A stretch of 64,000 nucleotides of DNA from an uncultured Gammaproteobacteria bacterium (GCA_903928015.1 CAIYPF010000132.1:5138-69137); one strand, 5' to 3'; counted from the stretch's first letter, positions 1 through 64,000 are shown. The notes: generated from the letters alone by a model not told the origin. A program made the numbers and translations.

Positions 1-801
1 GGATGGCGTGCGGTGTTTCTGGCACTCGGTGTGCCGGGGGTGCTGGTCGGCGCGTTGATACTGCTCACCGTGCGGGAACCCGCCCGCGGCCAGTTCGATC
101 ACACGCTTGCCGAGGCCTCGCCCCCGCTGCGCGAGACGCTGCGCTTCCTGTGGCAGCAACGCTCCGCCGTGCACATCACCATGGGCGCGGGCCTCACGGC
201 CACCTGGGGATGGGGTCTGCTCTTCTGGACACCTGCGCTGCTGCAGCGCAGCCACGGCCTCACGGCGGGCGAGGTTGGCGAGATCCTCGGCCCGATCCAC
301 CTCTGGGGCGGCGGCATCGCGACTCTGCTCACCGGCTGGTGGCTCTCGCGCGATTCCATGGCGGATCCGCGGCGTATCGCGCGGATGCTCTGCTACGGCG
401 TGGCCCTGGCAACGGTGGTGTCTTTCGTGCTGTATCGCACGGAGTCGTTGAGTCTCGCCACGGCGCTGTTCTGGATCTTCATACCCGCGATCAACTTCTA
501 CATCGGTCCCTGCTTCGGCGTCCTGAACAATCTCGCGCAGCCGCGGATGCGCGCGATTTTCTGCACGGCGGAGATCTTCGTCTCGAACGTGGGCAACCTT
601 ATCGTCGCGCCGCAGCTGGTCGGATTCCTGAGCGATTCCTTCGCCGGGGGCGGGGAGCCTACGGCAGCGTCGCTGCGCCTTGCCGTGCTCTGTCTGGTGC
701 CTATCGGATTCTGGGCGGCAGCGCACTACTACCTGGCCATCAGGAGCATCGTCGAAGATCAGGCGAGAGCCACCGGCGTCGCGGTGCAGCCGAAGGCCTG
801 A
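1..801 (+). CDS. MFS-type transporter, C-terminal part (5' end lies upstream of the window)
   Basis: Frame 1 is open from the window edge (GWRAVFLALGVPGVLVGALILL...). The sequence is rich in hydrophobic helices, like the second half of a major-facilitator protein. ORF track entry 13..801 is the in-window part. Confidence 0.75.
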   Translation, partial: GWRAVFLALGVPGVLVGALILLTVREPARGQFDHTLAEASPPLRETLRFLWQQRSAVHITMGAGLTATWGWGLLFWTPALLQRSHGLTAGEVGEILGPIHLWGGGIATLLTGWWLSRDSMADPRRIARMLCYGVALATVVSFVLYRTESLSLATALFWIFIPAINFYIGPCFGVLNNLAQPRMRAIFCTAEIFVSNVGNLIVAPQLVGFLSDSFAGGGEPTAASLRLAVLCLVPIGFWAAAHYYLAIRSIVEDQARATGVAVQPKA

Positions 802-847
802 GGTGCTGGTCCCGACTGCCGCACGCGCGCTCGCCGGACCGCAGCCG

Positions 848-2299
848 CTACGGCGCCATCCCCAGCCACACCGACTTGGTCTGCATGAAGGCTTTCATCC
901 CCTCGATGCCGTTCTCCCGGCCATAGCCCGACTGCTTGTATCCCCCGACGGGCGATTGGGGCGTCGCATTGAAATAGTTGTTGATGTAGACGGTGCCCGC
1001 CTCGAGCTTCTCTGCCATGCGCATGGCGCGCACCGCGTCTGCGGTCCAGATGCCGGCGGCCAGCCCGTAGGGCGTATCGTTCGCGAGGCGCAGCGCTTCT
1101 TCCTCGTCGTCGAAGGGCAGCACGGCCATCACCGGCCCGAAGATTTCCTTGCGAGTGATGTCCATGTCCGGCGTCACGCCGGTGAACACCGTAGGCGGGA
1201 TGAACCAGCCGCCAAGGCCTTCGGGATGCACTGCCTTGCCGCCCAGCACGCAGCGCGCGCCCTCTGCGCGCGCACCTTCGATGTCGCGCAGCACGCGCTC
1301 GAAATGCGGGCGGTTGGCGATGGGCGCCACCTGCGTGGCGGGGTCGCGCGGGTCCCCCGGTAGCGCATCCGCGAGGTGCGAGCAGAGCGCCTCTACGAAG
1401 CGGTCGTGGAGGCTGCGGTGCACGAGTGCACGCGAGCCCGCGATGCAGCTCTGCCCCGCGGGCGGGAAGATGCCGCCGGCGATGCCGGGCACTGCCAGAT
1501 CGAGGTCGGCATCACGGAGCACGATCTGGGGCGACTTGCCGCCGAGTTCGAGGATCAGCGGCTTCACCTGGCGCGCCGCGAGTTCCGCCACCTGGCGCCC
1601 GCCTGCAACTCCGCCGGTAAAGCTGAGCAGTCGCACGTCCGGGTGCTCGACCAGCGCGCAGCCCGCCTCGTCTCCGAAGCCCGTCACCACGTTCAGCAAT
1701 CCGGGCGGAAGGTCCGCCTCCTGCAAGACCTCCATCAGCGCGAGCGTGGATGCGGAGGCATGTTCCGAGGGCTTGATCACCAGCGTGTTGCCGGCAGCCA
1801 GTGCCGGCGCCATCTTCCAGATCGCGATCACCAGCGGGGAATTCCACGCCGTGATGCAGCCGCACACGCCGAAAGGCTCGTGTCGCGTGTAGTTGAAGAG
1901 ACCCGGAGCATCCACCGGTATCACCGCGCCTTCGATCTTGTCGGCGAGCCCCGCGTAGTAGTGGAAGCTGTCGGTGAGCCAGCCCTGCAGCGCTGGAACG
2001 ATGTCGCGGCGGCGCTTGCCGTTGTCGGTGGTCTCGACATCGCCGAGGCGCTCGGCGTGGCGTGTCACCACGTCTCCCATGCGCCGCAGCATGCGCCCCC
2101 GGTCGGCCGCGTTCATGCGCGACCACGGGCCCTGCGTGAAGCAGCGCTGCGCCGCGGCCACGGCGATCTCGACGTCGCGCGCGTCGCAGCGCGGGATGCG
2201 TGCCCAGGGCTTGCCGGTGGCGGGGTCGTCGCTCTCGAACCACTGCCCCGATGCCGGATCGCGCCAGTTGCCGTCGGCAAAATACTGGAAGGTCTTCAC
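848..2299 (-). CDS. NAD(P)-dependent aldehyde dehydrogenase (BetB-like)
   Basis: These are the last 484 codons of track ORF 848..3943. A GTG start at 2299 gives VKTFQYFADGNWRDP. ALDH hallmarks are present: LILELGGKSPQIV and the catalytic-Cys region GQSCIAGSRALVH. The start overlaps the stop of the upstream GMC gene (GTGA). Confidence 0.9.
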   Translation of the reverse strand: MKTFQYFADGNWRDPASGQWFESDDPATGKPWARIPRCDARDVEIAVAAAQRCFTQGPWSRMNAADRGRMLRRMGDVVTRHAERLGDVETTDNGKRRRDIVPALQGWLTDSFHYYAGLADKIEGAVIPVDAPGLFNYTRHEPFGVCGCITAWNSPLVIAIWKMAPALAAGNTLVIKPSEHASASTLALMEVLQEADLPPGLLNVVTGFGDEAGCALVEHPDVRLLSFTGGVAGGRQVAELAARQVKPLILELGGKSPQIVLRDADLDLAVPGIAGGIFPPAGQSCIAGSRALVHRSLHDRFVEALCSHLADALPGDPRDPATQVAPIANRPHFERVLRDIEGARAEGARCVLGGKAVHPEGLGGWFIPPTVFTGVTPDMDITRKEIFGPVMAVLPFDDEEEALRLANDTPYGLAAGIWTADAVRAMRMAEKLEAGTVYINNYFNATPQSPVGGYKQSGYGRENGIEGMKAFMQTKSVWLGMAP

Positions 2300-3999
2300 A
2301 GGGTGTTCTCCGCAGGGAGCGTGGCGGGTGGCAGGAGTGGCCGGCCCAGAATCATGTCGGCGGCCTTCTCGGCAATCATCGTGATGGCGGCGTTGGGGTT
2401 GCCTGTTATCTGGTCCGGGAACACCGAGGCATCGCAGACCCTGAGGCCCGCGATCCCGCGCACCCGGAGTTCGGCGTCGACCACGGCATCCGTGTCTGCT
2501 GCCGTGCCCATCCTGCAGGTGCCTACCGGGTGGTGTCCGGTGGTGGCGAGACGGCGTATCGCTGCGCTGATGTCCGCGTCGGAACCGCAGCCGGCGCCGG
2601 GGGAAATTTCCTCTCCGCGAATCCCGTCGAACGCGGCTTGTGCCGCCAGTTCGCGGGCACGGCGCACGGCCTCCACGAGCACGCGCATCTCCCGCTCTCC
2701 CGAGAAGCAGCGCGGATCGATGCGTGGCGCATGCAGCGGATCGGAGGATGCCAGTCGCAACTCGCCGCGTCCTTCGGGATGCATCTGGTTGATATCGAAC
2801 TGGAAGCCGCTCACGGCTTTCCTGGAGCCTCGCACCAGGATGCGGCGACCGAGGCGCTCGAGCAGGGTGCTGTCGTCGGCGTCCCCGTCGTCGAGTGCTT
2901 CCTTCACCACCATCGGCGTGAAGAACACCTGCGTGTCGGGCCGTCCTGCGCCGGCATGTGCATCGAAGAGGCAGGTGCTCCAGAAGGGCGCTGCACCCGG
3001 CCCGCTCCGCGCGAGGAACCAGCGCGCGCCCAGCCACAGTGCGCGGTCGAGTCGCTGGTAGCGCGCGAAGGACAGCTCGGGGTCGAGGCAGCGGAACTGC
3101 ATCGGCATGTTGATGTGGTCCGCGAGATTCCCACCCACACCGGGCACATCGGCGTGGATGTCGAGATGGTGTTCGCGCAGATGCGCCGCCGGCCCCACGC
3201 CCGAGAGCATCAGCACCTGCGGGCTGCCGAAACTGCCGAGTGAAAGGATGATCTCGCGCCCGGCCTCGATGCGCTCGGCGCCGCCTTGCGTGGCGATGTG
3301 CACGGCCCGCGCCCGTCCGCCCGTGATCTCCACCTTCGTGATTCTTGCGCCGGTGCGGACACGGAGGTTCGACGGCCGGCCCGCTAGCCAGGCGCGAGCG
3401 GCCGATTGCCGCCGTCCGCCTGCGACCGTGACGTCCACGCGGCCGACGCCGTTCTGGCTGATGCCGTTGAAGTCCTCGTTCAGCGCGAATCCCGCCTGCA
3501 CGCCCGCCGACACGAATAGGCGGTCGAGAGCGGTGTAGTTGGCTGCGGCGCAGGTGCGCAGGGGGCCGTCGCTGCCATGCCAGTCGTCTTTGCGGTGCCC
3601 GGAGCCTTCCGAGCGCCGGAAGTAGGGCAGCACCTCCGCGTAGCTCCAGCCGTGCAGGCCGCGCGCGCTCCAGTCGTCGAAGTCGCACCGGTTGCCGCGG
3701 ATGTAGATCATGCCGTTCATGATCGTCGAACCGCCAAGCGCCTTGCCGCGCGGGTAACTGACGCAGCGCCCGTTCAGCCCCGGCTGCGGCACGGAGACCA
3801 GACCCCAGTCGTAGGCGGGGTTGCCGAAGATGAAGCCGTTGCCGGCGGGCATGCTGATGAACGGCGATCGCCCTGCGCCGCCGGCCTCGAGCAGCAGCAC
3901 GCGCGCGGCGGGGTTTTCTGCGAGGCGTGCCGCAAGCGCGCAACCGGCTGCACCTGCCCCGGCCACGATGTAGTCGTAGCTGTCGCTGCGCGTCTTCAT
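2296..3999 (-). CDS. GMC-family FAD oxidoreductase (choline dehydrogenase-like)
   Basis: 567-aa ORF. It has the N-terminal dinucleotide fold YDYIVAGAGAAGCALAARLAE...LLLEAGG and GMC-type length and layout. It is translationally coupled to the ALDH gene. Confidence 0.9.
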   Translation of the reverse strand: MKTRSDSYDYIVAGAGAAGCALAARLAENPAARVLLLEAGGAGRSPFISMPAGNGFIFGNPAYDWGLVSVPQPGLNGRCVSYPRGKALGGSTIMNGMIYIRGNRCDFDDWSARGLHGWSYAEVLPYFRRSEGSGHRKDDWHGSDGPLRTCAAANYTALDRLFVSAGVQAGFALNEDFNGISQNGVGRVDVTVAGGRRQSAARAWLAGRPSNLRVRTGARITKVEITGGRARAVHIATQGGAERIEAGREIILSLGSFGSPQVLMLSGVGPAAHLREHHLDIHADVPGVGGNLADHINMPMQFRCLDPELSFARYQRLDRALWLGARWFLARSGPGAAPFWSTCLFDAHAGAGRPDTQVFFTPMVVKEALDDGDADDSTLLERLGRRILVRGSRKAVSGFQFDINQMHPEGRGELRLASSDPLHAPRIDPRCFSGEREMRVLVEAVRRARELAAQAAFDGIRGEEISPGAGCGSDADISAAIRRLATTGHHPVGTCRMGTAADTDAVVDAELRVRGIAGLRVCDASVFPDQITGNPNAAITMIAEKAADMILGRPLLPPATLPAENTL

Positions 4000-4014
4000 G
4001 CCGCGTGTTTCACC

Positions 4015-5046
4015 TCAGCCTAGCCCGTGCGCGGGCACGCCGAGGAAAGCACCCAGCGCGCGCAGGAGTTCCAGCGTGGAGGGCGGCACCGGTATGCCCT
4101 CGGCAAGGCGGTGTTCGCGCAGCGCGGCCTCGCGCTCGCCGGGAATCTCGACGCTCAGGACGCCGGGCGCCGGCGGGCAAGCGCGCATCTCTGCGAGGCA
4201 TTCCTCTGCAGCCCGGCGGTAGGCGGAGGGCGCACGGAAACGCGCGAGATCCACCGCCACGCAGATCCAGTTCATGCCGCTTTTGGCGTCGCCGAGGATC
4301 GCCTCGCCCAGCAATTCCGCGAGCAGTGCCATGCCATAGCCCTTCGGCCCCGCCATGGGCAGCAGCGCGCCGCCGTTGAAGTAGTCCTGCGGGTCGGTGG
4401 TGGGGCGACCTGCGGCGTCGATGCACATGCCCGCTTCGATCGGCCTGCCAGCCAATCGCGCGGCCGACACCTTGCCGCTCGCGCCCATGCTGGTGGCGAA
4501 ATCCACGATCACCGCGCCGCGCTCACCGCCCGGGATGGCGAAGGCAAAGGGGTTGGTGGGCAGCATGGCGCGGGCTCCGCCGTGTGGTGCAACCTGCCGC
4601 CATTCCACGCGCGAGCCGCCGCCGAAGATGATGGTGAGGCAGCCGGCATCCGCGCCCCGCTGTGCGAAAGCGGCGAGGCGTCCGGTGTGATCGACATTGG
4701 CCACACCGATGGCTGCCACTCCCTCGCGCCCGGCTGACTCGACCAGATCGTCCATCGCCATGCGCAGTGCCGGGATGCCGAGACCGTTGCCGCCATCGAT
4801 GATGGCTGCCCCGCCTTCTGCCAGCGCACGCGACGGTTCGGCGTCTGCCGCGTACTTCCCCGCCACGGCGCGGCGGGCGTAGGAATCGAGCCGGAAAATC
4901 CCGTGCGAGTACACGCCGCAGAGTTCGGCGTCGACGAGGTGCGCGGCCACTTCGCGGGCAATGGCAGACCTGCATCCGGCCGCCGTGAGGATCCGCGTGC
5001 CGAAGCCGAGCAGGACGTCGGCGGCGATCCTCTGTTCGTCTGGCAT
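4015..5046 (-). CDS. Ldh2-family oxidoreductase (malate/L-lactate/ureidoglycolate dehydrogenase type)
   Basis: I use the internal ATG at 5046 (MPDEQRIAADVLLGFG...) of track ORF 4015..5172. The motif region LCGVYSHGIFRLDSY is typical of the Ldh_2 family. It lies 15 nt upstream of the GMC gene on the same strand. Confidence 0.8.
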   Translation of the reverse strand: MPDEQRIAADVLLGFGTRILTAAGCRSAIAREVAAHLVDAELCGVYSHGIFRLDSYARRAVAGKYAADAEPSRALAEGGAAIIDGGNGLGIPALRMAMDDLVESAGREGVAAIGVANVDHTGRLAAFAQRGADAGCLTIIFGGGSRVEWRQVAPHGGARAMLPTNPFAFAIPGGERGAVIVDFATSMGASGKVSAARLAGRPIEAGMCIDAAGRPTTDPQDYFNGGALLPMAGPKGYGMALLAELLGEAILGDAKSGMNWICVAVDLARFRAPSAYRRAAEECLAEMRACPPAPGVLSVEIPGEREAALREHRLAEGIPVPPSTLELLRALGAFLGVPAHGLG

Positions 5047-5350
5047 GGTCTTCTTCCGCGTTTTTCGGGGAGCGGGCGAAGCATACGTGGGAGCCAGCAC
5101 GCCCACCAAGCGGGGCGCGCTGCCGGCGGCCGCCGGTGGAGTGGTGCGGGCGCGCAGGCAGCTCCCGACCATCCGAGTGATGGCCCCGGGTCATTCCTGA
5201 AGTGTGACGGGGCGCACAGAATTGCCAGCCTGATGGCCTCGCCCACGGCCCTGCCTGCCGATTGAGTGCCCGTGCCGGCTGGCATGCATACGCGCCATCA
5301 CCTATATTGCCGTCGGGTTTTTTATTCCGGGCAAAAAGGGAGTTCAGGTT

Positions 5351-5800
5351 ATGGCGCGCATTCAGCGAGGCTTCACCCTTATCGAACTGATGATCGTCAT
5401 TGCGATCGTCGGCATCCTGGCAGCCGTCGCGCTGCCCGCCTATCAGGACTACACCGTCCGCGCCAAACTTTCCGAGGGCCTTGCCCGCGCCGCCGAAGCC
5501 AAAACGGCCGTAACCGAGTACTACGCCGCCACCGGCACTTTCCCCGGCACCACCTGGACCAACGTCTTCACCTCCACCGGCGCTGGCCGTGTGAGCAACG
5601 TCACCTGGGTATCCACGGGCTCCAGGGGCATCTCGATCACCTTCAACACGGCAGCTGGCGCCACCGGAATCAGCGAACTGGGTGGCTCGAACGTCCTGAC
5701 CGTGATCACGCAGTCCACCACGGGTGGCGTCGTGACCTGGAAGTGCGGCGGTACCGGCACCACCGTGTCGGGCAAGTACCGTCCCGGCAGCTGCAAGTGA
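5351..5800 (+). CDS. pilA: type IVa pilin (prepilin with 7-aa leader, N-terminal Phe after cleavage)
   Basis: [34 protein letters not shown] is the class III signal plus conserved alpha1-N helix. A C-terminal Cys pair (KCGG...PGSCK) forms the D-region. The RBS aaaagggag lies upstream. Confidence 0.9.
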
Positions 5801-5811
5801 TGTTTCCCTGC

Positions 5812-5834
5812 CGGGGGGCGTGAAGAGCCCCCCG
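5812..5834 (+). terminator. GC-rich hairpin directly after pilA (possible intrinsic terminator, no clear U-tract)
   Basis: CGGGGGGC (5812-5819) pairs with GCCCCCCG (5827-5834) around the 7-nt loop gtgaaga. It starts 12 nt after the pilA stop. Confidence 0.4.
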
Positions 5835-5933
5835 AGCCCACCGCAAGCACTCAGCTGCCGCAGCGTCTCCTCCCTCTTCCAACCGTCCGCCAATCACTCA
5901 CGCTTGCCCTTCCAGGGCGCTGAGTGCCACGGC

Positions 5934-7064
5934 ATGTCCTACTCCACAGATGTCATCGTCATCGGCGCCGGCGTTGTCGGCCTGGCTGTAGGGCGGGCAT
6001 TTGCTCGCGCAGGCCTTGAAACCCTGGTGCTCGAGCGTGAAGACCGTATCGGTTCCGGAGTTTCCAGCCGCAACTCCGAGGTCATCCACGCGGGTCTCTA
6101 CTACGAGCCCGGTTCGCTGAAGGCGCTCTGTTGCCTGCGTGGCAAGGAGCTGCTCTACGATTTTCTCCAATCCCGCGAGGTGCCGTACCGGCGCTGCGGC
6201 AAGCTGGTCGTGGCGGCCAACCGCGCCGAGCGCGAGGTGCTGTTGCGCATCGGCGAGCGCGCTTCAGCCTGTGGCGTGACTGATCTGGAGCTGATCGATG
6301 CCGCGGCACTCCGCGAGCTGGAACCCGCTGTCGCAGGCGAAGCGGCCTTGCTTTCTCCCTCCAGCGGTATCGTCGATTCCCATGGGCTGATGCGCGCGCT
6401 GCAGCGGGAGATCGAGGAGGCCGGCGGCGCAGTGGTTCTGGCGTGCCCGGTGGAGTCGGGCAGGCTCTCGACGCGGGGCCCGCACGAGTTGCGCACGGGC
6501 GGGCGGGAGGCCGCGACCATCCGCAGCCGCCTGCTCGTCAACGCGAGCGGCCTGCAGGCGAGGGATACCTGGCTTCGCCTTGGTGGTCGGGCGGACTCCG
6601 CTCTGATACCGCAGCAATTGTTCGCCAAGGGCCACTACTGGAGCTATCCCGGACCCTCGCCCTTCTCGCGGCTTGTGTACCCGCTGCCCGAGGCGGGAGG
6701 GCTTGGCGTGCACGCCACGCTGGATGTGGGCGGGCAGCTACGCTTCGGGCCTGATGTCCGCTGGGTGGAGGCCATCGACTACGGATTCGACGACACTGGC
6801 AGGCAGCGTTTTGCCGCGGCTATACGCAAGTATTTTCCCGCGCTCGATGCCTCCCGCCTGCAGCCCGGATACACCGGGATCCGGCCCAGAATCGCGGGTC
6901 CCGAGGCGGGCGCCGCCGACTTCGCGATCCTTGCCGAGGCAGAACACGGCATCGCGGGTTTCTGCAGCCTGCACGGCATCGAGTCCCCCGGCCTTACTGC
7001 CTGTCTCGCGATCGCCGAGCAGGTGGTGGAGGCCTTGCTCGGCGCGCCACAACGCCGCCTGTAG
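5934..7064 (+). CDS. FAD-dependent oxidoreductase (L-2-hydroxyglutarate oxidase LhgO-like, COG0579 type)
   Basis: The ATG at 5934 gives MSYSTDVIVIGAGVVGLAVGRAF, followed by SRNSEVIHAGLYYEPGSLKA. This resembles LhgO-type dehydrogenases. Confidence 0.8.
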   Translation: MSYSTDVIVIGAGVVGLAVGRAFARAGLETLVLEREDRIGSGVSSRNSEVIHAGLYYEPGSLKALCCLRGKELLYDFLQSREVPYRRCGKLVVAANRAEREVLLRIGERASACGVTDLELIDAAALRELEPAVAGEAALLSPSSGIVDSHGLMRALQREIEEAGGAVVLACPVESGRLSTRGPHELRTGGREAATIRSRLLVNASGLQARDTWLRLGGRADSALIPQQLFAKGHYWSYPGPSPFSRLVYPLPEAGGLGVHATLDVGGQLRFGPDVRWVEAIDYGFDDTGRQRFAAAIRKYFPALDASRLQPGYTGIRPRIAGPEAGAADFAILAEAEHGIAGFCSLHGIESPGLTACLAIAEQVVEALLGAPQRRL

Positions 7065-7136
7065 CGTTGACCGGCACGCCGCCGCGCGGGTAGCGTGCCG
7101 GGGCACGATGACACCGCCGCGCCAGGAGCGAGTCCG

Positions 7137-8309
7137 ATGAGCCATGCCCTCCATAGCGCCGTTCCGACGCTGCCATTCGAGTGGTATCTGGACCAGGCCC
7201 ACTTCCAGCGCGAGCTCGATGCCATCTGGTATCGGGATTGGCTGTATGCGGGTCGTGAGAGCCTCTGGCTGCGCGAGGGAGACTTCCGCGTCGTTACCAT
7301 CGGCACGCGTCGTGTCATCGTGTTGCGCGACGGCAACGGTGAATTGCAGGCCTTCCACGACAGCTGCCGCCACCGAGGCTCCTCCCTCTGTACGGCGGAG
7401 GCAGGGCGTTTTGCCACCGGGCGCATCACCTGCCCCTATCACCAGTGGTCCTATGCGCTGGACGGTGCGCTGATTTCCACGCCGCGGCGCCCCGCACTCG
7501 AAGGCTTCGATCCTGCCGATCACGGGCTGCAACGCGTGTCGATCGCGCGTTGGGGCGGCTTTGTGTTCCTGAATCTCGATCCCGCGCCGGGCCACGATCC
7601 CGAGGCCGCCTTTGCCGTGGAGATGGCGGGGCTTGCGAGCTGGCCGCTCGACCGGCTGCGCAGCGCGCACACAGAGACCCACGTGAAGGCCTTCAACTGG
7701 AAGGTTTTCTGGGACAACTACCTCGAGTGCGTGCACTGCCCGGGCGTGCACCCGCAGCTCTGCGATCTGGTGCCTGTTTACGGCACGGGACAGCTGCGTC
7801 TGGACGACGCGCCCGGCGTCCAGGGTGCTGCTGCCGAGGTGGAGCCGCGGCTGCGGGACGGTGCGCGCAGCTGGACCTCCGATGGTCAGTGCCGGCTGCC
7901 GGAATTCGACGGGCTCGATCCACAGGCCATCGGCCCGGGCATGCGTTTCGCGACCTTTGTGCCCTCGGTTTTCATGGTTGCGCACCGCGATTACGTGCGC
8001 ACCGTGAGCGTTCGCCCCATCGACGTCGACCATACGGAAGTGAGCATCGAGTGGCTGGTGCACCCTGACGCTGATACCGCCGCGATCGACCTCGCGCACC
8101 TTACGGACGTAGGGCGCACCGTCGTGCTCGAGGATGCCCGCGTGAGCGAATTCGCCCAGCGCGGCATGCGCACGCGCCCGGGCGCAAACGGCGTGCTGAT
8201 GCCGCAGGAGTACGATGTGCGCGCCTTCCAGACCTGGGTTGCGGCGCGCCTGCGCGGCGATGCGCTCGCCGCACCGGTGTGGGAGGGGGATGTGAGGGTG
8301 GAGAGTTGA
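7137..8309 (+). CDS. Rieske [2Fe-2S] oxygenase, alpha subunit-like
   Basis: ATG at 7137, preceded by aggag. The Rieske ligand motif is CRHRGSSLC...CPYHQWSY. A C-terminal catalytic-domain-sized region follows. Confidence 0.85.
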   Translation: MSHALHSAVPTLPFEWYLDQAHFQRELDAIWYRDWLYAGRESLWLREGDFRVVTIGTRRVIVLRDGNGELQAFHDSCRHRGSSLCTAEAGRFATGRITCPYHQWSYALDGALISTPRRPALEGFDPADHGLQRVSIARWGGFVFLNLDPAPGHDPEAAFAVEMAGLASWPLDRLRSAHTETHVKAFNWKVFWDNYLECVHCPGVHPQLCDLVPVYGTGQLRLDDAPGVQGAAAEVEPRLRDGARSWTSDGQCRLPEFDGLDPQAIGPGMRFATFVPSVFMVAHRDYVRTVSVRPIDVDHTEVSIEWLVHPDADTAAIDLAHLTDVGRTVVLEDARVSEFAQRGMRTRPGANGVLMPQEYDVRAFQTWVAARLRGDALAAPVWEGDVRVES

Positions 8310-8355
8310 GCCCGACAGTTTTCAGGGTCTGTGAAACAACTGGAGTACCAGCCGC

Positions 8356-9219
8356 GTGACGGAGCATGTGACCGCCGGAGATCTCGACGCATTGCTTGCC
8401 TTGCACCGGGCTTCGGTCCCGGGTGTCTCGTCCCTGATCGCAGAAGAAGAGCGCATGGGTCGCAGCAACCCCGCGCACTATTTTTCGGTCGGGCAGTCTG
8501 CTCTCAGGCTCGTGAAGTTGGGCCTGCTGGCGAGCGGCAAACAGCCGCAGTCGGTGCGGAGGATTCTTGATCTTCCTTGCGGGCACGGTCGCGTCCTGCG
8601 CACGCTGGCAGCTGCGTTTCCCCATGCCACGCTCACCGCCTGCGACCTGCTCGCCGATGGCGTGGATTTCTGTGCGGCGCACTTCGGCGCCGTCCCGGTG
8701 TATTCCCGGCCGTTGCCGGAGCCGGGGCTGTTTCCTGATGCAGGGGCCTACGATCTCATTTTCGTGGGCTCGTTGATGACCCACCTCGATGCGCATCTGT
8801 GGCCGGTGTTCTGCGGGCTCTTCGAGCAATTGCTTGCACCGGACGGATTGCTGGTCCTCACCACCCACGGCCCCTTCGTGGCCGAGCGCATGCGGCGTGG
8901 CGAAACCTACGGATTCGAAGACCGTCATGCGCCGGAGGGCACACTGCCCTGGTCTGAGAGTGACGGCGAGGCCTTGGCCGGCGCCTGCAATCGCGGCATG
9001 CTGCATCTGCTGCGCGAGTACGAGCGTACGGGCTTCGGTTATCTCGACGACGGTTCGGGCGTCTACGGGATCACTGTCTCGTCGCCCGTATGGACGCTGG
9101 CGCAGTTCGCGCCATTGCCGTCGTTGCGGGTCGTGTCCTATCTGGAGCGTGGATGGGACGAACACCAGGACGTGGTGGTGCTGCTGAAGCGCCCGCTCAT
9201 CGGGCCAGGTGGCGCATAG
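8356..9219 (+). CDS. class I SAM-dependent methyltransferase
   Basis: GTG start at 8356. The SAM-binding motif I-like segment is RILDLPCGHGRV, followed by the acidic/loop motifs DLIFVGSLMTHL. Confidence 0.75.
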   Translation: MTEHVTAGDLDALLALHRASVPGVSSLIAEEERMGRSNPAHYFSVGQSALRLVKLGLLASGKQPQSVRRILDLPCGHGRVLRTLAAAFPHATLTACDLLADGVDFCAAHFGAVPVYSRPLPEPGLFPDAGAYDLIFVGSLMTHLDAHLWPVFCGLFEQLLAPDGLLVLTTHGPFVAERMRRGETYGFEDRHAPEGTLPWSESDGEALAGACNRGMLHLLREYERTGFGYLDDGSGVYGITVSSPVWTLAQFAPLPSLRVVSYLERGWDEHQDVVVLLKRPLIGPGGA

Positions 9220-9249
9220 CGTTGCGTCAGGCTCTCGTCCCGCGGCCGG

Positions 9250-10836
<1,587 letters not shown>

Positions 10837-10855
10837 TGCTCTTTCCCCTTTTGCT

Positions 10856-11146
10856 TCAGGGGCTGCCCAGATACTCGCAGAGATAGGCCGCAGGGCCGCC
10901 CACGGCCTCCACGTCGAAGCCGCTGTTGGCCCCCACCTCGAAGTAGCCGCCCGCCGGCACGCTGAACCACTCTCCGCCATCGAGGCGCGCGCGGAGCAGC
11001 CCGCTGGTCACGCTCATGCGCTCCGCGGCCGCGGTGCCGAACCTGAAGGTGCCGGGCGCGATCACGCCCACCGAGGCCCGCAGGCCGTTACGCGTGAAGC
11101 CGATGCTATGCACCTGGCCGTCGAAATACGTGTTGTGCGTCAGCAC
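10856..11146 (-). CDS. ppnP: pyrimidine/purine nucleoside phosphorylase PpnP (YaiE/DUF1255)
   Basis: 96 aa. [17 protein letters not shown]...ASVGV...YLCEYL is colinear with E. coli YaiE. It lies 19 nt upstream of ybiT on the same strand. Confidence 0.85.
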
Positions 11147-11235
11147 GGGGATGCTTCCTGTATGAACCGGGATGGGCCGGCGGGGGGGGTGCCGGGCGGC
11201 GCGCAGTATACGTGCTGCAGGGCGGCCTGCGGGTG

Positions 11236-19771: not shown

Positions 19772-20947
19772 TCAGGCGTCCAGCGTACGGCGGAAGCGCG
19801 TGAGCGCCACCGTCGCCACCACAAGCAGGAAGAGCAGCAGCGGCCATACGTGCGGCGCCACCTCGGCGAAGCCCGCACCCTTCAGCATGATCCCGCGCAC
19901 GATGCGCAGGAAATGCGTGAGCGGAAACAGCGAGCCCACGTGCTGCGCCCATTCGGGCATGCCGCGGAAGGGGAACATGAATCCCGAGAGCAGCATCGAC
20001 GGCAGGAAGAAGAAGAACGTGAGCTGCATCGCCTGCATCTGCGTGCGTGCCACGGTGGAGATCAGGTAGCCGAGCGTCGACACGCAGGCGATGAACAGCG
20101 CCAGCATGGCGCAGAGCAGCACGTACGAGCCCTGCATGGGCACTTCGAACACCCCGTGCGCCACCGCCAGGATGATCATCACCTGCACCGCGCCCATGCC
20201 CGCATAGGGCAGCACCTTGCCCAGCATCACTTCGAGCGGCGTCACCGGCAGTGCCAGCAGGTTCTCCATGGTGCCGCGTTCCACTTCGCGCGTGAGTGCC
20301 AGCGCCGGCATCATCACCATGGTCATCGTGAGGATCACGCCGAGCAGCCCCGGCACGGTGTTGTATTGCGAGATGCCTTCGGGGTTGTAGCTCCTGTGCG
20401 GCACTACCTCGAAGGGCGCCTCGCCCGCGCTCACACCGGCCGCGGCGAGGCGCTGGTGGGCGAGGGCGGTCTGCGCGAGCCCCATCGCAGCGGCGAGCGC
20501 GTTGGAGGAGGAGGCGGGATCGGTGGCGTCAGCCTCGAGCAGCACCTGCGGGCGCTCGTTGCGCAGCAGCCTGTGCGTGAAGTTTTCCGGGATCGTCACG
20601 ACGAAGGCGACGTCCCCGCGGGCGAGTTGCGCATCGCCCTCGGCCTCGCTCGCGTTCACCGACACGATGCGGAAATAGCCCGAGTTCTCGAAGGCGTTGA
20701 CGATGGCGCGCGTGTAGGCGCTGTGGTCCTGCACGAAGACCGCCGTAGGCAGGTGCTTCGGATCGCTGTTGATGGCGAAGCCGAACATCACCAGTTCCAC
20801 CAGAGGCACGCCGACGATCATGCCGAAGGTGACGCGGTCGCGCCGCAGCTGTATGAACTCCTTGATCAGCACCGCAGTGACGCGGCGCGCCGAGAGCCGC
20901 CGCAGCCTCGCGATCACGCGCGCGATCCAGCCCTGCTCAGTACCCAT
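19772..20947 (-). CDS. ABC-2 type transporter permease (YbhR/YbhS/YhhJ-like)
   Basis: 391 aa. It has an N-terminal cytoplasmic segment plus one TM helix, a large periplasmic loop, and then a 5-TM ABC-2 membrane domain. It overlaps the ATPase gene by 11 nt. Confidence 0.85.
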   Translation of the reverse strand: MGTEQGWIARVIARLRRLSARRVTAVLIKEFIQLRRDRVTFGMIVGVPLVELVMFGFAINSDPKHLPTAVFVQDHSAYTRAIVNAFENSGYFRIVSVNASEAEGDAQLARGDVAFVVTIPENFTHRLLRNERPQVLLEADATDPASSSNALAAAMGLAQTALAHQRLAAAGVSAGEAPFEVVPHRSYNPEGISQYNTVPGLLGVILTMTMVMMPALALTREVERGTMENLLALPVTPLEVMLGKVLPYAGMGAVQVMIILAVAHGVFEVPMQGSYVLLCAMLALFIACVSTLGYLISTVARTQMQAMQLTFFFFLPSMLLSGFMFPFRGMPEWAQHVGSLFPLTHFLRIVRGIMLKGAGFAEVAPHVWPLLLFLLVVATVALTRFRRTLDA

Positions 20948-21860
20948 CGGTTCGCACCTGCCGGCGCTGCATGAGATGGATGAACACGTCCTCGAGCGTG
21001 GTCTCGCCGGCGCTCCACTCGAGGTCGGGCGCGCTGCGGAAAGGCGCCACTGCCGCGAGCAGCGCCTCGCGGTCGGCGCCGGTGACGTGCAAGGTCTCCC
21101 CGAAGGGTGCGACCTGCTCCACGCCGGGCATTCTCTCCAGCTTCGAGCGCAGTTCTCCCACGCCGCTGCCGCGCACCCTCAGCGTGTGCAGTCCAGCCCG
21201 TTCGAGCAATTCCGGGATCGTACCGTCGGCGAGGATATGGCCGTCCATGATGTAGACGATGCGGTGGCAGCGCTCGGCCTCGTCCATGTAGTGCGTGGAC
21301 ACCAGCACCGTCACGCCCTCGTCGGAGAGGGCGTGTATCGCGTCCCAGAATTCGCGGCGGGCCTGCGGGTCGACGCCCGCGGTGGGTTCGTCCAGCAACA
21401 GCAGTTGCGGCTGGTGCATCACGCAGGCGGCAAGCGCCAGGCGCTGCTTCCAGCCGCCCGAGAGCGAGCCCGCGAGCTGCTTGCGGCGCGCGCCGAGACC
21501 GATGCGCTCCAGCGCCTCATCGACCTTGCGCCGGCGCGGGCTCAAGTCATACAGGCGGGCCACGAAATCGAGGTTCTCCTCGATGGTGAGGTCCTCGTAA
21601 AACGAGAAGCGCTGCGTCATGTAACCGGTCTGCAGCTTGATCAGCGCGGCCTCGCGGGTGATGTCGTAGCCGAGGCAGGTGCCGGTGGCGGCATCGGGGT
21701 TCAGCAGCCCGCACAGCATGCGGATGGTGGTGGTCTTGCCGCTGCCGTTCGGCCCGAGGAATCCGACTATCTCGCGCCGGCGCACGCGCAGCGAGATGTT
21801 GTCGACCACGGTCCGCCCGCCGAAGCGCTTGCTGAGACCGCTGACGTCGATGACGTTCAT
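20937..21860 (-). CDS. ABC transporter ATP-binding protein
   Basis: Walker A GPNGSGKTT, signature LSGGWKQRL and Walker B LLLLDEPTAGVD are present. It overlaps the HlyD gene by 4 nt. Confidence 0.9.
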   Translation of the reverse strand: MNVIDVSGLSKRFGGRTVVDNISLRVRRREIVGFLGPNGSGKTTTIRMLCGLLNPDAATGTCLGYDITREAALIKLQTGYMTQRFSFYEDLTIEENLDFVARLYDLSPRRRKVDEALERIGLGARRKQLAGSLSGGWKQRLALAACVMHQPQLLLLDEPTAGVDPQARREFWDAIHALSDEGVTVLVSTHYMDEAERCHRIVYIMDGHILADGTIPELLERAGLHTLRVRGSGVGELRSKLERMPGVEQVAPFGETLHVTGADREALLAAVAPFRSAPDLEWSAGETTLEDVFIHLMQRRQVRTDGY

Positions 21861-22810
21861 GTGCCGCCCAGTGCTGCGAGCGGTACGTCCACGATCTGCC
21901 CGGGGGAGAGTCTGGTCGCCTCGCCCAGCAGTTCTGCCTCTACCAGCACCACGAGCTTCTGGCGGCTATCGACGGAATAGATCACAGGCGGCGTGAACTC
22001 CGGACCGCTCGCGATGAAGACCACCCGAGCCTGCAGACCGCTGTCGCAGCCGTCGCAGGAAAGAGGGAGCATCTGCCCCATGCGCACCCGGCCGAGCAGC
22101 GCCTGTGGCACGAAGAACTTGAGCTTGCGGTTGTCCGGGCGCAGCAGGCTGAGCACCGGTGCGGCCGGGCCTGCGGTTTCGCCGGCGTAACGGATGATTT
22201 CTTCCACACGCCCGTTCGCGGGTGCCTTGAGCGTGCGCTGCGCGAGTCGCCACAGCGCATCCTGCTCGGCAGCGGCGGCGGCATCGACCACCCGGCGCGC
22301 GGCCTCGATTTCCTGCACGCGGGCGGCGATGCCTGCCACCTGCAGATTGGCTTCCATCTCCTGCAGTCGTGCCGAGGCCACGTTGCGCGCGGTACGCGCC
22401 TGATCGAGCGCGGACTGGCTCTGCACCTTGTGCTGCACGAGATCGCGGATGCGGTTGAGGTCGAGTTCTGCCTGCGCAAGATCGGCCCGCGCAGCGGCGC
22501 GGTTTGCCTCGATCACCGCGATCTCCTCGGCGCGCTTGCCGGTGGTGAGGTTCACGAGACGGGCGTTGGCCTCGGCGTGGCGTGCGGCGGCGGCGTCCAC
22601 CGCGAAGCGTGCGTCGTCGGTCTCCAGCACGGCGATCGTGTCGCCGCTCTTCAGCTCGTCTCCCCGGCGCACGTTGAGCGTGGCGATGCGCGCGGCCTCG
22701 ATGGGCGCCACGAACAGCGGCTCACCCTCGACGTAGCCGCTCAGCGTGGTGGCCGGGAAGCTGCAGAACATGTGGGCGATAAGGGAGAAGCTGCAGAGCC
22801 AGTCCGCCAT
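21857..22810 (-). CDS. HlyD-family periplasmic adaptor (YbhG-like)
   Basis: It has the biotinyl-lipoyl-like hairpin (RRGDELKSGDTIAVLETDD), a long coiled-coil, and a beta-barrel C-terminus (GQIVDVPL). It is the first gene of the three-gene efflux operon. Confidence 0.85.
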   Translation of the reverse strand: MADWLCSFSLIAHMFCSFPATTLSGYVEGEPLFVAPIEAARIATLNVRRGDELKSGDTIAVLETDDARFAVDAAAARHAEANARLVNLTTGKRAEEIAVIEANRAAARADLAQAELDLNRIRDLVQHKVQSQSALDQARTARNVASARLQEMEANLQVAGIAARVQEIEAARRVVDAAAAAEQDALWRLAQRTLKAPANGRVEEIIRYAGETAGPAAPVLSLLRPDNRKLKFFVPQALLGRVRMGQMLPLSCDGCDSGLQARVVFIASGPEFTPPVIYSVDSRQKLVVLVEAELLGEATRLSPGQIVDVPLAALGGT

Positions 22811-22834
22811 TCCCGACCTCGGTGTGATGTGGTG

Positions 22835-22874
22835 GGTCGCGCGCGATCGCGCTGCGGCCCCCGCGGCCGCGACC
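22835..22874 (-). terminator. GC-rich nested stem-loop downstream of the P-type ATPase gene
   Basis: GGTCGCG (22835-22841) pairs with CGCGACC (22868-22874). An inner hairpin GCGGCC-cccgc-GGCCGC lies at 22854-22870. There is no U-tract. Confidence 0.35.
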
Positions 22875-22914
22875 CCATCAGGTTAGACCATATCCGGGGC
22901 ACTGCCCGGGCGGC

Positions 22915-25215
22915 TCAGGCCGCTCGCAGGCGCAGCGCGTTGCCCACCACGGACACGGAGGAAAGGCTCATCGCCACCGCCGCGAGCATCGGCCCGGGTT
23001 GCAGGTGGAAGAGCGGGTACAGCAGGCCCGCAGCGACGGGAATGCCGAGCGCGTTGTAGATGAGCGCGAAGCCGAGGTTCTGGCGCATGTTGCGGACCGT
23101 GGCCTGCGACAGAACGCGGGCACGGACGATGCCGCCGAGATCGCCCTTCACCAGCGTGAGTTGTGCGCTGGAGATCGCCACATCGGTGCCCGTGCCCATC
23201 GCGATGCCAACGTCTGCCGAGGCGAGCGCGGGGGCGTCGTTTATGCCGTCACCGGCCATGGCCACGTGCCGGCCCTCGGACTTCAGCCGCGCAAGCAGGG
23301 CGACTTTGTCGGCCGGGCGCAACTCGCCATGGAGTTCCTGCAGGCCGAGACGTCTGCCCACCGCCGCAACGGTGTCACGGTTGTCGCCGCTCGCCACGAT
23401 GATGCGCAGTCCTGTGGCCGCCAGCGCGGCCAGCGTGGCGGCGGTGCCCGGTTTCAGGGGGTCGGCCACGGCGATCAACCCTGCGGGGTGGCCATCGACG
23501 CAGAGGTACATCACGCTCGCACCTTGCGATTGCAGGCCACCGGCGAGCCCTGCGAGCACGGTGATGTCAGTGTGTGTTTCCTGCATCAAGGCGGCGCTGC
23601 CAAGCCTGAGGCTGCTGGATTCCACGTGCCCCTCCACCCCTGCGCCTGCGAGCGCCCGGAAGTCCGTCACCGGCGCGAGTGCCAGCCCGCGTTTGCGCGC
23701 TTCCCCGACAACGGCCTGCGCGAGCGGGTGTTCGCTGGTCTGTTCCAGGCTCGCGGCAAGGCGCAAGGCCTCGTCAGCGGAGAATCCCTCGGCAGCATGC
23801 ACCGCAAGGAAAGCCGGCGCGCCCGCGGTCAGCGTGCCCGTCTTGTCCAGCACCAGCGTGTCGATGCGCGCGAGTTGCTCGATTGCCTCGGCATTGCGGA
23901 AGAGCAGCCCCGACTGCGCGGCGCGCCCCGTGGCCACCATGATCGACATGGGCGTTGCCAGCCCCAACGCGCAGGGGCAGGCGATGATCAGCACCGCCAC
24001 GCCGTTCAGCACCGCGTGGGTCCAGGAGGGTTCGGGCCCGAAGAGGCCCCAGCCCAGGAAGCTGAGCAGTGCGATCAGCAACACGGCGGGCACGAAGCGC
24101 CCTGCCACGCGATCTGCGAGGCGCTGCATGGGCGCGCGCGAATGACGCGCCTGCGCCACCAGCCCCACGATCTGCGCGAGCACGGTGTCCGAGCCCACAG
24201 CCGTGGCGCGCAACAGCAAGGTTCCGCTGCCGTTCTGCGTGGCGCCGATCACGCGGTCGCCGGGCTGCTTTTCAACCGGCATGGATTCGCCGGTGAGCAT
24301 CGACTCGTCTACACCCGATTTCCCCTCGATGACCTCGCCGTCCACCGGCACTTTCGCGCCGGGCCGCACGCGCAGGCGATCGCCGGGACGCAGTGCCGAC
24401 AGCGGGACTTCTTCTTCGATCCCGTCTGCGCTCACGCGGCGGGCCGTCTCCGGCGCGAGTCGCAGCAGTGCCTGCAGGGCCGAAGAGGTGCCCGCGCGTG
24501 CGCGCAGTTCCAGCACCTGCCCGAGCAGTGTGAGCGTGACGATCGACGCTGCGGCCTCGAAATACACGGCCACCGCGCCGTGCTCGCGGAATCCATCGGG
24601 AAAAATCCCGGGTGCCAGCGTTGCGGCAACGCTGTAACCGAAGGCCGCTCCCACGCCCGTGCCTATCAGGGTCCACATATCGGGGCTGCGGTGCAGGATC
24701 GATTGCGCCCAGCGTTCGAAGATCGGCCATCCTGCCCACAGCACCACGGGGGAGGCGAGCAGCAACTGCAGTGGATTGCGCCATTGCGCGTCCAGCCAGT
24801 TGCCGCCGTGCCCGGACATGGCGATCAGCATCAGCAGCAGCGACAGCGGCAGCGAGCAGAGAAAGCGTTGCTGCATGTCCTGCAGTTCCGGATCCTTCTG
24901 CCCGCTGGTGTCCGGCAGCACGGGCTCCAGCGACATGCCGCAGCGAGGGCAGCGTCCGGGCGCTTGCTGGAGGATCTCCGGGTGCATGGGGCAGGTGTAG
25001 GTGCTGCCTGGAGGAGCCGCTGGAACTGCCGCCGCAAGCGGGGCAAGGAATCTGGCAGGATCGGCCTCGAAGCGCGCGCAGCAGCCCGCGCTGCAGAAAA
25101 GATATGCCTCGCCCGCGTGCACGGTTCTGTGTGCTGAAGACGCGGCTACGTTCATGCCGCAGACGGGATCCACGCCCCCGCCTGCAGCCGTGGCCGCCGG
25201 GTGATCCGTGTGCAT
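22915..25215 (-). CDS. copA: heavy-metal (Cu+-type) translocating P1B-type ATPase
   Basis: Motifs: CPC ([13 protein letters not shown]), phosphorylation site DKTGTLT, and GDGINDAP. The N-terminal metal-binding modules are DPVCGMNV...LFCSAGC (YHS/TRASH-like) and CPMHPE...CPRCGM. Confidence 0.9.
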
Positions 25216-25380
25216 GAGCTGCCTCCCCGTGAAAGCTGGGCGTCACACTACGACACCACGCGCAGTTCCGGTTCCTGCCTGCCTGTGTCGTCGCTGTTCG
25301 CCTGACGTGGATCAAGCACTGCCGTGCTAGTCTGCGCGCCCCTCACGCGTGGCGCTGGCGCGCTGTTTTCCGGAGACCGC

Positions 25381-26040
25381 ATGAACCGCAGCCGTTTCAC
25401 AGCCGTTTTTTCCGCGTGCCTGTTGCTGGGCACCGGCACACCATCGCTTGCGGCAGTCGTGTCCATAGCGGACGCCCGCGCATCAGGCGGCAACGTTGTG
25501 AGCATCCGCGGCACGGTCACCGTGCCGGCGGGTGCCTTTGCATCCTCTACCTTCGATCAGGGCTTCGGACTGCAGGACGAAACCGGCGGCATCTACGTCA
25601 CGATGAGCGACAACGCCGGCCTGATCGCGGGCCGCCACGTGCGCGTCACGGGCACTCTGGGTGACGACGGCTACGGACTTGCCGTTTTCCAGGTGGCGGC
25701 TGCCAGTGACGTGCGCGCCGCGGTGCCTGCGCCGGATCCGGCGCCCCGCACTGTCACCACGGGCGAACTTGGCGAGGCCACCGAAGGTGTGTTGCTCGAT
25801 GTGAGCGGCACCATCACGCGCGGCCCCAACAACGACATGCCTTACGGATACAGCGTGTTCATCGACGACGGCAGCGGCGAGACGCAGGTCTTCATCCCTG
25901 CCTCCACCGGTGTGAATCCGTTTCGCATTCCCTTCCTCAAGACCGGCAATCGCATCGGCGTCACCGGCTTTGGCGGGCAGTACCAGAGCCAGTACGAGGT
26001 GCTCCCGCGCTTCCGTGCGGATATCCGCAAACTCCCCTGA
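25381..26040 (+). CDS. secreted hypothetical protein with two tandem OB-fold-like repeats
   Basis: ATG at 25381 (RBS ggaga) gives the signal peptide MNRSRFTAVFSACLLLGTGTPSLAA. Two related halves are visible (VSIRGTVTV...GFGLQDETGGIYV...VRVTGTLG and LDVSGTITR...YSVFIDDGSGETQVFI...IGVTGFGG). Confidence 0.6.
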   Translation: MNRSRFTAVFSACLLLGTGTPSLAAVVSIADARASGGNVVSIRGTVTVPAGAFASSTFDQGFGLQDETGGIYVTMSDNAGLIAGRHVRVTGTLGDDGYGLAVFQVAAASDVRAAVPAPDPAPRTVTTGELGEATEGVLLDVSGTITRGPNNDMPYGYSVFIDDGSGETQVFIPASTGVNPFRIPFLKTGNRIGVTGFGGQYQSQYEVLPRFRADIRKLP

Positions 26041-26080
26041 TCCTGCTGCAGGTTTTTACGGGAAGCCCGAGCCGGTTTTG

Positions 26081-26845
26081 CTAGATGTGATAGGTCTCGG
26101 TATTGCCGTCGACGCCTATCGCCTGGCCGTTGATCATCCTGGCGGCCGGTGATGCCAGGAACAGGGCGAGATCCGCGATCTCCGAGGCCTCGACGAAGCG
26201 CTTGATGGATTGCCCCGACAGGTACTCCGCCGTTACCTGCTCCGGCGTGATGCCACGCAGTTGTGCCTCGGCGGCGATCACGCGATCCATGCGATCGCCC
26301 CTGACTGTGCCCGGGCAGATGCAGTTGCAGCGCACATCGTGTGGGCCGAACTCGATCGCCAGCGATTTCGTGAGCCCTACGATCGCCCATTTGGCCGCCG
26401 CATACGGCGTGCGCATGCCGAAGCCGAAGACCCCCGCCATCGACGAGACATTGATCACGCATCCGCTTCGCTGGGCTTTGAGGAGCCCTGCCACCCGTCG
26501 CGTGCAGCGGAAGTGCGAGTCCAGGCTCACCGACAGGCACTGATCCCACTCCTGCGGCTCGATGTCCTCGATGAATGCCGTCGGGCCTTTGGTGCCCGCG
26601 TTGTTCACCAGCACGTCCACGCCGCCCAGATCAGCAACTGCGGCATCGACCCAGGCGTCTATCGCTGCCCCATCGCAGAGGTCGACTCGGGTGGCGACGG
26701 CTCTGGGAAATTCCGTACGGAAAGAGGCCAGTGCCGATGCATCGACGTCGCAGATGTGAACGCGTGCGCCGTTGCCGATAAAGGCGGCTGCGATCGAGCG
26801 GCCTATGCCGGCGGCGGCTGCGGTGATGAGGACGCGCTGATGCAT
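26081..26845 (-). CDS. SDR-family oxidoreductase
   Basis: The ATG at 26845 gives MHQRVLITAAAAGIGRSIA (TGxxxGIG-type motif), then NNAG and the catalytic YAAAKWA (YxxxK). A longer start at 26887 is possible. Confidence 0.85.
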   Translation of the reverse strand: MHQRVLITAAAAGIGRSIAAAFIGNGARVHICDVDASALASFRTEFPRAVATRVDLCDGAAIDAWVDAAVADLGGVDVLVNNAGTKGPTAFIEDIEPQEWDQCLSVSLDSHFRCTRRVAGLLKAQRSGCVINVSSMAGVFGFGMRTPYAAAKWAIVGLTKSLAIEFGPHDVRCNCICPGTVRGDRMDRVIAAEAQLRGITPEQVTAEYLSGQSIKRFVEASEIADLALFLASPAARMINGQAIGVDGNTETYHI

Positions 26846-27016
26846 CGGAGGTCTCTCTGGTGAGGGATTTTGCTGCTGTGCGGGCATGTTAACCCGCTGC
26901 AGAGGCGTGACGCAGCAGCCTGCCGGTGCCTGATCCTCGTCCGCGCTTGCGCGTATGTGCACGGCGGCATGGTCTTGGTTCACTGGACGCTGGCAAGAGT
27001 GTTCGTGGAGGAGCGT

Positions 27017-27328
27017 ATGGGCGGTTCAACCCTCAGCATGAAAGAGCGGCTGTCGTCGCGCGGGGCGTCGCCTCCCTCGCGTCCTCCGCCTGCGAGCGAC
27101 CGGCGAAACCCCGGGCGCAACGAGAAGGCCGATTTGCGCGGGCTCCTCAACGTCGAGCAGAGCCATCAACTGCGCGCGATCGAGAGTTATGGCTGGAGGC
27201 TTGCCTTCGTACGCCGGCCGTTGTTCCTCGAGGCGGTGCCTGTGGTCGAGTCCCCTGACGGTTCCAGGCGCTGCATCCTCGGTGTCGGCGGCGAACTCGA
27301 GGCCGATCCGCAACTGCCGATGCGCTGA
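27017..27328 (+). CDS. hypothetical small protein (103 aa)
   Basis: The ATG at 27017 is preceded by ggaggag. Third-position GC is high. I recognise no family. Confidence 0.4.
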   Translation: MGGSTLSMKERLSSRGASPPSRPPPASDRRNPGRNEKADLRGLLNVEQSHQLRAIESYGWRLAFVRRPLFLEAVPVVESPDGSRRCILGVGGELEADPQLPMR

Positions 27329-27466
27329 GTTCCGGGACCGCGTTCGCGGCGCCCGTCTTTACCTGTGTGTGGCGGCGCGCCTATGCTCCGCCCATGCAGG
27401 GCTTTCCTGTTTTTCTCCCCGCGCATTGCGTGCCGTCAGCGCGCAGCTGATCCGGACTCGCACCCG

Positions 27467-28966
27467 ATGCAATCGCTCAACATCGCCATTGTCGTGTTCT
27501 ATCTCGCCGCCATGCTGGCTTTCGGCTGGTGGGGCAAGTCCCGCACGCGCGACAGTACCGATTACCTGGTGGCCGGACGCCGTCTGGGGCCCTTGCTCTA
27601 CACAGGCACCATGGCGGCCGTGGTGCTTGGCGGCGCGTCAACGGTGGGTGGTGTGGGCCTAGGGTACCGCTACGGCATCTCCGGCATGTGGCTGGTGGTG
27701 GCCATCGGCGCGGGCGTCCTGCTGCTAAGCCTTTTCTTCGCGCCCACGGTGCAGCGCCTGCGCATCTTTACCGTCTCGCAGATGCTCACGCTGCGATACG
27801 GATCGCGCTCGACCCGCGTCTCCGGAATCGTGATGCTCGCCTACACACTGATGCTGAGCGCCACCTCGACGGGCGCCTATGCCACGATTTTCGTGGTGCT
27901 CTTCGGTTGGGATCGCGCCACCTGCATCGCGCTCGGAGGCGCCATCGTACTGGTCTATTCCACTGTGGGCGGCATGTGGTCCATCACGCTTGCCGACATG
28001 GCGCAGTTCATCATCAAGACGGTGGGCATCTTCTTCCTGATGCTGCCCTTCGCGCTCGATTCGGCAGGCGGTTTCGCCGGTATCGCCGAGCGCGCGCCCG
28101 AGGCCTTCTTCAGCATCACGGGCATCGGCTTCCAGACCATCGTCACCTACTTCGTGGTCTACACGCTGGGCCTGCTGATCGGGCAGGACATCTGGCAGCG
28201 TGTATTCACCGCCGCCACGCCCGGCATCGCACGCTGGGGCGGTGCCACGGCAGGGATCTACTGCATCCTCTACGGCGTGGCGGGCGCGCTGATCGGCATG
28301 GCCGCCAGCGTGATCCTGCCCGACATCGCCGCGAAGGACGATGTCTATGCGGATGTCGCCCTGAAGGTGCTTCCGGTGGGGCTGGGCGGCCTTGTGCTGG
28401 CCGCGGCAGTGGCGGCGATGATGTCCACCGCATCAGGTGCCTTGATCGCTGCCGCCACCGTGGCGCGCGCGGACGTGCTGCCAACGCTTGCAGCGTGGAT
28501 CGGTCGAAGCCAGGGCGCGCATGCGGTTGATCCTGACGCCGACGTCGCCGCCAACCGGCGCTGGGTTCTTGGTCTTGGCGTGGTGGTGATCGTGCTCGCG
28601 ATCGTGGTCCAGGACGTGGTGGCGGCGCTCACCATTTCCTACGACATCCTTGTGGGAGGCCTGCTTGTCTCGATCCTCGGTGGCCTCATGTGGCGCCGCG
28701 GCACGGGCCTTGGCGCCGGCGTCTCGATGGCGGCGGGAACACTGGTGACGCTGGGTTCGATGATCGCGTTGGAAATCCAGTCAGAGACCCGTTACGGCGG
28801 CGTCTATGCCAACGAGCCGATCTACTTCGGGTTGCTGGCCTCGGGTATCTGCTACGTCGTTTTCTCGCTGGTCTCCGCGCCCACGGAGCCTGCTGTGATG
28901 GCCGCCTGGGATGCGCGGGCATCGGGGTCGGTGATCGAGGAGATCCCGGTCTCCAGCGAGGCCTGA
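27467..28966 (+). CDS. sodium:solute symporter (SSS) family transporter
   Basis: The ATG at 27467 gives MQSLNIAIVVFYLAAMLAFGWWGKSRTRDSTDYLVAGRRLGP, which is the typical SSF N-terminus. I count about 13 hydrophobic helices. Confidence 0.9.
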   Translation: MQSLNIAIVVFYLAAMLAFGWWGKSRTRDSTDYLVAGRRLGPLLYTGTMAAVVLGGASTVGGVGLGYRYGISGMWLVVAIGAGVLLLSLFFAPTVQRLRIFTVSQMLTLRYGSRSTRVSGIVMLAYTLMLSATSTGAYATIFVVLFGWDRATCIALGGAIVLVYSTVGGMWSITLADMAQFIIKTVGIFFLMLPFALDSAGGFAGIAERAPEAFFSITGIGFQTIVTYFVVYTLGLLIGQDIWQRVFTAATPGIARWGGATAGIYCILYGVAGALIGMAASVILPDIAAKDDVYADVALKVLPVGLGGLVLAAAVAAMMSTASGALIAAATVARADVLPTLAAWIGRSQGAHAVDPDADVAANRRWVLGLGVVVIVLAIVVQDVVAALTISYDILVGGLLVSILGGLMWRRGTGLGAGVSMAAGTLVTLGSMIALEIQSETRYGGVYANEPIYFGLLASGICYVVFSLVSAPTEPAVMAAWDARASGSVIEEIPVSSEA

Positions 28967-28977
28967 GACCCTGCCTC

Positions 28978-31623
28978 TCAGGGCGTGAGCGCTTCGGCTT
29001 CCCCGCCCGCCATGCAGGACTGCCGGAACGTGAGGAAAGCGCGATTGATCTCGTGCGGGAAGTGCTGCAGCTCCAGTGGCATCAGGTGCTCGTCCGCGCC
29101 GAGCTCCCGCAACCGGCGTGCGATGGCGCCTATGTCGAAGGCACACACGGAGAGGCCACCGAGCAAGCCGAGAGACAGCGTGTAGCTGTAGGTTTCGGGC
29201 CACAGCGAGGGCAGCCAAACGATGTGGGGCTCGAGCGCCGTGAGCCGCTCCAGCGATTCCTCCTCCAGATAGCGGCCGCTGATCGAGACGCCCGCCTGCC
29301 GCAGTTGTGTGTCGTTCATGCTGTAGCCCAGCAGGCAGAACTCTATCGGCAGGCGTTTCTCGCGCGCGTCCTTGGCGCAGGCGAGCAGCACGTTGTAGCC
29401 CTTCACCTTGCCGATGGCCCCGATCACAAGCACGCGCAGCGGCTCGTCAGGGCGCAGGCGCGGGCGAAGGATCTGCGACTGCTCCGGATTGAACTCCTCG
29501 TGCGGATCGACCGTGAAATCCACGCCGGGCAGATAACGTCCCAGCCGCTCCGCCACGTCTGCATCCGGAACGAAGACGCGGTCCGCCTGCTCGAGCAGGC
29601 CTGCGTTGGCCTCCCGCCATTCGCGGATGCTCTTCACGCCGTATTTGCTGCCGCGCACGGTCAGGCAGTTGTCGCAGCCGCGCTCGTCTGGCTCGCCGCA
29701 GTAACGGCCTTCGTCGTCAGCCAGGTTGATGCGCGGGCAGATCGCCTGGTAGTCGTGGACATCGACGTCCAGGCGGGCGCCGAGGGCTTGCGCCAGCGCT
29801 GCCAGCTGCGCGGGGGCCTGCATGTCGAAGTCCACCGTGCCATGGACGTGGATGCTGTCGATGCCGATCCCTCGCAGCGCCGTGGCCAGCGCCTGCGTAT
29901 CGGCGAGCGGGAAGTCGCCGATGTTGTGCCAGTGCATGCCGGAGGGCTCGCCCAGTCGCACCCGCCCGGCCTCGCCTCGCACCGGACGCAGGAAGAAGAC
30001 CCCGGTGTCCGAGGCGAGCATGCGGCGTGCCTCGTCGCGCAGATGGCGCTCCGCGCCGCCGCCGCGGCTGTGGTTCACCAGCAGCGTGTTGGATCCGCGC
30101 GATTTCCGCTGCAGCCGTGCCCAGTCGAGCCGGGCGCGCGCATCGTGCAGGGGGTCGGCAGCGATGAAATCACGCACGGCGGCGTGATAGCCGGGGTGAC
30201 GCAAGGACATCTGTTCCATCGCATCGGCCACGCGCTTCGCACGCTCGCCCTGGAAGGACACGCTGCCCAGGTGATGCACGAACACATCTGCCGCTACCAG
30301 GTTGTGCCAGCCCGCCGCGATCGCGCGCTGGCAGAGGTCGTTTTCCTCGCCGTAGCCGCGGCCGAACGCCTTTTCGTCGAAGAGTCCGATGCGCTCCAGG
30401 CAATCCCTGCGCAGGTACATGCAGAAGCCCACACCGGTCGGCACCTCCACCGCGATACCCGCGTTCACACTCGCTGCCAGCGCATCCAGTGCCGAGAAAG
30501 GCATCTCGAGCGGGAAGGGGTTGTCGTGGTTCGTGCGGGGATAGCTCGCGATGGTCGCGTTGTTCGAGAGCGGCGTTACGCTGGCCGTGAGCGGGTCCCG
30601 CTGCGCGCAGTCCCGGAGGCGGTCCAGCCAGTTCCCGTAGACCTCGGTATCGGCGTTCAGCAGCACCACGTCGCGGTCGGGATGCAGCCGCATGCCGCGG
30701 TTCGCGGTACCCACGAAGCCCAGATTCGCCTCGTTGCGCAGCAGCGTGCAGGCGCCGCGCGCGGCGAGTTCCTGCAAGGCGAGTGAGAGTTCCGCGTCGG
30801 GGGATGCGTCGTCCACCACCACCAGTTCGAAGGGCGTGTCGTTCAGGGCGCCGAGCACGCTGCGAATGCAGCGCAGGGTTTCATTGCGGCCCTTGTAGAC
30901 GGGAATGACCACGTCCACCTGTGGGGGGGCTGCCTTCTGCAGGGCCTGGAGTTCGTGCCAGTCGGCGGGGACTTCCTCGGGAACGTAGTGCGCCTGGGTT
31001 GCGCCGCCTGCATCGCCTTCCTCGACGATGGGCCGCCCTTCGAGCCGCCCGCGCGATACGTAGTGCAGCAGCGGATCGAGGCCCGAAACAGCCACGTCGG
31101 GATTGGACCGCAGGTAGAAGGCCGCGTCGAACTGCCGGCAGGGAGAGCGCCCGGCGGCTCCGCCCACGCGCAGATAATGCGTCAGCGGGTCGTCACCTGA
31201 GCGGGCAACGTCACGGTTTTGCGAGAGGTAGAAGCCCACGTCGAACCAGGGGCTTGGCGAGACACGGCGGAAGCGGCCCTCGTAGAGGTAATGGATCAGC
31301 GCGTTGTGCTTGCCTGTCCGGGAGCCCGCATGCTCACGATAGAACGAGGGATCGAAGAAAGGCATCGGTTGCCGGCCTTCGCGGTCGCCGAAACGCACGT
31401 AATGCAGCAGGGCATCGTTGCCCGACTCGCAGACGTCGGCGTTCACATCGAGGTACCAGTCGGCGTCGAAGAGCCCGCTTCGGCGGATCAGTCGCGCGAT
31501 GCGCAACGCGTGCAGGCGCTGCAGGCGCAGAACGGCCGCTATGCGCCGCTCCGCGGTAAGGGAGCCGAGCCGGAGCCGGCCGCCGAGGATGCGCAGCTTT
31601 TTCCGGAGGGCCGGTGTCTTCAC
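28978..31623 (-). CDS. multidomain glycosyltransferase: four N-terminal ~37-aa repeats + GT2 domain + C-terminal GT4/GT1-like domain with a Cys cluster
   Basis: The GT2 core is VDVVIPVYKGRNETLRCIRSVL...ELVVVDDASPD...NLGFVGTANRG. The C-terminal Rossmann-like half carries HDYQAICPR...YCGEPDERGCDNC. It overlaps the kpsD stop by 4 nt. Confidence 0.85.
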   Translation of the reverse strand: MKTPALRKKLRILGGRLRLGSLTAERRIAAVLRLQRLHALRIARLIRRSGLFDADWYLDVNADVCESGNDALLHYVRFGDREGRQPMPFFDPSFYREHAGSRTGKHNALIHYLYEGRFRRVSPSPWFDVGFYLSQNRDVARSGDDPLTHYLRVGGAAGRSPCRQFDAAFYLRSNPDVAVSGLDPLLHYVSRGRLEGRPIVEEGDAGGATQAHYVPEEVPADWHELQALQKAAPPQVDVVIPVYKGRNETLRCIRSVLGALNDTPFELVVVDDASPDAELSLALQELAARGACTLLRNEANLGFVGTANRGMRLHPDRDVVLLNADTEVYGNWLDRLRDCAQRDPLTASVTPLSNNATIASYPRTNHDNPFPLEMPFSALDALAASVNAGIAVEVPTGVGFCMYLRRDCLERIGLFDEKAFGRGYGEENDLCQRAIAAGWHNLVAADVFVHHLGSVSFQGERAKRVADAMEQMSLRHPGYHAAVRDFIAADPLHDARARLDWARLQRKSRGSNTLLVNHSRGGGAERHLRDEARRMLASDTGVFFLRPVRGEAGRVRLGEPSGMHWHNIGDFPLADTQALATALRGIGIDSIHVHGTVDFDMQAPAQLAALAQALGARLDVDVHDYQAICPRINLADDEGRYCGEPDERGCDNCLTVRGSKYGVKSIREWREANAGLLEQADRVFVPDADVAERLGRYLPGVDFTVDPHEEFNPEQSQILRPRLRPDEPLRVLVIGAIGKVKGYNVLLACAKDAREKRLPIEFCLLGYSMNDTQLRQAGVSISGRYLEEESLERLTALEPHIVWLPSLWPETYSYTLSLGLLGGLSVCAFDIGAIARRLRELGADEHLMPLELQHFPHEINRAFLTFRQSCMAGGEAEALTP
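31030..31470 (-). repeat. four tandem protein-level repeats (FDxxFYLxxNxDVxxSGxDPLxHYxxxGxxEGRxP) at the N-terminus of the 881-aa glycosyltransferase
   Basis: The four copies are aa 52-87 FDADWYLDVNADVCESGNDALLHYVRFGDREGRQP, aa 89-123, aa 126-161 WFDVGFYLSQNRDVARSGDDPLTHYLRVGGAAGRSP, and aa 165-198 FDAAFYLRSNPDVAVSGLDPLLHYVSRGRLEGRP. Confidence 0.6.
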
Positions 31624-33257
31624 AGATCCAGCACGACCTTGGCGGCGATGGCGACCTGGTAGAGGATCTGCGAGAGATCCTTCCAGATCTGCCGTGATTT
31701 CACGTCGATCTTGGGCAGCACCAGGATCTCGTCGCCGGGCCGTACCTCGGGCACTGCCTGGGCGCGGTGGAACATCCCGGTGGAACTGCTGCTCGCGTCC
31801 TCGAAGCTGCCGTCGCGGTGTGCCACGACGATGCGTGCCACGTCTGCGTTCTGCGTGTAACCGCCGGCGCTCTTCACGTAGTCCTCGAGCCCGAGTTCGT
31901 CATCGAATGCGATGGCGTTGGGGAACAGCACTTCGCCGCTCACGAGAACGAGCCCGTCGCGGGTGGGGATGCGCAGCAGGTCGCCGTTTTCGAGCAGCAG
32001 TTCGTCACGCTGCCTCGCGTTGGCGATCTGTACCTGTCCTAGCGGCTCGATGTTGCGGGCGCGATCGACCCACTGGAGCAGGAGGTCGGCTTCCTGCTTG
32101 CGCAGCAGGGCCTCGTCGCTGGTGCCGGAACGCGCCGTGAGCGCCGCGGTCTCGAGGCTCTTCAGCGCCGTGCGCAGCATCGCGCGCTGACGCTCCTTCA
32201 CGCTCAGGCGGAAGAGCTGGATGCTTTGCTGGTCGGAACGATCGGAATAATTGATCCGGCTGATCAGCTCGCCGAGCCTCGCGCCGTAGGGCAGGACGTA
32301 TTCCTGCGGACTCTGGTGTTCGCCCTCGACGCGCACCGTGATCGTGCCGGGCTTCTTGTCTGCCGTGAACACGATCTCGTCGCCGTCGGAGAGCACGATG
32401 TTCGGCGCCTCGTCGAGCGGGTAGTACTCGACATTGCTGATGTTGCCGGTGTTGCGCACCACCCTCACGTGGGTGGTTTGCGGCAGCGGCTTGGCCAGCC
32501 TGCCGAGATCCGAGACGGTGAAGGTGGGCGTGGAGAACTCGAATCTCTTGGCGTTCTGCGCCAGCCCGCTCACCTTGAGCGTGTTGCGGCGCGGGGAAAC
32601 GAAAATCACGTCGCCGTCGGCGAGTTGCACCAGCGGCATGCGGCCGTCGAGCAGGAATTCGTAGAGGCTCACCTCGGCGCGTACGCTCGCGCCGCGCTTC
32701 ACCTGCACACCCAGGAAAGAACCCCGGTCGAGGTCGATGCCGCCGGCCTGGTCGAGGTAGTGGAGCAGGCTGTCCATGCTGGTGCCGTTGTACAGGCCCG
32801 GGCGGTTCACGAAGCCGCTCACGAAGATGCGCACGGGCTGCGCGGCCGCGAGGCTCGCGTAGCTGTAGACGTTGGCCCGGTAGACCTGCGCCACGGCGGA
32901 CTCCACCACCCTCTGTATGTCCTGGTTGCGCACGCCGAGCAGTTGCACCGGGCCCACGTGCGGGAGGAAGACGTTGCCCTTGGGATCCACGACGAGTGCC
33001 GAATCGAACTCGTAGCCTCCCCAGAGCCGCACCTGTATGCGGTCGCCCACTGCCACCAGGTAATCGGGATTGAACTGCGTGGCGCCGTCGCGCGCGAAAG
33101 TGCCGGTGAAGAGTTGCGCGCCGAAGACAGTGCTCTTCAGGTTCGCCGCGTAGTCGATGGCTGGCGGCGTGCCCGGCAGCATCGTGGTGGCAGGGTCGTC
33201 GGCGAGCAATGGGCCAGCCAGGAACAGCATCAGCGCAAGTATCAGGCGGCGTGACAT
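31620..33257 (-). CDS. kpsD: capsule polysaccharide export protein KpsD (OPX/Wza-family periplasmic-outer membrane component)
   Basis: It is colinear with E. coli KpsD: FGAQLFTGTF...FNPDYLVAVGDRIQVRLWGGYEFD...VDPKGNVFLPHVGPV. The C-terminus ILYQVAIAAKVVLDL also matches. Confidence 0.9.
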   Translation of the reverse strand: MSRRLILALMLFLAGPLLADDPATTMLPGTPPAIDYAANLKSTVFGAQLFTGTFARDGATQFNPDYLVAVGDRIQVRLWGGYEFDSALVVDPKGNVFLPHVGPVQLLGVRNQDIQRVVESAVAQVYRANVYSYASLAAAQPVRIFVSGFVNRPGLYNGTSMDSLLHYLDQAGGIDLDRGSFLGVQVKRGASVRAEVSLYEFLLDGRMPLVQLADGDVIFVSPRRNTLKVSGLAQNAKRFEFSTPTFTVSDLGRLAKPLPQTTHVRVVRNTGNISNVEYYPLDEAPNIVLSDGDEIVFTADKKPGTITVRVEGEHQSPQEYVLPYGARLGELISRINYSDRSDQQSIQLFRLSVKERQRAMLRTALKSLETAALTARSGTSDEALLRKQEADLLLQWVDRARNIEPLGQVQIANARQRDELLLENGDLLRIPTRDGLVLVSGEVLFPNAIAFDDELGLEDYVKSAGGYTQNADVARIVVAHRDGSFEDASSSSTGMFHRAQAVPEVRPGDEILVLPKIDVKSRQIWKDLSQILYQVAIAAKVVLDL

Positions 33258-33261
33258 GCGT

Positions 33262-34422
33262 TCAGTCTCTGTGGTCGCGGATGATGATGACGATCAGGTT
33301 GACCAGGCCCGCGAGCAGCAGGCTGACGATCAGGAAAACGACCGCGTTGTAGATGCGTCGCGGTTCGAGCGGGTATTCGGGGAGGTTCGGCGACTGCAGC
33401 ACCGAGACTTTTCTGAGCGCCCGCGTGGCCTCGATGCGTCCGTGCTCGAGGGCGGTGAGCGCGGTCTTGTAGAGGTCCTGAGCGAACTCGGATTTGAGTT
33501 GCAGCGCCTGGAACTCCTCGACGGTGCGGTTCAGCGTGTCACCCTCGGGCGAGGCAAGGCGCTTGCGCTCGCGCTCTATCTGCTGCTCGGTTCCCGCGAT
33601 ATGAAGCTCGATCTCCTTCACGCCGGGACTGTCCGGCATCAGGTAGCCCAGCATGGCGTTGCGACGGGTCTGGAGGTCCGTGAGTTCGGATTCCAGCTTT
33701 CCGATGATGTTCTCGAGGTTCTGCGCGGTTCCGGCGGGAGAGACCAGCCCCTTCGCGTTCTGGAAGGCGAGGAGTGCCTGGCGCGCGGCCATGGCGCGTT
33801 CGTTCAGGTCGCCGACCTGTCGCTCGAGGAACGCCACTTGCTCGGCGGCCAGCGCGTGGGCGATGTCGTTCATGTGGCTCTCGCCTTCCTCGACCATCAT
33901 CGTGGTGATGGCGCGGGCGGTTTCCGGGTCGTAGGCCTGTGCTTTCACCACGAGAATGCCGGTGAATTCGTCTACTTCGACGCTGACCCGGCTGAGGAAG
34001 TGTTTGTGGAATTTCTCGATGGGCGTGTCATGGAACCACATGCGCGAGAGCGGGTCGCGGCGCCAGTTGCTGTAGTGGCCGCGCAGGTCGAGTTTGGCGT
34101 CGAGGGCCTTCAGCATGTCGATCGACAGCAGGTGGTCGCGCAGCAGCATCTGGTCGCCGTTCATTCCGGGTATCCCCCCGAGGAACGAGACGTTGGGCAT
34201 GTCGGCGCTGGCGAGGCTCGTGCGCTCGATGATGACGTGGGCTTCGGATACGTAGCGGTCGGATGCGATCAGCGACCAGTACAGGGCCGACAGCAGTGCG
34301 AACCCCAAGGCCGCGCTGAAGACCGTGCCCTGGATGCGGGATGGAGCGAGCAGCCTGCGGGCGGAATCGGCGAGGCGCTGGAGGCCTGGCGACTGCGACA
34401 GGGCGGGTCGGGGCGTGTTCAT
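33262..34422 (-). CDS. kpsE: capsule export inner-membrane protein KpsE (PCP-3 family)
   Basis: 386 aa. It has an N-terminal TM helix followed by SDRYVSEAHVIIE, a long coiled periplasmic region, and a C-terminal TM helix (VVFLIVSLLLAGLVNLIVIII). Its position between kpsT and kpsD supports the call. Confidence 0.85.
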   Translation of the reverse strand: MNTPRPALSQSPGLQRLADSARRLLAPSRIQGTVFSAALGFALLSALYWSLIASDRYVSEAHVIIERTSLASADMPNVSFLGGIPGMNGDQMLLRDHLLSIDMLKALDAKLDLRGHYSNWRRDPLSRMWFHDTPIEKFHKHFLSRVSVEVDEFTGILVVKAQAYDPETARAITTMMVEEGESHMNDIAHALAAEQVAFLERQVGDLNERAMAARQALLAFQNAKGLVSPAGTAQNLENIIGKLESELTDLQTRRNAMLGYLMPDSPGVKEIELHIAGTEQQIERERKRLASPEGDTLNRTVEEFQALQLKSEFAQDLYKTALTALEHGRIEATRALRKVSVLQSPNLPEYPLEPRRIYNAVVFLIVSLLLAGLVNLIVIIIRDHRD

Positions 34423-35084
34423 GCGGCGATGCTTTCCTTGTAGGCGTCGAGCGCGTCGGAGATGTCGTCGAACCAGGTCGCGGTGCCGCCATCGAGCAGG
34501 ATGCCGGACTTGCAGAACGCACGGAGCGTCTCTTCGCCGTGCGAGACCATGATGATTCCCGAGCGGTCGACCAGCTTGCGGAAAGCCTTTGCTGCCTTCG
34601 CGCGGAAGGATGCGTCGCCCGCGCCCGTGACCTCGTCGGAGATGTAGACGTCGAAGTCGAAGGCAAGCGACATCGCAAACTGCAGCCTTGAGCGCATGCC
34701 CGAGGAATAGGTGTTGATGGGCTGCTCGAAGGAGCGGCCTATCGCGGCGAAATCGCGGATCTGCTCTATGCGATCCTCCATGTCGTCTTCGTGCCCGTAG
34801 AGACGGCAGACGAATTTGGAGTTCTGCCGGCCCGTGAGCGAGTTCTGCAGTCCGCCGCCGCGAGCCATGGGCCAGGAGACGCGACAGCGGCGCTCGACGC
34901 GCCCGCGCGTGGGTTCGTCGATGCCGCCGATCAGGCGCAGCAGCGTGGACTTGCCCGCTCCGTTGCGGCCGATCAGGCCCACGTTGGTGCGTGCCGGGAT
35001 CGTGAGGTTGACGCCATTGAGTACCCAGGGCCCGGGCCCATGGTTGGTGGCGTAACGTTTGTAGACGTCTTCGATGATGATCAT
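34419..35084 (-). CDS. kpsT: capsule export ABC transporter ATP-binding protein KpsT
   Basis: 221 aa. GRNGAGKSTLLRLIGGI...SWPMARGGGLQNSLTGRQNSKFVCRLYG...YSSGMRSRLQFAMSLAFDFDVYISDE closely parallels E. coli KpsT. Confidence 0.9.
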   Translation of the reverse strand: MIIIEDVYKRYATNHGPGPWVLNGVNLTIPARTNVGLIGRNGAGKSTLLRLIGGIDEPTRGRVERRCRVSWPMARGGGLQNSLTGRQNSKFVCRLYGHEDDMEDRIEQIRDFAAIGRSFEQPINTYSSGMRSRLQFAMSLAFDFDVYISDEVTGAGDASFRAKAAKAFRKLVDRSGIIMVSHGEETLRAFCKSGILLDGGTATWFDDISDALDAYKESIAA

Positions 35085-35914
35085 TCGCTCACCAGTCGTT
35101 TGGCGAACACCACCTGCAGCGCCAGTCCCAGCACCAGCAGTCCGAGCGCCCAGGCGTGGAGGTAGTTCATGTCAACGCCCGGGATCTCGTGGTAGTAGGG
35201 GGCGAAGGCGAGGCGCAGCGAGTCGAGCCCATGGACCAGCGGGTTCAGGACCAGCCAGTCGCGGTAGGGTGGCGGTATGGCGGCGACCGGGAACATCACG
35301 CCCGAGAGCAGGTAGAGCGGCTGCATCACCATGCTGAGCACCTTTGCCGATTCCGGCACCATCTCGATGAAGGCAGAGGCCGCCGCACCGAAGCCGAGCC
35401 CGATCAGCCACAGGCTGAACAGGCAGTCGAGCACCTTCAGAGGCTCTGCAGGGGTCACGTGGATGCCGAACATCCATGCCCCCGCCAGCAGCAGCACTGC
35501 CACCACCAGCATGATCACGGCCTCCAGCGCCGCCCTGACCAGCACCGTATCCACCGGCAGAACTTGCCGGTAGACGAAGAGCGCGGTGTTGGCGTTGATG
35601 GCGCGCATCGCCTGGCTGCTCGCGTGCTGGAACATGAAATAGCCGATCAGGCCGAGCATGATCCAGAGCGGGGTATCTATGCCACCCACGTGACGCATGC
35701 GGATCACGGAGAACATCACCATCAGGTAGGAGATGTGGAACACCGGGTCGAGCAGCAGCCAGAACCAGCCGGCGCGCTCGCCGAAGAGCCGTCCCGCCGC
35801 TTCCCGCAGGAACAACGCCTTCCAGACCGCAAGCGTCACGGCGAGGGGGCTGCGCGGAATGGAGGGGATGGGATCTGCTATGGACACGTCCGGGCCGTTT
35901 GCTGCGAGGGCCAA
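35081..35914 (-). CDS. kpsM: capsule export ABC-2 permease KpsM
   Basis: VWKALFLREAAGRLFGERAGWFWLLLDP parallels KpsM (EALFLREIRTRFGK..LGYLWAILEP). It has six hydrophobic helices and a C-terminal WNPLVH motif. It overlaps the kpsT start by 4 nt. Confidence 0.85.
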   Translation of the reverse strand: MALAANGPDVSIADPIPSIPRSPLAVTLAVWKALFLREAAGRLFGERAGWFWLLLDPVFHISYLMVMFSVIRMRHVGGIDTPLWIMLGLIGYFMFQHASSQAMRAINANTALFVYRQVLPVDTVLVRAALEAVIMLVVAVLLLAGAWMFGIHVTPAEPLKVLDCLFSLWLIGLGFGAAASAFIEMVPESAKVLSMVMQPLYLLSGVMFPVAAIPPPYRDWLVLNPLVHGLDSLRLAFAPYYHEIPGVDMNYLHAWALGLLVLGLALQVVFAKRLVSE

Positions 35915-36026
35915 GGGGCGCCCGCATCATAACTGCTGCGTGGAACTGCGTTAAGCTCCGGCTGCCCGGCTCAAGGCCCGGACGGTCGCGCGGGTTCAAC
36001 GGATGTAATGCCTGAGGAGGTTTGTC

Positions 36027-36866
36027 GTGTCGGACGCCGACAGATTGGTGATCATCCACAATCACCTCTTCAAGAATGCCGGGACCACCATCGACTGGGC
36101 GCTTGCCAGGGAGCTCGGTTCCGCCTTCGTCGATCACCGTGATGACGCCGACATGCGCCAGGGCGCCGGGTATCTGGGCCCCTATCTGCTCGATAATCCG
36201 GGCGTTTCAGCCCTTTCCACGCATCATCTGTCCCTGCCTCTGCCGGAACTCGCCGGTCTGCGCTTGGCCATGATCATGATGTTCCGCCATCCGGTGGAAC
36301 GCGTGACCTCGGTCTACGAGTTCGAGCGCAAGCAGGAAGGTTCGCAGACGCCCGGTGCTCTCAAAGCCCGCGAATCGAGTTGCAGCGATTACGTTGCCTG
36401 GCGCCTCGAGCCCGGCGTGGGCGCCACCATCCGCAATTTCCAAGTCCGCAAATGCCTGCCGCCGCGCAAGGGTCTGCCCGACAGGCCTGCTGCGGCAGAG
36501 GTGGAGCGGGCGCTCGATGTTGCCCGCTCGGTGGAGATGCTCGGCCTGGTGGAACGCTTCGACGAGAGCATGGTGCTGTTCGAGGAAGCTCTCCGTCCGC
36601 ACTTCCCGGGCATCGACCTCTCGCATGTGCCTCAGAACGTGGGGCAATCCTCGTCGGTATCCGGTGCGCAGCGTGCGCTCAGGCTTCGCGAGACGATCGG
36701 CGACACACTGTATGCGCGACTCGAAGAAGAGAACGCGCCGGATCTGCAGCTGCACGCAGGAGTGGTGGAGGAGTTCGGGCGTCGCTTCGCGGCGCTGCCG
36801 GAGGCCTCTGCCCGGCTCGCGGAGTTCCGCGCCCGCTGCGAGAGACGCCGTAACGCCGGGGGCTGA
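36027..36866 (+). CDS. sulfotransferase (family 2-like)
   Basis: The GTG at 36027 is preceded by gaggagg. The 5'-PSB-like loop is IIHNHLFKNAGTT and the 3'-PB-like motif is FRHPVERVTSVYEF. The latter parallels VRNPFTRAASTYNF in the ORF at 43628..44338. Confidence 0.7.
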   Translation: MSDADRLVIIHNHLFKNAGTTIDWALARELGSAFVDHRDDADMRQGAGYLGPYLLDNPGVSALSTHHLSLPLPELAGLRLAMIMMFRHPVERVTSVYEFERKQEGSQTPGALKARESSCSDYVAWRLEPGVGATIRNFQVRKCLPPRKGLPDRPAAAEVERALDVARSVEMLGLVERFDESMVLFEEALRPHFPGIDLSHVPQNVGQSSSVSGAQRALRLRETIGDTLYARLEEENAPDLQLHAGVVEEFGRRFAALPEASARLAEFRARCERRRNAGG

Positions 36867-36886
36867 TTCCCGGCGTCGCGGGGCTC

Positions 36887-38137
36887 TCAGCCCTCCAGCA
36901 GGGCAAGGTGCTCGGCGGTGGATTCCGCCACGGTGGGCGGGCGGCGGATGCCCGAAGCAAGTGTTTCCCAGAGCGTCGTCGAGCCGGCGCACTCGAGCAG
37001 AGTCTCTGCGAGGTGATGCGGATTGCCCACCTGGAAGTGGAGCCCGTCGATGCCGTGGCGCACTTTCTCGGCCATGCCGCCGATATTGGCGCAGATCACC
37101 GGGCGGCCGAAGACGAAGGCCTCCTGGATGATCATCGGGGAGTTCTCCCACCAGATCGAGGGCACGATCACCCAGTCGACACCGGCCATGCGTGAGGCCT
37201 GCTCGCCCGGCGCGTAAGGCCCGGCCCAGTGCAGCAGCCCCTGGCGGATCAGGGGCTCCGCGAGTTCCTTCAGATGTGCCTGCAGTTCCGGCGTCTGCTG
37301 TTCCAGGTGCGCACAGTTGATGTCGACCTGCACGCCTGCGCGGTTGCCACGTGGCAGCAGCGCCAGCGCCTTCAGCAGCACGTCGATGCCCTTGAAGGCA
37401 CTCACCTGCCCGAAGAAGCCGAAGCGCACACGCCCCGAGCCTTCGGCAAGCGGCCGCGGGGGCAGCGTTGCGGCATCCTCCTGGCCGTTTTCCAGCATCA
37501 CGATGCGGGCCGGGTCGAGGCCCCAGTCGATGTAGCGCTGGCGCAGGAACTCCGAGGGCGCCACGAAGCGGTCGACCAGCGCGAAGTACTCGCTGAAGCG
37601 CTGCTTGCGCATCCAGAAGCCCTCGGCGCTGGTCTCGGGGAAGCAGCGGTTGCAGTCGTCGAAGCCCGAACGGCGGCAGAGTTCGCCGGTGCGGGCCTTC
37701 ACCATCTGGCCGTTCTGGCGGCAGATCGCCATGTACTCGTGCAAGGTGAGGACGATGCGTATCGAGGGGTCCACGCGCTTGATCAGCGCCAGGAATTCGA
37801 GGCCGAGGTGTGCGTAGTGGTGAACATGCACCACGGTTGGCCGCAGCGCTCGCAGCAGTTCGGCAAAGCGTCCGGTCACGGAGTCGGTGTGCACGGCCGT
37901 CATCAGGTGCCAGTCGTGTACGGCCTGGTCCCAGAGGTACTCGTCTTCGCGCCGCAGGCTGATCTGCCCCGTGGGCCAGCCCTTGCGGCGGTCGACCCGG
38001 CCGAGGAACCACGCGGCCTCGACCTGCGGGTTCGCGCGGTAGCCCGTGAACAGTCGGTAGGCCGCGATCTCGCCGCCGCCCAGGCTGAAGTCGGGGTGTC
38101 CGTGGGACACCACCAGTATCCGCTGTGCGCCGCTCAT
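36887..38137 (-). CDS. GT4/GT1-family glycosyltransferase with an internal Cys cluster
   Basis: ILVVSHGHPDFSLGGGE...VHVHHYAHLG...HEYMAICRQ...LCRRSGFDDCNRC...EAFVFGRPVICANIGGMAEKV is a GT-B retaining-type layout. It overlaps the upstream GT2 gene by 4 nt. Confidence 0.85.
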   Translation of the reverse strand: MSGAQRILVVSHGHPDFSLGGGEIAAYRLFTGYRANPQVEAAWFLGRVDRRKGWPTGQISLRREDEYLWDQAVHDWHLMTAVHTDSVTGRFAELLRALRPTVVHVHHYAHLGLEFLALIKRVDPSIRIVLTLHEYMAICRQNGQMVKARTGELCRRSGFDDCNRCFPETSAEGFWMRKQRFSEYFALVDRFVAPSEFLRQRYIDWGLDPARIVMLENGQEDAATLPPRPLAEGSGRVRFGFFGQVSAFKGIDVLLKALALLPRGNRAGVQVDINCAHLEQQTPELQAHLKELAEPLIRQGLLHWAGPYAPGEQASRMAGVDWVIVPSIWWENSPMIIQEAFVFGRPVICANIGGMAEKVRHGIDGLHFQVGNPHHLAETLLECAGSTTLWETLASGIRRPPTVAESTAEHLALLEG

Positions 38138-39960
38138 GGCTGGCTGTCCTGCTGCAGGCCGGCGGAGGCGTCGAGTTGCGCGCGCCAGCGGTGTTCGTGG
38201 ATGACGGCATTCACCAGCGTGACCCGCAGCCGCAGATCGCCCGAGGCGATGCTCTGGAAAGACTGCCGCTCGAGGTGGATCAGTTCAACGCCTGGCTCGT
38301 AGGCGATGTGCAGCCCCGCCTCGCGCAGCGTGAAGCAGAGATCGGAGTCCTCGAAATCCCCGATCAGATAACCGGTATGCCAGCCGCCGATGCGGTCGAA
38401 ATCCGCGCGGCGCATCGCGAGGCAGGCGCCCGTCACGGCCGGCACGCGGGTGAGCTCCCGGTACGGATCGAGGCCGACCGCGAAGCCCATGCCCGGATGA
38501 TCGTTGGTCCAGACATGGAGGTCAGGACGCCAGCGGAACACCATCCCGGCATGTTGTATGGACCCGTCGGGATAGACGAGCCGCGGTGCCACGGCGCCGA
38601 TATCCGCATGTGTGTCCAGCGTCTGCACCAGCGGTTCCAGCCAGCCGGGCGCCTTCGGGAAGACATCGCTGTTCATGAACAGCAGGAGCGGGGCGCGTGC
38701 GTGCGCGGCGCCGAGATTGTTGGCCCCCGAGAAGCCGCGGTTGCGCCCGCCCGAGATCACGCAGAAATCCACGCCGTGCAACAGGTGGTGCTCGCTGGCC
38801 TGGCGGGGGAAGTCCGCCTCGAGACGCGGATCGTCAACCACGTAGAGGATTTCGGCGTGCTCGCGCAGCCATGGGTCGCGCGCGAAGGCCATCAACTGCA
38901 GTTCGACGAAATCCGTGCGCCCGAAGAGCGGCACCACCAGGCTCACCCGCGGCGATGCGGCGCGCGGGCCGAACTCGATCACATGTTCCGTGCTGCGCGC
39001 CCACTGGGCGCGGTCCCGCGATATCAGCGTGGAGACGAGCGGCGCGATGGTCTCGGCGCAGTGGCGGATCTCGGATTGGCGGCTCACGGGCTCCAGCGCC
39101 GCACGCACGATTTCCAGCGCCGAGTCGGGCATGACCTTGACGCGGGTCTTGGAGAGGATATGGATCCGGCTGCCGAACATCGCCTTGAGATAGACCTCGC
39201 CGTGCAGGCGGGTGGTGGTGTCGGCGACCAGGAAGCCGGTGTCTGACCAGGCGCCCGCATAGTCTGCTGCCAGTTCTTGCTGCACGTCACTGCGGAAATA
39301 ACGCCGCGCACCGTGCAGGGCAACCGCGGTGCCGCGCGCGTCTTCGACCCACACCAGTGCATCGGGTTCGCCGAAGAACCAGCCGTTCAGCAGCGTGCAG
39401 CCAGCGGGCTCGGAGGTGGCGCAGTAGTCGACGCTGCCGCGGGCGAAGCCGCACACATCCGTCGATGCGCTGGCGCGTGCGAGCAGCATCTGCCAGACGG
39501 GGGAGTTGGGCGGCAGGAACTTGAGACAGGCGGCACCGGCGTCGCCCAGCGCCGGAAAATTGATGCGCTCGAGCGGAGGGTCGACCTGCAACTCGAGCGC
39601 AATCACGCCGGAATTTCCGCTCACGGCGTCTTTCCAGGCGAGTTCAACGCCGCGCGCCTGCGCCGCGAGGCAGACCATCCCGAAGCCGAGTCCGTTGCCG
39701 GAAGGAAGTGAGCGGCTGGCGGCGACGTCGCCGCGATCGAGGGTGTGTACCTCGGCCTGCAGATCCGTGCCGCCTGCCACGAGGCGCACGGCGATGTGGG
39801 GCGAGAGACGCCAGCCCGCGACGAGCAGCAAGCCCTGTATATGCCAGGCGCCCTCGACATGGACGACGCGGGCCTGTGTGCCGCCGCCGGCATCGGCCCT
39901 GCGGCCAAGTCCCATCGCGCGCAGTCCGCCTTGCAGCCCTGATCCGGTGGAGTCGCTCAT
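38134..39960 (-). CDS. glycosyltransferase: unknown N-terminal domain + GT2 domain
   Basis: The C-terminal half has VSLVVPLFGRTDFVELQL...ILYVVDDPRLE...NRGFSGANNLG...FMNSDVFP...FEDSDLC, which are GT-A/GT2 hallmarks. Confidence 0.8.
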   Translation of the reverse strand: MSDSTGSGLQGGLRAMGLGRRADAGGGTQARVVHVEGAWHIQGLLLVAGWRLSPHIAVRLVAGGTDLQAEVHTLDRGDVAASRSLPSGNGLGFGMVCLAAQARGVELAWKDAVSGNSGVIALELQVDPPLERINFPALGDAGAACLKFLPPNSPVWQMLLARASASTDVCGFARGSVDYCATSEPAGCTLLNGWFFGEPDALVWVEDARGTAVALHGARRYFRSDVQQELAADYAGAWSDTGFLVADTTTRLHGEVYLKAMFGSRIHILSKTRVKVMPDSALEIVRAALEPVSRQSEIRHCAETIAPLVSTLISRDRAQWARSTEHVIEFGPRAASPRVSLVVPLFGRTDFVELQLMAFARDPWLREHAEILYVVDDPRLEADFPRQASEHHLLHGVDFCVISGGRNRGFSGANNLGAAHARAPLLLFMNSDVFPKAPGWLEPLVQTLDTHADIGAVAPRLVYPDGSIQHAGMVFRWRPDLHVWTNDHPGMGFAVGLDPYRELTRVPAVTGACLAMRRADFDRIGGWHTGYLIGDFEDSDLCFTLREAGLHIAYEPGVELIHLERQSFQSIASGDLRLRVTLVNAVIHEHRWRAQLDASAGLQQDSQP

Positions 39961-40006
39961 GGTGCTTTTCCGGTAGAGATGTTGCGAGTCTAACGAAGCC
40001 GCGGGC

Positions 40007-42457
40007 TCAGCGCTGCGTGCGCAACTGTGCCATCAGCACGCCTATGGCTGGGCTTTCCATGCCCCGGGCCCGGCCCGCTTCCAGCATCTCCAGTGCCTCT
40101 GCCCCACGCCCCAGGCGGATCAGCAGTCGCGCGTGATCCGCTGCCATGTGCGGCCTGCAGTGCTCGCTGGCGAGCGATGTGCGTTGGTGTTCCAGTGCCT
40201 CTTCCATGCGCCCCAGAGCGATCAGCGCCTCACCCCACTGGTGGTGAACGGCTGCCCGCATCGTGGCCGGGTTGCGCTCCAGCGCGGATTGCAGCGTGGC
40301 GTTGCCCTCGGTCTCCTGCCCGCCGCGCAGCAATGCCAGCCCCAGGGGAACCCAGGCCCAGGGGTAGTGCTGGTTCAGGGCGATGCAATGCCGCAGATCC
40401 GAGATCGCCTGTTCCCACTCGCGCGAGGCCATCTTCCAGGTGCCGCGGCGGAACCACGGCAGCCACCAGTCGGCGTTCAGCGCGATGGTGCGTTCCGTCC
40501 ACTCGAGCGCCGCCGCGGCCTTGCCGGTTTTGTGGAGCGCCTCGGCATAGGCGATGAGCAGTCCGGGATCGCGGCTGCAGGAGTCCACGGCCTCGGCGTA
40601 GAGCGCGAGCACCTGGTCTGTATCGCCGTTGCCCTCCGCGAGCGCGATCATCTTGCGCCACACGGAGCCGGCGTCTCCGGCGCTCGCCAGCAGGCCGCGG
40701 AAGAGGGCAAGCGCGGTGTCCGTGTCGCCGGACTGCGCGGCGGTTTCCGCGCGCTGCCATGTCTCGAGCAACTGCGCCGTGGAGCCGTCAGCCGCTTGCG
40801 CCTCCGGAGGGCTGACGCCCGCGATGGCGCAGAGCTCTGCGTAGAGTGACATCGCCTCGTCCAGCGTTTCGCCGATCTCGGCGGCTGCCGCGGAGTCATG
40901 GTCGAAAGCGCGGCCTTGCTGGTGCACCAGATCGTCGTCGTAGAACTCGCCTGCCCGCGCCGGATCGATGCGGGAGGCCGACACCAGAGGGGCGCACTCC
41001 AGCCGCAGCGCCGACTCCACCTGCGCGATGAATGTCTCGCGCGGCGCGTCGAAACTCACGATCGGGAAGGGCGCCCTGCGGTGCTCCGCGAGCAGGGCGC
41101 GGTTGTAGCCGATCCACAGACCGAGTCCGTCGCGAAGTTCGATGCGCTGCGAGTCGCGGAAGAACAGCGAGAGCGCCACCGCCATCGGGTGACGGAACAC
41201 CCCGATGCGCAGCGGATTGGGTATGGCCTCGCGCCAGAAGCCGAGCGTGAGCAGCGTGCGCGGGTCCTTGAACATCGGCGGTTTGCCGGTGGTGGAGATG
41301 CGCGTGAGGATCGCGCCGCGCTGGCGGCGGTGCTCTTCGGTTGCCTGCGTCAGCGCGCCTGCCGGAAGCCGGTTCCAGGCCGCGTCATGGCGCTCCAGCA
41401 CGGCATCGTTCAGCCGCACCACCTCGGTGTCTTCACGGTTGCCGCGTTGGTTGTACGGGTCCCAGAGACTCACGATCCCCAGCTCGAAACCCGCCCCCGC
41501 CAGCATCCCGGTGAGACAACTCGTGCCGCTCCTGTGCATGCCGAGCACGAGCAGCGGCGGGTCTTCCACCCGTGGCGTGACGAGGGCCGGGAACAGATGG
41601 CTGCTCTCCTGCCGCGGGCGTCCCAGATAAAGCGGTTTGCGCCAGAGGCCGCGGTAGGGTTTGCCGCGGATGGATTCGTATTCGGCGGACATCCGCGCGA
41701 ATCCTGCGGCCGGATCGGTGGAGTTGGTGGCGACGCCGCCGTGGAACTGGTGGAAGGTGGCTTCGCCCAGCAGCACGATCGGCGTGATCGACGGGCTCTC
41801 GAATGCACGGTTCAGGAAATCGAGGTTGGCGAGCCCGCCGCCCGGGCTCGTGAAGGCCTCGTCGAAGCCGCCGAGCGCGAGGAAGCTCTCGCGCCGCATG
41901 CAGAAGCAGTTGCTTTCGTTCAGCGGGCCCACGAAGCCGTTGCGGTACGAACCGCCGGGCACGGAAATATCAAACAGCCGGTAAGGGTTCGATTCCCAGG
42001 GCACCGTGGCGAGCAGGCGGTCTTCCGCGGTCTGGTCGTAGCCTTCCTGCATGGCCTCGTTCTGCAGCTTGTGCCCGAGGTGCATGCCCAGCGTGATCGC
42101 GAAGGGATCCGGGCACAGGCGCGTTGCCTCGAGAAATCCGCCCACGATGCCGGGCGAGGGGATGCGCGCCCCGTCGATCATCAGCGCCACGAAGGGCGTG
42201 CTTGCTGCCGCCACGGCCGCATTGATGGCCTTGCAGGGCGATACCGCAGCGGTTTGCAGATGCGTGTAGCGGACATTCGCGCCACGTGCGGCGATATCGG
42301 CCGGATCCATGGGGCTGCCGGAGCCGTGTTCCAGCACTTCTACCGTGTAGTCGTCCTGGCTCACATCGAGTTGGCAGCGAGGGTCCAGCGCGAACAGTGT
42401 CCGCGGTGCCTCGCGGCGCATGTCGTGGAGGATGAGGATGACGGTGAGTTGGCTCAT
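40007..42457 (-). CDS. three-domain protein: GT-A-like N-terminal domain + sulfotransferase domain + C-terminal TPR repeats
   Basis: N-terminal: LTVILILHDMRREAPRTL...FVALMIDGARIP...FDEAFTSPGGGLANLDF. Middle: PPLLVLGMHRSGTSCLTGML...GVFRHPMAVALSLFFR (PAPS-loop-like motifs). C-terminal ~300 aa: Ala/Leu-rich 34-aa-type repeats (ALALFRGLLA..., AYAEALHKTGKAAAALEW..., GEALIALGRMEEALEH...). Confidence 0.8.
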   Translation of the reverse strand: MSQLTVILILHDMRREAPRTLFALDPRCQLDVSQDDYTVEVLEHGSGSPMDPADIAARGANVRYTHLQTAAVSPCKAINAAVAAASTPFVALMIDGARIPSPGIVGGFLEATRLCPDPFAITLGMHLGHKLQNEAMQEGYDQTAEDRLLATVPWESNPYRLFDISVPGGSYRNGFVGPLNESNCFCMRRESFLALGGFDEAFTSPGGGLANLDFLNRAFESPSITPIVLLGEATFHQFHGGVATNSTDPAAGFARMSAEYESIRGKPYRGLWRKPLYLGRPRQESSHLFPALVTPRVEDPPLLVLGMHRSGTSCLTGMLAGAGFELGIVSLWDPYNQRGNREDTEVVRLNDAVLERHDAAWNRLPAGALTQATEEHRRQRGAILTRISTTGKPPMFKDPRTLLTLGFWREAIPNPLRIGVFRHPMAVALSLFFRDSQRIELRDGLGLWIGYNRALLAEHRRAPFPIVSFDAPRETFIAQVESALRLECAPLVSASRIDPARAGEFYDDDLVHQQGRAFDHDSAAAAEIGETLDEAMSLYAELCAIAGVSPPEAQAADGSTAQLLETWQRAETAAQSGDTDTALALFRGLLASAGDAGSVWRKMIALAEGNGDTDQVLALYAEAVDSCSRDPGLLIAYAEALHKTGKAAAALEWTERTIALNADWWLPWFRRGTWKMASREWEQAISDLRHCIALNQHYPWAWVPLGLALLRGGQETEGNATLQSALERNPATMRAAVHHQWGEALIALGRMEEALEHQRTSLASEHCRPHMAADHARLLIRLGRGAEALEMLEAGRARGMESPAIGVLMAQLRTQR

Positions 42458-42568
42458 CGCGGCTGTTCCTGGCCCTGCAGCCCGTTCTGACGGGCGGGTC
42501 GTGGTAATCGGCGCTGCGAGGTCCCGGTCTCGGGTCCGGCCCGAATGGCGCCCCCGGGAGCCGGAAGT

Positions 42569-43564
42569 CTACAGCGTCGCCCGGACCTTTCGGAAAGCCT
42601 CGGCGAGCAGCGCGTGACCTTCAGTCGAGCAGAGCCACTGGTCACAGGGAGCGCCCCGCTCCCGGAAACTCTTTTCGACGTTGTCTGCATCGGGCAGCGC
42701 GATGCGCGGGTAGGCGCTGAGGGCCCGCCGTGCCGAGCGCTCCACTTCGCTGCCGCGCAGGCTGAACGGGCGCATGCAGGCGGAGATGCGCCGCTGTGCC
42801 TCGGCGAGCAGCACCTGCATGCCGGCGTCGGATTTGCGCAAGCGGAGCAGTGTCTGGCGCACGTTGGCGTAGCGCAGTACCCCGGCCTCCTGTGCCGCCG
42901 CGTTCAGTGCACGCATGAACTCCGCGAACCAGAGCTCCATCGTGATGTTGGCGCGCAGCGGCGTGCCGAAGCGGGTGAGTCCGGGAGCGTCACAGGCAAT
43001 GGCGAAGGCGTCGAAGATGTCGCCCACGGCCCTTGCCGCGTCATAGTCCACGACGCGTATCGCCTCGGCGCCGAAGGCGCTGCGGTAGCCGTCGAGCACC
43101 CTGCAAGGATTCAGCAGCGGGCTTGCGAACGGTGCCGTGAGATGTGGGTTGGCATATTCGTGGAAGCCCAGAACGCCCCCGTGCTTCACGTGCTCCTGCC
43201 AGGAGGACAGCAGAAGTTCTGTGGCATCACGGAGGAAGTACACGACGCTCACGGCGCGCGCCGCAGGCAGAGCGGTTTGCAAGCGGCGCACACCCGGTGC
43301 GCGCAGCAGGTCGAAGTTTTCCGAGGAGAGGATCAGTAGCTCCGCGTCCGATGCCGCAAGCGGTTCGAGCAGTGCCGCCAGCGCTGCCTCGTCCCCCGAC
43401 CGGGCGACATCTGCGACCTTGTGGTGCGCGAAGCCGGCGTCCAGTCCCGCGCTGCAGTAGTCCACGCCTACCGAGCGCAGTGCCTCGCGGTTCTCGTGGA
43501 GCCGGGTCTGTATGTAGGTGGTACCCGTCTTGTGCGGGCCGATATGCAGGACGATGCGGGACAT
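42569..43564 (-). CDS. sulfotransferase-like P-loop protein
   Basis: MSRIVLHIGPHKTGTTYIQTRL. It is a paralogue of the ORF at 14560..15252. It sits inside the capsule locus. Confidence 0.6.
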   Translation of the reverse strand: MSRIVLHIGPHKTGTTYIQTRLHENREALRSVGVDYCSAGLDAGFAHHKVADVARSGDEAALAALLEPLAASDAELLILSSENFDLLRAPGVRRLQTALPAARAVSVVYFLRDATELLLSSWQEHVKHGGVLGFHEYANPHLTAPFASPLLNPCRVLDGYRSAFGAEAIRVVDYDAARAVGDIFDAFAIACDAPGLTRFGTPLRANITMELWFAEFMRALNAAAQEAGVLRYANVRQTLLRLRKSDAGMQVLLAEAQRRISACMRPFSLRGSEVERSARRALSAYPRIALPDADNVEKSFRERGAPCDQWLCSTEGHALLAEAFRKVRATL

Positions 43565-43627
43565 GATGTGTAGTCCGGTTTTCCGGTAGTACGGGAAAGA
43601 CGCCAGCGCAGGCGGCCCGGTCCGGGT

Positions 43628-44338
43628 TCAGCCCGAAGGGCCGAACACGGTCGGCGGCGCCCGCGGGTAGTCGAACTGGTCGAAATCGATGCTGTACTTC
43701 TCGAGGATCCTGTTCAGGACCTTGGGGCGTTCGCTGATGCCCTGCGCGCTGCCGTCGCCGCCGCTCTGGTTGGCGTGCGGAATCTGGATGCGCTCCTTGA
43801 TGTGCGTGGGTGCATCGATGACATCCAGGATATGCCTGAGATCCTCGCCCAGCGTCTCGAGCTTGCCCACGAAGGATGGCAGCAGCTTGCTGTTGAAGGC
43901 CTCGCGCAGCCAGTAGGCTTGAGGACGGAAGATCTGGTCAGGCCCGTGGCCCTCGTCCCAGATATCGGAGAGCACGTAATCGTCGAAACTCTGGAAGGCG
44001 CGCATGCGCTCGATGAAGCTGTTGGTGGGTCCGGGCCATTTGCGCAGGAAGTTGTAGGTGGATGCGGCGCGGGTGAAGGGATTGCGCACGAAGCTGAAGG
44101 TGAAATACCGGTTCCAGGTCACCGCGCCGATCAGGCTGCGGATCTCGGCTGCGGTGGAGTGTTTGGCGAGGCCGAAGCGCTTCAGGTACGCGCCCTGGAT
44201 TTCCTCGCCGAACACCGTACCGCCGATCTCCTGATCGCAGTAGTTCGTGAGCACGCCGAGCGCCGCCGTCACCGAGGTGCCGGCAGCCTTGGGGACGTGT
44301 ACGAAGACGAAGCGGTAGCTGTTGTTGATGATCGTCAT
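43628..44338 (-). CDS. sulfotransferase (family 2-like)
   Basis: The ATG at 44338 gives MTIINNSYRFVFVHVPKAAGTSV (5'-PSB-like loop), then FVRNPFTRAASTYNF (3'-PB-like motif). The start overlaps the stop of the upstream 63-aa ORF (ATGA). Confidence 0.8.
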   Translation of the reverse strand: MTIINNSYRFVFVHVPKAAGTSVTAALGVLTNYCDQEIGGTVFGEEIQGAYLKRFGLAKHSTAAEIRSLIGAVTWNRYFTFSFVRNPFTRAASTYNFLRKWPGPTNSFIERMRAFQSFDDYVLSDIWDEGHGPDQIFRPQAYWLREAFNSKLLPSFVGKLETLGEDLRHILDVIDAPTHIKERIQIPHANQSGGDGSAQGISERPKVLNRILEKYSIDFDQFDYPRAPPTVFGPSG

Positions 44339-44526
44339 GCGGAGGGGACTTTCCGCAGGGCCTCGAGGATGGACTTCATTGCCGGCAGAGGTACCCACAC
44401 CTCGTGGCTGGGCACGGCCTTGCCGTCGACTTCCAGCCGCATGAATTGCATGCGGGCCACGCCGTTGTGGATGGCGATGTTGCTCACGCCGTCGACGAGG
44501 AATACAGGTGGCTTGTCTTGTTGCAT
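44335..44526 (-). CDS. small hypothetical protein (63 aa), translationally coupled to the downstream sulfotransferase
   Basis: The ATG at 44526 has GGAG 6 nt upstream. The stop TGA overlaps the ATG of the next gene. I recognise no family. Confidence 0.55.
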   Translation of the reverse strand: MQQDKPPVFLVDGVSNIAIHNGVARMQFMRLEVDGKAVPSHEVWVPLPAMKSILEALRKVPSA

Positions 44527-44558
44527 ATGTGCTCCGGTTCAGTTGCCAGTGTTGCTGC

Positions 44559-47486
44559 TCAGCGGTATGCGAGCGAGCGGTTATCCAGTGTGGTGAAGAG
44601 TTCGGCGTCTTGCAGTGCAGCCTGCATCTCGCGCACGCCCAGCGTGAAGCCGTAATGCGACTCGGTGAATTCCATCGCCCGCGCCGACATCGCGCTCCAG
44701 GCGTCTTCCGCGCCGTAGAGGCGGGTGATCGCCTGCGCCCAGTCCTCGGGCTTGCCGGCGATGGCGGCCTCCGCGCCGTCGCCCAGAGGGATGCCCTCGG
44801 CGGCGATCTGCGAGAGCACGCAGGGCACGCCGTGCGCCAGCGCGCCGATCACCTTGCCCTTGATGCCGGCGCCGCTTTGCAGCGGTGCCACGAAGACGCG
44901 GCAGTGGTCGTAGACATCGGCGACATCCGCTACCCAGCCTTCCACGATCACGTTGTCGTGCTTCTCGGCGAGGTCGATGAGCTTCTGCGGCACCTTGCTG
45001 CCGTAGATGCGGAAGTTCACACCCGGCAGCGAGGCAGAGATCAATGGCATCACCCGCGCCACGAACCACTCCACGGCCTCGACGTTGGGCGCGTGGTTGT
45101 AGCCACCGAGGAAGGCGATGTCGCGGCGGGTGTCCCACGCGGGCACCGTGGCCGAGGTCTCGCAGACCCAGGGGCAGCGAGCCACCCGCGTGCTGTCGAG
45201 GTTGTGGGACAGGATCACGGCCTTCTCGAGTTCCGTGTAGGTGAGCACCAGATCGGCCTTCTGCATGACCGCGAGTTCGGTCTTGCGGGTGTCGACGGCC
45301 TTGGCGAGGTCCTCCGGGATCTTCGAGTTCACCGCCGCGCGCAGTTCGCGCAGGAAGTGCAGGTCGGCGTTCATCAGCACGACCTTGGCGTTCGGTGCGT
45401 GCTTGCGGATGGTGTCGATGCACTCCTGCGCCACGTAATAGCGCGTGATGTAGACGAGGTCGAACTCCGCGCCACGCTCTTCGATGAGGTCGTTCACGCT
45501 GGCGGCGAAGGGGCTGTAGACGCACTCGATGCCCATGCGCTGCAGGGTTTCGGTGTAACGGCCCATGTAGGCCATGTTCTGCGGCACGAAGGTGCACTTG
45601 AAGCCCAGCGCCTGCAGCATCCGCATTTCCTGGATGGCGGCGTAGCTCCCGGCGTTCTGGTCGGGCATGGGCGTTTCGGCGTCGATCACCAGCGCACGGA
45701 ACTCGATGTTGCGGTCCTTCGCCAGATCGGGTCCTACGCCTTCCTTGCCGTTGTTGCGACAGGCACCGATCCAGCGGCCCTTGAACTTGGGACGGTTGAT
45801 TTCCTGGAAGCGCTTGATGCCGGAGGAGACGCTGGTGCCGCTGCTCACGCCCTCGAAGTGGATGATCTGCGAGAAGGGCGTGTACACCGTCTTGAAGCCG
45901 CGCTCGCGCACCTGGAACGCGAGGTCCGTGTCCTCGAAGTAGGCGGGGATGTAGGTCTCGCTGAAGCCGCCGATGTCGTTCCACAGTTCACGCGGCAGCA
46001 TCACGCAGGCGCCCGAGAGGTAATCGGCCTGGCGGGCGTAGCAGTAGCGCGGGTCTGCGGGGTTGGCCTTGCGGCCGTAGTTCCAGGGGTTCCCCGAGCT
46101 CCAGACGATGCCGCCTGCTTCCTGCAGCGTGCCGTCGGGGTAGAGGAGCTTGGCACCGGCCATGCCGACGCCGTCGAAGTGCTCGAAGCTGGCGAGCAGT
46201 TCGTCGATCCAGCCGGCGGTGACTTCGGTGTCGTTGTTCAGCATCACGATGTAGTCGCCGCGCGCGACGGACGCGCCGCGGTTGCAGGCGAGGATGAAGC
46301 CCTGGGCTTCCTCGTTGCGCAGGTACTGGATGCCGCTCACCAGTTCGGGCACGCGGATGCTGTCGTCTTTGGAGCCGTCGTCCACGATGATCACTTCGAA
46401 GCTGGCACGGTTGGGTGCCACCAGCAGCGACAGCAGGCAGTGGTAGGTGACGTGGAACTTGTTGTGGATCGGGATGACGATCGAGGCGACAGGGTGATCG
46501 ACCACGGGGAAGGCGAGCGGGGCGAAATCGGTATCGGCCGCGTTGAAACCACGCACCAGACGCGCGTGTGCCATATGCAGTTGGCTGATGCGGGCGGCGA
46601 TGCCGGGGAGATCCGCACCCGGACGCGAGCCTTCCGAGGCCAGGGCTTCCAGCGAGCGCGACAGCGCCTCGTAGCGGAAACCCGCAGCCACGGCGAGCGC
46701 GGGCTTCATGCCCTCGCGGGCGTGGCGCAGCAGTGACTCCTCGGGCGTGAGGTGTTGCGGCATCACCATCGCGGCGCTGCCCAGCGATACGGCGTCCTCG
46801 CGCAGCCGCACCTCGAATCCGTGCGGGCGGCCATCGAATGCGGCGCGCGGCACGGGAACCCGGAATCGCACCAGGCCGGGGACGTCCCGGTCCAGCCAGG
46901 CGTGGCCGCCTATCGTCACCTCGCCGTTGTCGATCAGTTCCAGTTCGTCGAGGTCGCAGGTGGTGTCCATGAGGACACAGCTGCCCTCGAGCGCCGAGCC
47001 CGCGAGCCGCATATCGCCCTGCACCCCGCGCGAGGCGCGCAAGGTCCTGGGACAGCCGGCCAGCAGGAAGCCGGTACGCAGTTCCCGCACTTCGATGGTG
47101 TGGGGCTGGTCGTCGAACAGCGTTGCGGGAATGGGGATGTCGAAGCTGTATTTGCCGTCGCCGATGCCGGCCTCGAGCAGGTCCTGACGGAAGCGGGACG
47201 CCATGCCATCGGCTACGGGAACGCCGTCTGCCAGCACTTCGAAGTCGAGACGGTTATCGGCGTCGCGGGCGTCGTAAAGCCAGCCCGAGATGCGGCGCGG
47301 TCCGCAGGCATCGAGACTGCCGGATATGCCGGCGGCCGGGGCGTCGTCGAAGCCGTCGTCGGTGGGCGCTGCCACCACCGGGGGCGCGACCGCTGCCTGC
47401 GCGTCGGAGCTGCTTGCCAGCTCGATGCGCTGGATCCTGAATTCGGTGTCACTCATGGCTGGGCTCTGCATCTTGGCGGAGGTCAT
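44559..47486 (-). CDS. multidomain glycosyltransferase: N-terminal duplicated beta-rich domain + GT2 + C-terminal GT4-like domain
   Basis: The GT2 core is VASIVIPIHNKFHVTYHCLLSLL...EVIIVDDGSKDDS...NRGASVARGDYIVMLNNDTEV...YFEDTDLAF. The C-terminal GT-B-like half is FLGGYNHAPNVEAV...VAPLQSGAGIKGKVIGALAHGVPCV. The start is uncertain: ATGs at 47486, 47471 and 47456, none with a good RBS. Confidence 0.85.
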   Translation of the reverse strand: MTSAKMQSPAMSDTEFRIQRIELASSSDAQAAVAPPVVAAPTDDGFDDAPAAGISGSLDACGPRRISGWLYDARDADNRLDFEVLADGVPVADGMASRFRQDLLEAGIGDGKYSFDIPIPATLFDDQPHTIEVRELRTGFLLAGCPRTLRASRGVQGDMRLAGSALEGSCVLMDTTCDLDELELIDNGEVTIGGHAWLDRDVPGLVRFRVPVPRAAFDGRPHGFEVRLREDAVSLGSAAMVMPQHLTPEESLLRHAREGMKPALAVAAGFRYEALSRSLEALASEGSRPGADLPGIAARISQLHMAHARLVRGFNAADTDFAPLAFPVVDHPVASIVIPIHNKFHVTYHCLLSLLVAPNRASFEVIIVDDGSKDDSIRVPELVSGIQYLRNEEAQGFILACNRGASVARGDYIVMLNNDTEVTAGWIDELLASFEHFDGVGMAGAKLLYPDGTLQEAGGIVWSSGNPWNYGRKANPADPRYCYARQADYLSGACVMLPRELWNDIGGFSETYIPAYFEDTDLAFQVRERGFKTVYTPFSQIIHFEGVSSGTSVSSGIKRFQEINRPKFKGRWIGACRNNGKEGVGPDLAKDRNIEFRALVIDAETPMPDQNAGSYAAIQEMRMLQALGFKCTFVPQNMAYMGRYTETLQRMGIECVYSPFAASVNDLIEERGAEFDLVYITRYYVAQECIDTIRKHAPNAKVVLMNADLHFLRELRAAVNSKIPEDLAKAVDTRKTELAVMQKADLVLTYTELEKAVILSHNLDSTRVARCPWVCETSATVPAWDTRRDIAFLGGYNHAPNVEAVEWFVARVMPLISASLPGVNFRIYGSKVPQKLIDLAEKHDNVIVEGWVADVADVYDHCRVFVAPLQSGAGIKGKVIGALAHGVPCVLSQIAAEGIPLGDGAEAAIAGKPEDWAQAITRLYGAEDAWSAMSARAMEFTESHYGFTLGVREMQAALQDAELFTTLDNRSLAYR

Positions 47487-47607
47487 AAACCCGCGAAGAG
47501 TGGCCTTTTTGGGGGCGCGGCGTCAACTCGCGCCCGGGCCGCCGAGCCGTGGTGCAGAGGCCTTTGCTCCAGTATGTTGGGGCTCTTGCCGAGAGGAGCG
47601 ATTGTCC

Positions 47608-49674
47608 ATGCCCGCCTGCCTGCCCCGATGGATTCCGGGTCTGTTTGCCGCCGCTGCCGTCGTTTTGCAGGCCACTGCTGCGCAGGCGCTCACGCCACCC
47701 GAAGCCGCGCTGATCGGTGCGCTGGAGCCCGCGCGGGTCTTGCAGGACATACGGCGTTTGGGTCAAAGCGCCGACGGCATTCCTCAGGGTGTTGGCGAGG
47801 GCTCGGTGGTCTCGGGCAGTGACGAGGAAAAAGCCCTGGCAGAAGAGCTTGCCGCGCGGATGCGCGAGCTGGGCCTCGAGGTGCGCATCGAGACTTTCCC
47901 GGTCCGCAATTACCGTTACGGTGTGCCGGTCCTCACGGCCGATGGCAGGCCCATCTCCGCCATCAGCCTGCACGCCGCCGGAGCGGTGTGGGGGCGCCGC
48001 GACGGGGTGGCTTTTGCACGCGGCAACGAGGGGGGCGGCAAGCGCCTGCGGACCGTGCTGGTGGATGCAGGCGATGGCTACGCGGCCGACTATCAGAAAA
48101 TCGGCGATGTGCGGGGCAAGGCGGTGCTGCTGCGGCGCGAGATGCGCGACTGGCCGCCGGCCCAGATCACCGAGGCCGCGCTGCGTGGCGCAGTTGCCGT
48201 GATCTTCCACGACCATCCTTCGGCCGGCACGCACCTGGACGCGCTGCGGCAGGACAGCATGTGGGCCCATGAGCAGCTTCCGACCGTGGCGATCAGCATC
48301 CGCGAGGCGCAGGCGCTGCAGGCCGGGATGAAGCAGAAACCGGTGGTGATCACCCTCGAGAGCGAGGTCGAGATCCGTGACGGGCTCTCCCGGAACGTGC
48401 TCGGCGTGCTGGAGGGCAGCGAGCAGCCGGATGAGTGGGTGGTGGTCTCTGGGCACTATGACCGCTGGTTTCGCGGGGCGCTCGACAACGTGAGTGGCAC
48501 CGCCGCTGTGCTGGAGATGGCGCGGTCCTTCCGCAAGGCGGGCGTGCAGCCGCGCCGTTCGATGCTGTTCATGGCCGCGGGCAGCGAGGAGGCGGGACAG
48601 GAAGACCCGGAGCGCGACTGGCTCGCGGGATCCAATGCCTTCGTGCAGGCGCATCCGGAGATTCTTCGACGGGCAGCGTTCGTGAGCAATCTGGACGGGG
48701 TGGGCTGGACGCCCTCCACCGCGCGTCTTGCCGTCAGCCCCGACATCCTTGCCGGCCAGCGCGCCGTGCTCGCTGATCCGGGGCTCGCAGCGACGGCCGA
48801 GGCAAAGCCCTTCACCGGCAGCACCATCGATGCCTGGAACTTCGGTGTGGTGGGCGGCGCTGCCACCTCCGCGCTTCTCACCTGGGACAACAGCTACACG
48901 CCCCTCTACCACACGCAGGAAGATGTGTTCCTGCCGGAGCGCTTCGCGAACATGGGGCGCGATCTGCGCATCGTTGCGCTGGGGCTGTTCCGTGCCGCCA
49001 CCGCGCCGCGTGCCGAAGTGTCGCTGCTTGCGCTCGCCGATGCCGTGGGTGCCGAGCTGGACAAGGAGGCCGCCCTGCTGCCCGGGACCTCCTTCGCCGA
49101 CACCCGTTTCGCACTGCAGGAATTCCGCGCTGCGGCCGCCACCGTGGAGGCCATCGGCAGCAACGATGCCGTGCGTGTGCTGCTGTCCACCCGCCACGCG
49201 CTGGTGCCGTGGCTGTACGCCGCCAACGGGGATTTCGCGCAAGCGCTGCGCACGGTGGAATACACCCGCCGCGTGCAGACCTTCGATGCCGCGATCAAGG
49301 CGCTCCGCGAGTCGCGCCCCGCTGCGGCGCTCGAGGCTTTGGCGCAGCTGTACGAGGGGCGGCAGTGCCAGCGCTTCTCGGCGGCCACCTATGCGCGCGA
49401 GCGCGGATTCCGGGCAGGGGAGGGCGGGTGGGCCAGCCGCTTCGGTCATCGGGCGCCGCCGCCTGTGCCGGCATTCGATGCTGCCTGTCGCGGGCTCGTT
49501 GCGGGCGCGACGCCTGTGGAGCCGGTCATCGACGGTCTGGGTGCGGCGCGTGCCGAGGCGCTGCTGGCGGTGGAGCAGTCGCTCGCGCTGATGGCCGCGC
49601 AGCTGCGTGCGGCAAGCGCGCAGCTGCGCGAGGCCGGTCTCGCTTCCGTTGCCGATCCGGCCCACCCCCGCTAG
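47608..49674 (+). CDS. M28-family metallopeptidase with PA domain and transferrin-receptor-like C-terminal helical domain
   Basis: ATG at 47608 (RBS gagaggag) with a signal peptide. The PA-like insert is KIGDVRGKAVLLRR...AALRGAVAVIFHD. The M28 core is VVVSGHYDRW...DNVSGTAAVLEMAR...FMAAGSEEAGQ. A long helical tail follows. Confidence 0.75.
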   Translation: MPACLPRWIPGLFAAAAVVLQATAAQALTPPEAALIGALEPARVLQDIRRLGQSADGIPQGVGEGSVVSGSDEEKALAEELAARMRELGLEVRIETFPVRNYRYGVPVLTADGRPISAISLHAAGAVWGRRDGVAFARGNEGGGKRLRTVLVDAGDGYAADYQKIGDVRGKAVLLRREMRDWPPAQITEAALRGAVAVIFHDHPSAGTHLDALRQDSMWAHEQLPTVAISIREAQALQAGMKQKPVVITLESEVEIRDGLSRNVLGVLEGSEQPDEWVVVSGHYDRWFRGALDNVSGTAAVLEMARSFRKAGVQPRRSMLFMAAGSEEAGQEDPERDWLAGSNAFVQAHPEILRRAAFVSNLDGVGWTPSTARLAVSPDILAGQRAVLADPGLAATAEAKPFTGSTIDAWNFGVVGGAATSALLTWDNSYTPLYHTQEDVFLPERFANMGRDLRIVALGLFRAATAPRAEVSLLALADAVGAELDKEAALLPGTSFADTRFALQEFRAAAATVEAIGSNDAVRVLLSTRHALVPWLYAANGDFAQALRTVEYTRRVQTFDAAIKALRESRPAAALEALAQLYEGRQCQRFSAATYARERGFRAGEGGWASRFGHRAPPPVPAFDAACRGLVAGATPVEPVIDGLGAARAEALLAVEQSLALMAAQLRAASAQLREAGLASVADPAHPR

Positions 49675-49841
49675 CCATCGCGCCCATGGTCCGGTTTTCC
49701 CGCTCCCGTGTTTGACAATCCGCGGGAGCTTCTGGTCATCTAGGACCACTCCACACAGTGCATCCGGCGCGGCTCCAGAGGGCGGGCCGGGTATCTGTGT
49801 ATTTGCCGGATTCCGGCCGGACCCACACACACAGGCCCCGC

Positions 49842-50957
49842 GTGAACATCGACACATTCCTGCTCGAGCGCAACCAGTCTCTCTACGAGAACAGCGTAGA
49901 GATCAACCTCACCGAGAGCGGCGTCGAGCCGATGACGCTCGCCGAACTGCTGCGGCCGGAAGAGCTCGACGCGCTGCTGCAACTGCGCCTCGGATACAAC
50001 TACACCGAGGGCACGCCGGAGCTGCGCGCGGCCATCGCCAGCTGGTATCCGGATACGGGCATCGACGAGGTGCTGGTGACCACAGGCGCCGCCGAGGCGA
50101 ACTTCGTGATGTGCTGGTCCCTGCTCGAGCCGGGCGACACATTCGCGGGCATGCTGCCCAATTTCATGCAGATGCACGGGCTGGCCGCCGGGCTTGGTGC
50201 CCGTGTGCAGTCTTTCGGACTGCGCCTTCGCAATGGCGCCTGGCAACTCGACCGTGAAGCACTTGATGCCGCGGTTGCGGGCGGAGCGAAGGTGATCGCC
50301 GTCTGCAACCCCAACAACCCCACCGGCGCGGTGCTCGACGAAGCGGAGATGGACGCGCTCGTCCAGGCCGCGCGCGCCTGTGATGCCTGGCTCATCTGCG
50401 ACGAGATCTACCGCGGCGCGGAACTCGACGCACGCCCCGAAACACCCACCTTCCGCGGGCGCTACGAAAAGGCCATCGTCACCTCCAGTACCTCGAAGTC
50501 GATCGCCCACGCGGGGCTTCGTATCGGCTGGGCGGTGGCACCGCCCGCGATCATCGCCGAGGCCGTTCGCCGCCAGGACTACACCACCATCGGCACCGGC
50601 CCCATCAACCAGTATCTCGCTTCCCTCATCCTCGCACCCGCGCGCCGCGCCGTGATCCTCGAGCGCAGCCGCGCGATCCTTGGCCGCAACATGGGCATCA
50701 TCGATGACTGGGTAGGGCGCTCGAACGGTCGGCTCCGGTATGTGCGGCCCGCCGCCGGCGGCATGGTGTTCGTCGGTTATGACTTCCCGATCAATTCCAC
50801 CGCGTTGAGCGAGTTGATCCGCGAGCGCGAGAGCACCTTTGTGGTGGCCGGTGACTGGTTCGGAATGGACGGATACCTGCGCATCGGTACCGGCGGGCAT
50901 GCGCACGAGCTCGAAGAGGGCCTGCGGCGCATCGACCGGGTGCTGGCCTCGCTCTAG
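49842..50957 (+). CDS. class I/II PLP-dependent aminotransferase
   Basis: The GTG at 49842 gives VNIDTFLLERNQSLYENSVEINLTESGV. The PLP-Lys region is VTSSTSKSIAHAGLRIGW, and NPNNPTG is also present. Confidence 0.85.
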   Translation: MNIDTFLLERNQSLYENSVEINLTESGVEPMTLAELLRPEELDALLQLRLGYNYTEGTPELRAAIASWYPDTGIDEVLVTTGAAEANFVMCWSLLEPGDTFAGMLPNFMQMHGLAAGLGARVQSFGLRLRNGAWQLDREALDAAVAGGAKVIAVCNPNNPTGAVLDEAEMDALVQAARACDAWLICDEIYRGAELDARPETPTFRGRYEKAIVTSSTSKSIAHAGLRIGWAVAPPAIIAEAVRRQDYTTIGTGPINQYLASLILAPARRAVILERSRAILGRNMGIIDDWVGRSNGRLRYVRPAAGGMVFVGYDFPINSTALSELIRERESTFVVAGDWFGMDGYLRIGTGGHAHELEEGLRRIDRVLASL

Positions 50958-50970
50958 CGGGGCATTCCCG

Positions 50971-51732
50971 ATGCACTCCCTCGACCTTCTGTGGCTTTTC
51001 GGCGGCGGCCTGCTCGCCGGCATGATCAACGTCATGGCCGGTGGCGCGGGCTTCATGACGTTCCCGCTGCTGATTGCCACGGGGCTCACCGAGATGGAGG
51101 CCAACGCGTGCAATTTCGTCGCCCTGTTGCCCGCCAACATCGTGGGCACCTGGGTCTATCGCCAGGAGATCCGGGAGTTGCGCCAGCACCTGCCGCTGCG
51201 CCTGGTGCTGGCGGCAGTGGGGGGCATCTCGGGTTCGCTGCTGTTCGTGTACCTCGGTGAGGCCTCCTTCCATGCGGCCATCCCCTGGTTGCTGGTCTTT
51301 GCCACGCTGTCCTTCGGCTTCGGGCCGCAGATCCGTGATCGCCTGCATGCCATGCCCTCCTTCGACGCGTCCCGGTGGCTCTGGCTTTCGTTTCTGCTGG
51401 AGTTCGTCGTTTTCGTGTACGGCGGTTATTTCGGGCTCGGGATGGGCATCATCCTGCTTGCCATCCATTCGATCTTCAGTCGGCTCGATATCTTCCACGC
51501 CAACGCGCTGCGCAACATCACCGTGGCGCTGATGACGCTGATCAGCATCGGGGTGTTCGTGGGCGCAGGTCTGGTGCGCTGGGTGCCGGCGGCCGCGATG
51601 ATGGGCGGGGCGATCATCGGCGGTTACGGTACGGCACAGGTTGCGCGCCGTGTGCCGCAGCACCTGGTGCGCACCGTGATCCTCTGCTGGTCCGTGACGC
51701 TCACGGTGTATTCGTTCTGGCGCTACAACTGA
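50971..51732 (+). CDS. TauE/SafE (TSUP) family anion exporter
   Basis: The ATG at 50971 gives MHSLDLLWLFGGGLLAGMINVMAGGAGFMTFPLL. It has 7-8 TM helices and the duplicated GGG-motif architecture of the TSUP family. Confidence 0.85.
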   Translation: MHSLDLLWLFGGGLLAGMINVMAGGAGFMTFPLLIATGLTEMEANACNFVALLPANIVGTWVYRQEIRELRQHLPLRLVLAAVGGISGSLLFVYLGEASFHAAIPWLLVFATLSFGFGPQIRDRLHAMPSFDASRWLWLSFLLEFVVFVYGGYFGLGMGIILLAIHSIFSRLDIFHANALRNITVALMTLISIGVFVGAGLVRWVPAAAMMGGAIIGGYGTAQVARRVPQHLVRTVILCWSVTLTVYSFWRYN

Positions 51733-51749
51733 TGCAGGGAGCAGCGACG

Positions 51750-53120
51750 ATGCGCAAGGGGGATGTCTCCTTCTGGTACGCGGACATCGGCATGCCCGCA
51801 CGGCGTGCTCCGCTCGCGGGCGATACCCGCGCAGACGTGTGCATCGTGGGTGCGGGTTACACGGGCTTGTGGACGGCCTACTACCTGAAGAAAGCCGATC
51901 CGGGGCTCGATGTGCTGGTGGTCGAGAAAGACTTCGCGGGCTTCGGCGCTTCGGGGCGCAATGGAGGCTGGCTCACGGGCGGTTTTGCGTGGAATCACGC
52001 GCGTTACCGCGAGCGCAGTTCCGAGGCCGCGGTTCGCGCCATGGTCCGGGCCATGAACGGCACGGTGGACGAGGTGATCCGCGTGACCGAGGCCGAGGGC
52101 ATCGAGGCCGACATCCTGCGCACCGATGAGCTCATGGTGGCCACCAACCCGGCCCAGTTCACACGCATGACAGCCGAGGTGGCGCACCGCCGCCACTGGG
52201 GCGAGGAAGAGCGCGTCTGGCAGATCGGCGCGGACGAAGCCCGTGCGCGGGTTTCGGTTCCGGGAGTGCTGGGCGCCATGATCGTTACCCGTGTGGCGCG
52301 CGTGCAGCCCGCCAAACTGGTGCGCGGGCTGGCCGAGGTGGTGGAGCGCATGGGCGTGAGGCTGGTCGAGGGCACCACCGTCACCGCTATCGGCAAGGGC
52401 AGCGTCAGCACCGATCGAGGCACCGTGAGCGCCCCCGTGGTGCTGCGTTGCACGGAAGGCTTCACCGCGACGCTTCCGGGCTCGAAGCGCGAGTGGCTGC
52501 CGCTCAATTCCGCACAGATCGCGACGCCGCCACTGCCGGATAGCGTGTGGCGGGAGATCGGCTGGCACGGACACGAGATATTCGGCGATTTCGACAACGC
52601 CTACTGCTACTGCCAGCGCACCCGCGAGGGGCGCATCACGGTCGGCGCGCGCGGCGTGCCCTACCGCTTCGCTTCTGCCATCGACAGCAACGGGGAACCC
52701 GACGCTGAAACCATCCGCCGGCTCACGGCCATCCTGTACCGCCATTTCCCCGCAGCCAAAGCCTTCGGTGTGGATCACGCCTGGTGCGGCGTGCTCGGCG
52801 TCCCGCGTGACTGGTGCGCCACCGTGGGCCTGGATCCCGCCACCGGCATCGGCTGGGCCGGAGGCTACGTTGGCGTGGGCGTGTCCACCTCGAACCTTGC
52901 CGGCCGCACGCTCGCCGATCTGGCGCTCGGGCGTGCGAGCGATCTCACGGCCTTGCCATGGGTGAACCGCCGCGTGCGCAAATGGGAGCCCGAGCCGCTG
53001 CGCTGGCTCGGTGTGCATGGCATGTATGCGCTGCTGCGCGAGGCTGACCGTCGTGAGGCTGCGAGCGGCGGGCCGCCTTCGCGCCTCGCAGCGCTGGGCA
53101 ACTGGCTTACCGGGAGGTGA
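51750..53120 (+). CDS. FAD-dependent oxidoreductase (DAO family, PuuB/OrdL-like)
   Basis: The ATG at 51750 (RBS gggag) gives ...ADVCIVGAGYTGLWTAYYLKK...VEKDFAGFGASGRNGGW. The upstream part of track ORF 51375..53120 overlaps the TSUP gene and is rejected. Confidence 0.85.
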   Translation: MRKGDVSFWYADIGMPARRAPLAGDTRADVCIVGAGYTGLWTAYYLKKADPGLDVLVVEKDFAGFGASGRNGGWLTGGFAWNHARYRERSSEAAVRAMVRAMNGTVDEVIRVTEAEGIEADILRTDELMVATNPAQFTRMTAEVAHRRHWGEEERVWQIGADEARARVSVPGVLGAMIVTRVARVQPAKLVRGLAEVVERMGVRLVEGTTVTAIGKGSVSTDRGTVSAPVVLRCTEGFTATLPGSKREWLPLNSAQIATPPLPDSVWREIGWHGHEIFGDFDNAYCYCQRTREGRITVGARGVPYRFASAIDSNGEPDAETIRRLTAILYRHFPAAKAFGVDHAWCGVLGVPRDWCATVGLDPATGIGWAGGYVGVGVSTSNLAGRTLADLALGRASDLTALPWVNRRVRKWEPEPLRWLGVHGMYALLREADRREAASGGPPSRLAALGNWLTGR

Positions 53121-53127
53121 TGGCGTG

Positions 53128-54204
53128 ATGAACATGCTGTGGATGCTGCTGTTTGCCCTGTTGTGCGCGCTGCCCGGCACGGGGCTGCGCGCCGAAGAGG
53201 CCGCGGGCTGGCAGGAGGGCGACTTCACGATCAAGGACTTCCGTTTCCGCTCCGGCGAGCAGTTGCCGGAACTGCGGATCCACTACATGACCCGCGGCAC
53301 ACCTCGTCGCAACAGCGCGGGGCAGATCGGGAACGCCGTGATGATCCTCCACGGCACGGGTGGCAGCGGACAGCAATTCCTGCAGCCACAGTTCGCCGGC
53401 GTGCTCTTCGCCCCCGGCGGGCTGCTCGACCCTGCGCGCTATTTCATCGTGCTGCCTGATGGCATCGGCCACGGCAAGTCCTCGAAGCCGAGTGACGGAT
53501 TGCGCACCGCGTTCCCGCACTACGACTACGACGACATGGTCGAGGCGCAGCACCGGTTGCTGACCGAGGGTCTGGGTGTGGATCACCTGCGCCTGCTGCT
53601 CGGCACCTCGATGGGTTGCATGCATGCCTTCGTGTGGGGCGAGACCTACCCGCAGATGGTCGATGCGCTGATGCCGCTTGCCTGTCTGCCCGCGCCCATC
53701 GCAGGCCGCAATCGCCTCTGGCGCAAACTGGTGATGGATGCGATCACCGCGGACCCTGCCTGGCAGCAGGGCAATTACACGCAGCAGCCACTGGCAGGTT
53801 TGCGTGCGGCGCAGAGCCTGCTGATCATCGCGGGCAGCGCACCGCTGCTGATGCAGGCCCAGCTGCCCGACCGTGACGCAGCCGATGCCTTTGCGGGCAA
53901 AACCATGGCCGAGCGCCTGCCGCTGCTGGACGCCAACGATTTGCTCTACCAGGTGGCTGCCTCGCGCAACTACGACCCGTCTGCCCGGCTCGAAGACATC
54001 CGCGCGCAGGTGATGTGGGTGAATTCCGCAGACGATTTCATCAACCCGCCCGAACTGGGTATCGCCGAGGCCGCCGCGCCACGCCTGCAGCGTGGACGGT
54101 TCGTGCTGCTGCCCGCCTCAGCCAGCACGCGCGGACATGGCAGTCACACATGGGCCGTGTTGTGGCAGGAGCGGCTGAAGGAATTGCTCGATGGCGCGCC
54201 CTGA
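53128..54204 (+). CDS. alpha/beta-fold hydrolase (homoserine O-acetyltransferase-like fold) with signal peptide
   Basis: The ATG at 53128 gives MNMLWMLLFALLCALPGTGLRA. The sequence LHGTGGSG...LLLGTSMGCMHAF has a nucleophile-elbow-like G-x-S-x-G. Confidence 0.75.
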   Translation: MNMLWMLLFALLCALPGTGLRAEEAAGWQEGDFTIKDFRFRSGEQLPELRIHYMTRGTPRRNSAGQIGNAVMILHGTGGSGQQFLQPQFAGVLFAPGGLLDPARYFIVLPDGIGHGKSSKPSDGLRTAFPHYDYDDMVEAQHRLLTEGLGVDHLRLLLGTSMGCMHAFVWGETYPQMVDALMPLACLPAPIAGRNRLWRKLVMDAITADPAWQQGNYTQQPLAGLRAAQSLLIIAGSAPLLMQAQLPDRDAADAFAGKTMAERLPLLDANDLLYQVAASRNYDPSARLEDIRAQVMWVNSADDFINPPELGIAEAAAPRLQRGRFVLLPASASTRGHGSHTWAVLWQERLKELLDGAP

Positions 54205-54216
54205 TGCGCGCCGCGC

Positions 54217-54681
54217 TCAGGCCGTGGCCTCGATGATCCGGACCGGTTCCGCCTTCACCACAAAATAGCTCGGGCAGGCATAACGCTCGATGTCCCGAGC
54301 ATGTACGGGGAAGGCTCCGCAGTTCGAGAATCGGCGCAGGGGCGAGGTATAGATTCCGCACTGGAAGATCCCGCCGCCGCGGTTCTCGAGGAACACGCAG
54401 CGGTGGTTCATGCAGCAGTTGCCGCATTGGACGCAATGCCCGCCGATCTCCACCGTTTCTTCGCCTGTGCCGGCCCCGAGAACCGTGCCGAAAAACGTCT
54501 TCGCCGGACCCTCGCGCAGCGCCTGCAGGTGGATGATCAGTTTGCGCAGCGTGCCGCTGTAATCGAGCAGGTACTTCCGTTCCAGGAAAGCGATGCTTGC
54601 AAGCAGCGGAAGCAGGGGGAGGAACAGCCAGAAGACGCCCAACACCGCAAGCGAACTCGCATGGGCCAGCAGTTTTGCCAC
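54217..54681 (-). CDS. YkgJ-family Cys-cluster protein with N-terminal TM helix
   Basis: GTG start at 54681. The motif CVQCGNCC...HRCVFL...CGIY...C is the CxxCxxCC arrangement of the UPF0153/YkgJ family. Confidence 0.6.
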   Translation of the reverse strand: MAKLLAHASSLAVLGVFWLFLPLLPLLASIAFLERKYLLDYSGTLRKLIIHLQALREGPAKTFFGTVLGAGTGEETVEIGGHCVQCGNCCMNHRCVFLENRGGGIFQCGIYTSPLRRFSNCGAFPVHARDIERYACPSYFVVKAEPVRIIEATA

Positions 54682-54705
54682 GTAATGTCTCCGCCGGGTT
54701 TGAGC

Positions 54706-54730
54706 GGACGCCGGAGGGTGTCCGGCGTCC
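54706..54730 (-). terminator. perfect 10-bp GC-rich hairpin downstream of the 54745..56217 gene
   Basis: GGACGCCGGA-gggtg-TCCGGCGTCC lies 15 nt beyond the TAA stop at 54745. There is no clear U-tract on the minus strand. Confidence 0.5.
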
Positions 54731-54744
54731 TTCTGCAGCTCAGC

Positions 54745-56217
54745 TTACTCCTGCTCGGTCTCGCTGATGTCGAGACGGTAGAGGGTGGTGTTGCTCGTGG
54801 TGGCGGCATCGCCAGTGGCCACGGTCTCGTTCGCGATGGCGAGGTAGTGCTTGCCCCGGTACTTGTACACGGCAAGGCCTTCGGGTCCCTTGTCGCCCGT
54901 CGTGACGATCATGTCGATGAAGCGTGACTCCGCCGGCACCGTGACATCGAACACCGCTACCGCGCTCCTGGTGGTGCGCTCGAGTCCGATGAAGGCAAAC
55001 ACCCGGTCTTCGGCCTTGAGGATCGCGACGCCCTCGGGTTCCACGCCCTTGTCTCGGCTGCGGCTGTCGTCGTAGATGCCGCGGGCGTTGGCCTCGGTCT
55101 CCAGAATGTTGCCGCTGTCATACACGATGTTGCCTGCCGTGTCGCGGATCGAGAAGGAGCGTGCACCCGGGGTGACGAGATTGCCGGTACTGCTGTCCTT
55201 GTTCGAGACGCGCAGGCGGTCGAGCGGGTTGGTTCCGCCGAAGCTGGTGGCGGTGGAGCGGTCGGCGTTGTCCTCGCGGTAGTCGCCTTCGTTGGCGAAG
55301 ACCAGATAGGTCTTGTCGTCCGATTTGTATGACGCGACGCCGTCCGGCGTGTAGAGGCCTTTGACGGCCACGGAGCGGAAGCTGACGGCGCTGTCGTTGT
55401 CCTTGGGGTCGATCTCGTTGCCGGCAAGGCTGAAATCCTTCACGCCAAGACCGATCACCTGCGAGAAGGCGTTCTGGGAGAGATCGAGCACGCCAATGGC
55501 GTTTGCTTCCTGCAGCGTGACGTATGCGGTGCGGCTCTTGCCGTCTACCGTGATGTATTCGGGTTCGAAGTCCATGCCCGTGTTGCTGCGGATGTTCGAG
55601 CCCGTCTGCGGCACGCCGTCAAAACCTGCCGTGCCGATGACCGTGCGGGTGCGCACGTCGATCACGGTCACGCTGCCGGCGGGATCCGGCGTGGTGTAGG
55701 CGGTGTCGGCAACCGCATTCGGCGTGGCCTCGTTGGCCACGAGGAGTTTGCGGCCATCCGGGGTGAAGGTGAGCATGTCGGGGAGCGAGCCCACCGTGAC
55801 CTGCGAGGGCAGGTAGGCCGCCGGGCGGGACCACGGCAGGTACACGCCCGTCGAGGGTTCGCGGGTGGTGGTGTCGAAGAACACTACGCTGCCCGCGTTG
55901 CGGCGGTCGGGCGCGGCTTCGATGGCGAACGCCGCGATGCCGTCACGGATCGCGACGCTGTTCACGTAGCCCCAGGGGGTTACATCGATATGTTTGACAA
56001 GCACGCCGGTGGCGGCATTGAGCACGTCCACGCCCACCACGCCCGCCACCCACACGGTGTTGGTTTTGGCGTCGAAGGCGGGAATCTCGGAGACCTGGCC
56101 GGCAGTGGTGTGGCCGTGGGTCCAGAGTTTCGTGAAGCTGATGACAGCCTCGGCGGCCTGCGTCAGGCTGGAAAGGGAAGCAGCAAGCACGGCGCTTGCG
56201 AGAGCGATACGGCGCAT
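54745..56217 (-). CDS. secreted beta-propeller protein (choice-of-anchor I-like; function unknown)
   Basis: The ATG at 56217 (RBS gagga) gives the signal peptide MRRIALASAVLAASLSSLTQA. Repeated beta-strand blades and segments such as EPEYITV, EPEGVAI and LYRLDIS resemble this family. The family assignment is from memory only. Confidence 0.55.
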   Translation of the reverse strand: MRRIALASAVLAASLSSLTQAAEAVISFTKLWTHGHTTAGQVSEIPAFDAKTNTVWVAGVVGVDVLNAATGVLVKHIDVTPWGYVNSVAIRDGIAAFAIEAAPDRRNAGSVVFFDTTTREPSTGVYLPWSRPAAYLPSQVTVGSLPDMLTFTPDGRKLLVANEATPNAVADTAYTTPDPAGSVTVIDVRTRTVIGTAGFDGVPQTGSNIRSNTGMDFEPEYITVDGKSRTAYVTLQEANAIGVLDLSQNAFSQVIGLGVKDFSLAGNEIDPKDNDSAVSFRSVAVKGLYTPDGVASYKSDDKTYLVFANEGDYREDNADRSTATSFGGTNPLDRLRVSNKDSSTGNLVTPGARSFSIRDTAGNIVYDSGNILETEANARGIYDDSRSRDKGVEPEGVAILKAEDRVFAFIGLERTTRSAVAVFDVTVPAESRFIDMIVTTGDKGPEGLAVYKYRGKHYLAIANETVATGDAATTSNTTLYRLDISETEQE

Positions 56218-56300
56218 GGGGTCATCCTCGTGGCAGGGTGGGTTGGCCTGTCGCAGCGGACAGCCTGCCCCCAGCATGCCCTCGAAAGATGACCGTCCTT

Positions 56301-57494
56301 TTACAACCGTGCCTGCGCCTCGACCTGCTCCATCACGCGCAGCACGTTGCCGCTCATGATCCTGGCGATGTCGGCTTCCGACATGCCGCGGCGCAGCAGT
56401 TCGGCGATCAGCGCAGGATAGCCGGACACATCTTTCAGACCCTCGGGCAGCGAATCCCCGACACCGTCGTAATCCGAGCCGATGCCTACATGGTCGATGC
56501 CCGCGATCTTCACGGCGCGCTGGATGTGGTCCGCCACATCCGTCACCTTCGCGTAGGGGTAGGGGAAGCGCTCGCGGTAGCGCGCTTCGAAGGCCTTGCC
56601 CTTCTCCTCGGTGAAGTTCTTGTCCTGCAGCGTGGTGTAGGCCTCGAGGGCGGCTTTTGCTTTCTTGCTCCATGCACCCGCCTCGGCAGTGAGGAAAAAG
56701 CTGCCGAAGTTGATCATGAGCACGCCGCCCTTTCTGGCGAGCGCACGCAGCATGTCGTCATCGACGTTGCGCTCCAGCCCGGGCGTGAAGTGCCGGAGCG
56801 AGGAGTGCGAGGCGATCACGGGTGCGCTGGAAATCTCCAGCACCCGGTAGAAGGCCGCGTCCGAGACATGCGAGATGTCCACCATGATCCCGAGGCGGTT
56901 CATCTCGTGCACGACTTTCTCGCCGAAGGGGCTCAAGCCCTCCCAGGTCTTCACCTCGTCATAGGACGAATCGGCGATGTGGTTCGACTTGGCGTGCGCC
57001 AGCGTGATGTAACGGATGCCGCGGTCATGGAAATGGCGCAGGTTCGCGAGATCTCCTTCGATAGCGGCACCGTTCTCCATGCCGAGCGGCAGCGAGATCA
57101 GCCCCGCGGCGTGATTGGCGCGGATCTCGGCTGCGGTGCGTGCCAGCGCGAACTTCTTCGGTGCCCGCTGCACGATGGCCTCGACCTGATCGATCAGCGT
57201 ATCCGCCAGTTCGCGCGCACCGCCGCCCTCGAGATCCGAGGGGATATAGATCGACATGAAGGGCGCCGAAAGTCCGCCTGCCACCGCGCGCGGGTAATCG
57301 AAGTTCCCGCCCGGCGCGCTGCTGCCCACGTCTTCCCAGTGCTCGTGCAGGCGGGTGGGGAGGTCCACGTGGCCGTCGACCAGGGGGTAGCGTTTGGCGA
57401 TGGCGCTTGCCTGCTCCGGCGCATCGTCGGCAGTTGCGGGTGCCGTGAGCAGGATGCTGCCCAGCAGCGCTGCTGCGGCAATCAGGTGTTTCAT
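56301..57494 (-). CDS. membrane dipeptidase (peptidase family M19)
   Basis: It has a signal peptide, then PLVDGHVDLP...YITLAHAKSNH...VDISHVSD...PVIASHSS...GIDHVGIGSDYDG. These are the M19 metal-ligand motifs. Confidence 0.9.
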   Translation of the reverse strand: MKHLIAAAALLGSILLTAPATADDAPEQASAIAKRYPLVDGHVDLPTRLHEHWEDVGSSAPGGNFDYPRAVAGGLSAPFMSIYIPSDLEGGGARELADTLIDQVEAIVQRAPKKFALARTAAEIRANHAAGLISLPLGMENGAAIEGDLANLRHFHDRGIRYITLAHAKSNHIADSSYDEVKTWEGLSPFGEKVVHEMNRLGIMVDISHVSDAAFYRVLEISSAPVIASHSSLRHFTPGLERNVDDDMLRALARKGGVLMINFGSFFLTAEAGAWSKKAKAALEAYTTLQDKNFTEEKGKAFEARYRERFPYPYAKVTDVADHIQRAVKIAGIDHVGIGSDYDGVGDSLPEGLKDVSGYPALIAELLRRGMSEADIARIMSGNVLRVMEQVEAQARL

Positions 57495-57510
57495 GATGGT
57501 GTCTCCGTGC

Positions 57511-58200
57511 TCAGATGAGGTGCGGGCTCGCGCCGTTATCCGTCAGGGATTCCTGAGAGATTCCTGACTGTTGCTTGTGCATCCACGCGGCTGCCCGAAG
57601 CAACCACGCGGCCAGGCCCAGCCAGTAAAACACGGTGTCGGTCCACTGCACGTCATGTGTGTCGTAGATCTCGAACCAGTAGGTGCTCCAGCTCTCGCCC
57701 CACAGGAAACAGATTCCCGCGGTATGCAGGGTCCGCCACTGTGCCGGCCTCAGCGCGCGCCGGCCGGGCCCGAAGGACGTGACCGTCATTGCGGCCAGCA
57801 GGATGTAGCCGGGAATTTCCTCGACAAGCGAATAGGGGCTGTACTGCACCTCCATGTACCAATCGCGGTGCACCAGCACCAGCCACAGGATGAACAGCAG
57901 TTGCCAGGCCATGCCTGCGGCATAGCACAGCCCGATCACGCGTCGACGCCGTAGCAGCCAACGGCTCGCTGGGCCCGGCCACAACACGGCGATGGACGAG
58001 GCAGCGAAGGCGAGGTAGAGCCAGGGCACCGAGAAGCGCACGGATACGGCGATCAGATGCGATATGGCGGGAGCCGCCGAAAGATCGGAGCCTGCCATCG
58101 ACACGCCCATCGCCACGGCGGTGAGCGCAACCACCAGCGCGAAGAACGTCCGTTCTCCCGAAGCGCTGCGGGCAGGGGATGGCGTGGTCCGCGCGATCAT
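57511..58200 (-). CDS. hypothetical integral membrane protein (about 6 TM helices)
   Basis: 229-aa ORF with good GC3 bias and a Trp/Leu-rich hydrophobic pattern. It is 16 nt upstream of the dipeptidase gene. I am not confident of any family. Confidence 0.55.
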   Translation of the reverse strand: MIARTTPSPARSASGERTFFALVVALTAVAMGVSMAGSDLSAAPAISHLIAVSVRFSVPWLYLAFAASSIAVLWPGPASRWLLRRRRVIGLCYAAGMAWQLLFILWLVLVHRDWYMEVQYSPYSLVEEIPGYILLAAMTVTSFGPGRRALRPAQWRTLHTAGICFLWGESWSTYWFEIYDTHDVQWTDTVFYWLGLAAWLLRAAAWMHKQQSGISQESLTDNGASPHLI

Positions 58201-58260
58201 CCGAAGATGGCCCGCATTCCTGCGGTGCTCGCCGCGCGAGCCAATACCCGGAGATCAGAC

Positions 58261-58500
58261 ATGCCCGGAACCGGAACCCCTCCACGTGCGGCAACACCAG
58301 GACGCGTGCGCCGGCTGATCTGCGTCTGCCTTGCACTCGCGGGCGTCCTGATGATCGCCACGGCCTCGCTCTGGGGGCCTGCAGCCGTGGCGCTCTTCGA
58401 TGGCGAGGGCATCCTGCCCCAATTTGCCACCAGTGTGCCCTTCTGGCCGCTCATGCCGCTCGCGCTGGCAGCATGGCTGTGGACGGCGCCGAGCGCCTGA
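58261..58500 (+). CDS. possible small membrane protein (79 aa, 2 TM helices)
   Basis: The ATG at 58261 lies within track ORF 58057..58500. GC3 is high after the first ~15 codons. I recognise no homology. Confidence 0.3.
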   Translation: MPGTGTPPRAATPGRVRRLICVCLALAGVLMIATASLWGPAAVALFDGEGILPQFATSVPFWPLMPLALAAWLWTAPSA

Positions 58501-59526
58501 TCACCACGCGTAACCGACGCTCATGATGTAGGCGCTGTCGGTTTTCTTGGCATTGCCAGAGGGGTTGTTGTCGTAGTCGATGTTGTACTGGACGGTGGCC
58601 TTCAGGTCTTCGATCAGCGGGAAGCGCAGCCCCGTCTGGGACTGCCACAGGAAGTCCTGCGGATCTTCCACGCTCACCAGCCCCTCCTGCACATGGAAGA
58701 ACTGCGTGGTGGTGCCGAACAGGAAACGGTCGTAGCGGATCGCCCAGCGGCCTGCGGCGAAGCCCTGGTCTTCGCCCGTGTCGAAGTCTTCGTTCACGTA
58801 GGTGATACCGCCTTCCAGCGACAGGTTCTGCAGTTCCGATTCGAAGAACTGGTAACCGGAACCCACGCCGAGTGTCGCGCGCAGGTTCAGGTCCTTGAAG
58901 CGGTCTTCCTCGAAGCTCGTGTTGGCATAGCCGTACCACTTCTTCGAGAAGAAATGGTCGTACTTGAGGTAGGCGTTGTTGTTGCGCGCGGTTTCCTGCC
59001 CATCTTCGTCTTTCTGCTCTCCCATGGCCCCGACCGTGAAGCGGTTGTCGATGCCACGCGCGACCGCTTCGACGTCGTACATCAACTGGCTGTTGTCGGT
59101 GTTGCCGCGGTTGGCCGAGAAGCCGAGGTTGGCGCGGCCGCTCATGCTGAGGCCCTCGCCCGTCACTTCGGGCGGCGGATTGATGTAGGCGACATCGGTG
59201 AGTGCAATGGGCGAGGTGGTGATGATCTCGCCCGAGCGCAGCACCACGTTGGCGTCTGCGGCTGCCTTGGCCTGGGCCTGCATGACGGTGCCGTCGCGCA
59301 GTTTGAACCTGGCCGTACCGGTGGTCTCCAGCGAGGCCACCTCCGACCACTTGATCGGGATTTTCCCGGCATAGCTCGTATCAAGTGTGAGCACGTCATC
59401 CTGCAGCGTGACGACTGAGCCGCTCAGGCGATCTCCGCTCTTCATGACGACGGTATCTGCCAGAGAGGCAGTCGAAAGCAAAAGGCACAGCGGTGCCGCG
59501 GCAAGGCTAGCATGTGTGATGCGCAT
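58501..59526 (-). CDS. DUF481-family outer-membrane beta-barrel protein (YdiY-like)
   Basis: It has a signal peptide, N-terminal beta-rich repeats (GDRLSGSVVTLQDDVLTLDTSYAGKIPIKWSEVASL), then alternating beta-strand barrel sequence. It ends in an aromatic C-terminus, SVGYAW. Confidence 0.75.
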   Translation of the reverse strand: MRITHASLAAAPLCLLLSTASLADTVVMKSGDRLSGSVVTLQDDVLTLDTSYAGKIPIKWSEVASLETTGTARFKLRDGTVMQAQAKAAADANVVLRSGEIITTSPIALTDVAYINPPPEVTGEGLSMSGRANLGFSANRGNTDNSQLMYDVEAVARGIDNRFTVGAMGEQKDEDGQETARNNNAYLKYDHFFSKKWYGYANTSFEEDRFKDLNLRATLGVGSGYQFFESELQNLSLEGGITYVNEDFDTGEDQGFAAGRWAIRYDRFLFGTTTQFFHVQEGLVSVEDPQDFLWQSQTGLRFPLIEDLKATVQYNIDYDNNPSGNAKKTDSAYIMSVGYAW

Positions 59527-59859
59527 GGTGGGTTCCCGATGGTTTTGCGGCGGAGTGTAATTCGCGAAGCGTGTCGAATTCCATACACCCGGCGAGCCTC
59601 GTGGTGCCGGCTGTCTTTGGATTGCATACCCGGAGCGGGGGCGGGTATCGTCCGCCGATCACAAGAAACCGAGCCCCGGGGGTTTCATGCCAGTCCCGGA
59701 TCCTGCCGGCCCCGCTCGCTTTGCGTCGGGGGTGCCGCCCCTGTCGGCTGCGAGCGCATTTGCCGTCGGCTCCCTGGCTGAACGCGCGCCTGCCCGTGGC
59801 CGGCAGCCAGCAGATCTGTTGCGTTCTTGCGCCCACGGTTGCGGTTGAGGCGCGCCCAC

Positions 59860-60939
59860 ATGTCACGCGTCACCGCGCTCGATTCCATCAGGGGCCTGCT
59901 CCTCGTCTGGATGGCGATCGACCACTGGGGCGGGCCGATCTCGGCGCAGCTCTACCAGAGGCTGGGATTCTGGACGGCCGCAGAGGGCTTTTTCTTCATC
60001 TCGGGGTATGTGGCCACGCAGGTCGCGCTCGAAAGGCCCGATCCGCGCGACTGGTTCCTGCGGCGCAGCCGGCTCGTCTGGAAATGGCATATCGTGGCGC
60101 TGTCACTGATGGCTGCGCTCTCGCTGTCATTGCCGGTGTTCGGCTGGACACCGCTGCCGGGAATGGCGGGCTCTGCGCCTCTGCGTGATCTGCTGGGTTC
60201 CAGCATCCTCTTCCACCAGCCCGATTATCTGGACGTGCTGCCGCTCTACGTGCTGCTGCTGCTGGGAGCAGGACTGTGCGTTCCCGCCCTGGTGAGGCGC
60301 GCGCCTGCGCATGCGAGCGCGTGGGTGCTGGGGTGTTCGCTTCTGCTGTGGCTGGCCGGTCAGTGCGGCGCGCGGGCATCGATCCGGGCGCTGTTTCTGC
60401 CCGACTGGATGCGCATGGGACTCTTCGATCCCTTGGGCTGGCAGCTGATATTTTTTGCCGGCGTGAGCCTTGCCTTGCTCCGGCGCGAAGGCGGGATTGT
60501 CTACGACGCACGGTGGCGCATCGCCGTGCGGATCGCATTGCCTCTGGCGCTCCTGTTCCTGTGCTGGCGCAACGGTGTGTTTGGCCTGGAACCCTTGCCG
60601 GATGAATCCCTGCTCACGTCTCGTGCGGGCCTGGGCCCGCTGCGGCTCACCTCCTTCGGTGTGGCGGTTGTGCTGGTTGCCGAGACGATCCGGCGCTGGC
60701 CGCGCGCGCTCGACTGGGCGCCGACGCGTTTTCTCGGGCAGCACTCGCTGACAGTCTTCAGCCTGCACCTTCCTCTCACCTATCTCTGGTGTTTCCGGCC
60801 TGCAGAGGGTCCGTGGATCGCCCGCGTGGTGGTCCCGCTGCTGATGGTCGGCTGTCTGTTCCTGGTGGCTGCTGCGCATGCGCGCTGGAAACCGCTGACG
60901 CTGCGGCTTGGCGCCTGGCCGCGCGCGGACGTATCCTGA
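59860..60939 (+). CDS. OpgC/acyltransferase-3-like integral membrane protein
   Basis: The ATG at 59860 gives MSRVTALDSIRGLLLVWMAIDHW, the typical start of OpgC-like proteins. It has about 10 TM helices. Confidence 0.65.
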   Translation: MSRVTALDSIRGLLLVWMAIDHWGGPISAQLYQRLGFWTAAEGFFFISGYVATQVALERPDPRDWFLRRSRLVWKWHIVALSLMAALSLSLPVFGWTPLPGMAGSAPLRDLLGSSILFHQPDYLDVLPLYVLLLLGAGLCVPALVRRAPAHASAWVLGCSLLLWLAGQCGARASIRALFLPDWMRMGLFDPLGWQLIFFAGVSLALLRREGGIVYDARWRIAVRIALPLALLFLCWRNGVFGLEPLPDESLLTSRAGLGPLRLTSFGVAVVLVAETIRRWPRALDWAPTRFLGQHSLTVFSLHLPLTYLWCFRPAEGPWIARVVVPLLMVGCLFLVAAAHARWKPLTLRLGAWPRADVS

Positions 60940-60978
60940 GCCGGGCGCTGTCGCTGGTTGCCCGCAGGAGCCCTCCTC

Positions 60979-61590
60979 ATGGACACGCGCGGATACGTTC
61001 ACCTCGGCAAAACCACGGGTTTCAGGGATCTTGGCGTGCTCGATGTGGCAGCGCTGCAGCAGCGCGTGCGCGAACTGGACGACGAAGACTGGCGTCGCCA
61101 CGACGCCGACAAGCCCAACCGTTTCGACACCCTCGGTGGCACGCAGCACCTGGTGATGAAGTTCGTGCACCAGGTGGCCGTTCCTACCGGCTGGTACGCG
61201 TTGCCCGCCTGGAAGGAATGGGAGCCACTGGTGCAGCCGCTGCTCGAGGAGGCCGCGCAGCGGCTCGGTTATGCCTCTGCCGAGTTCCCCCGCGTGATGC
61301 TGGCACGGCTGCCGGCGGGCGCGGAGATCACGGCACACCGTGACGGCGGCCGCTTTCCCGCGTTTCCCCACAAACTTCACGTGGCGCTGGATACCAATCC
61401 GCACGTCGAGTTCTACGTCGATCCGGAATGGCGCCACATCCCTGCGGCCCGGCTGGTCGAGGTGAACAACAACCTCACGCACGCGGTGCGCAATGACGGC
61501 GAGACACCGCGCGTGCACCTGATATTCGAGTGCTTCGAGAGCCCCGTGGATCTTGCCCGTCACGACTGGGTGGGTGCGCGCACCGACTGA
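60979..61590 (+). CDS. aspartyl/asparaginyl beta-hydroxylase-fold (cupin, 2OG/Fe) protein
   Basis: ATG at 60979 (RBS aggag). ARLPAGAEITAHRDGG...HKLHVAL...NNNLTHAVRN fits the H-x-D...H facial triad of this family. Confidence 0.7.
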   Translation: MDTRGYVHLGKTTGFRDLGVLDVAALQQRVRELDDEDWRRHDADKPNRFDTLGGTQHLVMKFVHQVAVPTGWYALPAWKEWEPLVQPLLEEAAQRLGYASAEFPRVMLARLPAGAEITAHRDGGRFPAFPHKLHVALDTNPHVEFYVDPEWRHIPAARLVEVNNNLTHAVRNDGETPRVHLIFECFESPVDLARHDWVGARTD

Positions 61591-62855
61591 CTGTCCGAGG
61601 CCCCTTGCAGTACGGCCGCTACACGCGCGGCCACGCTGGCGTCGTCGTGCCCGTCCCAGAGTTCGCGGGCCCAGTCCCCGACGAAGATCGCCGTGATCGC
61701 AGGCACACCGAGCGCATCGCTCAGATCCAGCCATTCCGAGATGCGCCCCGCTCCGTCTGCAATGCGGATATATCCATCGGCCGAGCGTGGCCACCAGCGT
61801 TCGGAGAAGACCAGCGCCGCTTTCTCCACGCGCCCGGCCGTGAGCAGCGAGAGTGCCGCGCGCTGCGGCGCAGGCAAGGGCGGCTCGAACTGCGGCCTGT
61901 CCTCCTGCAGCACCGCAGCGGGCACGGTCACGATCACGGCATCGGCCTCCAGCGTGCCGTCCGCATGGTCGAGTTGCACACCGTCATCGCTCCAGCGGAT
62001 GCGGGATACGGAGCAGTCGAGTCGCAGGTCCAGACCCTCTGCGAGCGCGCCGAGCACGCTGCGGTAGCCGCTGGCGATCCACCGGTCCCCGGCACCGACG
62101 CCAGCCTCGAAGCCCAGCCGTGCCGAGAGTTCACCGAGCGGTGCGCCGGTATCCAGCAAGACCTCGGAGTCCACGACGCGCTGCACGGTCTCGCGGTCGA
62201 AGGGATGCGGATGCGCGAGGAAGGCATCCACCACCTCCGCAAGCGGACGATCCCCTGATGCCGTCGCCTGATCGACCCGGGCGTGCAGCTGCGCCATCAC
62301 CGCTCCGGTCGTTTCCGGGCCCACGCCGGCGGGTTGCCCGAGTTCCAGCGGGCGGTGGAAATCCGTGGGTACAAGCCTGCAGCCTATCGCCTCTGCCACC
62401 GGTGCGAGGGTGTTGCGCGCGCCCTGTTGCAGCCAGTTCGCGCCGAGTTCCATCACCACGCGGGATGCGCCGCCCGAAGGCAGCTCTACCGACCACGCCC
62501 GCCCGCCTATACGTCCCCGCGCCTCCAGCAGCAGCACGCGCACGCCCGCATCCTTCAGGGAGCGGGCGGCACCGATACCCGCTGCGCCCGCGCCCAACAC
62601 GGCAACGTCCTGCAGCCCTTGCGCGATACACCAGCGCGCAGCCCTGCGTCCTTCATCGAAGGCGGAGTGCGCCATTCCTGCCTGCTCCGGGCTCGTGGCC
62701 TCGCCGGCAATGATCACGCGGCCGAAGGGCTGACCCAGCGCAGCGCGGGTGGCGGGTGTGCCGCCAGGGCGGAGCAGGCTCCAACCGCCGCGCGAGCAGG
62801 GATCGTCCCGCCAGCGCGAGACGGCATGAGCTATCGGGAGCAACGGACTGTTCAC
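61560..62855 (-). CDS. flavin-dependent amine oxidase, apparently circularly permuted
   Basis: The GTG at 62855 overlaps the stop of the upstream gene (GTGA). Residues ~10-75 (SRWRDDPCSRGGWSLL...GRVIIAGEATS...AFDEGRRAA) look like the usual C-terminal FAD segment. Residue ~83 onward (DVAVLGAGAAGIGAARSLKDAGVRVLLLEARGRIGGR) is the usual N-terminus. An alternative start is the ATG at 62675. Confidence 0.7.
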   Translation of the reverse strand: MNSPLLPIAHAVSRWRDDPCSRGGWSLLRPGGTPATRAALGQPFGRVIIAGEATSPEQAGMAHSAFDEGRRAARWCIAQGLQDVAVLGAGAAGIGAARSLKDAGVRVLLLEARGRIGGRAWSVELPSGGASRVVMELGANWLQQGARNTLAPVAEAIGCRLVPTDFHRPLELGQPAGVGPETTGAVMAQLHARVDQATASGDRPLAEVVDAFLAHPHPFDRETVQRVVDSEVLLDTGAPLGELSARLGFEAGVGAGDRWIASGYRSVLGALAEGLDLRLDCSVSRIRWSDDGVQLDHADGTLEADAVIVTVPAAVLQEDRPQFEPPLPAPQRAALSLLTAGRVEKAALVFSERWWPRSADGYIRIADGAGRISEWLDLSDALGVPAITAIFVGDWARELWDGHDDASVAARVAAVLQGASDSQSVRAPTQS

Positions 62856-64000
62856 GGAGCGGGTGAGGCGCTGTTGCGCAGGTTCTCCGCAATACGACCC
62901 AGGGTGCGATCCACCAGCGGCGTGTCCTCGATCAGGAACAGGAAGCCGATCTGGAGTTCGTAGGCGAAGAGCTTGCGGGATTTCTCCCAGATGGTGGCGC
63001 CGCTGCGGTCGGAGAAGATCAGCGTGCGCGATTCCTCGATGCGTGCCGAGAGCTTGCAGCGACGGGTCACACCACTGCGCGGGTCCTTGTACTCGAGCCA
63101 GCTTCCCACCGGCACGGCATCGGCTTTCTGCAGTGACTCGAACATCAGCACCTCGCCGATCGGACGGCCTCCCGCGAGCGGGTCGGGCCGCGGCGAGTTC
63201 CGGGACGGGATTGGCGGTGGCGGCGTCACGCTGACCGGCACCTCCGGCGCCGCGGGAGCGCTGCGTGGCGTGTCGGCCAGCATCTCGCGGTGCAGCGCCC
63301 GGATCACGTCCACGCGCGCTTCGGCGTCGGCGGTGTGGCTTTGCGTCTGTCCGAGCCCGGACTCGAGCCGGGCGTAGAGTTGCTGCAGTCCCGCTTCGAA
63401 TTCGGCGTGCGCGCCTTGCGGGGGTTTGCTGCGCACCGAGGCGACCAGATCCCCGACCATCTGCACGGCGTCCTGCCACTCGGCGCTGGCGACGCCGCGT
63501 CGCAGGTGGAACAGCTGCATCACGCGCTGCCAGTCGCGCATCAGGAAATCCACCACCGGTGCCGGCAGGGTCACGCCCTCGATGCGGTCACGCAGGGCCT
63601 GGTAGACCGCATCGCGTGCGGCGTTGGTGCGGGCTTCGGCCTCGGATCTCTCGGCCGTGCGGCGCTCGATTTTCATGGCCCGCTGTTCGGTGCGCGTGGC
63701 GTGTTCCATCAGGCGTCCGGCCGCGGTGCGGTAGGTGCCGGGTTCGTTGTCGCCCGTGAGCACTTCTTCCACCACGGCGCGCAACTGCTCGAGCAGGGCG
63801 CTCTGGGCTTCGGCGTTTTCGGGATCCCAGCCAAGGCCTGCACGCGCCATCAGATCGATCAGCTGCCGTGCCGGGTGCGTGACGTCCGCGAAGAAACTGT
63901 TGTCGTGCAGCGCGAGCCGCAGTATCGGCAACTGCAGCCTTGCGATCATGGCCTGGATTTCGAGCGGCAGGTTCCGGTCCGCGTTCACCGTGTCGAAGAA
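62852..64000 (-). CDS. DUF1631-family protein, C-terminal part (5' end beyond the window)
   Basis: The frame is open to the window edge (..FFDTVNADRNLPLEIQAMIARLQLPILRLAL...). The C-terminal segment GSWLEYKDPRSGVTRRCKLSARIEESRTLIFSDRSG...PLVDRTLGRI resembles DUF1631 proteins as I remember them. Confidence 0.6.
   Translation of the reverse strand, partial: FFDTVNADRNLPLEIQAMIARLQLPILRLALHDNSFFADVTHPARQLIDLMARAGLGWDPENAEAQSALLEQLRAVVEEVLTGDNEPGTYRTAAGRLMEHATRTEQRAMKIERRTAERSEAEARTNAARDAVYQALRDRIEGVTLPAPVVDFLMRDWQRVMQLFHLRRGVASAEWQDAVQMVGDLVASVRSKPPQGAHAEFEAGLQQLYARLESGLGQTQSHTADAEARVDVIRALHREMLADTPRSAPAAPEVPVSVTPPPPIPSRNSPRPDPLAGGRPIGEVLMFESLQKADAVPVGSWLEYKDPRSGVTRRCKLSARIEESRTLIFSDRSGATIWEKSRKLFAYELQIGFLFLIEDTPLVDRTLGRIAENLRNSASPAP

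Follow-up and report, generated by a model that had tools for sequence, protein, structure and literature searches.

The locus at positions 28978-47486 of the window, the whole 64-kb stretch of high-GC DNA from an uncultured gammaproteobacterium analysed here, combines a kps export cluster, several glycosyltransferases, and four sulfotransferase domains, and therefore probably produces a sulfated surface polysaccharide, be it a capsule or a tightly associated exopolysaccharide (EPS), by an ABC-transporter-dependent route. ORF analysis places kpsM-kpsT-kpsE-kpsD and the gene of an 881-aa glycosyltransferase (GT881) in one overlapping operon; the locus additionally encodes four other glycosyltransferase proteins and as many sulfotransferase-type domains. 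The analysis computed domain identities, the conservation of motifs, predicted folds, hydropathy, operon structure, and comparative linkage; we infer the substrates, the order of the steps, the degree of sulfation, and the fate of the product as capsule or EPS. The features are as follows.

28978-31623, minus strand: GT881, last gene of the kps operon (Glycos_transf_2 2e-14, aa 238-408)
31620-33257, minus strand: kpsD, outer-membrane polysaccharide export protein (OPX), 545 aa (Poly_export, SLBB)
33262-34422, minus strand: kpsE, inner-membrane polysaccharide co-polymerase (PCP-3 type), 386 aa (TIGR01010)
34419-35084, minus strand: kpsT, ABC ATPase, 221 aa (ABC_tran 9e-19)
35081-35914, minus strand: kpsM, ABC-2 permease, 277 aa (Pfam ABC2_membrane 2.7e-14)
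35915-36026, no strand: divergent intergenic region between kpsM and the ST279 gene, 112 bp
36027-36866, plus strand: ST279, predicted divergent Sulfotransfer_2-type O-sulfotransferase, 279 aa (homologues, motifs, AlphaFold model)
36887-38137, minus strand: GT416, GT4 (Glyco_trans_1_4 7e-16, Glycos_transf_1 5e-15, Glyco_transf_4 4e-14)
38134-39960, minus strand: GT608, N-terminal domain and GT2 (Glycos_transf_2 1e-11, Glyco_tranf_2_3 2e-11)
40088-40774, minus strand: C-terminal TPR repeats of the 816-aa fusion F816, aa ~562-790 (TPR_19 1.4e-13, TPR_14 5.5e-12, TPR_2 4e-8)
40868-41557, minus strand: middle domain of F816, Sulfotransfer_3 type, aa ~301-530 (Sulfotransfer_3 8.3e-7)
41573-42457, minus strand: N-terminal domain of F816, GT-A-like, aa 1-295 (Glyco_tranf_2_2 4.5e-4, under the cut-off)
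42569-43564, minus strand: ST331, predicted member of a large divergent Sulfotransfer_1-like family, 331 aa (family profile, motifs, AlphaFold model)
43628-44398, minus strand: ST256, Sulfotransfer_2 family, 256 aa (Sulfotransfer_2 5.4e-18)
44559-47486, minus strand: GT975, first gene of the minus-strand biosynthesis operon (Glycos_transf_2 1.3e-21, Glyco_trans_1_4 3e-22)

The ORF coordinates given in the earlier note are all correct, and independent gene calling on the identical ENA contig yields the same gene set. The gene caller starts ST256 20 codons later (43628-44338, 236 aa), and this shorter product also has a precomputed Sulfotransfer_2 match. Beyond 47449, an 802-aa ORF on the minus strand is spurious; the true gene at this place encodes an M28 peptidase on the plus strand. 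The kpsM/kpsT, kpsT/kpsE, and kpsD/GT881 junctions each overlap by 4 nt and a 4-nt gap separates kpsE from kpsD, as had been described, so that the four export genes show translational coupling with GT881. The minus-strand biosynthesis genes, from GT975 to GT416, form a transcription unit apart from kpsMTED, with ST279 as a lone plus-strand gene between the two. The 112-bp region between kpsM and ST279 likely holds both promoters. It contains the sole sigma-70-like match of the locus (TTAACG-17-TATGAT, 35954-35926, minus strand), and a GGAGG Shine-Dalgarno sequence lies upstream of the GTG at 36027 that starts ST279. No ops element is found in this intergenic region, and the ops/JUMPStart sequence of RfaH antitermination known from enterobacterial group 2 operons, GGCGGTAG, occurs three times in the window, never less than 12 kb from the locus and not above chance.

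Pfam and NCBIfam profiles identify KpsM, KpsT, KpsE, and KpsD and bear out the earlier assignment of the exporter to the Kps type, an ABC-2 permease and its ATPase being joined by a PCP-3 KpsE and an OPX KpsD. KpsM shows several hydrophobic segments in a hydropathy scan, and its top NCBIfam match is the KpsM model (4.4e-39, under its equivalog cut-off). The top NCBIfam matches of KpsT are polysaccharide and teichoic-acid exporters (Wzt/TagH, about 1e-41 to 1e-32); it is a short form devoid of the C-terminal carbohydrate-binding extension. KpsE matches TIGR01010 (BexC/CtrB/KpsE) over its full length at 2e-77 and 260.8 bits, below the trusted cut-off of 437.5 bits, and has a hydrophobic segment at its C-terminus. 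KpsD, with a hydrophobic N-terminus, passes the Pfam cut-offs for Poly_export (2e-13), SLBB_2 (2e-13), and SLBB (1e-9). The scores of KpsE and KpsM under the NCBIfam equivalog cut-offs were counted against the reading as a sulfated polysaccharide locus, as was the lack of PAPS-synthesis genes in the window.

The four glycosyltransferase proteins expected besides GT881 are recovered: GT416, GT608, and GT975 by Pfam, and the N-terminus of F816 by a weak GT-A match. The locus has up to seven glycosyltransferase domains, of which four exceed the Pfam cut-offs as single-domain calls and the rest are weaker. In GT881, N-terminal repeats occupy aa 1-232, the GT2 domain follows, and the C-terminal half weakly resembles GT4 (Glyco_trans_4_4 at 1.9e-5, under the cut-off). 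The N-terminal domain of GT608 (aa 1-335) has no Pfam match. GT975 is organised as an N-terminal domain (aa 1-333), a GT2 domain, a linker, and a GT4 domain; its GT2 domain resembles chondroitin synthase K4CP (1.6e-10), and the protein is the candidate, and probable, backbone polymerase. Stand-alone ORFs matching the F816 N-terminal domain occur near ST279 homologues in loci L013, L032, L069, and L078 (1e-49 to 1e-80).

All four sulfotransferase domains carry the PAPS-loop motifs quoted in the earlier note, each paired with an R-x7-S 3'-phosphate-binding (3'-PB) motif. The 5'-PSB loop (xK/RxGT[TS]) centres on K16 in ST279, R309 in F816, K12 in ST331, and K37 in ST256, and the 3'-PB residues are R87/S95, R422/S430, R112/S120, and R105/S113, respectively. 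The four nevertheless belong to mutually very divergent lineages, and they are recognised by different means. ST256 (HVPKAAGTS) matches Sulfotransfer_2 over its full length with 66.5 bits for a cut-off of 22, and the F816 middle domain passes Sulfotransfer_3 with 29.9 bits for a cut-off of 27. The loop of the latter (GMHRSGTS) is of the RxG type, typical of PF13469/NodH (PMC11625862). ST279 and ST331 are supported indirectly, through homologues, motifs, folds, and cysD/N/C linkage. The earlier note had named a failure of sulfotransferase profiles or a loss of the Lys/Arg/Ser PAPS contacts as grounds for rejection; such a rejection does not follow, as the contacts are present in all four domains, ST256 and the F816 domain pass Pfam thresholds directly, and ST279 and ST331 match through members of their families.

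ST279 has no direct match above threshold in Pfam, NCBIfam, or PDB sequences (Sulfotransfer_1 at E=0.3). A homology search retrieved 397 homologues, and 14 of the 26 that were aligned match Sulfotransfer_2, at best with 3.4e-9. Within this family alignment (A2), K16 (FKNAGTT), H66, R87, and S95 are invariant; H66/H67 are conserved and constitute the candidate catalytic base. When aligned to ST256 with hhalign, ST279 gives 6e-5 over a region spanning both PAPS motifs. Its AlphaFold model (pLDDT 89.8) finds heparan sulfate 2-O- and 6-O-sulfotransferases as top Foldseek matches (HS2ST 4ndz/3f5f, HS6ST 5t05).

Searches of Pfam, NCBIfam, and PDB sequences likewise give no direct match for ST331, which belongs to a family of 3,815 representatives at E<=1e-30, in which 7 of 25 members match Sulfotransfer_1. 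The HxGxHKT loop around K12 (HIGPHKTGTT) is invariant in the family alignment (A1), R112 and S120 are shared by at least 90% of the members, and the conserved E82, in the S80-E82 segment, is the candidate catalytic base. The best PDB matches of the family profile are the sulfotransferase 3rnl (1.4e-3) and NDST1. Three of the four top Foldseek matches of the AlphaFold model (pLDDT 93.3) are sulfotransferases (3rnl, 7r0o, 1nst). The family also appears in an operon of Shewanella sp. WXL01, whose genes follow the order GT975-like, Sulfotransfer_3, ST331-like, three GT2, cysD, cysN, a transporter, and cysC.

Homologue matches, conserved PAPS motifs, confident AlphaFold models, and cysD/N/C neighbours thus lead us to place ST279 and ST331 in the predicted sulfotransferase fold. 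That both fall under all curated family thresholds, and that the TM-scores of their top Foldseek PDB matches are modest (0.39-0.52), was counted against the preferred explanation. These same features, the P-loop GTPases and kinases found among the Foldseek matches of ST331, and the uncertain assignment of both catalytic bases would suit the view that some of the domains, ST331 and ST279 above all, are other P-loop-fold enzymes (kinases or group-transfer enzymes) or inactive scaffolds, leaving one or two real sulfation steps. This view is very improbable: the loop is of the PSB type (xKxGT[TS]) and not a Walker A GK[ST], the R-x7-S motif is conserved, the best profile and fold matches of both proteins are sulfotransferases (Foldseek probability 1.0, E about 4e-4), and their homologues match Sulfotransfer_1 or Sulfotransfer_2 directly and are linked to cysD/N/C and APS kinase.

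With four sulfotransferase domains, the claim that the glycan is sulfated at several positions is supported, whereas "heavily sulfated" reflects a gene count; sulfation itself is deduced from the genes. In the mechanism we propose, GT975, GT881, GT608, GT416, and the GT-A-like N-terminus of F816, all soluble, would build the glycan at the cytoplasmic face of the inner membrane, on a lipid acceptor whose genes the locus does not specify. ST279 and ST256 (Sulfotransfer_2-like), the Sulfotransfer_3 domain of F816, and ST331 (Sulfotransfer_1-like) would O-sulfate it in a PAPS-dependent manner, probably at different positions or residues, and the TPR tail of F816 would probably scaffold the enzyme complex. 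The hydropathy scan finds no hydrophobic segment in any sulfotransferase or glycosyltransferase of the locus, so that sulfation would occur in the cytoplasm, where PAPS is. PAPS and nucleotide sugars would be supplied by genes elsewhere in the genome. KpsM/KpsT would then move the finished polyanion across the inner membrane, with KpsE/KpsD taking it on through periplasm and outer membrane.

The genes previously reported as missing (kpsC/S, kpsF/U, NDP-sugar, and cysDNC genes) are indeed absent from the window, according to Pfam scans of coding-like ORFs and a six-frame homology search, as well as from the few kb past its right-hand end on the same contig, according to the gene caller's Pfam table. 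No Capsule_synth-type protein was detected among the coding-like ORFs of the 64-kb window that could stand for the KpsC/KpsS beta-Kdo transferases of the poly-Kdo lipid linker, Pfam scans of the window found no KpsF/KpsU for CMP-Kdo supply, and no six-frame ORF of the window matches CysD, CysN, or CysC at E<1e-6. The locus also contains no other initiating transferase or lipid-anchor gene. Hence, the pathway cannot be closed from the window, and, for want of kpsC/S, the locus cannot be classified as a complete group-2 system.

Related loci put this gene content in perspective. Four sulfotransferases in one locus are unusual, as the earlier note had proposed: this number is matched in 2 of 80 related loci. 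The GT975-ST279 pair is conserved across at least seven phyla, GT975 homologues (E<1e-100) adjoining ST279 homologues in 43/80 loci (median gap 60 bp). In eight loci (L007, L018, L020, L021, L035, L050, L073, and L076), cysD/N/C lie beside the ST279 homologue. The module occurs without KpsE in 78/80 loci and without KpsD in 80/80; it therefore has no inherent bond to outer-membrane export of the Kps type. Together with the separate transcription units described above, this would agree with two systems side by side, in which kpsMTED-GT881 exports one, possibly unsulfated, polymer, while the GT975-to-GT416 operon and ST279 build another sulfated glycoconjugate (e.g., an O-antigen-like chain, a glycolipid, or a protein glycan) handled by machinery elsewhere. 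Bacterial sulfotransferases can act on glycolipids, as described for M. loti KpsS and mycobacterial Stf0 (PMC11625862). Such a division is nonetheless quite unlikely, as Pfam scans of the window reveal no further exporter and no Wzx flippase, Wzy polymerase, or WaaL ligase, the operons abut with spacers of just 112 bp and 20 bp, and ABC-2 exporters are frequent beside the module (22/80 loci). Moreover, Sulfitobacter L067 and the alphaproteobacterial MAG L068 unite KpsM/T/E, GT975, and ST279 exactly as here.

The neighbourhoods also bear on a sparser use of sulfate, which we regard as unlikely: one or more sulfotransferases would cap the chain at its non-reducing end, either halting its elongation or labelling it for export, and the product would be a lightly sulfated polymer. 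ABC-dependent O-antigens bear methyl, phosphate, or Kdo caps, which provide an analogy. The ST279 family most often supplies the single sulfotransferase directly beside a bifunctional GT2-GT4 polymerase-like protein, often near Wzm/Wzt-type exporters, and in three such loci, one from Caballeronia (L050) and two from Dyella (L063, L078), the ATPase bears a C-terminal extension of 210-240 aa, as in cap-recognising Wzt. In the Aeromonas salmonicida O-antigen cluster, a sulfotransferase-domain gene sits between wzt and the terminator/polymerase gene wbbB, and no sulfate was seen in the bulk repeat (PMC4483657); a sulfotransferase gene is therefore no guarantee of a sulfated product. Against a cap stand the short window KpsT, which has no carbohydrate-binding extension, and four divergent sulfotransferases, which exceed its needs. 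The characterised kps-type sulfated capsules have sulfate in every repeat (PMC11766843), and the literature searched documents no terminal sulfate cap.

A sulfated polysaccharide exported by a Kps-type system, the reading preferred here, has precedents. The kps loci of Cobetia marina KMM 1449 and Vibrio sp. KMM 8419 contain sulfotransferases, their export genes are arranged as kpsETMD or kpsDME/T, and NMR has proven their capsules to be sulfated (PMC11766843, PMC11641403). The concept is therefore not new: sulfated bacterial capsules, although rare, have been documented before. Like these clusters, the window locus joins a Kps-type ABC exporter, multiple glycosyltransferases, and PAPS-type sulfotransferases, and the Vibrio cluster, with three sulfotransferase genes, likewise lacks kpsC. 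In contrast, cysN/C, cysD, cysQ, NDP-sugar genes (rml, man), and kpsS and/or kpsC occur in cis only in the two published clusters, and NMR gave the structures of their products, whereas the window locus is known from its genes. The latter stands apart with four sulfotransferase domains: two belong to families that curated models do not cover, and one is part of a fusion with GT-A-like and TPR domains. According to the Vibrio study, PAPS-synthesis and sulfotransferase genes together are a hallmark of sulfated-polysaccharide clusters (PMC11641403); the window locus has the sulfotransferases and no cysD/N/C.

The KpsM, KpsT, KpsE, and KpsD set, its tight operon coupling, and the soluble cytoplasmic glycosyltransferases fitting ABC-dependent logic are shared with the group 2 systems of E. 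coli and Neisseria. Unlike these, the window has no KpsC/KpsS, no KpsF/KpsU, and no ops/JUMPStart near the operon, and sulfation is no feature of the classical systems. Synechan (xss) follows Wzx/Wzy-type assembly, unlike the ABC-transporter-dependent assembly with KpsED of the window locus. The synechan cluster of Synechocystis PCC 6803 similarly brings several sulfotransferases into a polysaccharide locus, and its product is a sulfated EPS (PMC8205485). Mesorhizobium loti KpsS is a PAPS-dependent sulfotransferase acting on a capsular-type polysaccharide in a Gram-negative bacterium, a single enzyme as opposed to the four of the window locus (Townsend & Keating 2008, cited in PMC11625862).

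Animal enzymes feature among the structural matches: the heparan sulfate 2-O- and 6-O-sulfotransferases are the best matches of the ST279 model, and an NDST domain (1nst) is among the best for ST331. No indication of a glycosaminoglycan backbone is found in the locus, which contains neither a UDP-glucose dehydrogenase nor a GAG synthase. The animal proteins share the 5'-PSB and 3'-PB motifs with ST279 and ST331 at a sequence identity of just 13-16% and TM-scores of 0.4-0.5, and are Golgi-resident, whereas ST279 and ST331 are predicted to be soluble and cytoplasmic.

The locus at 28978-47486 was laid out from the ORF listing and a GC3 coding test. The same gene set is given by an independent gene caller on identical ENA metagenome contigs, which places the start of the ST256 gene 20 codons downstream, for a protein of 236 aa.

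Genes of the locus, in order within each unit
35081-35914, minus strand: kpsM, first gene of the kps operon
34419-35084, minus strand: kpsT, kps operon
33262-34422, minus strand: kpsE, kps operon
31620-33257, minus strand: kpsD, kps operon
28978-31623, minus strand: GT881, glycosyltransferase of 881 aa, final gene of the kps operon
36027-36866, plus strand: ST279 gene (279 aa), a lone gene divergent from kpsM
44559-47486, minus strand: GT975, glycosyltransferase of 975 aa, first in the second minus-strand unit
43628-44398, minus strand: ST256 (256 aa), second unit, after GT975
42569-43564, minus strand: ST331 (331 aa), second unit, after ST256
40007-42457, minus strand: 816-aa fusion, second unit, after ST331
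38134-39960, minus strand: GT608, glycosyltransferase of 608 aa, second unit, after the fusion
36887-38137, minus strand: GT416, glycosyltransferase of 416 aa, end of the second unit

The order and junction spacing of the kps operon described in the earlier note match the ORF coordinates exactly, with 4-nt overlaps at kpsM/kpsT, kpsT/kpsE and kpsD/GT881 and a 4-nt gap at kpsE/kpsD. A spacer of 112 bp separates kpsM from the ST279 gene, which is preceded by a GGAGG ribosome-binding site. GC content is 64-70% across the entire window and the locus shows no compositional break.

The export proteins are recognised by their domains. KpsM matches ABC2_membrane in Pfam and the NCBIfam KpsM model (4e-39), and KpsE matches TIGR01010 over its full length (2e-77); both score below the NCBIfam equivalog cut-offs and are thus diverged members of their families. 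KpsT, of 221 aa, is an ABC_tran protein devoid of a C-terminal extension, and KpsD harbors Poly_export and SLBB domains. Among the glycosyltransferases, Pfam assigns GT4 to GT416, GT2 to GT608, and GT2 followed by GT4 to GT975, while GT881 combines a GT2 domain with a weakly GT4-like C-terminal half. Residues 50-200 of GT881 contain three to four repeats of the form FDxxFYLxxNxDV...G.DPLxHY, which have no Pfam match. Hydrophobic segments occur as expected in KpsM, KpsE and KpsD, and none was found in any glycosyltransferase or sulfotransferase of the locus.

The kps, nucleotide-sugar and PAPS genes reported missing are indeed absent: kpsC/S, kpsF/U, NDP-sugar synthesis genes and cysD/N/C were found neither in the window (Pfam on all coding-like ORFs and six-frame homology search) nor within a few kb past its right-hand end (gene-caller tables). 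Since a search of the available sequence revealed no KpsC/S, the label of a complete group-2 capsule locus is withheld.

The association of a kps locus with sulfotransferase domains is confirmed. Two of the four domains are recognised directly: ST256 matches Sulfotransfer_2 at 5e-18, above the curated threshold, and residues ~301-457 of the 816-aa fusion, lying between a weak GT-A signal at the N-terminus and a TPR tail, reach 29.9 bits against Sulfotransfer_3 (cut-off 27). The HRSGTS loop of this domain is the RxG variant typical of Sulfotransfer_3 (PMC11625862). Direct searches with ST279 and ST331 (Pfam to E=10, NCBIfam, PDB sequences) returned nothing usable, and the case for these two was therefore built on alignments of their homologues, on comparisons between profiles, on predicted structures and on gene neighbourhoods.

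ST279 has 397 homologues. In an alignment of 26 of them, K16, H66, R87 and S95 are invariant, and 14 of the 26 match Sulfotransfer_2, at best with 3.4e-9. By hhalign, ST279 aligns with ST256 at E=6e-5, with both PAPS motifs in register. Its AlphaFold model (pLDDT 89.8) best matches heparan sulfate 2-O- and 6-O-sulfotransferases (E=3.5e-4, probability 1.0); the family profile found no significant match in the PDB, HS2ST appearing at E=0.46 only. In the ST331 family, the HxGxHKT loop is invariant, and R112 and S120 (full-protein numbering) are kept in at least 90% of members. The best PDB matches of its profile are the sulfotransferase 3rnl (1.4e-3) and the sulfotransferase domain of NDST1, and Sulfotransfer_1 is matched by 7 of 25 family members. 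The ST331 model (pLDDT 93.3) finds sulfotransferases in three of its best four Foldseek matches (3rnl, 7r0o, 1nst). A reading in which ST279 and ST331 carry a non-sulfotransferase activity has some support, with the empty direct searches at its side, but less than the sulfotransferase assignment, to which the conserved residues, profiles and predicted folds point.

All four domains share a loop with K or R followed by R-x7-S. Sequence similarity among them is detectable only between ST279 and ST256 (27% identity, E=0.003), and such nearly unrelated sequences indicate four lineages and not recent duplicates. ST279 and ST331 were also considered as paralogues and rejected: the profile-profile comparison of their families was negative (E=0.088, probability <1%), which places them in separate lineages. 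A glycosaminoglycan-like (heparosan/chondroitin) backbone, an idea prompted by the heparan sulfate sulfotransferase fold matches and by the K4CP similarity of the GT975 GT2 domain, was likewise discarded as unsupported, since these similarities are generic and the window encodes no UDP-glucose dehydrogenase or GAG synthase.

In the best-supported model, the soluble glycosyltransferases would assemble a glycan in the cytoplasm, where the four enzymes of separate lineages would O-sulfate it with PAPS; the fusion, through its TPR tail, may scaffold the enzymes, and KpsMT together with KpsED would export the polyanion. The earlier reading of the product as a sulfated glycan is supported by domain identities, motifs, predicted folds, solubility and synteny; sulfation itself we infer, and the substrates, stoichiometry and surface fate proposed for the glycan are of the same conditional kind.

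Synechan, the sulfated EPS of Synechocystis, is assembled by a Wzx/Wzy system. Kps-type clusters with sulfotransferases have already been published, and the present locus works like this known kind. Cobetia marina KMM 1449 possesses kpsETMD, kpsSC, cysNC/D/Q and sulfotransferase genes (PMC11766843), and Vibrio sp. KMM 8419 possesses kpsDME/T/S, three sulfotransferases and cysNDC without kpsC (PMC11641403); the sulfated capsules of both were verified by NMR. M. loti KpsS, cited in a 2024 review, is a characterised bacterial polysaccharide sulfotransferase (PMC11625862). In contrast to the published clusters, the locus carries four sulfotransferase domains, two of them from lineages lacking curated models and one embedded in a GT-A-like/Sulfotransfer_3/TPR fusion, and it lacks PAPS, NDP-sugar and kpsC/S genes in cis. 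Furthermore, it belongs to a high-GC uncultured lineage, whereas those clusters come from cultured marine isolates.

Other genomes were scanned with the ST279 alignment, one genome per GTDB species, yielding 80 loci whose six-frame ORFs were compared with the proteins of the window and with the profiles of both families. The top ST279 matches reach 70% (a "delta proteobacterium" MAG) and 68% (a Rubrivivax sp. MAG). The nearest ST279 homologues are found on short contigs, next to methyltransferases and a Sulfotransfer_3 gene. A GT975 homologue (E<1e-100, GT2-linker-GT4 core covered) is present in 43 of the 80 loci, and in 31 of the 50 that are at least 18 kb long. In 27 of the 43, no more than 300 bp separate it from the ST279 homologue, and the median gap is 60 bp. 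The pair occurs in Pseudomonadota, Desulfobacterota, Chloroflexota, Actinomycetota, Deinococcota, Cyanobacteriota and Planctomycetota; this conserved pairing makes GT975 the likely backbone polymerase.

An ABC exporter ATPase was found in 22 of the 80 loci, KpsE in two only (Sulfitobacter noctilucae and an alphaproteobacterial MAG) and KpsD in none. A chance neighbourhood of two independent systems would accord with this rarity of Kps partners, and this reading has some support, but less than the single assembly and export pathway, in which the ST279 gene and kpsM diverge from one short spacer. The same holds for sulfate as a terminal cap. In three loci (L050, L063 and L078, from Caballeronia sp. 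and Dyella spp.), the ABC ATPase adjoining the GT975 homologue bears a C-terminal extension of 210-240 aa, resembling that of cap-recognising O-antigen Wzt, which makes a sulfate cap possible there; the window KpsT ends without one, and sulfation by all four enzymes before Kps export is the better-supported reading.

The unusual sulfotransferase density claimed for the locus holds among these 80 loci, a sample biased by the selection of each through ST279: with the profiles used, 65 have a single sulfotransferase ORF and two have four. Both are from Microbulbifer, M. mangrovi DD-13 (L015) and M. flavimaris WRN-8 (L077), cultured marine polysaccharide degraders in which two ST279-type and two ST331-type genes surround a GT975 homologue. 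At a further locus (L088, 8443-11878), an ST279 homologue of 55% identity immediately follows dTDP-rhamnose synthesis genes and precedes a WcbI capsule gene. Rhamnose is the sulfated sugar of the Cobetia capsule (PMC11766843), and its sulfation was proposed from gene position in the Vibrio study (PMC11641403).

The linkage with PAPS synthesis is a direct one: homologues of cysD/N/C adjoin ST279 homologues in eight loci. In Shewanella sp. WXL01 (L085, 6995-20984), a compact operon encodes, in order, a GT975-like GT2-GT4 protein, a Sulfotransfer_3 enzyme, an ST331-like protein, an unassigned 202-aa product, three GT2, CysD, CysN, a CitMHS transporter, CysC and a DHHA1 phosphoesterase. This strain is cultured and hence a practical test system for the ST331 family. 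The ST331 profile retrieves 3,815 representatives at 50% identity with E<=1e-30 and 26,795 with E<=1e-10. Some members (P0163, P0166, P0189 and others) are giants of 800-1,700 aa with two to four tandem sulfotransferase-like domain copies.

The newer lead, beyond the finding as first written, is this conserved GT2-GT4/ST279 cassette together with the ST331 family. The cassette couples a putative bifunctional GT2-GT4 polymerase to an ST279-type sulfotransferase, and its neighbours often include enzymes of the ST331 or Sulfotransfer_3 type, ABC-2 exporters and cysD/N/C. Tentatively, and with rather less than even confidence, the locus may be viewed as an elaborated, capsule-exported version of this widespread and so far undescribed cassette. 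If the cassette truly yields a sulfated glycan, sulfated surface polysaccharides would be common across bacteria and not limited to a few genera. The ST331 lineage, which comprises thousands of clusters at 50% identity and lacks a curated model, would in that case be a major family of carbohydrate sulfotransferases in bacteria that has so far gone unrecognised. The 2024 review counts sulfated polysaccharides from only ~6 bacterial genera (PMC11625862), and a 2026 paper regards cyanobacteria as their exclusive bacterial makers (PMC13390465). The conserved pair and the very large ST331 family, each linked to PAPS genes, suggest that bacterial glycan sulfation is commoner than the literature implies, and the comparison names specific uncharacterised enzyme families. 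With complete KpsMTED and four different sulfotransferases in 18.5 kb, the locus is a promising choice for making a new sulfated glycan in a heterologous host, a class of polymers valued for glycosaminoglycan-like bioactivities.

The sole sigma-70-like promoter match in the locus (35926-35954, minus strand) ends 12 nt ahead of the kpsM TTG start, which implies either that the leader is very short or that the start is mis-called. No ops/JUMPStart element was found near the kps operon, terminator-like sites are fewer than in shuffled controls, and the window contains no Rfam family or tRNA.

Upstream of GT975, an 802-aa minus-strand ORF (47449-49857) is non-coding by GC3 and was rejected in favor of a plus-strand M28 peptidase gene, in agreement with the gene caller. 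This gene separates the locus from a row at 49758-53120 (plus strand) encoding an aminotransferase, a TauE/SafE sulfite-exporter family protein and a DAO-type FAD oxidoreductase, which may serve organosulfonate metabolism. A sulfatase (15259-16977, minus strand) with an N-sulphoglucosamine sulphohydrolase C-terminal domain, encoded roughly 12 kb away from the sulfotransferase genes, might turn over sulfated glycans. A 563-aa flagellin (11236-12927, minus strand) is normal at both termini (Flagellin_N and Flagellin_C); its central segment matches Peptidase_M9 (collagenase) with 6.9e-6, a borderline score that lies just at the Pfam cut-off, and the protein may be a proteolytic flagellin.
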